This document shows, one piece after another, positions 1 through 64,000 of a stretch of DNA of 64,000 bases. Position 1 is the first letter of the stretch. Each line of letters starts with the position of its first letter. The stretch is from the NCBI GenBank assembly GCA_976551045.1, contig CDPCPM010000076.1, positions 26,412,001-26,476,000 of the forward strand. The letters run 5' to 3'. Source of the stretch: Glaucostegus cemiculus (lineage: Eukaryota). A model generated the notes under the pieces. That model saw only the letters and a program-made list of their open reading frames with translations, ran no database searches and had not been told where the DNA came from. The translations under genes and the position numbers were made by a program.

Positions 1-769
1 AGCATCAAATTACTTTTATTGGTATCTGTGAAATCTAAGGTATACATACAATCTGTGTCTTAAATTTAAGAAAACAATAATACAGGATATCATTTTTGTA
101 TAAGTTGTGACATTTTGGCATGCATGGCAAGAAGATTTTAAATTTTTGTCACTGGTTCAGTTCACAGCCCGCATGTTAAAACAACTGCTGGTTCTAGTAC
201 AACCATCTAAATTAAAAAAACAATATCAATACTATTCAACAAAACATACCAATAAATTAAATTAAAATCCCTTGATTTTGCTGTTCTACTACCTCAACTT
301 GATTTACAGCCAATGTAGCTTACTTTTGAACTCACTATACTTCTCCTTCTATGGTTCTATCATTCAGAGATAAGCTCTGCATTGGAAGAAACAGTCCGTG
401 CTTGGACCAAAGAATCAATTTTTCACTTCATCACGACTCAGAACTTTAAAACTGAAGGTGGTTATGTTTCATACTTCGATGTTCCAGTCCAACAGTCTGG
501 TGCTACAGATGAGGTAATCTGCAATACTAAAAGCCAAACTAATTTAGACAAAAATAACAGTGCAATGATGTTTAATGTGTTTTACTAGTAAATTTTCCTC
601 ATGTACGTTTACTCTGAGTTGTTCAACATTATGTTGTGGTTTTAGCTTATCTTTACTCTGGCTTGTAATTGACTTCCTACTGTGCTAAAATCTTAATTGC
701 ATTCACTAATTTCATGAACTGGTACATCATTTTGCAAGGCCACCTAAAAGAAAAAATTGAATATAGATC

Positions 770-1334
770 AAGGAGACACAAACAACAGCAGATGCTGGAA
801 TATGGAGCAAAATACGAACTGCCTGCAGAGCTCAGCAGGTCAGACAGCATCTGTGGAAGAAAACAGGCAGTTGATGTTTCTGGATGAGACCCTTCATCTG
901 GGCTGAAAGAGTAGTGGGGATATAAAGTGAGGGTTGGGGAAAGAGCTGGCAAGGGTCCAGGTTAGGAGGGGTTGATTAGCAGATGGAGTCAGGTGGGGGA
1001 GAGAAGGGTTGGAGAAAGTGACAGAGGCTGGGAGGTGATAGGTGGAAACAACAAAAGGTCCGCAGATTATGGAACCTGATTTAAGAAAGGAAGGTGAAGA
1101 ATGGAACCAAGTAAGAGAGCTGGGGTGGGCAGGCGGCAACAGTGTGGGGAGGGGTCCCAGTGGGAGGAGTGTGTGGGTGATGGTAGATAGAGTGAATGGG
1201 GAAGGGCAAAGAAACTGGGTGACAGGTGATGGTGGCTGGAAGGAAGTGTGCGAGAGAGAGAGAGGACCTGGGTAGAACAGAAGGAGAGAGAAAGGGACAG
1301 AAGGGAGAGCAAGTTATCCAAAATTAGAGAATTC
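770..1334 (-). mobile_element. Penelope-like retroelement 3' end (last ORF codons, pyrimidine-rich UTR, terminal repeat with decayed hammerhead motif)
   Basis: The minus strand at about 1334-1314 reads EFSNFG*, the end of a GIY-YIG ORF like the one at 63040. A long CT-rich tract follows, then the terminal unit (+ strand gcagatgctggaa...cagcaggtcagacagcatctgtgga...gagacccttcat) that recurs at 31975, 36550 and 41285. Confidence 0.65.
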
Positions 1335-3724
1335 TATATTTATATACTGATCAAGACCTGGTGTATTTCAGTTCTGATGAAAGAATTAAACATTTTAGCC
1401 ACATTTATCAACTTTAAACACATACAGTGGATACTTTGCTTAGGAAGTAACAACTATGCAATCTGATGTGATTGCTCATATATTCACTTTTAGCTTATCA
1501 TGGGTGAGATGGATATGACATGCTTTTCTATCTTATGTGCTGAGGGAATCAAAAACAACTACAATTTATGGGTGTGGGGGAACAGACATAAAACTAAATA
1601 GTATAATGGGGTGAAAAAAATTAAATGCATGTCCACTGACAGGATTGACAGCATGATCTAAAATCCATGCTGTTTAAAGAAGCTATGAACTTTAAGCTAC
1701 TGCTAGCAGCAGGTAGGTCTATAAGGGAAAGAAGATAAAATTTGGGGTGTGTGGGGTTGGGGGGCAGTGGAGTCAAACAAGAGGAGGGAGGAAATGGAAG
1801 GTAATCTGGAAGCAGCTGGTTTTAGTGGGTTTTTGCTCCTCTGGGCTCCACATTGTTATTTTCATAAATTTACCTTTTTTTTGGATGTCCCATTAAGGAC
1901 CACAAGTTGGGCTATGTACATCAGCTGTAATCTGGATTTTGCACTGGATGCTTCAAAGGGGTTTGATCTCATTATCTATACCTACAAGAGTCCAGAGTGC
2001 CTACTGTATATTTTAGCCTATACCTTTACTTATACTGGCAAAAATACAGGCACTCTGCAAACTTGCTTTCAATTGGTACTGACTGCAAAATTCTTGGCCA
2101 CCACACTGTAGGGTTAGATGCTCATTAAGCACCCAAAAAGTGACATGTAACATTCAGAACAATATGTTACGCTGATTAAAATGAAAAAAAGAGACATGGA
2201 TGCTGCCGTAAAGGACTGCATTACATTATTGTTCCTTTGGATGCGAGGCATTATTTCTTCCTCACACCTAAATGTCATACTGGCCAAGTTAATATTAAAA
2301 TACCTTACCCTGCATGTAACCATTATTTGCAACAGGAAAGAGCAAAATGGGTGCATTAACCTTTACAGTGGAAAACTGTTTAACATTTGGTCTTTAAATG
2401 AGTCACGCTAATTCTTGAAAAATACCAAATGGCATTAACAGAATGCAGAAATAATCTTAACTTAACTATTTAACACATATTTTAAAAGATCTGATCTTTA
2501 TGCACTAAACAATTACCTCTGCATTCTCACATGCCAATAAATCTGTTCACAATCTACATGCTGGCACAAATATAAACGTTGACCATTTACATCATGTCAA
2601 TAATGCTAGAACAATAAACCATGGCCCTACACAATTAAGAAATGAAACAAATGCAACTGTAATTCATCCATTTTTCTATCTGAACATTGCAATAATCAAA
2701 TTTAAAAAAATTTAGATTTTGTAATCTATTACTTGGATGAATGAAATTACATTTAGTTTAACTTTCAACACTTGATTTGATTTTCTGCTTACAAAAGATG
2801 GTGTGGATCACATTAGGACAGAACTTTCAAAATTCCACCCACTTTAAATGCAAGTCAAGTAAGTTTCTTGTGCATGTACTGCTACATTAGGTAATGCCTC
2901 ATGTTATGTGGTTTTATTACAAGCCATTGACAGCTTATAAGATGTATGAATACACTAGCAAAACACAAAGGTTGTCAAAAGCTTGGTTTAAATGTGAGAG
3001 TCTCAATAGTTTATAAGCAGACAAAATGACTGAAGGTTTTGTAACAGCAGGGGAAGCATCCAATGCAACAATTAAGTGGTAACATATGCCACTACTGCCA
3101 AGAGAATTTTTAATCCCTTTAAACATTAATGTAGTATTTCTGCCTCCGCTGCAACAACAGAGCCATCTGTGTTGGTATTGAATGGAAACATGCCAAATGC
3201 ACAATTCAGTACTCCATTTGCTCATTTGATTTCTCCAATACAATAAAGGTGGGAAATATTTGCAGCTTTTTCTTTCCAGAATTAAGAAAGTAGTCACTTC
3301 ACTGCACATTACATCTGGATTAGATGCTTGTAATTCAAAGAAACTGACAGGAAACTTGAACACTTAACAACAAATTGCAAAGGAAACATGCAAATAACAC
3401 AAACAATCAAATCCAATATTTAGTTTCCGTGATGGAATGGAGCGGATTCTCCCCGACTGCTGGCAATTAACATGTTTCGTCTCCACAGAAAATGCTGGTC
3501 ACAGCTTGTAAATTCTGTTTGATATCTGCTGCATAGATGCAGAGTTTCATGAACATTCACACTGAAAGTGGTGAAAATATTTTTAAAGGACTCTTCTTTG
3601 CCTAGCATTTCAAATGCTTCTGCCATAGCACAAGCACTGCTATGAAAATTTCTTTTAAGTACCTATCTACTTAAAGCATCCTTTGACAATCACTTCAGGT
3701 CCTGCTGTTTCTTGAAAGCTATGT

Positions 3725-3845
3725 TAGAACACAGAACAGTACAACAGAGGAACAGGCCCTTCAGCCCATGATGTCCGTTCCAACCTTAATGCTAATTTAA
3801 ACTAATCCCACCTGCCTACACACTGCCTGTCCAAATGCCTCTTAA
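3725..3845 (-). mobile_element. CR1/HER1-type LINE 3' tail fragment
   Basis: tagaacacagaacagtacaacagaggaacaggcccttcagcccatgatgtc is the reverse complement of the LINE tails at 31230-31269 and 60371-60425. Confidence 0.6.
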
Positions 3846-6800
3846 AGTTCCCTAAGATGTGCAATTTATTGCATTAGCGTTTGTCAAAGTGGAATTTGTT
3901 AGAAAAAAATGAAAATTTAGAAACAAATGGAAAGGAAAAAAAGAGAAAACTGGAGCTCTTTTCTCTGGAAAAGATATTGCATAGGTCTTTAAAATTACAA
4001 AGGCAGTGAATGCATAGAATGTTTCTCAACTGTTCCACAAGGCACTGACTTCTACAGCTTTTGCCAATTCCAACTCAATTCTTTGAGTTATTGATGATTA
4101 TATTGTACTTACCCTCTGCAGTTGTTCGACAATATTCCATCAATTAAAAAAGATTACATGCATACACAGATAAGAAAATAACAGAGGTTTGGAAATAGTA
4201 ACTGGAATGGGAAAGGGCTCACATGGAGTATAAACACCAGTGGGTTGGAACAGCCCGATTCCATGCCACAAATCTGTATACAGCAAGTAAAATTAAGTAT
4301 TGGATAACCTGCACAAACATCAATGCAAGAGATTATTGCTGCAGGAGAACTTGCTTGCATACGAGGAAGATTAACCTTTCAATCTGTACATTGTTTTCAA
4401 TTTTCCCTCATTTTCCATTTAGTGCAATCTGGCTTTATGTTCAAAGACAAAGTTTTCACAGTCTTGGTTACATGAAAACTGTATTTGAATTATTGCATCA
4501 AAAAAAGTAGGGTGCTTATATTAGTTATCCCTGCCAGCAAGGATACTAGTCTAAAAGTGTGAAATACTATTCAACTGATATGAAAGTATAAATTAAGCAA
4601 AGTAGATGCAACAATGATGGGTTTACCATCATTGTTATTGAAACATAGATTTAAATCCAGCCTAAAGTGCTAGCTGGTTCTTTTTTTATTCCAATTAACC
4701 CAATTCTTAATTTTAAAAATTATACAATTTCCAATTCAAATGATTTTGCAGAACAAATCTCCCAACAAGATGCAATATTATTCCAAAGGACAAAAAAGGT
4801 GGATGGTAAAATTTACGTCACTACAGTTTAGCATGTTTGAGGCTGGGCCAGAAACTAAGATGTCTGCTTGCTGAAGTAGATTTGACGTGGATACCAGATA
4901 CTAAAGTGAAAAAAAAGATGCCATTCCAGAGCATTACAGGAATGAATGTATTATTGTCGCGCGTCCACAACTAATTACTTTGTTTTCTCAATGGATTAAA
5001 GCCTTCATTTTATTTGAAAAAAATGTCAGAGAGGCTAATATCCATTTAAAGTTGCTCCAGCTCCAGAGCAGTCTCAAAAATGTATTTGCATGCATATATA
5101 TTGAACTATAGAACAAACATCCCCAATTTATAGTTTGAGCTCAATGGAAATTTACAAGCAATGCAGATCAGGATTTTTTTCCTCTAGGATCAACCCGTTC
5201 TGCATTCAGACCAAGACTCAATTTTATCTGAGATAATGGGACTGTTTCAGGATGCAAACAAGTCCATCTACATAACATTGTAAATTATAGTGTGATGCAA
5301 ATTTGTTTTGAGTGCAGAAATGTGAAACCCCAAGCATAGCTCAGTACTTAGGGCTAATCTGACTCTGGAATGCAATAAAACTTCATGATGTGGGTTCTCT
5401 CAAGACCACCACGGCTTGGCAATTCCTGTGAATCTAGAGTTAGTGAGTGCTTAGTTGGTGTTTTATTTGAAAAATATTATATGTGTGCTGGTCAGGCAAC
5501 ACTGCCCACCAACATCTAATAGTAGTCAAAGGGGAACAAAATCTACTCCAGCAGAAAAACATGCTTAAAGCTCACTCTGGCGGTGCTGTGAGAATTACAA
5601 CTCACAATGTAACTCTGATCTTGCTAACTCTGCTTTGCACCCTAATGCTGTTATTGTCAAACCAGTAGCTTAGTGTAAGTCCAATCTTGCACAGCACCAA
5701 AACAACACTTACAGAAACCAAGATATGAATGCACAAACATGGGGTAAATTAATGGAATAAAAACAAAAAAAACACAAATCTGAAAATACCCAGCAGGTCA
5801 AGCAACATCTGTAAAGAGCGAAAAAAAAGAGTAATATTTTAGGACAGTGACTTTTCATCCAAATGAGAACTAGTTTTTCTGTCTATAAGTGAGCCTCACT
5901 TCATGATAAAGATGACTGGGCAGGCAGCTGGGATATCAGTCTGTATGCAAAGCAAGACTTGTGTCACCACTAAAACATTATTACATGCTTCAGAAGTGGC
6001 ATGGACTTCATATGCAGAGAAGCTTTACCATTTGTTTAAGTCTGCCTTTACTTTAGGCAAATTGGGAAATTGACAGTGAAGCTCTGAATCCTCAAGATAA
6101 GTCCTTCTTCGACCTTGGTGGTGGTGAAGTTGGGTTTGGTAGTGGTGACCCAATGAGTATGAATTCTGGTTCAGATGCCTACCTCCAAAAGCCTGAAGTC
6201 CCAGAGACCCTTAGCATCTGGTCCCATCCTCCTCCTATGACTTCAGTGCAAATCTGCCTCCATACAGCCACACTGTTTATTAAGCTCCCATCATGGTGGG
6301 AGATCAATTTGTGTTTCACAATAAATGGGTTGTTCTGTGTGCAGCTACACAGGAGGCCCAGAATTTGCAATTCCACTTTGTGTGATATATTGCATGCATG
6401 TGCATTAGAAAATTACTACCACTAAGTTTCCTGCACAACTGTTTGAATTTGTGTTTTTCAAAGAATGTGCTGTCTTCCAACTTTCCTTCTCTTTCTTCTG
6501 AATCTATTAATTTACTTAAAATACTTGTGTTGGTGTTGATTTGAAATCTGTAATAAACTTGTCCTGAACAGTTCTCATGTGATGAAGCACAAACACGTAC
6601 GCTCAGATATACACAGCTAATAGAAACAACAATATTCGTTTAAAGGTGGCATAATAAAGTGAAGTTTTATACGCACATTCTATGTCATCTAAGCTTAGCT
6701 AATCCTTAAAGCAATAAGGGAGGATTATGCTGCCAAAATAAAAAGTAGCATGCATATTTTTTATAAAGGAAATTCGGGTCTGCTGAGGAGGTCACTAATA

Positions 6801-6882
6801 TTTGCTGACTATCTAAACATACATTTAGTTACTGAGGTGGCAAATTAGTAATGTTCACAGGCAGAAAGAGAATCAAAAATAG

Positions 6883-7829
6883 AAGAGTCACCAGAAGAAA
6901 ACCTTTCCTGCATCCTCACCACCAAATTCGGCGTCAGAAATTTGCAAAGGAACATCTAAGCAAGCCTGATGCATTTTGGAAACAAGTTCTGTGGACTGAT
7001 GAAGTTATAATAAAACTTGCTGGCTGCAATGAGTAAAGATATGTTTGGAGAAAAAAGGGTGCAGAATATCGTGAAAAGAACACCTCTCCAACTGTTAAGC
7101 ATGGGGGTGGGTCCATAGAACCATAGAACAATACAGCACAAAACAGACCCTTTGGCCCACCAAGTTGTGCCGCGATCATGCTTTGGGCTTGTGTTGCAGC
7201 CAGTGGCACGGGGAACATTTCACTGGTAGAGGGAAGAATGAATTCAATTAAATACCAGCAAATTCTGGAAGCAAACATCATACCGTCCGTAAAAAAAATG
7301 CTTTAGATGAAGTGGATGGCTTCTACAACAGGATAACAATCCTAAACACACCTCAAAATCCACTACGTTAAGAGGTACAAGCTGAAGGTTTTGCCATGGG
7401 CCTTACAATCCCCCAGCCTAAACATCATCGAAAATCTGTGGAGAGACCTCAAAAGAGCAGCGCATGCAAGAGGGCCCAAGAATCTCACAGAACTAGAAGA
7501 CTTTTGCAAGGAGGAATGGGTGAAAATACCACAAACAAGAAATGAAAGACTCTTAGCTGGCTACAGAGAGCGTTTACAAGCTGTGATACTTGACAAAGGG
7601 GGTGTTACTAAGTACTGACCACACAGGGTGCCCAAACTTTTGCTTTGACCCCTTTTTTTGTTATTTTGAAACTGTAAAAGATAGAAATAAAAAAATAATC
7701 TTGCTTAAAATATTAAAGAAATGTCTCATCTTTAACTTTATGCCTTTTGGAAATCAGGTCATCTTTTAAGCAGTTAGCTGTTCACAGTAACAGAAATTTT
7801 GACTGTGCCCAAACTTTTGTATGCCACTG
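6883..7829 (+). mobile_element. Tc1/mariner (Tc1 DDE, IR/DR type) DNA transposon remnant, 5' half missing, transposase disrupted
   Basis: Transposase motifs RRKPFL..FAKEHL..FWKQVLWTDE, TVKHGGGS-IMLWAC, LQQDNNPKH, SPSLNIIENLW and ..LQAVILDKGGVTKY* are present, with stops and frameshifts. The right terminus has the direct repeats GTGCCCAAACTTTTG (about 7628 and 7805) and ends CCACTG followed by TA (7830-7831). Confidence 0.93.
7114..7173 (-). mobile_element. 60-nt 5'-truncated CR1/HER1-type tail nested in the Tc1 transposase
   Basis: It splits GGT GGG TC|G ATC ATG (GGSIM). Its reverse complement ggcacaacttggtgggccaaagggtctgttttgtgctgtattgttctatggttctatg matches the LINE tails at 39123-39172 and 60371-60425. 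Confidence 0.88.
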
Positions 7830-7831
7830 TA

Positions 7832-8640
7832 TCTAAAATTCCTCTATTGAGCAGACTCAAGAAATAAACTTCCACAGCCCTTGAGCACAGAATTCCAAAA
7901 ATTCACCACTTCATTGGGAAATAACATTCATCTCATCTCTGACCTGAATAATTGACTCCCTAGTTTGCAACACATGACCTGTTTTTAGATACCCTAGCAA
8001 GAGAAAACAATATTTTTAAATCTACTTTGTCAAGTCCCATAAGAATTTTGTAAACTTCAATAAGATCATCTCTTATTCTTCTGAAGTTGAGAGAATATAA
8101 TCTCATTCTGCTTAATCTCTCCTCAGACAGTAAACCAGATTCAATCTGGTAAACCCCTAGTGTACTTTATTTCAAATATATCCTTCCTTGGGTTAGGAGA
8201 CCTGACCAATGCCCTGTGTAATTGGAACAACTTATTTCTACTCTTGCCCTGAAATATTCTTGCAACAAAGGCCAATATATCATTTGCCTTGCTAATTTCT
8301 TATGGTGACCATCTTCATTTTTAGTGATTTGCATTTAAGGTCACAGATTTCTTTGAACATCAACACTTTCTCACCATTAAAAATATACATTGGGATTCTA
8401 ATTTTGTTACCAAAGTGGACAGCTTCACTATTTTACCCCACATTATATTCCATTTGCCATGTTCTTGTCCATTCACTGAACCAGTCTATATCCCCCTGAA
8501 GCCACTGTGGATTTTCCTCAATTAAATCTTTTCTGTGGGACTTTATCGAAGGCCTTCTTATATATTAAGCTAGGTACACACTCTAAAATCTCTAATAGAT
8601 TTGTTAAACATGATTTCACCATCATATATCACTGACTCTG
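7832..8640 (-). mobile_element. Old degraded CR1-type LINE fragment (RT C-terminal region)
   Basis: Phrases such as ttccacagccc..gaattccaaaaattcaccac, cttcaataagatcatctcttattcttct and ccacattatattccatttgcca are reverse complements of CR1 sequence seen on + at 53650-54240. Confidence 0.6.
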
Positions 8641-8645
8641 TTCAT

Positions 8646-8946
8646 GGATGGCATGGTAGCATAGTGGTTAGCACAATGCTTTACAGCACCAGCAACCTGG
8701 GTTCAAATCTGGCCACTGTCTGTAAGGAGTTTGCACGTTCTCCCCGCGTCTGTGTGGGTTTCCTCTGGGTGCTCCAGTTTCCTCACACATTCCAAAGATG
8801 TACAGGTTAGGAAGTTATGGCCATGCTATGTTGGTGCTGGAAGCGTGGAGACATTTGCAAGCTGCCCCCCAAAATCACTACGCAAAAGATGTATTTCACT
8901 GTGTGTTTCAATGTACATGTGACTAATAAAAATCTTATCCTTATCC
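8646..8946 (+). mobile_element. tRNA-derived V-SINE, near full length
   Basis: Pol III A/B-box-like head (TAGCATAGTGG / GGTTCAAATC), V-domain-like core ctccccgcgtctgtgtgggtttcctctgggtgctccagtttcctc, and a (TCTTA)-like tail. A second copy is inverted at 58658-58952. Confidence 0.85.
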
Positions 8947-11900
8947 AATCAGATTATTATTTGAGAATAAATAACAGCATTTTAAAACAGACAAAATATG
9001 CATTTAATTTCACTACCATTTCCTTATGCTCATTGGTAAGGAACCCCATTAGCTAATAGTCTCCTTTAACAATTTTTACTAGATTACTCTTGTATTCTAC
9101 TTTCCCCTTTATTATCAATGCCAAGGTCCTCCTTTGCTGAATTGTGAATTCCCAGTTTCCAGGCTTACTGCTTTTTTTTTGATTTCGTTATTTCCCTTTC
9201 ATCTAACACTGCCTTTAAATTTACATGATACACAACACTAGATCTAAAATAGTCTGTTCCCTCATTGGTTCCTCAATATACTGATCCAGCAAACCATCTC
9301 TAAAACAGTCCATGAATTTATTCTCCATAGTACTGCTGCTAATTTGGTTTGCCTAGTCTATATGTAGATTAAAATCCTCCTGGTTATAGGCACCTCCATC
9401 TTTCTGATTTATACCATATCCTGCATTTCCAAATGTGTCATTGGTTAAAAAGCTACTTGTATCACCCTTTTAAATCTTTAATGAAAATTCAGAACAACTT
9501 ATTAGCTCACATAAAGGAGGTATAGTTACTTCAATTTTTCTTTTGCTCTGTCGAGCTGACCCATTTTCAGCCATTGAGAATATTGTTAACTACTGCTGCT
9601 AAACAATTTGGAGAATATTTCAATGATTTATGCCAGGAAATTTTCAAATGCTGCAAATAAAACTTCATCATGTGTCACTGCCCGGCACAACAAAGGCAAT
9701 CTCACTTCCTGCGTGCACTGCTATTGCCAATATATGCTTAGAAATTAAAGAAGAGCTGCCTGGAAATTCATTCCTGGTCAGTATCTATAAAAGACCAATA
9801 CAGTACTGTCACTGTATTGTATCTATCTCCAAAATTCAGTTCCATGTTAATGGACTCATTTACCATTATAGTGTTACAGATCTGTTAAAAGTATACTCCA
9901 GATACTTATATTTGCCAGATTCAATGAACAATAAGTACTGGGTTCTGGACTGAGGAAGGCACTACATTCTTGAATTCTAAACTACAAAATGCATCAATCC
10001 TAGTTAGGAACTGGATTTTGTCATGGCTCTTGGGCCCACTGAAGTCTGGAGCTTGCCCAGGTCATTTTAACTACATCATGGGCACACTCGGTTGAAATTA
10101 ACTAATTTAACATAAGATGAAATTTAAATGTCCCTATGGTCCAGAAGACATCTTAGGAATTTTATTTAAACATTAAGTGATCAATAATTTTATTGTAAGG
10201 AGCAAGCAAATTATTTAACATTAAAAAAATAGCTAACGAAGTCACAAATCTGAACATAAAAGAAAGCACAGTGCTCCTTGTCACTGAACTCAATGGGATC
10301 TCGGAGAAATCCCTGTAGCACAAGTACGGTCTGTCTCAGTGAGTGTGTTTCATTCTACTTTTCTGCTTTGAATAACAAAGTACACAGTAGCCCTCTTTAG
10401 TGCATGCTTCTCACTTTGCAACAGAATCATGTCATATGCAATATAAACTTCATATGAGAAAATGCATTCCTCTTGACCCCAATTTTCAGAATACAGAAAT
10501 GAGCTCCAGAACAATTTCCTATGTTTATTTAATGTTCTTCGAAGCCAAACTCAAAAAGTTCAGCATTCATGAATATAATTAATGAAGTTGGATCACACAA
10601 AGTGATGAAATCATATTCAGAAATAAAATCAATGCTTAACAAAATTACACTTCAAAAATAGCTTCCCTTAACAACCATTAATCCTCAGCTTCCTACTGAA
10701 GCAAAGGTACATCATCCCCTCCCAGCACAATATTGCCTGCAAGTTATAAAACAATGGACAACTCATTATCTCAATCAGGGGAAAAAATTGGCAGTGAACA
10801 TAGAAGCAGCTGATTGCAATTTACATTATTCTAATCTTAATCAAGTCCATCTTAGTTTCATGCTGAAAACATAACCAGTAGTCTTTTAAAAATGCTGGTT
10901 AAACCATATATTTGGGACAATCACAATAAAATATGAAAGCACTGCATCATTCACTGATGCCTTTAGTCTTAAGGGAGTTGATGAAAGGATAGAAATTTAG
11001 CACCAATATTGAGAGAGAAATTAAAGAGCACCAGGTCATCTTTTCATTATGAAACATACCTTGTACAGATTAAAATGCTCTAACTTACTAATATTTCTAG
11101 ATTGAATCAAACACATCAACCAGTTTAAATATAGAACAGTTCATTTATGTTTACTTAAGCTGACTCTTTCCTTCCCACAGAAATCTCGTATTAAATTTCC
11201 GTTCTTTAGATGTTTATAATTTTATTGCATTACAATCTGGTAATGGGAGCTTCCAAGTAAAATTGTTGCTCTTACTGAGTCCAGGAATTACTTTCATATA
11301 TTACACAAATTAAATTATTTTCCTCTGTGCACTGATTGTGACTGTTTCTTTTTCTTCACAATTTTCTCACGAGATCTGAAACATTTTTATTCATAGTACT
11401 CATATTATTAGGGATCAACATTGTTAGCATTTCCTCTCCTGAGGGATTTTAAATGATTTTATGTCAAACTGCTCAAAAATTTTCAGAACTTTAGTAAACA
11501 TCTGTCTGCCAAATTTTAACATGCTATAGTAAAATGTCCACAGAGGAGGAAATTGGAAACAAAAACATTAAGGAAATATTAAGTATTCATGCAGATGCGA
11601 CTTCAGATAGGTTACATCCTTTAAGAACCATATCCTAAATAGGACAATCTATTTTCTGATATCACATTTCTATGAACCAAGGGTGGAATGAATAATGTAG
11701 GTATATTAATATGAGCAAATTCCAAATGATTTTAAGGATTGCACTGGAGGAGATCAGAATTAAATTTCAATTCTACAGCATTACTGGTAGAGTATTCTCT
11801 GTGTCTATTTTCCTTCATTTTAAAATGTGGGATGCTCCTTCTGCAAACTCTTTAATAATGGCTTATCAGATTTTTTGCAGAGAGGAAATTTTTTATGAAC

Positions 11901-12637
11901 TGGACATGTTTTCCTGCTGATTTGGTTCTGGCTCCTTACACTCTTCCATTTGTCTCTTCCCCCACCCAACAAATACTTCTGCACCATGATAAAGCAAAGA
12001 CTTGTACAAAGTGGTGAATTTGAAGGACTATTCCCAGTATTTGTGAGCTGTTACATTAAATTTGCCAATCATATAAGAAAATACTTAACAGGTAAATAGT
12101 GGTGCTATCACTATTCTCTTGAGAAGAGATAAAAACAGCCTTCACCCACTTCTGCCTCAATTCTTGCTCCAGCTTTAATAGAAATTTTAAAAAATTGCTG
12201 TTATACATGTAGATCCATCATGTACTACAGACACAAAAATTCAAAAGGCAATTCAAAAGTAAAATTTCAAGTTTTAAAATTGGAGACAAAGGGAACACTT
12301 AATGAGTGGTACATACAGATTCTAAAATATAGAAATTATTTGAGGCATCCAGTGTGGTGTAAAAATATACTGTTCATTGTGATTTAATGATTTCTAAGAG
12401 TTACCTAGAAGTTTATCCTCAGTCAGCAACATTAAGTGTACAACACTGTAGCATCAGCCTATAGATTTGAAAGGATTTTCTAGACAGAGCATACTGCACT
12501 GATACCATTATATGGTACATTTACTGTTATTGCCCAAGGTTGAATTTCTTAGCAGTTACGTTTTTCAAAGTAACATTTCATAACAGTGGCATGCACTGGT
12601 TTTTGACACACTTGAAATTTTCTATCACAAAGTAGTA

Positions 12638-12651
12638 CCACAAGGTGGCAG
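12638..12651 (+). promoter_or_regulatory. Candidate CTCF-binding motif
   Basis: CCACAAGGTGGCAG fits the CTCF core CCACNAGRKGGCRS and lies in apparently unique intronic sequence; motif match only. Confidence 0.3.
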
Positions 12652-15600
12652 GATTTCTCATCAAATTTGTCAATTTTGAGACTTGACTTGAAAACCTACC
12701 ATTTCTCTGGTCAATGTCAACTCGTATAAAACCTTGCCACTCATTCTCAACAAAACAAATGAAGACACTGAAAACTTAACTATCTTGTTATTGCCAATGG
12801 TTCAGGAAGTCTGAAAAGGGTTGCCAGAGCTGTCAATGAATAGATTTTGCACTAAATCTTATAAAAAGAGCAATTATTCCTAGAATTATACACAAATACA
12901 AAAAAGATGAACATAAAAAGAACAGGTGTACCATAACATACTCATTTATATTACCAAAGCAAACTTTTATTTTAGTCTTTTGAAGACTCTTCCAGGACTG
13001 TAATTAACCTGCAGCAAATCTGTACACTTTGGTTAACATAGTGCAATAACTAGGTCAATTATCCTAATGATCAAGTTGAAAGAACGTAATTTCTAAATTC
13101 ATACTTTGGAAGAACTCTCCGCATGGAGTTGCTGCCTGTCACTAAGATTAAAGCCACTTTAGGGGCTGGGCAATAAAATCTGGCATTTTATGAAGGTGAT
13201 TTAATTCAGCCAATGACCTCAAATAATTCACTCTATTCATTTGCAATCATCTGAATAGTTAGCACCAGAACTACTGATAATCTTTCTGCACTGCAAAAGT
13301 TCAATCATGCTGGTAGAGTGAATTGTTTTGAATTTTAAAATGGATACGAGGTCACTGTAATCTTGTCTTGCAGATAACTACAAAGTGTGTGGAACTTTCA
13401 CCTACATCCTATATAACATGTTTTAAGCTGCTCGGTTCTACAGGATTCAAACTAACCTATTCTTCATTGCATGTATAAATTAACACATTTCCTCATAAAT
13501 CTGTACATTAACATATTATGACGGATACATCAGCCCTAGAATCATAATAATAAGAAAAAAGTTTTCTGTGAAGAATTTCTTGTATATACAATTTAAAATA
13601 AAATGTTTTCCATGCATTCAGTGCAACATAATTTAAACAGTAAACATTGGCAAATGGAAAGAAAACCTCCCCCAAACACAAAGACCATCACTTCTATTAC
13701 GATAGCATTACCCACATCTGTCCTGCCTTAACCCACAGTCAGAGTCCATTTAGTATTGTGAAGCATCATCAGACAATTTTCTGTTAAAAGTGGATGAAGT
13801 TGTCTGTTGAATAACACACAATACAGAGCACAAATCAAAGGTTAATTCTGGGTTTTAGGGGCCTAAAAGATGGATATCGAGGTGAAAGGGTTAAAAATAA
13901 AAGTGGTACAAGAAATTATCCTTTTTTAAAAATCAAAGTAGTAAAGTCAAAATCAGGATATTTTGCAAGTGAATAATAATATCAAACAATTCTCTTAAAG
14001 TACAATGCTAAAAGGAAATTATGTCAATCATTAGTGGCATCCTTGGCAGACTTCTCCTCACTCAAACAACTTCATTCAGTTTCCTGGATGGGATGGAAGT
14101 AAATGACGATGCAATCACCTTGATGTTATCTATCAGACTAGAAAGAAGATAAAATGCCAAACAGAGATAATGGCTTCATGCATCACACAAAAACTGCAGT
14201 AAGGTGGGGGGCGGGGGGGGGGCTAGAATCACCATTTTCTTGGTATGCTGTTTCCTGTCAGCAGCTTTGCCACCAATGGTAAAACTGTGACCAGCACTAT
14301 GGGTGATGAGGATGCACTAGTTTCCAGATGTTTTGGTTTCTGCTCACATCCCAAAGATGCGCTGTTTAGATGGCTACTGTTAATTGTCCCTTAGAGCAGG
14401 TGGTTCATAGGAGAATCAGGAAAGGTGGGAGTACAAGATAAGCATGTGAGAGGAAATAGATTACAGAAAAATAATAGGGGAATGATCTGAGAACTGGCTT
14501 AGGAGCCCATTTGTCCCATGGAACCTATGTCATTAAGAACTGTGAGAATTAAGAGAAATCATTGTTCTACATGTGGAGGATATTGGCTAGAAATACAGTT
14601 TTATCAATGCTCCAATCACTGCCTTCCTTGTGAAAATATGCATGATAAATTCTTTTCTACCATTTTCAGATTATTGTAGAGTGATAGTGGAACACAAAAT
14701 ACAATAGTCGTAATTAAGAAAACATGAACATCTGCCGGATGGTAATGAGTAGAAAGGAAGAAAAGAAACTCCTATGGAGGCAAAGCACTGGAAAAGCAAA
14801 ACTACAAGCTAATAGTCCCACCACAAATTCTGTTCACTCCATGCTAATAATAAATCCTTGAGTGGTTGTTAAGACCTGATAAATCCAAGCTTCCCTCAGC
14901 GACTTTCTATGATGCCTATAAATACAATGCATAGAACACATGTACCAACATACTAGTCAAAAGCAGTTAATGGTATCTTGATTAATATGCTATTTTCCCC
15001 TTAATTACCTAGTCTTACAATCCAAATAAAAGTTCCTACATTACAGCAGAGGAGAACAAAATAAGGCATTAAGAGTGGCGACTGCAATTCGAGCCCTTGG
15101 AGATGTGTTAAGATAAGTAGCAAATAGGCAATTACTAAGAAAAATAGTTGATACAACAAACCAAGTAATAGTTGGCATTAAAACATTCAAATCTTTGATA
15201 ACCAAAAGGGAAATATTTATATATTGCTACAGAGGCTCACAGTTTCCAGAAAGTTGTATCTTTGAACACTGAAACAGATTATGAATTGCTTATGTTTATG
15301 GTGGTTGTTATGGTGAAAATTTCAGCCTCAGAAAGCTGCCTAAATCTCAGAATTATGGCCAAGTATTTCAAATGAAACATCTGTGATGGGGAAACAGCAG
15401 CTTGAAGCCCCCGCAGGATCTAATTGCTGTTATGCTAAAGTGCAATAAACAAACAAAGAGACACTCTGGGTTGGCATTAACATATTTTTATCATGCAGTT
15501 GCTGTTCTTAAATAAGATGATTTATTGTTATCTGATGCCTTTGAGAAGATACAGAAATATTTCCTTTGGAGTCCCAGATATCTTCAGTACCTCAATAACA

Positions 15601-16269
15601 ATTTATGCCTTTTCCAGTGTAGTTTCTCAGCTTATGAAAGTGGATTCTAGAGCAAATGTGTTCAGAATTTGAGGAGATTTTGATCCTAAAGTAATATTTT
15701 TAAAGATTTCTCCCTATGACATAAATGGTCTCCAATTATTGTATGACAGCATTATGAAGCTGTTAGCTTTATAAACCAATACCAAAAGGATATTTGAAAT
15801 ATTTTAAGAGGCTTTGTGTGCTGACAATTATGAACTGACCTGTTTGAGTCCGTACAGTAGCAGCTCGTGCTCCACTCCACCTGCCTTGGCATGCAGCTGA
15901 GCTAAAAAATCTAATTATCTGCCAGTTAAAATGCTGTTCTTTGTCTTTTGAGCACATACCTACAACAAATCTAGACTTTAAAAATACTATCCAAACCAAG
16001 TTTCCAATTCAAACCAGAGATTCAAATTAATACAATTCACTTTGAATATTTGGAATGTCAGTGAGCTTGGAGGTGCTTACTGGTGAGTTGGTACAATAAC
16101 TGACAGGTCTGACACTCAGTATGAATTCAATATGGTAGTAACAACTCAGAAGTTTTGCCAGGAACACTGGGCTCTAAAACTTTGTTACATCTTTGGTCCA
16201 AAGAGCCAAATTCTAAAGGCAAGGTTATTGTGGAAGCTATTGAGATCAAGGTTATACCTGACATGTGTG

Positions 16270-16535
16270 GAAACAAGAAACCTTGGCAAAACTAAAGTCA
16301 ATGGAAATGAAAGGGAAAATCTTCAGATGGTTAGAAATCTATCTTGCACAAAGGAAGATGGTCATTACTTTGCAAGGGTTCCCAATAACAGTGTCCTACT
16401 GACAGCCACCTTCACATGCTTCATCAATGACTTTCCTTCCATGATAAGGTTGAAAGTGGGGATTTTTGCTGATCATTATATGATGTTCGATTCCACTTGC
16501 ACCTTCTCACACACTGAAGCAGCCCATGGTTAATT
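16270..16535 (+). mobile_element. Degraded non-LTR reverse transcriptase fragment
   Basis: Translates as RVPNNSVL..TFTCFINDFPSMIRLKVGIFADH, a decayed version of the RT motif GVPQGSVLGP..F..FINDL....FADD. Confidence 0.65.
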
Positions 16536-16664
16536 GCAATATAATAAGTGATAAGACTGGTTGGTTTCACTTAAAGAACTGTCTTATGTGAACAGTTTCT
16601 GTGTTATTGTTAGAATAGTTATGTGTAATATTAAATTTTTAAAAGATGTTTATGATTTTATTTA

Positions 16665-16805
16665 TAGTGTAGTAACAGGCCCTTCCAGCCCAACGAGTCC
16701 ATGCCACCCATTTTAAGCCCCCATATTAACCTACCCGTACGTTTTTTAGAATGTGGGAGGAAACCAGAGCACCCAGAGGAAACCCATGCAGACATGGGAG
16801 AACGT
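16665..16805 (-). mobile_element. V-SINE fragment with CR1-type tail (HE1-like)
   Basis: tgtgggaggaaaccagagcacccagaggaaacccatgcagacatgggagaacgt is the inverted V-domain; it is preceded by the LINE-type tail aacaggcccttccagcccaacgagtcc. Confidence 0.75.
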
Positions 16806-17019
16806 GTGCAGAAGTCAGCCCGTCTCTAATGTAGTGATTGCATGGTAGGAATTCTGTCATGACTCTCTAAGTTTTTTTTATTAACAAAATGTTTCTAGTT
16901 TAAGTAACCGACTATCATCCAGTATCTTAAAGAGGGAATGAGGAAGATAGAAATAGCAGTAAGACCCAGACAGGGACTGATTTGTAGAAAGTAATATTCA
17001 AGCCACGCACGTGGTAGAC

Positions 17020-17705
17020 ATTGTCAATTGCCAACAACCTTCAAACCCTGAATTCAATGGGACCATCATTCCAGAGTCGTCTACCACCAACACTCTAAGA
17101 ATCCAGAAACTCAACTGGACCAGCCACAATATATACTACAGCCAGGAGAAAAAAGGTTGGGTATTCTGTGGCAAATGACACTTTTGAACTCTGATTTTTC
17201 TACCATCTCCAATGTAGCAGCCAGGAATGTGATAGAAACCCTCCGCTTGCCTGAATGAGTTAAGTTCAAATAAAAAGAAGTTCATCAGTGTCCAGAGCAA
17301 GGTCATACACCCATTCCCTTCTTTTGAGCATTCACTCGCCAAATGAATGGCTCATTGTGTGTGATGGTGCTACTCACCATCTACAAAATGCAGAGAAGCA
17401 TCTTGCTAAAACTTATTTCACAGCAACTACCAAACTATGGCCTCTACTACCAATGACTAGGATAGAAGATTCATAAAAAGCCAAAACCATCAACTGCAGT
17501 TTTGTCACCAAATCCCAAACCATCAGAACTTGAAAATATATTGAACTCCATCACCACTGCATGTAGATCCCTAATCAACAATGTCATGAGAGCACCTTCA
17601 CCAGACTGCAGTAGCTTGAGAAGGCTACTCGAGAAGGGAGATAATGGATGGGTAATAAATGCTGGCCTTGGCAGCAACACTACATCCTGCAAAGTGAATA
17701 AAAAT
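17020..17705 (+). mobile_element. Degraded LINE 3' portion ending in a tail shared with local SINEs
   Basis: Decayed RT C-terminal phrases (ccagaaactcaactggaccagccac, caggaatgtgatagaa), ending ggatgggtaataaatgctggccttggcagc. The same tail occurs at 39670 and 42338. Confidence 0.5.
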
Positions 17706-20700
17706 TAATACTTTTTGAAATGCATTACTGCAAATAAAAAAATGTTAATGTCATGTTCCCCATATCAAGAGGTACAATTCCCATACTCTTGCACATGAAC
17801 ATTTTGAATACTGAGCCGCGACAGCTTATCAGCAGTTTAGAGGCTACATCCAAGAGAGAACGATTAAGCAACCAATATTGATGGCCTCAGGGTTTGATAT
17901 TCTCTGTGTTTCACACTGTGAGCATTTTATCAGTCCTAGCATTGGCCTTCACCTGATGGTTAATGAGGTAGATGTGGCACAGCCTTTTGCATCCATGGGT
18001 GCAAACTTTCCAAATTCTCCAATTCCACCAGACAGGCAGGTCCACTTAGAGACTGGTTGGATTTGAGAAGTATATCAGCAAAAAAGTCTACAAACACTGA
18101 AAATCACAAATAAAACAGAAATTGCTAGCACTGCCTATTTCTATATACAAGTTAGCATTCACCTATACGCGTGTCTTCCTGAAAAATGATTTGGTTAGAA
18201 TTGCCAGCAGCTGTGAGACATGCTTCAGTACACTGATATAAATATATGAGCAGCTCTTGCTTCCGAATTCAATATCACCCCTACAATCACTGACTGTATG
18301 TGGTCATTATGCATGTGTATTAACTGGGATATTAAATGAAGCTCATCATCATCCCTTCACACTAGAAGACACGAGCAGCAAATATTGTAGAAACACCATC
18401 ATGATCTTTTCTCTTGTTCATGACAACTGAATGTGCCCAATAAAAGCAGCAGTGCTCATAACCCAAGAACATACTTTAAAAATCAATTGATTAAAAAACT
18501 ATTAAAACACAATTCAAGTTTTTACCACTTGTTCTCAGCTTTGCTGCCTGAGGGAGATGGGCAAAAGGTGTGGGCCAGGCTGGCCAAATCTGCCCCAGGG
18601 AGCATTTGATTCTGGCTTCAATATAATTATTCCTTGAACAAAAGTTTGTACAACTTTTATTCCAACAAAGTTCCAAGCAGGTTTTATAAAGACTGATATT
18701 AAGTTCAAGAATAGCCTGAAGAAAATGTCATCTTCATTTGTGTTACTTTCTTACTTGTCAGTTATTTCAATTAAATTATCTTCATTCAGAAAATACTACT
18801 GTTACAAAGGATTTTCATTACCTTATTATGAAGAAGAGAGAAGAAAAATTCTGCTAAGCATTGAAAACTATTGAGAGTGATTTCATAGAAGAATTTTGTA
18901 TACAATGCCATTAGGCCAAAAATGCTGGTGACAACTCTTCTGGTGTTTGCCGATAAAACTATTCCCTACTCATCTTATAGGCCTGCAATATTTTCTGTTC
19001 AAGTATCCAATCCTTCTTTGAATCCTACTGTTCAATCTGCCTTCAACTGAATGTCCCAGATCACAATCCCCTGGTTCAAAACAAGCTGTCAATGTCTGTA
19101 GGGCGCTCCAAGCGTGGGTTCTCAAGGTATGAAGCCCAAGGCCTACCTATTGCTCAGAGCAAGTTGGTACTTACACTCAGCTTATCCAGCCCTCTAGTCT
19201 GAGTGGCGTAGGCACAACCAGCAGCAAATCCAGGCAATGAATCAGATCCAACACAACCTGTCCCAATATGTAAAAATATTTTGTGCATTTCCGGTTCTCC
19301 CTCCAATGGTGTTAAATGTGGGTCCTCTGATTACCAATCCTTCTGTCACAGGAATGAGTTTTTCCTCATTCACTATATATAAAACAAAATCACTCATCTT
19401 TTAACTTTTTACATCTTTAGGACAGAAAAATATTCTAAATGAATTTTCTCCACACAATCAAAGGCCCTTATCCCTGGTTCCATTCTAGTGCATCTTTCCT
19501 GCACACCCATCAAGATCTGGACGTATTTCCTAATGCGTGCTGTCCTAAATTAAACACACATCAGCTTAGTCCTTAGTGTTTTCAAAACTACTTAATGTTA
19601 CTTTCTTAGTTTTATATTCCATTCCTCTATGAAGATGAAGCCAAGGATCATGTGTTGTATTTTAAAATATGACATGCCCTTATCTTATTCAGTCAGCTTC
19701 AGAAGTCTGGGTACAGATACCCCCAGCTGTCAATATTATCTTGTACCTCTTTTAAAGTAGAACAATTTAACTCGACTATATGTCACTGTTCTTAGCAATA
19801 AAATGCAAATCTTCACTATATCCTGGCATTAAACTTCATTTGACATTTACCTATGTCCTCCTGAAATTTGTTAACAGCCAGCTCATTTTTATAGCACATT
19901 TAAACTTTGTATAATTTAAAAACTTTGAAATTCTGCACAGTTTATCTATGTCCACGTCAATGATAAACATCAAAACTATGTTCCTAATACTAGCCTCTGG
20001 CTTGAAAACCTGTTTTCTACTCTGATCTGCATCTTTCATCTAAAACAAATTTTGATTCAAACTGCCTTTTAAATCTTAAGACTATTACATTTGCTTACGT
20101 CTACTCTGTAATGCCTTATCAAATGCCTTGTGAAAGCCCATTCTCACATCATTAACTCTATCTGAAATTGATATAGACTTTTCAGCCTTTTGGGACTACA
20201 CCTCTATTCAATAAAATTGTGGTCTGTCCTGGACTTCATCCCCTTTCTTTTTTCATCCTCATTTGCCCTAATTCACATAGATTCTTTCAATGTTATCAAT
20301 TTCAGCCTCAATAGTCAATATCTAAACATATACAGCCAAGGTATAGAATATTAAGCATTTAAGATCCTCTCTGTTAAAAAAATTAGCTTCATCTCAGTGC
20401 TAACTGGGGATCTTATCCTGAAACTAAAGTGTTACATTCTCCAGCACAGGGATAGACCCTCTCTCCATCTGGCCTATCAACCCTTTACAGAATCTTGTAC
20501 GTTTCAATGATTCACTTCTCATTCTTCTGAACTTAAATAGAGGCAAATGTTACTCAACTTCTCTTAACACAATAACTGCTTAATTCCAAAAACCAATCTA
20601 TTGAATAAAAATTGTGCTGACTCCAAGCAAGCAGAGTATACCCTTCAGCACACTCTAAGGATAATCTCAAAGCTCTGTATAGAGTTTCAGCAAGACTTCT

Positions 20701-23700
20701 TCACTTCCAACCCACGAGTTATTTAAAGAACTTGGCTAACCACGATATACCTTTAAAGATTTTTGACGATTTTAACTTCATAGCCTACATTTTTTCGTAA
20801 TGTTAATTTATTTTGTCCTGGATTTACAGAGGTTTCCCCATCACCAGATTTAGGTTGATCCTTCTGCAGCTGCAAGATTTATCCCTCTCCTCCAATCACT
20901 CATCATGCTCAGGAAGCCTAAGCTCAAGATCAAACAATTGGAAACATTTCCAGCACATGTGGTTATAGAGAGCTCATAAATATTCTAGAGTAGGAATTGA
21001 TAGGAATGGCTGTTGGGTTTTCTACTAGAGTCTCGTTAGTTAAATGCATAATGAATATTCATGATGTCTTAAAAACACTGTACTCCTTTACCACTGCATG
21101 TGTCTTTCTATCAGTTTGTAACAATTAGTTTTTTTTGTAAGGACAGTTAAATGGTTTGTAACCAACAATCTGTATGTTTAACTCTGATACGGTATCTTTG
21201 GGTCTGGGTCACCAGCTAGCTCATTTGATAGAAAGCTATCAGTGCCTGAATGTTACTCAGGTTTGTCACCTATTCCAGGCTCAGTATTTCAAACAAAGAT
21301 GGGTTGTGGACCTTCAACAGTAACAATAATGGATTAGTTCTTGCTTTGAGCAGGTATCTGCACTATTAATTCTGTTCCATAGATTTTATGCAGGTATGTT
21401 GGTTAAGTCAAGCATGCAAGGCAAAATGGTGCCCCTATGCTCATTTTTGAATTACATGTACCATTTAAAATTTGTAAATGACTTACAATGCAATATGTTG
21501 TTTCATCATTTACAATAACTACAGTGCAAGAAAAGTTCCAGGATGGATTCAGTGTTCCTTTCACTGCAGTTACCCCATCCCAGCTAACATCCTGGCAGCA
21601 GGATCATGGATGCTTCATATCCAATAGTATTCAGCTGAAAAGTTTCATCCAGAAGCTTTTGCTCTTGCAGATCTTAATTAATTTTGACACCAGTGTGATT
21701 TGGCTACACACAGCAGTTGAATTTTAACTTGCTGCTCAATCAGTAATCCAGCATTGTGAATTGACCACTCATTATAGAGATTGTCAAATTTTCATTTCCA
21801 TTGCTTTTAATGCATGCAAACATATTGTTCAGCTTTTAAACTGCAAAATCAGTTATATTCTACTCATTGCAAACAATCTCAACAGATAAGTACATGTCAG
21901 AACACTATTTTAAGCACAGATTTGTTAGCATACTATTTTCAATATTCTGATAAAAAAGAGAAATATCAACAGTTTAGTGTAATGTAATATAGCCAGACAT
22001 TATACAATATAATGAACTGTGAATGAAAAACTGTAAACTGGAGATGTCATTTATCCGTTCTCACCATCTGGGCTGAGTATTTTGTGACATCATATGTATA
22101 TCTTGTCCAAAATGCATTTAAACCCATAAATAAGTAGTAAAAATAAAACCATCAGTGCAGTATGTAACACAAGCAGAGCTGTTTGACAATCCTTTGAGCC
22201 TTATATAATTTGAACAGCAAAAATGTTGTAAAAAAAAAGTGTGATGAATGTGGCTATTTATACCAAGTATGGTGCGATGAGATTGTGACAAAGTTGCAAC
22301 ATATGCTGTGTGACAGCACCATCAAAATAGCAAACAATCTTCAGTAAATATGTATTTGGTAATAAATAATATACACAGAATAATAGATGATCAAGCAAAA
22401 TTAAAGAAATTTTATCCCTATTTGTATATTATGTTTATAGACTGTAAAAGTTAGAAATCATAAAAGATCCATGCTCTTGTAATTTATCCCAAACTTTTCA
22501 TTTGTGAAAAGGCCAATGCAAGGAGATTGTAGTTGGAATACAATGGTAACCGACTTCTCATTCAATTCTCACCTGCCCATTTCCTAACCTCCTATTCAAA
22601 GTCACTTTCTTATCTTGAGCTACATTACTTATGGGTTTACAGCATCTCAAATTTAAAATTCTTAATTTGTTTGAATTTATTATTTGCTTCATGGCCCCCA
22701 TGCCCTAATTTTCATAACGTCTGTCCTATAGCTGCAACGAATATAAACAATATTATCACCTTCTTTGGCTCAGCATCCACTTTCATGATTACACCTGGAT
22801 AGAACCTTGCCTTGTTTTAGTTCCCCTGTGAAGGGAGCTCTATAGATGTGAACTATTGCTACTACAGAGGAAGTCTTAGGATAATAACCACTTTGCAGAG
22901 ACTTTTCTATTTAGCGACATTGTCCCCAAAAGAACATTTGGGCCTTAGATATCAAAAATGGTACAAATTTTAATGTTAGAGAGTGCAAATAGAAGACTCT
23001 TGACCAACAGAAATGCACATTTCTTATATGAATAAGATCACTGTATGGTTATTATGATGGTAAGGTATGGATTATGCTTTTATGTAAAATGCAGTGTGCA
23101 ATGCTTAGACCAGAGTTATGGGCACCAATGTAATCTGCCCATCATAAGCAATGAAAACTATAAACAAGAAATGTTTTAAATGCATGAAGACCAACATTGT
23201 AGTTGATGCCTATCGTAATGGAAGATGGTCTTTGTCTTGTGTCCAATACAGATGACTGTCTGGAAGAGGGAGGGAGATATGTAGATAATGCAGAGTGTGC
23301 GTGTTACATGATAAATACAATAAAAATTTAATTTGATGATTTGCAATTATGTCACTACATGTAAACACCTTTTTAGCCCGCTCCATACACCATTACACAA
23401 CATATATATTTACTACTGAATCTGACGATTATACACAGATGTTTCGACTGCAGTTCTTTTATGAATTGAGCGCAATTGGCTAAATTCAACTTTTATTATT
23501 CAGTGAAATTCTTTTTTTCTCTCCAATCACAGTAGAAATCAGCTTAACAACATTATAAAATTTGGAGCCATACATTGATTCTCCAGGTCAGGCACAAAAG
23601 TCTTTGAAGTATTTTACAGAACTATTTTCAGTTTAACAAGGATTTCAATAAAAAAAAAGTTTCAGCTTTGAACCAAAGTCCAGCTGAAATTGTAATTATA

Positions 23701-24725
23701 GGAAAATGTTTAATGGCATTCCGAATCATTTAGCCATGAAATCAAAAAGAGGTAAAAGTATGTTACACTTGGATTGCTAATCATTCAATGGACTAAATGT
23801 AAAACAAAAACATGAATGCTCATCTAATTTTTATTGCATCAAATAAGATAAATCAGATTTATTGTAGAATGCCTTTATTCTGTTGTAATGAAAAAGAACT
23901 CCTGCAGATAGCCAAGAGTCCTCAAAACCCTCCATCCTGCAGATTGTTTTATTGACCCGCTTCAGCAGCAGGAACCTCCTTTACTCTACTCAATACCCTG
24001 GCTCACAATACAGCAATACCCATCGGTCCCATTCCCCCTGCTTATTTCCCTGCAAGCTATTCACTCTCACATGCCTGTCTACTCTCATTTAATTCTTTAT
24101 CAAGGATAAAGATGAAATGGTCCGGAGCAGCATACCTTTTAAACAGGTACTCTGGCTTTCAAGTTTGGCTCATTTACTTGGTTCAAGTGCTTATTGTTAT
24201 ACTTCTTACTGGAAATCTTAGGTGTTCCACCAACTAACAACTCTGTCAGACTCATTTTGCATGCCTAGGCTCCCTTCAGATTTAGGTCACCACTAAATTG
24301 TGTGCACTCCAATCATACTTGTGCACATGCATACCTTACATTCAGTCTGCAACTGAAGTAATCCTTTGCAGATCTGTGGAACCCATTCTACTGGAAGCCT
24401 CAACCCAATGGTCTTTTCACAGGAATACCCTGATGGCCTTTGACATTTAAAACAAAGTTTAAATAGATTTAAATAATTAACAAAAAAAAGTTTTAGTTAA
24501 AATATTTTAAATTAATGCAAATTAAATATAAATAAAAAAATAAAAAAAAAACTTAACCTAAACCCTGCTTTGTTACTGAAAGTCAGTAGCCCCTGCATGA
24601 AGCTCAGTATGTTCAAAGTACACCAATGCAGTCAATGGCATTGCCAGCAATGGAGCAGTGGGTTAGATACACCAGAACATTTAACTTCCATGATGTAATG
24701 TGTGGAACAGGAAAATGTGCTGAAC

Positions 24726-25010
24726 CGGTAGCACTACTGCTTTACAGCTTCGGGGAGTTTGCATCTCTCCCAGCAACTAGGTGGGTTTCCACTAGGTGTT
24801 CCCACATTCCAAATTCATACAGGTATGTGGTGGATATTGTAAATCTCTCCCTAATGAAGGTAAAAGCCAAAGGAATCAAAGGAGAATCAATGGGCATGAG
24901 AGAGAGAACAAGTTACAAGAAAACGAGGAGGAATGGGACCAATGGAATTGTTCTGTTGAGAGCTGGCATGGACAAAACATTTTGAAATCCCTCCTCCTGT
25001 GTTGTAATAA
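24726..25010 (+). mobile_element. Old V-SINE-like element
   Basis: Decayed head (gcactactgctttacagct), V-like ggagtttgca..gtgggtttcc, and a 3' part similar to the inverted copy at 35181-35526. Confidence 0.55.
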
Positions 25011-25781
25011 CTAAGTAAGTAAACAGCAAAGTGCCACAGGCAGTCCTCCCCGTGGAACCACTTGCTCATTTGATCTCAGCATGGCCAAGGCTTTAATGTA
25101 AATTACTAACATCAGCATTTCCAGACCCCAAAGACCTCCACCCACAGTACCACTCCTCACTCCAAAGTAACTGCTCCAACAAATACTTGCTCTTTTATAT
25201 CCTTCAGCATTTACAATCATTCCCATTTATTCCCTGATATTTTAGCATGAACCAGAACACTCACATTTTTTTTTGGAAGTTGAAGATAATGAGGTCTTCC
25301 ATAACCAACTCAGAAAATGCTTCAGAAAGTTGGTGGTTAGATTGGCATGAATTTGCCTTTCTAGTACAATATTGACAACTGTTGACTAGCTGAAAAATCA
25401 CACTGATATTCCTGAAGTGCCTTTCTGATAATCAATTTCCCCTAACTTACCTAGGAATAAAAGGATTTAGAAATCTGATTAGTCTTCCTCAGTACTTGTG
25501 GAAATAAATATCAACCATTCCTGAAGCTCTTCTATACTGAATCCTTTTAGTCTATCCAGGGCTTCAATCTTATTTATACTAAAGTTGTTAAATCTACTTG
25601 GGTTACTGCTATTTCAAAAGGGCAGGTTGCTCATCTCTTCTCTGGTGAATATACCAAGGAAATAACTGTTGTACTTAAACTATCACTTACTGATTTTCAG
25701 TTTCAGCCTTGTTAACATTTTAAATTCTTACCTCTTCCCTGAGTACCCCTTTATTTTTATAGCACTGAAAAAAATTGGTAG

Positions 25782-26410
25782 GAACATAAGAAAAACATAA
25801 GGTACATATTCACACCCCTTCCTGCTCCCCACTCATGATTGTTCCACTATTCAATAAGATCACAGCTGATCTTTTACCTCAGTGCCATTTCCCTGCACTA
25901 ATTGCATTCACTTAATATCTAAAAATCTAATGATCTCTTAGTAGAATAAATTCAGCAATTAAACCTCCATATCCCTTTGGGGTAGAAAATTCCAAAAATT
26001 CACTCCCCACCAGGTGAAGACATCTCTCAACCCTTCAGAATGGCAAACTTCATATTTGGATACAGTGGTTTGAGACTCCCAAGCCAGTGGATACATGATC
26101 CTTGTATGTATCTATGAAGTCCTGTATATTTCACTGAGATTACCTTTCATTCCTCTGAACTCATGGGAGTATGGGTCTAATTTACTTAATTTCAGCTCCG
26201 ACAACAAACCCACCATCCCAGCTTTGCTGCACTCCCTCCATTGCAAGAGCATCTTTCTCTGGGTTAAGACGTCAGGTGTACAAAACATTCCAGCTGTGGG
26301 CACACAAGCTCCCTATATAATTGGAGTAAGATGTGTCTACTCTTGTACTCAAATCCTATTTCACTAATGGCCAACATACCATTTACCTTCCTAATTGCTT
26401 CCTGTACCTG
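25782..26410 (-). mobile_element. CR1-type LINE 3' fragment
   Basis: Begins with the tail gaacataagaaaaacataag, followed by ttccactattcaataagatcacagctgat, gaaaattccaaaaattcac and ggccaacataccatttaccttcctaattgctt, all inverted CR1 sequence. Confidence 0.7.
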
Positions 26411-29400
26411 CCATCACTTACAGTAAAAAAAACTCAACATTTCTATTTTTCTAACAAATCTGTGATCAACTTGTTAACCTGGATGAGGCAATAACTACCC
26501 CTACTGTAAAAGGACTGCACAAGCTTTTTTAAAATATAGTGGCCAAACAGATCTGGCACATTACTGCATTTTCTAAGACCCAATGTCTTTCTCATCTCAA
26601 AAGGGCTGACAGAGGAAAACAGAGTGACAAGGGACAGAACAAATCTAAATAAAACAGTAGCCAAATGGCAGTTATGGGATTAATATACAGAATTGGATTT
26701 GGTCTCTGAAGATCATTGTAGTGAATATCAAACTGGCATGGTTAAAGCACTTCTGAGGCTGCTGTGAATTCTAGTGTGATCCCAGTGTAACAGGAACATA
26801 GTAGTCTCTACCCTGTAGCAGACATTGCATGGTGTTTAAATTTAGTTAAGCTAGTTAGATTAGCTGTGACATTTTAGATTGTTTTCAGTATGATAAATAA
26901 TGATCACATTTTTATATCCACATACTTTAATTCCATAAGAACATATTACATCTTTAAAGTGTCAATTTTCTCAATTTGCACATTTTCCAAAACTACCTTC
27001 AGAAAATAAGTTATATTTTATTATAGTGGTTCTTTAAAATACACATTGTCAAAATTAATATCAAACCAAAATATGCCGTTTTAATTTATTCCTTGCCTCC
27101 AATTCTTCCAAAATGATTCTGTTGCAGACGTTTTGACATACAGTGCTGAGGTTTTTTTTTACAAAAACAAAGAGCAAATAAAAATCCTCTTTCTTATGGA
27201 GCACAATGTCATAATTTCCAGATCTTCTAGCCTTTTGTCAGAGAAATTCATCCAAGCGATTCTGAGGCTTGCCTGTCATTGGATACCCTCAGAATAACCA
27301 AGATTTAGTAATGTTGCTTGATCTGCAGAGGAAAGATTCAAAAGGTCCTGAAAGGGAGCAAGTAATTAAATTGAAGGGGACCCAACTGAGTTGGTTCCAA
27401 TTTTAGGAATCTGACTCATGTAGGTCACCTTTAATTTAATTACTTACTTTCTCCCCTTTAGGCCAATACAGTGGTTGACCTTTCCCATTTTCTCATCACC
27501 ATTCATCTCATGACAAGCATAGCATAGCCCCTACACACACGCAAATCTCCTGCTGTTGTCAGCACATGTCGAACACACACACTCCAACATCCTGATGTGT
27601 ACAGCATGCTTCTCTTTCTCACTACCCCTTAATCTCAATGCAGGCCCCTAGCTGAAAATTTCCTGACACTAGCAGGCAATCAAATGCTGATCTCACCAGC
27701 TCCCTCTTTCCCATACACAAACACACACACACTCTTCCACTCACCAATCTCCCAAACCTTCTTGTCACCCAGCCTTGAACTGTTCCCATCTCTTGGCCTA
27801 GATTCAATAAGCAAACCAATACGTCTTGCTTTCTCTGCGATCCCAGTGCTCGGATTTCCCTACACAAGCACTGCAATGTCTCAGCATGGGAAGGCACGTG
27901 TGCAAGGGCTGTTCAGTTGTCCCCATGCTGCTGATTATTGAAATGTAGCATAATGATGGATTAACTTGCCATTATGGCTACCAATGAATTCCTAGGCCTC
28001 TTGTTTTTGGCCAGAAGCTATGGACCATATTTCCAGTGTCCCTACAATAACAACTAGAAGTGAATTACATTCCAGTTTCACTCTTTTCCTATGGATTTAA
28101 AAAAAATAGCAGCTCGTTGATAAAAATGCTGCGTAGTCAGCATCACCTGTGCATCCCTCGTTTCCCCGATATGGCACTGATGGAGCTTTGTTGAACTGCA
28201 CAGTTCTTATGCCCAGGTTACCATTACATGGAGTAGACAGGGAAATCAGAATCGAGAACCAAAGACAAAAAAGAAAAGGTGATATGCACCTAAGAATAAT
28301 GTGCTATGTGATGAGGGCTCTTGGAATTGATGAACCTATCGTTCCTGTTCACATTTCTATCCAATGATGTAGCTCATTTACATTCATCATAAAAAGCAGA
28401 ACCCTTTCATTCTGTTTTTGACACTCCACAGCAGCACTGTACTGTCATTCCTATACAAGCAGAGCAAGATATGACAAAGCAACTGACCAAACTGAACAAG
28501 GGAAGAATCTCAATGAATGACTCATCTAGAAAACTCACCAGCCATGATGTATGGTATAGCTGATGTCCTCTTTACACACTATAAAATTGTATGATTCTAC
28601 GTAGCCTTCGTATCTGCCTTAATACAATGCTGAACAGTATATCAAAGGACAAGATATGGTTCCAAATTGGAAGGCTAGTATTAGATGTAAAAAGTTCAAA
28701 TAATTTATAGTGAAATCAGCAGTAGAAAGTTTCAGTTATGAGCAACTTCAACTTAGCTATGCAAGGTTTCCTAAAAAAGTAACAAGAAGCAATTTTGCCC
28801 CAACAATTTGCTCTTGGTACAAAAAGTTCTCATAGATTCCAAATGTGCATGTATGCATAACTCAATTAAAATACCTGGATAAGATATTTAGCCACAATTG
28901 CTTTTAGAAACATCAATAGCTCTCTTGACAGATTTCCATGAGTTTATTGTCGCACCATGATAAATTATTTTCTCTGTATTTTTTTTTTAAATAAGGAACA
29001 TATACGAGATTAATCAACATGCATTTAATTATCATACATAGAACGTGACTGTTGGCACTAGCCACAAAACTAAAAGCAGATTAGACCATGCAAATGATTT
29101 AAGTGAAACCAAGTACATAAACTCCCCCTCCCCCCATTATAATCTATAAGATGTTTAAGAAATGGAATCAAATGGAAGCGCTCTGGTGCAAAAACTGTAT
29201 ATGCAGTATGACAAATTATTCTATTCATTTTAAACTTATTAACAAATTTGTCATGTTGCATTGCAGCTCTTAAGTACTTAATATTGCTAAGGCAATTTTT
29301 AATTGCATCAAACTGACGAGGCATTCAATGGTGATAAATTAGCTTGCTCCTGCTAATTCTTTCCCCAGTTTAACTCTTCCTCCCTGAGGTTCAAATGACC

Positions 29401-30952
29401 GCTTTACTGCAGCTCTGGAAAATTACAAACTATAAAGCACATTAAATAGTTTTGGCAGATATGCTGATTTGCCAAATGAACCCTTTCAAAAACGGGTTCT
29501 AGAAAGCCTACTTAGCAACCACATGCTGACTCTCTCATAGACAACAGCCTAAATAATAGATGAAGATTGCTTAACAGACACATATGACAATACTCTGCCT
29601 GCCATTTTAAGAGGTTTTTTGCCATTTTAAACAGATTAATGGTTCAACTAAAATATGACAAAAGAACAATGTAAGAACATGTTATGCATTATCATCATCA
29701 ATTTGACTGAAAGTGATTCCATCATCAAATCTAATATATTAAATGACTGATGGCTCTCTGTAGATGAACTAATTTATCCAAAGATCAACTGAACTTCACA
29801 GAGCAGCAAAAAGTTCTAAGTTTGAACTACTTCTGTGCCAACCCAGTTCAGCGATATTTACAATAGAATCCTCCATAATCAAAACAATCTTGTCAAAAGT
29901 GAACAATAGAAATATGAAAGAGGAAACCAATTTGGATTTTTTGACATTGCTTTGCAATGCCCTCTCAAACACACACAAAAAGCCAAACTGCCCAAAATAC
30001 CAGGTGACGTTCTCAACTGAGAAAGCATATTCCTTTAGAAGAGGAGAGCATAAAACAAATAAGGACTAAAAAATAAAAAAAAAATTTCATAGAAGTTTTA
30101 GAAATACAAACTTTAAAAGTGGCAATGCTCAAGCATAGAAAAGGTAAATTTCTCTCCTGCAAATTGTTTGCAATAGGTGGTCAGTTGCTATACTCAGCCA
30201 GACTCGGAGTGAAAATTGGTTAGCCAACATTGTGGTCAGAATCAAAATGACTCAAGCATCACTGGTACTTTCAAACCTCTTCACCAAAACCCATGTGAAA
30301 CAGATTCAAGCATATTTTGTGGATAAGTGCACATTAAGCACTAGAGAAAGCATTGAAACCTTCTACTTTGTATATTCATCTCTTCCTTGATGCTTGTTAC
30401 CAGTTTGATACAGCACCACTTCAGTTTACATAGCACTTTGAAGTGCTCAGTTCACATTGTACTTGGAAGAACAATGGCTTAGAGATTCAAATAAATAGTG
30501 CAGCTTCCCCACCCTCACACGTCACATATGAAAATTATTTCATAAGTGAAACATGTTTACGATGAATGATGAACATCCAATCGTTCACTTCCAGTTGTCA
30601 ATTACCACTGTGACTCTCATGTCAGGTGATAATGGAAGGAAGTAATTTCCCACACAACATTCTTCACCATCTCAAAGCAATCAACTTTAACATCACTGAT
30701 CCTTGATCAGGTGCCAGCACTGAGAGGTTTCCTACTTCCTTGGGTTCACAAACAAGGGTACTACTTCTCTCACTTACCAAATTCAGCTTGAATTAAAATT
30801 GCTATATTGTATGTCTCCCTCCCCATACCACTAATTTAATGCAGTTTCTGGAAACCTTTACTGTAAGACTGCCTAGGACCATTCAAGACCAAGTTTCAGA
30901 CAGAATAGTGGGTCTTGGTAGGAAAGTCCTCATGGATATTTCTAACATAAAG

Positions 30953-31269
30953 TGAACATCTCTAATACTAGAGGGCATACATTTAAGGTGAGAGGGGGCA
31001 AATTCAAAGGAGATGTGTGCGGGAAGTTTTTCCTTTACCCAGAAAGTGGTGGGTGGCTGGAATACGCTGCCGGGGTGGCAGTGGAGGCAAATATGATGCA
31101 GGTGTTCAAGAGGCTCTTAGGTAGGCACAGGAATATGCAGAGAAAGGAGGATATGAACATTATGTAGGCAGAAGGGATTAGTTTAGTTAGGTGTTTAATT
31201 ACCTGTTTAATTAGTTCAGCACAATATTGTGGACCAAAGTGTCTCTTCCTGTGTGGTACTGTTCTATGT
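30953..31269 (+). mobile_element. CR1/HER1-type LINE 3' end
   Basis: Translates as NTRGHTFKVRGGKFKGDV, the CR1 ORF2 C-terminal TRGH motif, and ends with the tail gtactgttctatgt. Homologous to 60140-60425 and 33150-33435. Confidence 0.85.
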
Positions 31270-31971
31270 AGGCAAGTGTGATAGTTTCTATTGCAGGTGT
31301 TTTATTTTCTCTGTTGCTTGTTATTATAAATGTTCTCAATACATTGAATAATATGAAAAATTGAGCTAAAAATGAAACATAAATTACTTGAATAGGTTGA
31401 ATAGTTTTATATAGTTTATGAATGGTCGCCTTGAGTGAGTGTTGAGATTTTGTCCATTGGTAGTTCTTGCATTTTATAATGATACTGCCTATATGTGACA
31501 AGTTGTTATTGATCATCAAGGAACTGCAATGACTTGTGCACACTCTCTGAAGATCACAAAGTACAAGCAAATTTCAGCAGGCATGGATTTTGCAAGCACA
31601 GGTCTGTTGCAGATGGTTACCACCCCACTTCCCCACCAAGTCTTAACTGGTCCAGAGCGGCAACAGTAGATGTGTCCCATAAAATCCCCCTGGGCAACTT
31701 TAACAGCAGCAAAGTTCAGCCCTCCCAAATTTCCTGCCGTCAAAACTATTAGTAATTTTAGAAGCTTTTGCAATGTTAGTCATTCATAAATGTTCAGAAA
31801 TTATCAAAATTGAAATAAGTTAAAGATTTATAAGTCACATTTTTTCCCCACAATAATAAGCAGCAGGCCAGGATCCAAGAGTCAAACATCAAGATTAAAT
31901 ACCAAGTAAACTCAGTGAGGTCCAACTTTGCCACTGGACTCCATACTGAGTATAGCAGCAGAGCAGGGGAG

Positions 31972-32115
31972 AAACAAGAGACTGCAGATACTAGAATCTG
32001 TAGCAACAAACAATCTGGAGGAACTCAGCAGGTCATGCAGATTCTTTGGGAGGAAAGGGATTGTTGGCATTTTGGGTCGAAACCCTGCATCAGGTCCTGA
32101 TGCAGGGCTTCAACC
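31972..32115 (-). mobile_element. Short Penelope-like terminal unit with an inverted duplication of its end
   Basis: Same family as 770-905 and 36550-36682; it ends in a 20-bp inverted repeat centred at 32095. Confidence 0.65.
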
Positions 32116-32428
32116 TTACTGACCAAATCCAGATTATCTTTGCTCCCTAGACTTAAGCCTCAACACACCAGACTGAGACTCTGATGTGCAACCCAGTTAG
32201 GGGGAGGGACCAATAGGGGCACAATAATCACCAAGCATAATAAGAACACAAAACCGTGTGTTTGATGCATCTGAAAAGCCCAACCAAAAGTTAAATGCCT
32301 ATGCATGCCATTGAACCCAGGAAGCATCAATACCAAAATGACCATAACAAAGCTGGAGCTGTCTGAGGCTTCACAGTATAGTGCATGACTGAGACAAGAG
32401 ATTCGACAGATGCTGGAATCTGGAGCAA

Positions 32429-32452
32429 CACACACACACACACACACACACA
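32429..32452. repeat. (CA)12 microsatellite inside a truncated Penelope-like terminal unit (32391-32475)
   Basis: Read directly from the sequence. Confidence 0.95.
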
Positions 32453-32499
32453 AATGCTAGAGGAACTCAACAGGTGCATTTTTTAAGGATATGACATAT

Positions 32500-33438
32500 T
32501 AATGATTCAGATGGAAATGTAGGTGGCATGATCAGTAAGTTTGCAAATAACAGCAAAATTGGTGGCTTTGTGGATAGTGAAGAAGGTTGTCCAAGGTTAC
32601 AACAGGACATTGATCAAATGGGAAAGTGAGCAAAAGAATGGCAGATGGAAATTAACCTCGGACAAATGTGAAGTGATTGCATTTTGGGAAGTTAAACCAA
32701 ATCAAGACAGTTAATGGCAGGGCCCGTGAAGTATTGTTGAACAGAGAGACTTTGAGGTACAAGTACATAGTTCCCCGACAGTGGGAACACAGATAGACAG
32801 GGTGGGTGAAGGCGGCATATGGCACGCTTGCCTTCATCGGCCAAGGCATTGAATGCAAGAGTTGGAACATCATGTTACAGTTGTGAGGCTGCACTTGGGA
32901 GTACAGTGTGCATTTCTGGTCACCACTGTACAGGAAAGATGTGATTAAGTTAGAGGATGCTGGAAAGATTTACAAGGATGTTGCCTGGATTGAAGAGCTT
33001 GAGTTTATAAGGAGAGATTGGAGTGGCTGGGTCCTTTTTTCCCCTGGAGCGAAGGAGGTCAAGAGATGATGCAATAGAGGTTTAGAAAAATCATGAGGGG
33101 CACAGATCAGGTAGAAAGGCAGAGTGTGTTTCCCATGGGAGGGGTGTCTAAAACTAGAGGGCATAGGTTTAAGGTGAAGGGAGGAAGTTTAAAGGGGATC
33201 TGAGGGGTAGATCTTCCAAAGGGTAATTGGTTTTTGTAATGAGCTGTTGGTGGTGATGCAGGCAGGAATAGTAACAACAGTTAAGAGGCATCTGAAAGCA
33301 TCAGGTACTTGAATGAGCAGGGAACAGAGGGCTATGAAATAAATGTGGGCAAGTGAGATTAGTATAGATAGGTACGATGGTCAGCATAGACACGGTAGGC
33401 CAAAGGACCTGCCGCTATGTTGTCCAATCTGTGACTAT
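32500..33438 (+). mobile_element. CR1-type LINE 3' ~0.9 kb (RT C-terminus plus tail), pseudogenised
   Basis: GGMISKFANNSKIGG (decayed KFADDTK), QQDIDQM, KCEVIAFW, and KTRGHRFKV motifs, with several frameshifts and a 3' tail ggccaaaggacctg. Confidence 0.88.
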
Positions 33439-34474
33439 AATTGATATACCACTGGGAGAAAACCTTAATGCAACAAGGCCACTAGCCTACCATCAGAAGC
33501 ACACTTAGAAAATTCCCTGCATAGCATAGCCCAATAAACTTTAGTAAACGAGGATGCAGAATGCAATTATGCTGGTAGAAAAGCACTTTGATTTTTAGAG
33601 AAATTGACTGAATGGAATGCAAAACAATTCTATGACATGCTGTGCTTGCCATTCAAGTAAGAAAGAAGGTCTATTACACAAACTTGAGATATAAAGTAAT
33701 GCAGAAAAGAGGTAGGAAACAGTGACTAACTGTCTGAGAAGCTATTCAGAATGAGGACATGCTGAGTGCAGTGTTCCTCAAGTTATGTTTTGCCCAATTG
33801 TATTTACAATTTATCTGTATTGATTGATATTAATAGACATTAGTAAACCGAAGGGGACCATTGAATCTTGTTGAAGCAGGCTTCAGTCAAAGAAGATATT
33901 GGTAGATTAGTGAGGGATTCAGGAAAAAAGGTTGATTGCTGACAATAACCATGAATATATCCTTCTAGTTAAAGACAAAGTTGGGCAACTGTTACAGAAG
34001 AGGTACAGTTCCAGTGGCCATAAAGGTGGGCTTTTCAAAATGCAAATAAAACATGGCCAACTATCAACTCCAAGGTTCTTAAATGAATTTGGCAACTATC
34101 TGGCTACTGAAGTCTGCAAAGGCAATATCTGGTTTCCAGAATTTTGATGGTGTAGGAATCTTAGGTTATTATGGAAACAATTTCAAGATATTCAAAGGGA
34201 CATTAAGAATTGTATTTTTCTGCTTTGATACTGCCAAGATGCTTTTCACACTTAACTGAAGTTCACTTTGCCAATGTTTATTCTGAAGGGGCAAGAAACA
34301 TTCAGAATACAAAACTTTGAAACTACAAACGTATAAGTGCAAATTGGCTATGATAGATTGGGAACTTTGTTAACAGTATTGACGGTGGATAACACTTAAA
34401 GAATGTATACATGAATTACAACAATTATTCTTTCCTGCTCTGTACAATAATATGCCAGCAAATAGTGCTACACC

Positions 34475-34885
34475 ATGGCTTAAGGAAATTAAGGATAGAT
34501 TCAAAGAGAAGAGGCATAAACAATTCTGAAAAAGCAGCAGCCCCGAGGATTGGCAGCAATTTGTAACTCAGTAGATGATGAAAAGATTAAGAGGGAAGAC
34601 GGAGTATGGGAGTAAGGCTGTAGTGTACATTAAAAACCAACTAAAAACCTTTAAAAACATGCATGGAGAAAAAGATTAATGAAAACAAACGTAGGTACCT
34701 TCAGTCAAATATGTTTGCGAATTAAGAGTCTAGAGAGAGGAAGGATTCAAAGGAGATCAGTGTTAATAAAGAAATAGTGCTATGGAAATTAATGGAGTTA
34801 ATGGCTGACATATTTACTGGGTTTGATAATCTACATCCCACAGCACTAAAGGAAGCACCCTTGGAAATGGTCATCTTCCAAGACT
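34475..34885 (+). mobile_element. Degraded CR1-type LINE internal fragment
   Basis: ccatggcttaaggaaattaaggatag, gaggattggcagcaattt and gataatctacatcccacagcactaaaggaag (D.LHP..LKE motif) are typical of the CR1 ORF2 inter-domain region. Confidence 0.55.
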
Positions 34886-35180
34886 CCTAGCATCTGCAGG
34901 TTTCACAGCTCAAACCCAAAAAATGCCCACTGCTAGGTTTTAATGCCATTTGGTGACAATTTCAGCTCATAACCAGCCACTTCAAGATTACAAAAGCCAA
35001 TGAAATTCAGTTCTGATGTTATAACTGGTCATAATCAAAACACACTTAGAATTATTTGAAGTAATCAGCACTACCAGTCCTTAAGGAAAAGTAAACTCTG
35101 CCTGTCAGATCATTTCTTTCATATTTATGAAGTATCTAAATTTATCTGTGTATATATATCAAATTTCTTTATAACACTAA

Positions 35181-35526
35181 AGGAGGCCATTCAGTCTGAG
35201 TCTATGCTGGCTCATGAAGCAATTCTATTGATCCTATTCCCTACTTTTATTTCTTTAAAACTTGCTCTCTCACACATACCCATTAACACCTCACCGATTC
35301 TCCTGCCACCCATCTACACTGCAGGCAATTTACAGCAGCCAATTAACCTCACAACCAGTATATTTTTAGGATGTAGGATATGGGAAGGAACCGAAGCACC
35401 AGGGAGGAAAACCCAGTTCATTGCAAAGAGAATGTGCAAACTTCTCACAGACAACACTGGAGGTCAGGACCAAACTCGGGTCAGTGGAGCTACAAGTAGC
35501 TATAGTACCTGCAAGTGCCACTGTGA
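35181..35526 (-). mobile_element. Old V-SINE-like element
   Basis: Inverted V-domain (tgggaaggaaccgaagcaccagggaggaaaaccca..gagaatgtgcaaact) and an inverted tRNA-like head ending gtgccactgtg. Confidence 0.65.
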
Positions 35527-36549
35527 CCCCTTTTTATCCCCACTTAGCTCCTATGATTAATTATGTTTTATTCTTCAAGTCAAGCTACTCTATATTTGGA
35601 GTGAACCACATTAACAGAACAGATTTTTCTTGCAAGTATTATGAATAAATTGTTGAATAGTGAGCACAATTCCTTTGCAAATTACGAGTCTGAATGACAA
35701 GCTCAGGGCAAATGAGACCATTAAAATCAAGTTCACACCTACCAATAATCCTCAGTAGGTTACAGTACAGTATTTAACTGTTCTGTTGAACTGAGTGAAC
35801 AAAGTGGCTTGGCAAGTGGAGGAGCAAATTGAGTACAGACAGAAATTAAACAGAGTGAAGAGTTTGTGGCCTGGTATATCTTGTATGCTTCAACTAAGCT
35901 GCTGTCATTAAGTCAAGTTAACCCAAAATCTACAAAATAATTTAGGAATACACCCAAACTTCATGTGGATGCAAGTAAGAGTACAAAAGCCCAAGATGCT
36001 GAAATTCTTGAAATTTTAAAATTACAAGTATCAAATGATTTCAGCAATATTCATGAACATCAGGGAAAGTGTGCAATAAGCCTAATTTTTCAATTTTTAA
36101 ATCTCACTCGTTCTTTTATTATTAAAATGTTTTTCAATAAACAGTTGACCATGCAGGCTTCCAATGCAAAACAAAACCAAAATTTTAAGAACATTGGTTC
36201 TTCAATATAATAACCTATTACTGTCAAATGTAAAGTACAAGAATTTTATTCAAATAACACTACTATATGTTGACTCAACAAATCCTGGAGGGACAGCTTT
36301 AATGCTCAGAAAGCATTAAATCGAATACCAGTAAATAGATATCAAATATAGATTAGTTTCTGATTTTAGAGAATACAAGCTGCTAGTAAATTACTAAAAC
36401 AGGCTGTTGTCATCACTGATCATAAAATGTAATGTTATTTGATAGATATTACATGTAATTTTTTTTAGAATAATTTTCAATTCTCGTAAAGATGGAGAAA
36501 AAGCTAATTTTTGAGTAATTTTTTCAATTCAAATACAAATAAAATTCAG

Positions 36550-36682
36550 AGACACAAGAGACTGTAGATACTGGAATCCGGAGCGAAAAAACAAACTTCT
36601 GGAGTAACTTAACAGGTCAGGCAGCATTGTAGAGGGAAATGGACAGTCTATCTTTTGGGACGAGACCCTTCACATGCACTGG
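36550..36682 (-). mobile_element. 133-nt Penelope-like terminal element with a 15-bp target-site duplication
   Basis: Flanked by ACAAATAAAATTCAG (36535-36549) and ACAATTAAAATTCAG (36683-36697); the body matches 770-905. Confidence 0.75.
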
Positions 36683-37016
36683 ACAATTAAAATTCAGGTG
36701 TACAAACAGATGTTTTTCAACAGACTAATTTTAAATTTGGAGCGTATTGGACTACTACACTTTTAAAACTGTTCAATATTGCTAAAGTTAACTTTTATAC
36801 AGACCATCATATTAATGCCAGTATTTGAGAGACAAGAACCATGAAAATGCTGAACAACTTCCTGCATTATATTCTGTACAAGTTGTGTAATACTCAATGA
36901 GCTTTTACACATTACACTGTACATAATTCAAGCAGGTAGTGTAGTTAAAAATTCTGATTAGTGCTTTCAAGATTAAACAGATTGGTACAATATCATTAAC
37001 TTTGTTTAATATTTAC

Positions 37017-37150
37017 CCAAGCAACATAAAAACACCTGCAGGCATCAAGAGAATCTCATTGCACGCGATGAACTTGAACAGGATCTGCTGGTGCATTGTC
37101 ATTTTGTCTAAGAAGGATCGCATCCATGGTATGGAATTAGGGCCAATAAT
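37017..37150 (-). CDS. TMEM33: TMEM33-family coding exon (equivalent to exon 5, 134 nt)
   Basis: ...ttcttgtttcttttattgtag|ATT ATT GGC CCT AAT...ATG TTG CTT GG|gtaaat gives IIGPNSIPWMRSFLDKMTMHQQILFKFIACNEILLMPAGVFMLL(G). It contains the TMEM33 motif KFIACNEI.LMPA, has a strong polypyrimidine tract, and is in frame with the previous exon. Confidence 0.95.
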
Positions 37151-39042
37151 CTACAATAAAAGAAACAAGAAAAATTACTAAATTTACTGACTGACTGTTG
37201 GCTTAATTATCGTCCATAAAAATCAAACTACTTAACAGTAATATCATACTTGAGTGCACTGTAGAGACATGTACAAAATTACAATGCATCTTCCATACAT
37301 TGCAAGGTAATACACTTCAAATTAGAAATTATGAAAATCTTTGATGTCTTAAAACATTGTTATACAGTATTCTTCAAAACCTCTGTACACTATCAAACCA
37401 AAACATATCGACCATTTTTTCCTTTCTATAAATAGTGTTAAAATTATCCTTTTTATATAAACTTAATCATACATATAAACAGATGGGTAGAATGACTTTG
37501 TCAGGAAACAAGTGTCACATTATTTAATGATTAAAAAAAACACACAAAAAAGCTTCACCACTTACTCAGGAATTTTCTAACCAATTATGCACATGTTTCA
37601 TTTGTCGCACTAAAGTTAGAAACCTTGTATTTCTAGAACCTCCATCAGTCCATGTTTTAATTGGAATATGCTGCCTGTTTAAAAACTTCTTTGATCCTTC
37701 ACAATTAGTTTATTTTTACTGCAATGACAAAAATGTTGTCTCTCTCTCTCCTGCTGTAAGTTAAGCTTTAGCTGGGAAACCAAAACAAAGTTCAATGATT
37801 CGTTAATTTTGAAATTTAAAAGAATATGTTACCAAAAAAGCATTTGTACAGTCACACCAAACAGTACATGTTAACACAATTCTAAGGGCTCAAAGTCAAA
37901 TATTGGTGTTTTTCCCAACAAGGTTATAACCAATTCAAAGCTATAAAGCAGGGGATGCCTATTCAGCTGAAAATTATACAGGCTTTAAAATGTGCAACAA
38001 CGGTATGCTTTGAACTTGTGTCTTAATTGTATTCCGGGCTTAATTGGCACATTGTGGTTTGCATGTAGCCATCTTAACGAATGTGATTAAGTCATTTTGT
38101 TCTTATTCCTAAATGGTGTTAGATGGGAAAATAAAAGAAATTAATTATAAAATATAATTACAAGATTAACCTGCTAGGGATGCAGGTTATTTCCAACAAT
38201 GCTTAGATTTAACAGAAAAATAAAATCCTGATAGACTTTGACAGGTGTTAACCTACGTCCAGCATCACCTGTGTACTTCAAACATTGGCCTCGATTTGTG
38301 ACCACCAATGGCATAACAGTTGATGGTGATGAAGAATGCTGTCCACAACAAATTTGAATCTTTGGTATGGATTTCAAGGTTTCCTCACAACCTTAGTTGC
38401 TGTCACGTCTAGAGGACTTCTGGCATCTAAGCAACGTGCAAACACATTACTGAGTTCATCAAGACTTCAAAAGCAAGAAGTTAAAAAAAAATTGCCACCA
38501 ACTTTTTAAACATTTCCTATAGCAGGGAAAATAGTTGGAAAGTGCATGTGAAAATTTTATTTTTACATAAGATTAAATTAGAAACTAAAATATGGGCAAT
38601 TTAAATATGAATTTTAAAAATGGCATGAATTTTGAATTATTTATCTGGATGAATGATGAGCACACATTTAAAATGAATTATTTTAGGGCCAGAGAGGTTG
38701 TCAAGCAGTAATTATGTCTTAATAAGCCTTTAAAACTTCGTTATTCTCATGTAACCAAAGCAAAACATTTTCAGATTTTCAAACAAAAAGCAGCAAAATG
38801 ATTTTGCTAACACTATGTTGTTGCAGGCTCACTGAAATTTGAAGATTATGTTGGGGAAGGCTATAACAGTACACCCTGTGGAGGCGCAGGAAATCACTGA
38901 CCGGAGTTTAAATGAACACATGCGCACTCCAGCTGTCGTATTTCCTGATTACAATCACGACTGTTGGAAGACTCGCTGTTATTCTTGATGCAAATACAGG
39001 CCAAAATATTAAAGCCAACTTAACTGTTAATTGTTAACTTAA

Positions 39043-39173
39043 TTGTTAGATAAGCACATGGAAGAATGTGGAATAGTAGGATATGAGGGTGGAAAGAGTT
39101 AGTTTGGGAGATGTTTGTAGGATGGCACAGCTTGATGGGCCGAAGGGCCTGTTCTGTGCTGTATTGTTCTATG
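39043..39173 (+). mobile_element. CR1/HER1-type LINE 3' tail
   Basis: ttgttagataagcacatggaagaat...ggccgaagggcctgttctgtgctgtattgttctatg is near-identical in layout to 60286-60423. Confidence 0.85.
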
Positions 39174-39409
39174 TAATTCAGTTAAAACTAGTACAGGTTT
39201 TATGATATACATAATGGCTACACAGAAAACCTCCCTGGTCTCACTTCAAGTGAATCAAAAGAACAACTATTTTAATGATCACAATGTCTTGAATGGTAGC
39301 AATTTTCTTAATCTCCATTCTTGAAATTATCAGAAAACTTAATTTATTTAACATGGGATATTGTAACATAGTAGATAAGTTACTAACTAGAGTACATCCA
39401 GATGCCTGA

Positions 39410-39710
39410 ACTATTGCTCTGAAGATACAAGTTCCATTTGCAGCATGGTAGCTCAAGTAATTATTCAGATTAAAATGCTAGCATTATTAATAGTGATGAT
39501 GAAACTACCTGGATATCATTAAAAAAAACCTCATCTACTTCATTAGTGTATTTCAGGAGGACCTCTACTCTTTTCTATTTGACACCAGGCCTACTGCTGT
39601 GGTTGCCCCTCAACTATCCTCCAAAGTAGATGAGCAATTACAAGCATCCATTTCAGGAGACAATTAGTGATGGACAATAAATGCAGGCCTTGCTAGAAAC
39701 ATCCACTTCT
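39410..39710 (+). mobile_element. Old SINE-like repeat (same family at 42170-42375 and 56730-57110)
   Basis: The copies share gaaactac..at..taaaa..c..ttcact..tcc..aggga..gactcca..gttgactcttaact..caattag.gatgg.caataaatgc.ggcct. Confidence 0.5.
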
Positions 39711-41283
39711 ATTGGAGTATAAACAAAATCAATGGCATAAACTTTTACAGATGCAACTTGAAGGTTTCCTTCCTCAAATCTTATCAAACCGATACAGAAT
39801 TAAAAAAAATAGAAACCAAAATGTTTCTGGGAAAGGGAAATGGGAAGCCGGCTATCGGACAATGGATACAACTGATCTTGAGGAACTGCAAAACTCTCAT
39901 ATAGACACCAAAACATACAAAATGGTCAACACTAACCAGGTGATTAAAAGTAAACAAAATACTTGTGAAAATTAGAAAAAGATAGAAAAAAAGAGAAAAG
40001 AACCACTCAGTCCAATGACCTTTCCCTTTAGTATTTTAATTAAGTCATTCAGATATAATTGCATCTTGAACTCTTGTAATATCTCACTGTTTACCCGCAA
40101 ATCATTTCTAACAGTTTACCACCCAAGATATCTTACAGATGTGTTAAGTCCACTAGCATTAAATCAAATAGGAAGTTCCTTAATGCAGCTTGCCTGCAGA
40201 TCTTTCAAACAATATTTGGTGTAAAATGCTGCCTTAGCATTTTTTTAAACTTAAAAACAAGTTGAAGTTTTTCCTGATCTTCAATTATGACTATTGACTT
40301 TATGCTAGGGGTCATTCTTGTTGCTGTTATCTCTAATCTATCCAATGCTGGGTCCATCTTTTCTCCAGTAGAACCACCAGCATTATGTGAGTTGTGATTA
40401 ATGCATTACATTTATAACATTCCATTTCGTTTCCACATTATCTTAACACTGAAATTAAACAACTTGCCTTTTGTTTCCATAGTCTCCTGTACTTATTTCC
40501 TGCATTGCATACCAATTCTCTTTTCACTTTATGCAATGCTGCATAATTTGGTTTGCTCGAGTAAAAATTCATTTTGACTGCCTATACATGAACATCACAA
40601 ATTTGTATGGTAATCTTTAACTGCATGCTCCACTCATTTTTACAATCACTTGAAAAAGTAACACATTTTGCAATTCTGCATCAATTGAAACTGTGTATTT
40701 GACAAGGATCTCATTGATATGGTAAGAGAAACGATTTAACATTACCACCATCATTGCCCACTAACCCCACCCATCTCTAACCAAGCCAGTACACCAGTGT
40801 CATGGGGGAGGAAATCACAACAAAATAAAATATAGGCGAGTGTGTTCACATTTCACAATCATTTTCAGCATTTGCACCAGCAATTTTTTCTCCCACTTGT
40901 CAACTCTCTGACTGAAGCCCAATTTTAATCTCTCTCTACATGAGGCACAAAGGAAAATTTACAATGTGACCTTAACTGATTCCAGAGAAAAGTAACAGAT
41001 GGAAATAGTTTCACAATTATTCTTGCCCAGTTTATACTGTTGATAATCAGCCATTTGCAAGATACTAATGGAATCAATAGTGGATTTCATCCAATCAGGA
41101 TTATTTGGCTCTCGCACCACATCCAATTTCAGTACTCAAAGTTTACAGCATTTTAGCCAAATTAAGGTTCTTGTCATAAATTACAATTAAATTGAGAATG
41201 GCTTTTGGCAAGTTGTGCAAAAGTTATTATCCATTATACATGCAATTATTTCTGAGCAATAAAGATATCAATGCTGCAAAAAG

Positions 41284-41375
41284 AGAAACAAACTACTGAG
41301 GAGCTCAGTGGGTTAGGCAGCATCTGTGGAGGCAGAAGGATGATCAACATTTTGGGTTGAGACCCCGCCAGGACC
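41284..41375 (-). mobile_element. Penelope-like terminal unit
   Basis: gaggagctcagtgggttaggcagcatctgtggagg..cattttgggttgagaccc, same family as 770-905. Confidence 0.6.
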
Positions 41376-42964
41376 CTATGTATATGCTGTTGATTAGGAA
41401 TAGAAATGAAATGAAGAAAAGTCAACAGGCACAATGTAGAAACATTCTGCATCAACCTATATTGAATGAACATAAATATAGCACAAGAAGACTATGTTCT
41501 GGAAGGTGTCTTGATTACCAACCTCAAATTTTATATCTGCACATTGTTTCATCCCAGAGAATACAAAAAACACATTTTAGCATTCCAAAAATAAAATGAC
41601 AAAAATCAATTTACAATTGTATTTTCCCCAAGACATCAGAGCAAAAACAATTTCATCTTTCCAGTCAGTAATGTTGTGGTGGCAGGCAATAGTAATAAAA
41701 GCTATTGACATACATACCAGTTTGCCATATATGCAGTCTGGAAGCAGTCCTCTATGCTAAATTGGTGTTTTAACTAGATAAAAGCACCAAAAAAGATGAT
41801 CCTATTTCTTCAGCAGAATCAGAAATATCAGCAATAATCAAACATGGCAGATGTGAACTGAAGACTACGAGAAAGAAAAGATCATTTGGATGAACACAAA
41901 TATGATCTCTGATACTAGATGGGGCAAGTGAGAAAAAGGGCAAGTAAGCAGAGAGAACAAAGAGAGAAGGTGGAGTCAATGGGCAGAGGTAGAGGGAGGC
42001 AGGGCCAGGAGGCAGAGGTAGAGGAAAAGAGGTTGGGGTCAGGAGGCACATACTGGAAGTGGAGTGGAGAAGCCAAGATAGACAGAGACACTTCTGGACC
42101 ATATCGGGAGACTTGGGTTTGAACATTATCAAGGAGCCGGGGAATTTAAACTTAAATAAACAAACATGGAATTAAAAATACAAGTGTAAAACTACTCAAT
42201 TGTCATAAAACCCCATGTTGTCCACTCATATCCTCCAGGGATAGAAATCTAAAATCCTTACCCATCAGGTCTTCTGACTCCAGTTTCACCAATATATTTG
42301 ACTCTTAACTATCTCCTCAATTCAGGGCAATTAGAGATGGACACCAAGTGCCATCCACAAGCCACAACTGAATAAATAAGTTAAGAAGAAACAAGCACAC
42401 AAGAAAGGCAGCTTAAAAAAAAAATATCTTCAAAATGCACTTTCTGGAATACGACTACTACCTACTGAGAATGTTATATTGTTCTCAAAATCAGTTGCAA
42501 AAGCTTTTGGAAATAATGAGTTAGAACCAGATACAAATACATTAAGTTGCATTATGGGAAAGTCTCAATTTTTTTTTGCAGAATGCCCAAAATTTAAAAC
42601 TAAATTTAATAAGATTGTAATTGTTTTATATACTTGGAGTCAAACAAATATCAATATATTTAGTCTGATTGATGATAGACAGTGCATTGAATTGATATGC
42701 TTTACAACTTTATAAAAAGTTTGCACATGGAAGTCTTCACACCATCAACAGTAAAAAATATAAAGAATCATTAATACCAAATATAATTGATTGCAATATT
42801 CCCGACTGCAAGCTTTGAGTTCACAAAGGCACAAACCAAGTCCTCAGTTGCACAAGCTCAGGTTTCATGCATTTTTTTTAAAATAATTGTGTGCATTTTC
42901 TTTTAAACATTCCTGCTGCATAGAAAAATGTCACTTCCACAACCAAAAATGTTTGACACCACTG

Positions 42965-43475
42965 TTGATGTCAGCTGTAACTTGTAGCACTCTTGCTTAA
43001 GTGAGAGTATTGAGAATTCAAGTCTCACTCCAAAGAATGGAGTATAAACAATTTAGGCTGGCACTGTCAAAATTGTCTCTCAGACAAAGGACCTTGGGCC
43101 AGTCTGGTCTTTAAAGGGGGTGAAAAAAAATAACACTTTTTAAGAATAGCAAAGAAATTGGCCCAAACTGCACATACGGAAAACACTCAATGACAAAGGG
43201 TTGCAGGCCTGAAATGGTAACTGCTTTTCTTTCCACAGTTGCTGTCTGATCTGCTGAGCGATTCCAGCATCTTCTGCTTTCATTTAAGTTGTTACCAATA
43301 TCCTGGTCAATATAAATCCCTCAATTAACACAACCAAAAAGTTTATCTTGAAATCTAATGGGAGCTTGCTATGCATAATTGTCTACTGTGTATATTGAAA
43401 CAATGATCACATTTCAAAAGTATGCCACTGCTTTATAGCATGTGGAACATGCCAGAGATCCATGAAAGGGTCAAA
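42965..43475 (+). mobile_element. Deu-domain SINE (SacSINE1/AmnSINE1-like) interrupted by a Penelope-like unit at about 43170-43287
   Basis: tRNA-like head (gtagcactcttgc..ttcaagtctcactcca), Deu-like core tcctggtcaatataaatccctcaa..tgggagcttgctatgcataatt..acatttcaaaagta, and tail ..catgaaagg. The nested unit is the reverse complement of the 770-905 family. Family assignment is from memory. Confidence 0.6.
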
Positions 43476-46400
43476 ATAACCATGTCATTTTCCTTTGGAA
43501 AGTGAATGACAAATGCTAATAGCATTTCAATGAGCCTGTCTATTTTAATGGAGTGCACTAAACAATTCTGCATAGACCAAATCACTTTGAAAATAGCAGA
43601 AAGAGTAATGTCAAATGATCAGATGAAGTTTCCATTTAAAATTAACAATACCTATTTCAAGATTCACAAAGTTAATAAAGACTACAGGGGTTGAACTGTA
43701 TTTAAAAGAAAAGAGACTCTTCATCATAACTGGTTTCTTCAATTTACTTCTAGCTCAGCTTGGTTCCTTCAGAAGCCACTTCACAAAAAATTGGTCTGGA
43801 TGTTGCTCCTAAGTGCTGGCTGTTCCTCATGGAACTACAGGCGTTTGGCAGAATTTCGAAGGTTTTAGGATTTCTTTTTGACAATGTTTTCCAAAATTGT
43901 ACTTTATTCATAAATTTTGCAATATACAATACAGGATATTTGTCATCATTCCCTGTACCTAGAAGATCATTGTTTAAAATGTTTACATTTTGTGAACATG
44001 GTAACAATTTGTTTCTCCCCTCAAACATTCCATCAACAATCAATTTGAGGGTGTTTTTTTTTTAAACACAGAGCCTAATCCCTCAGTGGTGGGGCTTAAA
44101 TTTATGAGCTTTTGCAGTGGCTGCACTAAGCCTCAATGCACAGTGCTACATTTCAGTTTGTGCAAATTTTGATTGTGGACAGTTCCTGCACTGGAAGTTC
44201 ATTAAGTTTTGGGCAGACCAAATTGCACCTTTCATCAAGCTAATGATCTTTGAGCAATAGTGGATGCCTGTCTTAGGATGTGTCCCTGGGAACAGTTCAG
44301 AGTCCTATGGTATACTTCATCACAACTCGAGGAATCTTATTTACAAGTAATGTGGGCTTTCTGGATTTGGCTGTGTTTGCAAGGAATGAATTCAGTGGGC
44401 AGCAAGCACAGGTGCTGTAAAACCTCAGCCATTGTTTCTTTCAGATAGTTCAGCTAGTCAGTTTGCAATGCATGCCAAGATAGTAGTAGGCATCTAATCA
44501 GGAACCTGGAGACAGGATAGGCTTGATACCGATCCAGTTGGTTGATCAGTGGGAGAACTATAGTATTAAGCATTATTGCTGGTTATAAATATTTCAGGTC
44601 ACATAATAGCAAGCACACATGGCCAAATTTACCATATTGTGATGTCATACAGACAATGACGTAACATTTTATTTAAGTCTGCTATCACACCATGACAGAA
44701 CTTGCTTTTAGTGTAAAAGCACATGATGGTCGTACTTGTCTAACCAACTACTTCTACAGAAAACCTGGATAGTTTGCCACAAATTTGGGAAACGAGCAGG
44801 GCAAAAACAAAATGGGAGCAGACCCTTGAATCACTGCATACATTTCTAAGTCAAACTAGGTTACATTTTTAAAGCATGTGCAGAATAAAGAAGATATGAT
44901 TAATAAGAAAATTCACTTTCCTTGAAAATGTGAAAGAATTTAAATCATTATTTTAATTGTCAAATTCAATTTATACCAGTTATGAAAGAGTGAAAAAGTG
45001 CCACTCATGATCATAACTGACTGCATATCTATTATTTACATAGAGAATATATAGAAGAATTGACAGTCTCTCCAGGGTAAGGTGGTGATGAAATAAAGGA
45101 AACAGATAAAATTCTCATTTGGCCCAAAATAAATCTCTCAATACAATTGAACTGCAAAAGCAAGATCCAGGCCAAGTGACAAGCTGTGCTTCTGTACATG
45201 AGAAATTATAGTTTGTGGAAAATCTTACAACTTTTAAATTCTTCCATGATGGATGGTGACAAATAAAAAGAAAATACAAATTACATTTAAGTAAATAAGT
45301 TGCAAATTACTTAATATACAAGACAAATTTATTATAAGAAGAAATGAAATTGCTTACACCAGAAGTGCTGCCCCATCTGTAGGTCATTCTATTACTTTCA
45401 AAGATTAAAGCTATAAAATCTCCATTTTCTCACACCAAGGGCAAGTAAATTTCAAGCTTGAAAAAGTAATAAAACTTGTCAATATTTCCTGAAAATGAAA
45501 TTAACTGTGTGCCAAGATATTACAAGTGATAGACGAGTTTGAAAAAAACCAAAAAAATGTTAATTTCACTTAAACCACAGGGAAGAAAAATCTTTGAAGC
45601 AGTGTGCTGAAATGTGAAGAAAGCAGTAAATGTCTTGGCTTACTGGTAAAAAAAAATGGAGTGGATTTAGCACTGAAAAACCAGGAGATCCACAACAAAA
45701 GCATTGTTCGTTACATGTGACAATTTTCAGAGTCGGTGAGCATGGGACATAGCCTCACCAGCTGTCAAAGGCATTCTGAAATTGTAGCCAATCACTTGTG
45801 CTTGGAGCAGTCTTGAACTTCACCAACAGGTTGGAAGCTGGGTTCCCATTGGAAGACTATGCCTGGGACCATGCTGGAGGAAACAGTGAGGTCCAGAGAC
45901 AAACAACTGACAACCTCAAGTAGCTTGCTGATCCAGCCCATCTGCACTGCACAAGTTACCCCTGCAGTATTAATTGTACTTGAAAACATCACAACCACAC
46001 CACAATAAAAAGGTAGAAAAATATCACAGAACATGGGGATTTCTTTACACGAACATCAGCAGTTGCATGAATTGAGTCAAAACAGTAATTGATGCATTTC
46101 AGAGAAAACTGCATAAACATCAGAAAGGAATCAAGATTGTACTGAGAAAGTTAGAAGAGAAAAAGGCTGGAAGGAGGGTCGAGTAGAACATGGACTGGTG
46201 TGGCTAAATGATCAACATTTCACACAGTATATAGTTTGGCACAAGTATGTCATCAATGCAGCGAAAAAAAAACCAACTTCTATTAAAACAAAAAGGAGCA
46301 AAGATGAACATTAAAGAAAATGCTGAAGTATTCAATACGAAATCTGGCAGTATAAAGTACTCTTTGCAGTAGCTGACTGCTCATTATTATTCCCATGAAT

Positions 46401-49400
46401 TAATATTTGAAGGAAGACGCTTTAATAGAAGCAGCTAAAAGCCTTTTATGCACAATTTTGACAAACTGTATTAAATAAAAGGAATGAATGCCAAGTAAGG
46501 GGCTTCCTGCCAAATGCAATTTAAATGGCTTGTTGTGCTGAAACAATCTGAAAATTAAAAACGTCTCGTGAATGACAACAACACACCAGAAAATAAAATT
46601 AATGCAGTACTTTCATTAGTAGAATTGCATCTCCATGTGTTTTCTTCTATTATATCTGAAAAAACAGTGGTACAATGGCCTCTTGTGTCACAACAGGCTT
46701 TTAGGCAAATCTCCAGCATCCCAGCACACCTCTGTACAATTCAGCCCAATGCCACTACTCTCTTTAATGAAAACAAACTAGGCAATAAACCACTTGTTCC
46801 CCAAAGCTAGGTCCCTCTTGCAACAAACAGAATCTGATAAAAGAAAATATGCTTTCATCTAAATGCTTTTTTTTTTAATCAATTATGTCCAGAAGATAAA
46901 AAGATAGATATCTTTTTACAAATAGGTTTCTGATTTACTCAACAACTGAACAAATATGAACAAAAAGGCAAAGAATTTTCCATAACACTTTATTGCTGCT
47001 TATTGAAAGCCTTTTTACCTCAATGCATATTATGATTAAATCATTTGTCAACAGATCAAAGGATATTTCATTACTGTAAATTAGGCTTTCCAGCTAGTTG
47101 ACATTTTTTCCACTAACTGTCCTATTTAAGCACGACAATAATTTATGAGTTTGCATTTTCTGACTAACATGAAGACATCTACAATTTGAACTTACTGCAT
47201 TGATCACTATGCATCAAAGCAACTACAGAGGCAAGAGAAAATTTTACTGCACTCAATCAGCACATTGAAGCACACTGTTACCAGATGTTCACTGCATGCT
47301 CAAAATACAAAAAGTTCAGTAATTTTTATTAATTTATTCACTCTGTACATGGTTATGTAAAACCCTATCATAGTACACCTAACAAACAAAATTAAGAAAA
47401 AAATTGCAAATCCTTTACTTGCTCTCCATTAAACTGTAAAAATCCTAAAGGGAAAATAAAAGTGGGCTTGAAGAAAAATTTTACAAAATGCCCTATAACT
47501 CAATTTTCATGTAGCAGCCATAGCATGTTGAAAGAAATTGGAAATTTTCTTCACATTTCCATTACTTCATAATAATGGTATCATCCTACAGTTGCCCATT
47601 CAAATACTTACAAGTCAAAGAATCAGAATGTTCAGTGATGGTTAAGTCTTTTTTTAAAAAAAAGTGATGTCAATAAACTACAAGTTTGTAAAAAGAAGTG
47701 CAACATTAACGTGTAATAAAATGATAATCTATTTTTAGGAATGCTGTCACACCAGATGTTAGTTAAGACTGGATCAGCTTTTTCTGTAGTCACTGCCAGA
47801 ATAATCAAACTGGATTGATATTATTAAGACCAACGGCAGTAATATTTCATGTATTTAATTTAATATTCAAATTAAACCACTATGTCTGAATATTTTTAGA
47901 AAGCTTAAGAAAATGAATTGTAACAAATCACAAAGATAGGTTTCGATTTCCCCATCAACATAAAAGATAACATTCAAATGATTCGTACATAATTAAAACA
48001 GAACCCTAGCACCTGCTACAGAATTCAACTAATTAGGATTTGAAAATAAGTTTCCATTTAAGCACTTCAGGTGAAATATGGTCACCTACTGAATAACATT
48101 TTCAAATATATCTCATTACTTAGTCAAGAACTTTATTTCATAATAAGAGATTCATTTGAGGTTTTGCTTGTTAATTGAAGTATTGCCAGCTGTTTGCCAC
48201 ATGCAAAGTCCCAAAATGTGGCTCTGCAGTAGAAAATCTTGTCAAATTTGAAATGCTTCAGGTTACACAAATCCAGTAAACATTAACCAGGGGACATTAG
48301 AATTGAACACTGCCGCTATCTAGTGGAACTTCAAGGCATTGCAACTGTACAGAAGAGAAGACATTGGAAAAATTCTCTTATGTCCCACAAGAGGGAACTA
48401 CCAATCCTAAACAAAATTATAGTATTAAAATGTAAAATCTGATTAAGATTAAATTTGAAATAAATACAACTATTCTGAAAGGAAATGCTCAGTTCTTAAT
48501 CTACGCACACAACCTGAGATGATGAAGAAACCTACTACTTGAGAAATTCAAGACAGGATGGCAAACATCAGAACAAGAAAACATCCAGCTGGATCCATGG
48601 AGTCTGCCCTACTGGCAAAGTGACCTCCGGCCCTCCCCATTTACTGCCTTTGAAGTAAATCACTTGGAAGAAGCAAAATACTTCTTTAAAAAAATATTCT
48701 AGGCCAATCCAAGTAAAAATGAATTGTGAAATTCTTCTACCTCCAAATATATATCAGGAAGAGCTGTTAATTTCACTCAAAAATGAGAAAAAAAAGTCTT
48801 GAATCAGTTTGCAACAATGGAACTGCATTAACTTGCATTAGAAACAAATATTCAAATACTGGATCTGGTTTTTTTTGAAACACATAAGATTTTTCATTAA
48901 ATATGTTCTTAAACAACCCAGAAGTTCACTTTCATTAGTATAATGCAGCAGTTGCAATGACAATTAAGATGAGAAAGTACATTCAAATTGGTTCTTTTTC
49001 TCGTAAATTAATTTTTTTCCCCCAGTCTCAAGCTAGTGATCCTCCTTAAAGCATTAAGGAGTGATTACCTTTCTTCAGGGGAACAATGAAAGTATTATTA
49101 TTTGTATCATTTTATAGACCTCCTGCCACCAAATTATGATCCAGCTTGGAGAGTGGGAAAGTTGAGTCTCTCATTCAGTGATGATGAGATTCTGTGATCT
49201 AAGAAAAGGCAGAATTCAACAGTGAAATAATTAACATTGCTTTTTCTTGTCCAGAAACACATGCATCAAGGCAATTCTTCATGAAGCAGGTTAGCACAGA
49301 TGGCAGCGGCCATCAAATTATAGGACAAGTTGCAATCAGAGATTACAACTTGTAAAATTCTGAATGGATTTTAAATGGGAAAAACATTGTATTAAGTGAA

Positions 49401-50734
49401 GCAATGAAAGAATTTTTACTGCAGTATTTTCAAAAAACAAGCAAGAATTCAAATGGAATTGTGGTCTAAGTGACTGGGACAAATTTTCATACAAATTCCA
49501 AAAGACGTTTTCAACCCATCCAAAGGGCTCTGCATTGAAGAAATGAGTTTAAAGTCATGCAACTTGGTTCTTTACACTCCATTGGAATGCTCATCACAAC
49601 AGCAAATTTGAATCTCCCTTTGGTGTGCAGTGTTTGGTAGGCAATTCTGTTAATCATTATTAACAGCTTCATTAGCATTCCTTGCGATTCCCGTGCATTT
49701 GGCTCCTAAGGATATGCAAGATTATCAACCACCAGTTATACTCACCTCCATATATTCTCTTTCATTGATTCCAATAGAATCAGATGTGGAAAGTAGAACC
49801 AGTGTTGATAACTTTGCTTGAGCTTAACACGACCTGGCTATATAAATTTCTCCCCTAAAATTCTTTAATTGATTAAGAAATACAAATATAATTAGGATCT
49901 GCCCTTTGAGTCTGTTTCACTATTCAATAAGCTCACAACTGATCTGGTAGCCTCTCACCCTTGCTTATCAAATTATCGAAGTCAAGATTCAAAATTAATT
50001 AAACTGTTAACATTTTCAATAATTATTTGCCAAATAATAATTATTATTAATAAGTTGGGGATGGAGTAGTCAAGTCTGATGAAGAAAAAAAACCTGAAAA
50101 AATGCTGAAATATGAAAATTCTTGTTCACAACATTCCTTCACAAGAATGATACATAGCCAAAACAGTATTTTGGTAGGATTAGAGTAGCAAAATCTGGAA
50201 TTTGACAAAAGGCACCCAAATGTGATGATGGGGAGAGGGAATCTTATTTTTTTTTGTTTGCAAACTGCTTCCTATCAACAGTCATTCTTTTGGCTAGAGA
50301 GACTTCTGTCTTTTAGTATTGAGGGAGAAATAAAACAATTAGATTAGAGGTTCTGATATCAAAACATGAAAGAACAAGTAGGAATAACCACAGGTCAAAG
50401 AATGCAGATGGAAAATGGGTGAAGTTGGATAAGAACATGGATGGTGCTGGGTAAGGGCTATGCAACACATAATGGGGACGACGCAAGAACACTATACAGA
50501 TGGTGCATAAATATTTGGTGTTTAGTAAGGTTTTGTTGGCAGGAAGGCAATGAAGCCTTACCCGTGTTAAAAATAAAATTTAGAAAATTAAGCTGAGAGA
50601 TGAAAATAATCCAATTAATGAAAAGATTCCTGATCTGCAAGCAGTTTAGGTTGGAGTATACAAATTATTGAAGAAAATTACAAAGTGATCTAATTTTTCC
50701 CCTCAGTAAAAATTGCCCACTGTATTAAAATTCT

Positions 50735-51060
50735 TCAAAGCACTTCAAGTAAAATGAGTTACATTTCAAACCGAAATTACTTGTTAATAGGGGAACACAG
50801 TAGCCATTTTCTGCACAGATTTTCTACTCCTCCAAACAGCTACAAACTCGATGACTGAAACTGGGGAGAAGAATGTTAACTAGCTCAAGGAGAAATCCTG
50901 TTTTTCTTCTACATTTACCCTAGTCCCACTAGAACAGATTCGTAGAACATCTCAACAAAAGTACGGCATCTCTGACCTTGCATTATTCCGTCAGCTGTGC
51001 TCAAATGTGTCAGCTTAGATTAATTTTAATCTTGATGTAAAACTCTTGCCACCCTCAAAG
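50735..51060 (-). mobile_element. Degraded Deu-domain SINE
   Basis: gtagccattttctgcacag, acggcatctctgac..tgca and gtgtcagcttagatt resemble the inverted SacSINE1-type sequence and parts of 42965-43475. Confidence 0.45.
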
Positions 51061-53222
51061 TCAAAAATATTAAACACTTCATAAATCCTACTCAGGAAAC
51101 AAATAATCAAAGTAATGCATTTAGAATCCATTTTTCAGTATTCTGATAGTTAGATCTTAGGAAAATAACCTTTTGTAAAAATTGAGATTCAAAAAATCCT
51201 TTGTAAATATTACAGATATTATGAATATAACGGCACTGCAAATTAAACCTCAACCCGTGGTATTTCATTGTATAAGAGATCATTGTGCTATCTTGAAAAG
51301 TTGAAAGGCTTTGAATTTTATTTTGCAAACCTGCACATTAGAATTTGCTAATGAATAAATCAATTTCTACTGAAGGACAAACCTGACTGAATTATTAAAT
51401 CATACATCAAGTCCAAAGTTGTCACTTCCCAGCTACTGCATTGACAAGCCATATACATTTGTTAAGCATCTGAACAAAAGAGATATACTGCTGTTTTATT
51501 TATTTGGTAGAGTACAGATGGAGGGCTGCAATTTATCAAAATGACAACTAAATCTATCTTGTCATACCTATAGCTATAATAAGAGTGTGCTGAGATCAAC
51601 AAGTCTTTTCTTCAAAATTACTGATCTGTAAATTGCCCTTGACTGTTGTGGCAAATAAAAATCACTTTCCTCTGTCAATCTGGATCTTGCAAACATGACA
51701 AACATTTAGTACCTACAAAAGAAAGATTGCTAAGTATAGCATTTTTTAAAAATTATTTGCATTAGCTGATATTAGGGCATGACTAGCAGACAAAACTTTC
51801 AGAATAAATTGGGATTTTTCCAAAAGATTTCAAATGCACACATTTCCAGTGATATTAGAAACACATTTTGCTCAGCTTAATTATATTCAAGTTCAAGGAG
51901 TTAAATGTTAATTCTACATATGATCAAATAATTAGTGTATTATTGAAAATATCATCTTTGAAGCAATAGGATCTCAACTGATTTGTTTCACCACCTCGAC
52001 CCTCCCCCTCCTCCGATTTTCTTTAAGATCCACAAGTCTTGTTCTTGATGATCAAGCTTGTTAGCATTATTAATTAAAATGAAAATGCTGGAAACATCAA
52101 GGAGGTCAGAAAGCATTCAAGGAAAGCGAAACAAAATTAACCTTTCCAGGTTCATGGTTCATTGAAGAGATCAACAACTTGAAATACTGGGCTGGATCAC
52201 ACTTTTGGCTAGCTGGTGGATCCCCAGAGAAGTATCAGATGGCTGCAGTGTGCATGTCAGTGCATTCCAGACTTGAGCATCTGTGCACTGCAGAGTACAC
52301 AATGAGCTGGAGGTCAAATGATGGTGTGAACAGCCTCCCACGCTGCTGCTGGACTCAGCACTTCATACCTGGCCTCTCAGCTATATACCAGAGAAATTAA
52401 TGGGACTAGCAAACTTCTCTTAAAAAAATTAGTGATATTGGATGTTTTCTACAAAATATTGTAATTATTATTTTTAAAATTAATTTATCCAAGTTGAATG
52501 TTAATTTTTTCATCATCAGACATTTAGAAATAGTGGAAAAAGGCTTTACACCATGAGTTATCAGAGGTCATTGAGGCACCCTTAGGCATGGCCTTGGCCT
52601 CCACTGCTGGCTTCCTGGTCACAGCTCATGGACTGCTCCACAGAAAAGCTTCTGATGAGATTGGCAGGACATGGGAGCTGAGCAGCTGCAAAAGATAGGT
52701 GTGACTTGGGATATCCAGTGAAAGGCAAAAGCAAGATACATGCTGAGTCAGCACAATGCAGCCCAATAAGGGGTGTCTCTACAGATACCACATCGGCTGA
52801 GTACTCCAGCATTTTGCATTTTCATTTCAGATTTCCAACATCCATAGTATTTTGCTTTTGAGAATCTTTAGCCATGGTTTTGCTTACAGTGCTTTATTTC
52901 TTGTGGTAATACCCTGAATTTATGATGAAGAATGTAATAACAAGAAACAGTAAACTTTCATTTATCTAGTGTTTATACATCAGAAGTTCACATGCAATTG
53001 GCAAAGTTTTAAGAATTAGATTTATTTTTGCTGTACTTTACATTTACACTGTTTAGCCTTAAAATATGGAATTGCAGTGTTAAACAAAGAAATTTAAAAG
53101 CAAGAAGATGTATAGTTTGGCAATTTAGAGGTTTAGACATTAATACAAGCGTGTGATGAGCAATTCTCATGCAATCCCATTCCCCAGGGATGCTGATTAG
53201 CTGAGATTATGGTGTAGATGGA

Positions 53223-54395
53223 AAAGAATATGAGGATTAAGCAAAGTCAGCATGGATTAAATGAAAGAAAAAAAATCACGTTTGACTAAACTGCTGGAGT
53301 ATGTGGCAGGATCCATTCAATGCAATGTACTTTGATTTTCAGAAGACGTTCAATAAGGTCCCACACAGGCTGGTCAACAAGGGTAGAGCACACAACATTG
53401 GGGGGTAATATAATGACATGGACTGAGAATTGGTTATTGGACAGGAAGCAGTGTGGATGAGGGGCACTGCAGGGATCAGTATTCAGCTATTCACAATTTG
53501 CATCAACAGTTTTAACAAGGGAGCCAAATGTCATTCTCCAGTCTGTTCAAAATACAAAAGTAGGTACGAGTATAATGGTGGGAGTTTGGGGGGGGGGGTT
53601 TGCAGGGAGGTTGGTAGAAGGTTGCTGGGAAAAGACAAGTTGAAGATAGAATGAGTGAGAAAGCCAGATGGAATATTATCTGGAAAAATATGAAGTTAAC
53701 CATTTTGGAGCACAATGACATTTTTTTTTAAATGATGAGCGATTGGGTAATGGTGATGTTAAGATCCTCAAGCATCCTTGTACTCAAGTCACTGAAAGCC
53801 ATCAAGCAGTTGCAACAATCAATTAGGAAAGCAAATGATATGTTGGCCTCAATCTTGAGAAGATTTAAGTACAGCTGTTTTAATGCAATTACAGAGGACC
53901 TTGGGGAGATCATACCTACAGTACTGTATACAGTTTGGTTTCCTAATCCAAAAAAATACATTTGTCACAGAGGGAGGGGAGCAAAGATCCACTAGATAGG
54001 TTCCTGGCATGGCACTTTTGCCATACGAGGAGAGATTTTCTAGACTTTAGAAAAAATAAAAAGGGAGATCTCACTGAAGCTTAAAATTCATATATAGTTT
54101 GGCAGGCAGACATTCTTCGGGCTGTGGAGTCTAGAATCTAGGATCACTGGCTCAAATAAAATGTGGATAATTTAGTACTGAGAGGAGAATAATTCCCCTT
54201 CCCCCCACCCCGAGTGGTGAATCTTTGGAATTACTTAACCTGACTGAAAGCTAAATCATCATATCAATTTATTTTTGGATATTAGGCAAATGAAACAGTA
54301 GTGAAAAATGGCTTTGAGGTAGAAGACTAGACATTATCTTGATGATTGGTAAAGCAGGCTCATAGGGTCTCTGACTGGTACTATTTCTTAGGCTC
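53223..54395 (+). mobile_element. Old CR1-type LINE, internally deleted
   Basis: IKQSQHG, KSRLTKLLE, YFDFQKTFNKVPH (RT motifs), QQSIRKANDMLA, and 3' gagtggtgaatctttggaatt. Confidence 0.8.
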
Positions 54396-55335
54396 TTACA
54401 AGATACTCTGGAATAGGGTCACGAGGTTTAGTGACAAAGGTGAAGCTGAACTTTGTCTGACGTGGCCCTTTAAAGGTCTTTACTCATGCAATCTTAGGGG
54501 CAAACTTCCTAATTGCAGAAAACATGTTATTTAAACGATTTTGCAAATCAGTGAGCCTAATTACAAGGCCATTTTACTTGCTCATGAATCTCAAGCTTCT
54601 GGTCTTGGGAGCAGGCCAGGTTCTGAAGGTCAAAAAAGACACCATAGAATGAAAGGCATTTTTGGGGGAACACTTGGAAACAAAATAGATTCAATTTGTC
54701 TGGATTTATTTGGATTAATAAATCAATTTTTAAATGGCCATGTTTCTAACATAAAAGGCAGATTATTGAAATAGCTTAAAACTTTTATCCCTCTTGATTT
54801 TCTCCAAATATGATTTAGCCAGTTCTTACACTTGGTTAAAGGATACAGTACATTATACCATTTGTGGAGCTAATAAGCACTAAATGTACCACTCACAGGT
54901 AGTTCCCCTGTGCTTAATGATAGACACTGGCTCTCGGTCAATTCAAACATTGATTTTAAAATTCACACACCAATTTTTAAATCCATGCCTCTTGCTCTTT
55001 CCTAACCCTGTAATCTCTTCCACTCTTCAATCTTCTGAGATATAGGCACCATCCAAATCTGGTGTTCGGATGATCTCCAAATAAAGTGGCCCCACGATCA
55101 GTGGATATGTATTCATTACTGTGGGCCTGAGCTCTGAAATTCCCTGCAGAAACTTCTGACACTACTTTTAAGTGTTCATTTAAATCTCTCCCTTCAAACA
55201 AACTTCTGGTAAACAGTCATGATCTTTTTCTTAGGCACTCAGCATCAGCTTATGCTTGATAATGCTCCTATAGGATGCTTTGGAGTATTAAAAGGTGTTA
55301 TATAAATAGAAGTTGTCATTGTTGTTGAAGAGGTT

Positions 55336-55357
55336 CCCCCCCCCCCCCCCCCCCCCC
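55336..55357. repeat. C22 homopolymer (G22 on the transcribed strand)
   Basis: Read directly from the sequence. Confidence 0.9.
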
Positions 55358-57342
55358 AGAGGACTGTTATTATATTACAAGTAGATCTCCCATACAAATG
55401 CCTCTCCTAAGTTATGAGTTATGGGGTCCTAATGATCAATGAAACAAAATCTATAGGGATGAACACAACTGGCAGTCAATATTTGTGCACATTTAACAAA
55501 GAAAGAAAACACAACTTTCTACCCCATGAGGTTTTGCAGCTCTTGATATTGCTATCCCCCACCGTGAATTTCATTAAACCTAACTAAAAGGTATATCAAA
55601 TTTTAGATGCACAAATTAAGCTCTTAATTTGAGAAGTTTAAAGAATTCTACATATCTGTATAAATAACCTACACACATATAGGATAATTATCTTAATCAT
55701 ATAAATTGATAGTTTTTGTTGAACGAACTGCTCTGATGTGAATGCCAAGTTAAATGCAAAATCTTGCTTAAAATTACTTAAGTTTAAAACAAAAAGCTTG
55801 TGTTACGAACTTAATTCTACACTCACAACTAAATGTAACTCATGGACTGACTTATGAGGGAATGAGTCATGTTAATATATAGATGTTTGTGGTAAGGATC
55901 ATAAATTATGTATTGGAAAAAACTCCAGAACCAGTAGGACTTGATGATTTGAATTTGAGAAGCCTGATTATTAAGTACAATAAATTTCTGGTAATCTGGC
56001 ATGCTAGGAACTTTAGTGGTGCCAAACAGGTAGATTTTCAAGAATACTGGATACTATTCCTATTAATACCTCTACATTATTTCAATTGATTTTGTTTCAG
56101 ACATTACAGGGCATGATAAATTTTCCAATGAACCAAGTAGAAAGGGAGCACAGCAAACATTATCTGGTGAACCAGATGCTGAGCTATTGGGATTTCCAAT
56201 AGTCAAATAATGGACTAACTATTCCAATAAAACTCTGGTACAAACAGTGAAGGTATAACACGCAATGGGAAAATATAATGTACCATTCTTTTCCTGAAGC
56301 ATACATTTATAACTTTATGACTCCAAAGCCTGACATTTGTTGTGGATGCACCAGATTAATTCAAGCAGAAATCAGTTTTCTGACAGGCTGGTTTTGTGAG
56401 AAGTTCTGTATTTTCAGTCTCGACATTACTCGAAAAAAAGATTTGATATATATTTCAGTGGAACTTCCAATCTTTTTTTTAGGAGACTTCAAAATTTTCT
56501 TTATAGTGTCAGCATTAGTAAACAACATTCACTAACTCAGCAGCAAAAAAATTGTGAGAACCATTGCTGTTGTGCCCTGATAATATAAACCAGCCATTGT
56601 ATAGATTTGATTTAATTAGGTTGGTTAGGACATTACAAGTGGTAAAAATGACTGAGCACAAGGCTCATCTCAAATGCACCCTCCCTGGCCCCTTAAAATA
56701 GCTTTTCTTTATGTTTATGCCTTTAAACAATATATTACCAGAGTAGCAATTCATAGACTTGAAGTTCAGAGAATACAAATTCAATTTCTACCAGGATAGT
56801 TTGAGCTTGAATTCCATATAATAAACATAATTTTGGAAAACCAAATTGGAACAGCAAAGGGGATCATGAAGGCTATCAGACTATGATTAAAAACTAACTC
56901 ACACTATTGATAAACTGACTATCTCACAAGGTCTGGCTTATACGTCACTCCCTTCTCATCAATATAGTCGACTCTCAACTAACCTCCTGAAGTGCCTTTT
57001 TGTTCTTTCAAATTAACAACAATGCCTCTGGATCAAGGTGGCAGACCACTACCACCCTCAAGGAAATCAGGCCATAGGAAAAAAAAATGCAAGCAACAGC
57101 CAGATCCTAAGAATGAGAAAAAAAGCACATCATTGCCTTTCTGACAAACATGTTAATTCAACCTAATAAGACAGTTGATATTAAACTTCCTACTACCAGC
57201 GCGAAAGATCCCACTTTATTAACCATGCTTTATGCAAACAAAATCTTGCCACTTACAATAAACTTAAGCTTCAACTTTACATTTAACCACAGCGTTGCAA
57301 TAATGTACAGAATTATTAGGAAGAGCATGAGAAATAACTTAC

Positions 57343-57410
57343 ATCTAAGATTTTCCTGCTGTAAGCAGTTGCATGAAGCAGAGAAAACACTGCTACTGGC
57401 ACCAAGCATA
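57343..57410 (-). CDS. TMEM33: TMEM33-family coding exon (equivalent to exon 4, 68 nt)
   Basis: ...atttgtacag|TA TGC TTG GTG CCA GTA GCA GTG TTT TCT CTG CTT CAT GCA ACT GCT TAC AGC AGG AAA ATC TTA GAT|gtaagt gives (L)CLVPVAVFSLLHATAYSRKILD. Human, from memory, is MSIFPVLLFSLLHAATYTKKVLD. Phase 1 fits the upstream exon and phase 0 fits the downstream exon. Confidence 0.93.
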
Positions 57411-58657
57411 CTGTACAAATCTGGATAAGGAAAAGTTTTAAAAACACAAGTCAAAGAATTCAGATAAAGTATAATATAATTGAAAAAACAGCTGTCCAGT
57501 GAGAAAGATTTTGTTCAAACATTTTGACATTTGAAAGGACAGAAGTGAACAGAAATTGCACAACTTCAAATTCTTAAAAGGTGTCTTACTTAACCTCCAC
57601 CCATTCACCAAATTTTTAAAATCTAAATTTACTGGAATGCTGATAGAGCTTCTACAATCTATTGACCCATTCTTTTAAAACAACCTTAAAAATCAAATGA
57701 TATTTCTTAAACACATACTGATATTTTGAATGTGGGTTGATAAATGTTTTTTGCAAACCCATAAAAACTAATCCATGGTTTATAAACAATGACCATCATT
57801 TACCATTTGCTTTAATTTTATCATCAGTCATTATAACAATGTGGTAATGGAGACACTGGGGAAACAACGTCCTTTCCTTATCCCCAATATACTCTTCTGC
57901 AGTTGTTGCCAATTACTACGAAAGTATGGTCCACAGGATCCAGTAGCTTTTCTGTACATAGGGACATTTGCACTGACCTTCAATGGCCTCATGACTGATT
58001 TATCTGTGTTTGGCACATAACCCTCAATACCTCTGAATAACAACTAATTAAAACAAAAGTTAAACTCAGATTATAACTGACATTTGATCCATCATTAGTA
58101 GCTTGTGGAAGAGAACTTGTATTATCCCATTCCCCTGAAATGCTTCCAACTTTTAGACAAACCTCAAGTCCTGGACTCCCCAACTAGCTTCTATCTACCC
58201 AATTATCTTTCCTCAATGTTGTGGAAACTGCATTCAAATTGCCCCCTGAACTCTCTAAATTACAGGGAATAGAGCCCAAACTTGGCAATTTGTTTACCAA
58301 AGCAAGTTATCTTTGTTGTTTGGTCTCACCAACATATGAAAGCATGTTATTTCATAGAAGGGTGAATTGTGTCTTCTTCCAATAGCTATGCATGTACACT
58401 TCACTACAGGAGCTAGTTCAGAGTTAACCCTTAGACTCTAGCTACAGCACAATAATCAAATATTTATTCAAATCAAATGTTTCTAATACAAAAAAAGGAT
58501 GCTCAATTGGTCCACCAACTATTAGATATTTTAGCTCTTAAACTAACGTGTAGATCAGTTATTTGCTGTTAAAACTGAACCATTATACAGAAGTACAGTA
58601 GCCTACCACCTGTACTATCTGTAGAAACACCAGTCAGAGACTGGTCAACAATTTTAT

Positions 58658-58952
58658 AAGATAAGATTTCCTTTTTAGTCACATGTTCATCAAAACACAG
58701 TGAAATGCATCTCTTGCGTAGAGTGTTCTGTGGGCAGCCTGCAAATGTCGCCACGCTTCTGGCGTCTACATAGCATGCCCATAACTTCTTTACCTGCACG
58801 TCTTGGAAAGTGGGTGGAAACCAGAGCAGCCAGAGAAAACCCACACAGACACGGGGAGAACGTACAAACTCCTTAGAGACAGCGGCCGGATTTGAACCCA
58901 GGTCACTGGCGCTGTAAAGCATTACACTAACTGCTACACTACCATGCCTGCC
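58658..58952 (-). mobile_element. tRNA-derived V-SINE, near full length, inside the U12 intron
   Basis: Reverse-complement homologue of 8646-8946 over its whole length. Confidence 0.88.
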
Positions 58953-59929
58953 TTATGTTTACCCTTTCCCTCTGAGCCATCAGGTGTGTAAAATTTGCCA
59001 TAGTCAGCAGATAAATTCTGATTTCCTCACACAGCTCCAAAATTCCAGTGTTATTGCATCTACTTTTGCATTTTTAGATCGCCCATTGCTTTTTCTTTGC
59101 ATGCAAATATTCCTTTTCCTTACCTTCCTTCTTATTTGTCATCAGCCTTCACTGCCTGCTGATTACTGCCTAACACAATTCTCCTTGCTTTCCTGTTTTC
59201 TATAGCCCAGTGTCTCTTTTGATGTTCTTCGTTGATATCTGGTCCTGATTCCTGTTTCCTCCTGAGAACCTATTTACTCTTATCCATTTCCTCAGTGCTT
59301 TCAGACTAATGGACAGAACGAAATTACAAAATATCAATAATTTTGTTTTTAAAAAGTAGAAGTTTATAATAGCTATAGAATCCAACAATTGAACTTTTGG
59401 AGTAGGACAAACTTTTTCTGTTTATCTATTATTCAATTTACCTATAAAAATGCAGTCACTTGTTTATATTAACCATATCTAATTTTAAAGGAATTATTTA
59501 AAGCAACTCAATATTTTCAAAATAAACAGAAGTGTTTAGTATGTATTTTCTTTGGCTTATCCCATTGTAAAAATTGAAAGAACTGTAATGGAGCACCAGT
59601 AACTTTAGACAGCATCAGCAATTCCCCTGCAAAAAGGGAAATCTGTGACCTTGTGTGCCATTGAGATCATTTGCTTTAGGGGCACAAGTGCTTAACATTG
59701 GCTGGTCCTTTTAAAATGGCTACTTGGGTATTCCTATGGGAAGCGAAAAGAAAAACCATGTTTCACGTAAACCTTGTAAATCACTTACCCATTGCAAAGA
59801 TTTTCATTTACACTTTTGTGATGCCAACCCTAGCACCGTTAGAGGTCACACACAGAATAGTGGATTTCACAATCCGACTTTAAACATCAGAATTACATGA
59901 ATAGTTGTATTTTCCCCACATTTCCATTA

Positions 59930-60425
59930 AGATGTGGAGGCATTGGAGACGGTGCAAAGGAGATTTACCAGGATGCTGCCTGGTCTAGAGAGTATGGATT
60001 ACGTGGAGGGACTAAAGGAGCTAGGGCTATTCTCACTGGAGAGGAGGAGGATGAGGGGGAGACATGATAGAGGTATACAAGATATTGAGAGGAAATGATA
60101 GAGTGGACAGCCAGTGCCTCTTACCCAGGGCACCAATGCTCAAGACAAGAGGACATGGCTTTAAGGTATTGAGTGGGAAGTTCAAGGGTGTTGTCAGAGG
60201 GAGGTTTTTCACCCAGAGAGTGGTTGGTGCATGGAATGCACTGCCTGGGGTGGTGGAGGCTGATACGTTGGACAAGTTCAAGAGATTGTTAGATAAGCAT
60301 ATGGAGGAATTTAAGATAGAGGGATATGTGGGAGGAAGGGGTTAGGTAGTCTTAGGTGTGGTTTGAAGGATGGCACAAAAATGGTGGGCCGAAGGGCCTA
60401 TTTTGTACAGTATTGTTCTATGGTT
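59930..60425 (+). mobile_element. Relatively young CR1/HER1-type LINE 3' ~500 nt, inside the U12 intron
   Basis: [68 protein letters not shown] is the CR1 ORF2 C-terminus; tail gtattgttctatggtt. Confidence 0.92.
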
Positions 60426-60930
60426 AGTTGCTGGAATATTTCTTTACAAGTGCAGATAGAAAAGGAAATAGCTTAGTGCAACAACAGAATCCAATAGTGT
60501 GAGAATTAAAGCATAATCAACTGGCACAAGGGTCAACCAAGTCCGTGCCAAGTTGCGCAACGTAATAAAGTAATAAGTAGTGCCATTTTACACAAACAAC
60601 TTAAGTAAATAAAATTTACAATGTTAATAGGGAAAACTGATTTCTTTATTGCTACATATTTCACTGAAAGTGTGCCTTTTATTCAAACATTTGAGTTATT
60701 AGTCAGAACTCCAGTATTACACTAGTATTATGAACTTACTGGGAAAAAATAATCAGGTAACAAGAGGTGGTTAAAATAAAAAGCAGAGGGCCACTAAAGA
60801 TTAGTCTCCTCAGCAAGACCTTATGGATTCCTAGACTTTTTTGTTTAAAACCTTATTAAACCTTCCCATAAGATTTGATTGCTGTCAAAGAGGTAACTTA
60901 GTTTATACAATGAAGCATAGTGAAGGATAC

Positions 60931-61118
60931 ATGTAATGGGATAGGAAGTAATAAAGATAAGCGAGTACAGCAAGTAGTGACAGCTATCCTCCAGGAGTGC
61001 CTGTGTGATATAGGCTCTGCTGAACTGGAATCTGGGAAGCCTTTGGTGCAGTCGGCAGGCACTAGTCAGGGCATTAGCCAGTAATGCTCTCTGGTAGAAA
61101 TAGCCACCTTCAGCAACT
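60931..61118 (-). CDS. TMEM33: TMEM33-family coding exon (equivalent to human TMEM33 exon 3, 188 nt)
   Basis: Reverse complement reads ...tttcttgcccatag|A GTT GCT GAA...ATT ACA T|gtatccttca. It translates as (G)VAEGGYFYQRALLANALTSACRLHQRLPRFQFSRAYITQALLEDSCHYLLYSLIFITSYPIT, matching the TMEM33 motifs FYQRALLANALTSA and EDSCHYLLYSLIF. Orthologue versus paralogue is not resolved. Confidence 0.95.
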
Positions 61119-62453
61119 CTATGGGCAAGAAACAGACAAAAAACATTCAGCTTCTGTTTACTGCAATCAATACAATTGCATCACTGAATTGTAGTACCAT
61201 ACAGGGGAAATGGAAGGTGGGAAAGTTACCATTAATACTTATAGCTTTTATCATTATTTATTTGTTGCTGTTTTTGTTTTACAACTTGTATTTACCTCCA
61301 TGGTTTACAGAAAGTCGTTTGGGTGACTGAAATATGCAAATCTGTCACCATCTACAAAGAACTACAATTCACGTCACTGAGAATGTAACATGCATCAAGT
61401 TTATTTTGCCGAAAATGTGAATATTTACCATCAAATCTAGGTCTTAAGAACTTAAATGCAACCTTAATGTGGAAAGGATGCTGCTGGAGTTTACCCTACT
61501 AAGCTGTAATACTACTTCCCACTGACTTGTCCACATAGGAGTATGCTAAGGGCCGGGAATCCTACAACAAAACACCAGTGACAAGTCTAAATCTTTGGGT
61601 TTCACTCATGAGCTAGAATAACCACTGACTACTAACAGTGTTTTGGAATATTATGAAGTTGTCTGACTGAGGTACCATATCATTAAATCCAAATGGATGA
61701 TGGACTTGATCCAGAAGTTCTATTGCTAGGTATGTCATCTTGCAGACAACCCTTCCCTTAATGGCAAATGGAATTCACCCTGAATTGGGCATACAGAATT
61801 CACTATGTGCTCTTCATAAATAAGGTGAGCAATACAAATTATGATGAAATAGATGCATATAATGCACTATTCCACTGACATTAGTATACACACATTCCGT
61901 ATCCCGTGTAGTGTGGCACCATCACTGGAGATATGAACTTCAGCAATGGCCACTATATTAAATGCATAATGTCAAGCACTCAACTCTCAATAAATGAATA
62001 ACTTCATATCTAGTGTCTGGTTAATGCCTTACAATACAAGGAAGATGTTCTTCATTAACTGTATGACAGTGGTCTGGTTTTAGCAGAATAAACCATAATG
62101 GTTAATTTGAGTCGTGCCTGCTGTCAGATTGCTTTGGATACCAAATTTCCAATGCCACAATCAGATTAACTCATCATTAATTAAGGAGTCCAGCACCTTC
62201 TCGGAAAAGCTTAGGGAGAAACGTGCATTTTCACAAATAAAGTACTGGAAATACTTAGCTGGTCAGGCAGTGTCTGTGGATGTTTCAGAACTGAAAAAAA
62301 ATGTGCAACTGGCAGAGAGGGGAAGCAGTGAAGAGAACAAAGACTACATATGTGATAGGTGAAAACCGAGCTCGTCCAAGTGACAGTATGTTTTCTGTGC
62401 TGTCTAGTTAACAGATGAATCAGGACAGCTAGAAAGTGAGAAAACAAGCAAAA

Positions 62454-62891
62454 GAACACGCTGAACTGCAAGATGCAGAACACGCTGAACTGCAAGATGC
62501 AGAACACGCTGAACTGCAAGATGCAGAACACGCTGAACTGCAAGATGCAGAACACGCTGAACTGCAAGATGCAGAACACGCTGAACTGCAAGATGCAGAA
62601 CACGCTGAACTGCAAGATGCAGAACACGCTGAACTGCAAGATGCAGAACACGCTGAACTGCAAGATGCAGAACACGCTGAACTGCAAGATGCAGAACACG
62701 CTGAACTGCAAGATGCAGAACACGCTGAACTGCAAGATGCAGAACACGCTGAACTGCAAGATGCAGAACACGCTGAACTGCAAGATGCAGAACACGCTGA
62801 ACTGCAAGATGCAGAACACGCTGAACTGCAAGATGCAGAACACGCTGAACTGCAAGATGCAGAACACGCTGAACTGCAAGATGCAGAACAC
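62454..62891. repeat. Perfect minisatellite: 18 copies plus 6 nt of the 24-mer GAACACGCTGAACTGCAAGATGCA
   Basis: 62454-62885 is 432 nt, or 18 identical units; no variant unit was seen. Confidence 0.97.
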
Positions 62892-62914
62892 AGCAGTTGA
62901 TCGAAATTTAAACG

Positions 62915-63135
62915 AGAGAACGCTGGAACATAACCAGCAGATCAGGCAGCACCTGTGGAGAGATTAAAAAAAAGTGGAAAACCTTACTTCAGAACTGACC
63001 AGGAAAGTTTGAAGATCTGAAATTGTTAAGTTCAATATTGTCTCTAGAGCTGTATGGGCCTAGACAGAAGATGAGATGCTGCTTCTTGAGTTTATGTTGG
63101 ACTTCACTGGAAAAGTGTAGGAGGCCAAAAACAGA
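62915..63135 (-). mobile_element. Penelope-like element remnant: GIY-YIG endonuclease C-terminus plus terminal unit
   Basis: The minus frame GLLHFSSEVQHKLKKQHLIFCLG....NIELNNFR resembles the Penelope-type C-terminus (GLL.C..E..RKLEEQHLIFRLG.LQP.G.NIEF). The terminal unit gctggaa..cagcagatcaggcagcacctgtggagaga is adjacent. Confidence 0.65.
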
Positions 63136-63489
63136 AGCAAGAGTGTGATGTAGTAGCTCAGGCTGCTCTATCGTACATAGTTGGAGGTCAGCATTGCTCC
63201 TTCTTGCATATTTTGCCATATTTCACAGGCTGTCCCAAGGTGGTGCAAAAATACCCAAAGATTTCCTTAACCAGAGGAAAGCATTTTGCACATTGTAGTA
63301 GGCACAGGACTTGCACTGCCACCACCCAATCATTAGAAATCAGGAAACAAAGGTGCCAGCACCCTTTGTTGGTACACACTTAATAACAATGTCTAGAATG
63401 ATGTTAATCCAGAAGCTAGTCTGTTGTGATGTATCAACAATTAGCTGCATTTTTAACCTTCAGTCACAGCCTTCTTTAGATTTTTTTTT

Positions 63490-63950
63490 GACAAAGCTGG
63501 AACATTGTAGCAGAATCTACTAGCAATAAGGCCACAGCTGGAGCACTGCATCCTATTTTGGTCACCATACTCAAGGAAGTACCTAAAGGCTCTAGACGGT
63601 GCAGAGAATATGTACGAGGGCGGCTCCAGAGATGAAAGATTTCATTAGATAAAAAAAAAGATGTAGTTGTTTTCCTTTCAGCAAAGATGGAAAGAGGAGA
63701 TTTGAGAAAGGTGCCCAAGATTATGATGCATTAGACAGGGTAAAATAGACAGAAGCTGTTCCCATCAGGATATGCTTCAATGGCCAAGAAGCACAGATAA
63801 AGTAATGGGAAAAACGTAACAGGGAGATCTGAGAACAAACTATTTTATGTAGAAAGTGGTTATAATTTGGAACTTGCCTCCTGCAAGGATAATAGAAAGA
63901 GGCAATTAGGGTTTTCAAAAGACAATTAGATAAGCCCTTAAGGGAAAATA
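63490..63950 (+). mobile_element. Old CR1-type LINE 3' fragment
   Basis: ggccacagctggagcactgcatcc..tggtcaccatactcaaggaag (RPQLEHC..WSPY), agaggagatttga, gcattagacagggtaaatag. Confidence 0.7.
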
Positions 63951-64000
63951 CCCATCTCCTAGCCCAATATCCTCTGATTCTAGAAGACACCTGTCAAAAT

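What the first reader, a model, noticed from the sequence alone, without database searches (positions are those of the whole stretch)
37017..61118. Spliced TMEM33-family gene missed by the ORF track; possibly a divergent second vertebrate TMEM33 paralogue
Seen: three minus-strand exons (188, 68 and 134 nt) with proper splice sites join into an uninterrupted frame of about 130 codons. Known, from memory: exon sizes and phases equal human TMEM33 exons 3-5, and human and zebrafish share SALRLH, AFLAQAL, MSIFPV and NQQNILKF. This copy instead has SACRLH, AYITQAL, LCLVPV and HQQILFKF. Inference: cartilaginous-fish orthologues usually evolve slowly, so this much divergence with intact frame and splice signals suggests a retained whole-genome-duplication paralogue lost from bony vertebrates.
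Basis: partly seen in the sequence, partly recalled or inferred. Interest (0 to 1): 0.7.

Follow-up and report, generated by a model that had tools for sequence, protein, structure and literature searches.

The report
Second TMEM33 gene in cartilaginous fishes
Sharks, rays and chimaeras carry an intact second copy of the ER-membrane gene TMEM33 that likely dates from the first vertebrate genome doubling and was probably lost in bony vertebrates; databases label it only 'TMEM33-like', so it is an unstudied extra member of a known family, not a new kind of gene.

Summary
The three exons belong to an intact gene with seven coding exons (268 aa). A separate canonical TMEM33, 58% identical, lies elsewhere in the genome in PHOX2B-TMEM33-SLC30A9 order. 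The window gene has orthologues in 23 named sharks, rays and Callorhinchus, which NCBI/UniRef label 'TMEM33-like'. Canonical shark and bony-vertebrate TMEM33 group together without it (100/97), and a shark-only duplication is rejected (AU p=0.004). It sits between DACH2- and KLHL4-type genes on a segment paralogous to the canonical locus. Skate chromosome labels (LER12=1beta, LER1=2alpha), GABA-receptor cluster layout and POU4 pairing point to the first whole-genome duplication (1R). RNA of a related species shows it spliced. No bony-vertebrate orthologue appeared in three protein searches, but bony-vertebrate genomes were not searched as DNA. The TMEM33 motifs and predicted helices are kept, so it likely remains an ER-membrane-shaping protein. 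I found no paper describing it, although the skate annotation lists both copies. This scan had no earlier TMEM33 finding, only similar cases for other genes. Verdict: a real, modest new member of a known class.

The parts
60931..61118 (-). Coding exon 3 of 7 (188 nt) of the second TMEM33 gene; carries SACRLH and the EDSCHY motif
   Evidence: RNA loose ends of a related species run from exon 2 into 61118
57343..57410 (-). Coding exon 4 (68 nt); P-x3-F-x3-H-x3-Y motif helix
37017..37150 (-). Coding exon 5 (134 nt)
57411..60930 (-). Intron between coding exons 3 and 4 (3,520 nt, GT..AG)
37151..57342 (-). Intron between coding exons 4 and 5 (20,192 nt, GT..AG)
1..37016 (-). Most of the 39-kb intron to coding exon 6. 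Exon 6 (84 nt, G000:C76:26409784-26409701) and exon 7 (127 nt with stop, C76:26399943-26399817) lie left of the window
61119..64000 (-). Part of the intron after coding exon 2. Exon 2 (95 nt, C76:26477796-26477702), coding exon 1 (111 nt from ATG, C76:26479621-26479511) and a 5'UTR exon ending at C76:26486994 lie right of the window

Best explanation
The window holds the middle of an intact second TMEM33 gene that cartilaginous fishes share; it likely arose in the first vertebrate whole-genome duplication (1R), survived on a low-retention beta segment between DACH2 and KLHL4, and was probably lost in the bony-vertebrate ancestor. Shown: gene structure, two loci per genome, a split older than the shark/bony-fish divergence, paralogous neighbours, splicing in a related species, and strong conservation across chimaeras, sharks and rays. 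Inferred: the 1R timing, the loss in bony vertebrates, and the function. It most likely works as a TMEM33, that is, a multi-helix ER/nuclear-envelope membrane protein whose conserved core and basic C-terminal amphipathic helix place it in curved ER with reticulons and ER calcium channels. After a burst of change on its stem it would have taken a divided share of the ancestral role (other tissues or partners), which is why it was kept.
For: Two complete loci: C76 (268 aa) and C29 (246 aa), 143 of 245 aligned residues identical, 36 of 50 fourfold-degenerate sites different. Orthologues in 23 named chondrichthyan species including Callorhinchus. Tree of 44 proteins: second-copy clade 100/100, canonical chondrichthyan plus bony clade 100/97; same result with amphioxus as the only outgroup. 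A cartilaginous-fish-only duplication is rejected, p-AU 0.0038. C29 order: Kelch gene 12.38 Mb, UCH 13.75, PHOX2B-type 14.08, TMEM33 14.19, SLC30A9-type 14.26, GABA-receptor cluster 16.0-16.75. C76 order: POU4 23.98, DACH 26.07-26.35, this gene 26.40-26.49, Kelch gene 26.72-26.83, GABA-receptor cluster 36.27-36.78. The Kelch exon has exactly 3 matches at E<=1e-8, on C76, C29 and C95. For 1R: the C76 and C74 GABA clusters lack the alpha4/6-type gene that the C29 and C10 clusters have, and the POU4 quartet pairs C76+C95 against C10+C169 at 80/87. Skate supplement: Tmem33-1 beside Dach1-2 on Leri_12C; Tmem33-2 beside Slc30a9 and Klhl5 on Leri_1C; LER12=1beta, LER1=2alpha, LER6=1alpha (PMC10115646). 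RNA of a related species: exon 1-2 joint in 6 and 1 reads in the 2 raw-read runs and in contigs of the 2 contig runs; loose ends match window 61089-61118 exactly. Callorhinchus vs elasmobranch identity is 85-90% for this copy and 87-89% for the canonical copy. The AlphaFold model of the 99%-identical Pristis protein is all-helical, pLDDT 83.5. Family motifs are intact, and the helix at 250-267 has the protein's highest hydrophobic moment (0.50, net +4). 51 of 295 fetched proteins score over 30 bits better on the second-copy profile, all from chondrichthyan clusters.
Against: Immediate neighbours differ between the two loci (DACH/KLHL against PHOX2B/SLC30A9). The nearest paralogous pair is the Kelch gene, about 0.25 Mb away on C76 and 1.8 Mb away on C29, so only broad synteny supports WGD. 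The protein tree cannot tell 1R from 2R: lamprey joins the second copy at only 87/77 and 80/45, and the two alternative placements are not rejected (p-AU 0.19 each). The skate chromosome table carries question marks, and its 2alpha/2beta cells are blank in the F row (I read them as merged from the rows above). C74/C95 and C29/C169 are separate contigs whose linkage was not shown. Absence in bony vertebrates rests on the listed best 120 of 180, 310 and 850 hits in three protein searches; no coelacanth, lungfish, gar or bichir genome was searched as DNA. The two junctions inside the window were not tested with reads, and the reads are from another species. No localisation, partner or tissue data exist for the protein. 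Rate excess over the canonical copy reached p<0.05 in only 4 of 12 non-independent relative-rate tests.
Confidence: 0.75

Rival explanations
1. It is a WGD ohnologue, but from the gnathostome-specific second round (2R), with lamprey TMEM33 an outgroup to both copies.
For: The tree with lamprey outside both copies is not rejected (p-AU 0.19). Lamprey is 63-65% identical to canonical chondrichthyan TMEM33 and 56-60% to the second copy. Beta copies evolve faster (PMC10115646), which fits the long stem (0.53 against 0.19+0.055).
Against: The skate table puts the two chromosomes in the 1beta and 2alpha columns. DACH occurs on C76 and C95 but was not found on C29. GABA-cluster layout and the POU4 quartet pair C76 away from C29.
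Confidence: 0.1
2. It is a small-scale duplication or transposition in a stem gnathostome or stem vertebrate that happened to land on a paralogous chromosome, and was then lost in bony vertebrates.
For: The immediate neighbours are not shared between loci. No TMEM33 remnant was seen in the 600 kb of C95 read around the end of DACH1 (best tblastn E 0.91).
Against: All six coding introns are kept in phase, so it is not a retrocopy. The host contig carries Kelch, POU4 and GABA-receptor paralogues; the Kelch and GABA-receptor genes have counterparts on the canonical contig itself. Landing on a paralogous segment by chance is unlikely.
Confidence: 0.1
3. The gene persists unannotated or highly diverged in some early-branching bony fishes (coelacanth, lungfish, bichir, gar), so it is not confined to cartilaginous fishes.
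For: PMC10115646 reports 17 ohnologues kept in chondrichthyans plus coelacanth and 24 kept in chondrichthyans plus ray-finned fish, against 19 kept in chondrichthyans alone. My searches were of predicted proteins, with truncated lists.
Against: Latimeria, Protopterus, Amia, Erpetoichthys and Polyodon proteins all fall in the canonical clade. The members listed for their 90%-identity clusters add only near-identical copies. A profile built from the second copy plus lamprey ranked no bony-vertebrate protein above the canonical band.
Confidence: 0.15
4. It is a decaying duplicate, or a passive bystander kept only because it lies in the DACH2 regulatory landscape.
For: It spans about 87 kb against 15 kb for the canonical gene and lies in the DACH-KLHL interval.
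Against: The frame and splice sites are intact, identity across the chimaera/elasmobranch split is 85-90%, and spliced RNA exists in a relative. The one candidate duplicated non-coding element was a dispersed repeat.
Confidence: 0.03

Closest known systems
Vertebrate TMEM33 (Pfam PF03661; this genome's C29 copy; mouse and zebrafish work in PMC6497644 and PMC6374405)
   Same: Same family, same seven coding exons and internal phases, same three hydrophobic segments, EDSCHY, P..FSLLH...Y and YYRF...RY.S.RNPY motifs, and a C-terminal amphipathic helix.
   Different: 57-63% identity. N-terminal tail of 48-55 residues before the invariant Trp (one isoform has 92) against 26 in chondrichthyan TMEM33; lamprey (47-57) and most invertebrates also have long tails, so the canonical copy is likely the shortened one. 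14 fixed derived residues against 2 in the canonical copy, including positions 90, 179 and 188 where 98-100% of 51 outgroups keep the canonical residue. Different chromosome and a roughly six-fold larger gene.
NCBI/UniRef 'transmembrane protein 33-like' of sharks, rays and Callorhinchus (e.g. XP_051877535.1, XP_007890067.2); skate 'Tmem33-1' in PMC10115646 SI Table 10
   Same: These are its orthologues: 99% identity to the Pristis protein over 246 columns, and the same position beside DACH in skate.
   Different: They are automatic labels only. The same 'TMEM33-like' label is also given to unrelated sturgeon, tarpon and invertebrate copies. I found no description of origin or function.
Ohnologues kept in chondrichthyans and lost in bony fishes (19 cases counted in PMC10115646; named examples wnt6b and cspg5)
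   Same: Same evolutionary class.
   Different: TMEM33 is not in that paper's main text or its preprint. The list of 19 genes was not in the supplements I could read, so it may or may not be among them.
Fission-yeast Tts1, and budding-yeast Pom33/Per33 (PMC4230586)
   Same: The P-x3-aromatic-x3-H-x3-Y motif and a nine-residue Tyr-delimited motif have pattern matches here (P136/F140/H144/Y148; Y210-Y218). Per33 is a precedent for a diverged TMEM33 paralogue with different localisation.
   Different: The correspondence is by pattern; Tts1 was not aligned here. In Per33 the motif proline is changed, whereas here it is kept.

Membership tests
TMEM33/Pom33 family (PF03661) | Profile match over the curated cut-off along the domain | tested here: met
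   Exon 3: 85.8 bits; exon 5: 27.2 bits (cut-off 24); the locus covers profile positions 10-239
TMEM33/Pom33 family (PF03661) | Conserved Pro/aromatic/His/Tyr helix motif and Tyr-delimited basic motif (PMC4230586) | tested here: met
   P136, L143, H144, Y210, Y211, R217, Y218 invariant in 91 aligned proteins; motifs located; link to Tts1 numbering by pattern only
TMEM33/Pom33 family (PF03661) | Hydrophobic membrane segments followed by cytosolic helices with a C-terminal amphipathic helix | tested here: met
   Three hydropathy peaks and a helix at 250-267 with moment 0.50; all-helical model. These are predictions.
TMEM33/Pom33 family (PF03661) | ER/nuclear-envelope localisation; binding to reticulons and polycystin-2 | not testable with these tools
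   Needs cell experiments
Orthologue of canonical vertebrate TMEM33 | Groups with bony-vertebrate TMEM33 and lies in PHOX2B-TMEM33-SLC30A9 synteny | tested here: not met
   The C29 copy does both; this one does neither
Vertebrate WGD ohnologue | Duplication older than the cartilaginous/bony split and younger than the amphioxus split | tested here: met
   Vertebrate clade 100/97, canonical clade 100/97, AU p 0.0038 against a chondrichthyan-only duplication
Vertebrate WGD ohnologue | Copies on paralogous chromosome segments | tested here: met
   Kelch and GABA-receptor paralogues on both contigs; skate LER12/LER1
Vertebrate WGD ohnologue | Shared immediate neighbours (microsynteny) | tested here: not met
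   DACH/KLHL against PHOX2B/SLC30A9; local gene order is commonly scrambled in pairs this old (own knowledge)
1R (pan-vertebrate) ohnologue | Split between segments 1 and 2, predating cyclostomes | tested here: inconclusive
   Synteny favours it; lamprey placement is unresolved
Chondrichthyan-retained, osteichthyan-lost ohnologue | Absent from all bony-vertebrate genomes | tested here: inconclusive
   Absent from the listed hits of three protein searches; genomes not searched as DNA
Processed pseudogene or decayed copy | Lost introns, stops or frameshifts | tested here: not met
   Six coding introns kept and an 807-nt open frame
TMEM120/ceramide synthase/ELOVL helical barrel fold | Clear structural superposition | tested here: inconclusive
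   Z 7.3-8.8, rmsd 5.1-6.5, 156-176 aligned, ranks 1-5 of 48,161 chains; Foldseek E 0.88; below the level that is safe for helical bundles

The most novel reading that the evidence does not exclude
TMEM33 has been a hidden 1R pair. Lampreys kept the copy that sharks keep between DACH2 and KLHL4, bony vertebrates kept the other, and only cartilaginous fishes have both. The second copy keeps the ancestral long N-terminal tail and has a remodelled partner surface, giving a natural split of TMEM33's ER-shaping and calcium-channel-regulating roles.
Probability: 0.25. Interest if true: 0.55.

Novelty: new member of a known kind. Interest (0 to 1): 0.38.

Why it matters
TMEM33 is studied as one gene in mouse, zebrafish and human cells, with roles in ER shape, polycystin-2 gating and VEGF calcium signalling (PMC6497644, PMC6374405). 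A second copy conserved across chimaeras, sharks and rays gives a natural variant with 14 fixed changes at otherwise conserved sites, which could be used to map which surfaces serve which partner. It also adds a well-placed marker to the 1R/2R map and warns that lamprey TMEM33 may not be the orthologue of human TMEM33. The impact is modest: retained ohnologues in cartilaginous fishes are an established class, and the gene is already in automatic annotations.

Tried and rejected
(1) Shark-specific duplication: rejected by the AU test. (2) Fast-evolving sole orthologue: rejected, because a canonical locus exists on C29. (3) A 66-bp match between the DACH-KLHL intervals of C76 and C95 looked like a duplicated enhancer but is a dispersed repeat, with all 40 scored candidates matching. 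(4) TMEM33 remnant on C95: none in the 600 kb read (21.0-21.6 Mb), which is only part of the DACH1-KLHL1 interval. (5) The Yip1 family search of the genome gave 0 matches and is uninformative. (6) The protein atlas gave no usable hit for the first exon of the Kelch gene. (7) PDB sequence search of exon 3: 0 matches; Foldseek: none at E<=0.001. (8) The run search listed no holder on record as RNA; raw RNA runs with the same species label were laid instead. (9) The search of 50%-identity representatives never ran, so very divergent relatives were not sought that way. (10) P0015 (grenadier) ranked high because its model repeats the segment; it falls among teleost canonical copies. (11) No hagfish protein was named in the hit lists; the hagfish paper's table lists one TMEM33 (EA27010, chr5), which could not be placed in the tree. 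(12) Literature: searches listed no paper on a second vertebrate TMEM33. The broad searches showed only their top 10-25 rows, and most subscription journals are not held. The whale-shark supplement lumps the family in one orthogroup of 43 proteins from 37 taxa. The catshark supplement and two large skate PDFs could not be read and may bear on expression and on the list of 19 genes. (13) No complex prediction was sent.
Full report
1. Observation. Each is bounded by AG and GT, and they join into 130 open codons. Each matches Pfam PF03661 at consecutive profile positions. The short middle exon is below the family cut-off on its own and was 1 of 88 splice-compatible candidates; homology fixes it.

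2. The whole gene. The window is G000:C76:26412001-26476000. Flanking DNA completes seven coding exons of 111, 95, 188, 68, 134, 84 and 127 nt, an 807-nt frame for 268 aa. A 5'UTR exon ends about 7.4 kb upstream of the ATG, so the gene spans about 87 kb. RNA was laid on the exon 1-2 region outside the window, using 4 runs of a related species (at most 4 samples, 2 studies). The 1,714-nt intron is skipped in 6 reads of X18 and 1 read of X19, and in a 2.1-kb contig of each of X1 and X4. Loose ends at exon 2 (7 and 3 reads) match window 61089-61118 exactly. The two junctions inside the window were not tested with reads, but the orthologous database proteins contain the same joined peptide.

3. 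Two loci. Family and protein searches of the genome give exons of two complete loci, C76 and C29. The other rows are weak (E>=0.2). The C29 gene (246 aa, about 15 kb) has the same internal exon sizes and phases, is 58% identical, and differs at 36 of 50 fourfold-degenerate sites. It lies after a UCH-family gene and a PHOX2B-type homeobox gene and before an SLC30A9-type gene. It is the canonical orthologue. The name PHOX2B and the human gene order are recalled; SLC30A9 comes from the database label of the query P0088.

4. Distribution. The window gene's relatives are 'TMEM33-like' proteins of 23 named cartilaginous fishes, including Callorhinchus; the nearest is Pristis at 99%. Three searches listed their best 120 of 180, 310 and 850 hits. 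In the fast tree of 181 rows (plus the two own proteins; 2 fusion proteins over 460 aa left out), all named bony-vertebrate proteins fall in the canonical clade. Of 295 fetched proteins, 51 score over 30 bits better on a second-copy profile than on a canonical one, all from chondrichthyan clusters; eight more exceed it by only 1-8 bits. Lampreys gave one cluster. Bony-vertebrate genomes were not searched as DNA, so the loss is inferred.

5. Tree. With 44 chosen full-length proteins (LG+C20, 246 columns), vertebrates form one clade (100/97). The second copy is one clade (100/100, stem 0.53). Canonical chondrichthyan and bony TMEM33 are one clade without it (100/97, stem 0.19). A second run with only amphioxus as outgroup agrees. 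Holding both chondrichthyan copies together is rejected (p-AU 0.0038). Lamprey joins the second copy weakly (87/77; 80/45), and both alternative placements stand (p-AU 0.19). After the stem the gene is as conserved as the canonical copy: Callorhinchus vs elasmobranchs 85-90% against 87-89%. Relative-rate tests favoured more change in the second copy in 12 of 12 comparisons, with p<0.05 in 4 (non-independent).

6. Synteny. On C76 the gene lies tail-to-tail after a DACH gene and head-to-head before a Kelch gene. The names DACH2, KLHL4, KLHL5, KLHL1 and POU4F1-4 are my recall of the sequences, backed in part by skate labels. The Kelch exon has 3 matches, on C76, C29 and C95. DACH-type hits lie on C76 and C95. 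Four GABA-receptor clusters lie on C29, C10, C76 and C74. Those on C29 and C10 have beta, alpha4/6-type, alpha and gamma genes; those on C76 and C74 lack the alpha4/6 type (subunit classes recalled). Four POU4 genes pair C76+C95 against C10+C169 (80/87 unrooted; unresolved when rooted on POU3). The skate supplement places Tmem33-1 at Leri_12C 26.43 Mb beside Dach1-2 (25.93), and Tmem33-2 at Leri_1C 71.48 beside Slc30a9 (71.36) and Klhl5 (73.92), with Dach1-1 on Leri_6C. Its Table 3 lists LER12 as 1beta, LER6 as 1alpha, LER1 as 2alpha and LER11 as 2beta, with question marks. The 1-2 duplication is shared with lamprey and the alpha-beta one is not; beta segments keep about 15% of genes against 39% for alpha (PMC7269912). 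So the pair most likely dates to 1R, with this copy a beta survivor. Against this, immediate neighbours are not shared, and no remnant was seen in the 600 kb of C95 read.

7. How it likely works. 32 columns are invariant across 91 aligned family members, including this clade. Three hydrophobic segments, the EDSCHY, P..FSLLH...Y and YYRF...RY.S.RNPY motifs and a basic C-terminal amphipathic helix are kept. The AlphaFold model of the Pristis orthologue is all-helical with a disordered first 26 residues. In fission yeast these motifs and the last helix serve curved-ER localisation, ER shaping and nuclear-envelope remodelling (PMC4230586). Mammalian TMEM33 binds reticulons and polycystin-2 (PMC6497644). 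I therefore infer an ER-membrane-shaping, channel-modulating role with divided expression or partners. The second copy has 14 fixed derived residues against 2 in the canonical copy, and keeps a long N-terminal tail like lamprey and invertebrates. None of the function was tested.

8. What is known. NCBI/UniRef annotate the orthologues automatically, the skate annotation lists both copies, and the whale-shark study lumps them in one orthogroup. PMC10115646 counts 19 ohnologues kept only in chondrichthyans; TMEM33 is not in its text or preprint, and the list was not in the files I could read. Ten literature searches listed no paper on this paralogue. What I saw of each paper: PMC10115646, passages, section 6, supplement file 2 part 1 and search hits; its preprint, passages; PMC7269912, passages and section 7 part 1; PMC4230586, PMC6497644, PMC6374405, PMC9804665 and PMC12841848, passages; PMC8455134 and PMC10972751, supplement search hits only; PMC11979771, search listing only. 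The scan's own notes hold no TMEM33 finding by words, sequence or place, only similar cases for other genes.

9. Verdict. The finding is real and correctly interpreted: an intact, conserved, probably 1R-derived TMEM33 paralogue of cartilaginous fishes. It is a new member of a known kind. Interest 0.38.

Noticed in passing
AlphaFold model of P0208 (Pristis orthologue), residues 31-228: Ranks 1-5 of 48,161 chains are TMEM120A and ceramide synthases (Z 7.3-8.8, rmsd 5.1-6.5), with ELOVL7 at rank 10. Foldseek also ranks TMEM120A first and Lac1 third, without significance. TMEM33 has two invariant histidines (H116, H144). This is a weak, family-wide lead that TMEM33/Pom33 shares the acyl-CoA-binding helical barrel; one literature search listed no paper making this link.
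   Followed up: partly
window 62453-62891: Perfect 24-bp minisatellite, 18.3 copies at 100% match, in the intron after coding exon 2; it is open in several frames and matched only this place in the genome search. Probably a recent expansion.
   Followed up: partly
G000:C76:23975298-23977260 (L038): A fourth POU4 gene; the genome has POU4 genes on C76, C95, C10 and C169. Humans have three (recalled).
   Followed up: partly
G000:C29:19208737 and 19242857: Two adjacent homeobox genes, possibly the GSX2/PDX2 ParaHox pair of cartilaginous fishes (identity recalled, not checked).
   Followed up: no
G000:C76:26595257-26599153: A 1,299-aa open frame in the interval between this gene and the Kelch gene, probably a retroelement gag-pol; observed only.
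   Followed up: no
window 6934-7618 and 60033-60345: Short frames resembling a Tc1-type transposase remnant and a CR1/LINE reverse-transcriptase tail in the introns (resemblance recalled).
   Followed up: no
P0085, P0088: Database proteins that fuse TMEM33 to SLC30A9 in camel and antbird, probably mis-joined models of the adjacent genes.
   Followed up: no
PMC10972751 supplement file 5: The single hagfish TMEM33 (EA27010, chr5) has its highest expression in ovaries.
   Followed up: no
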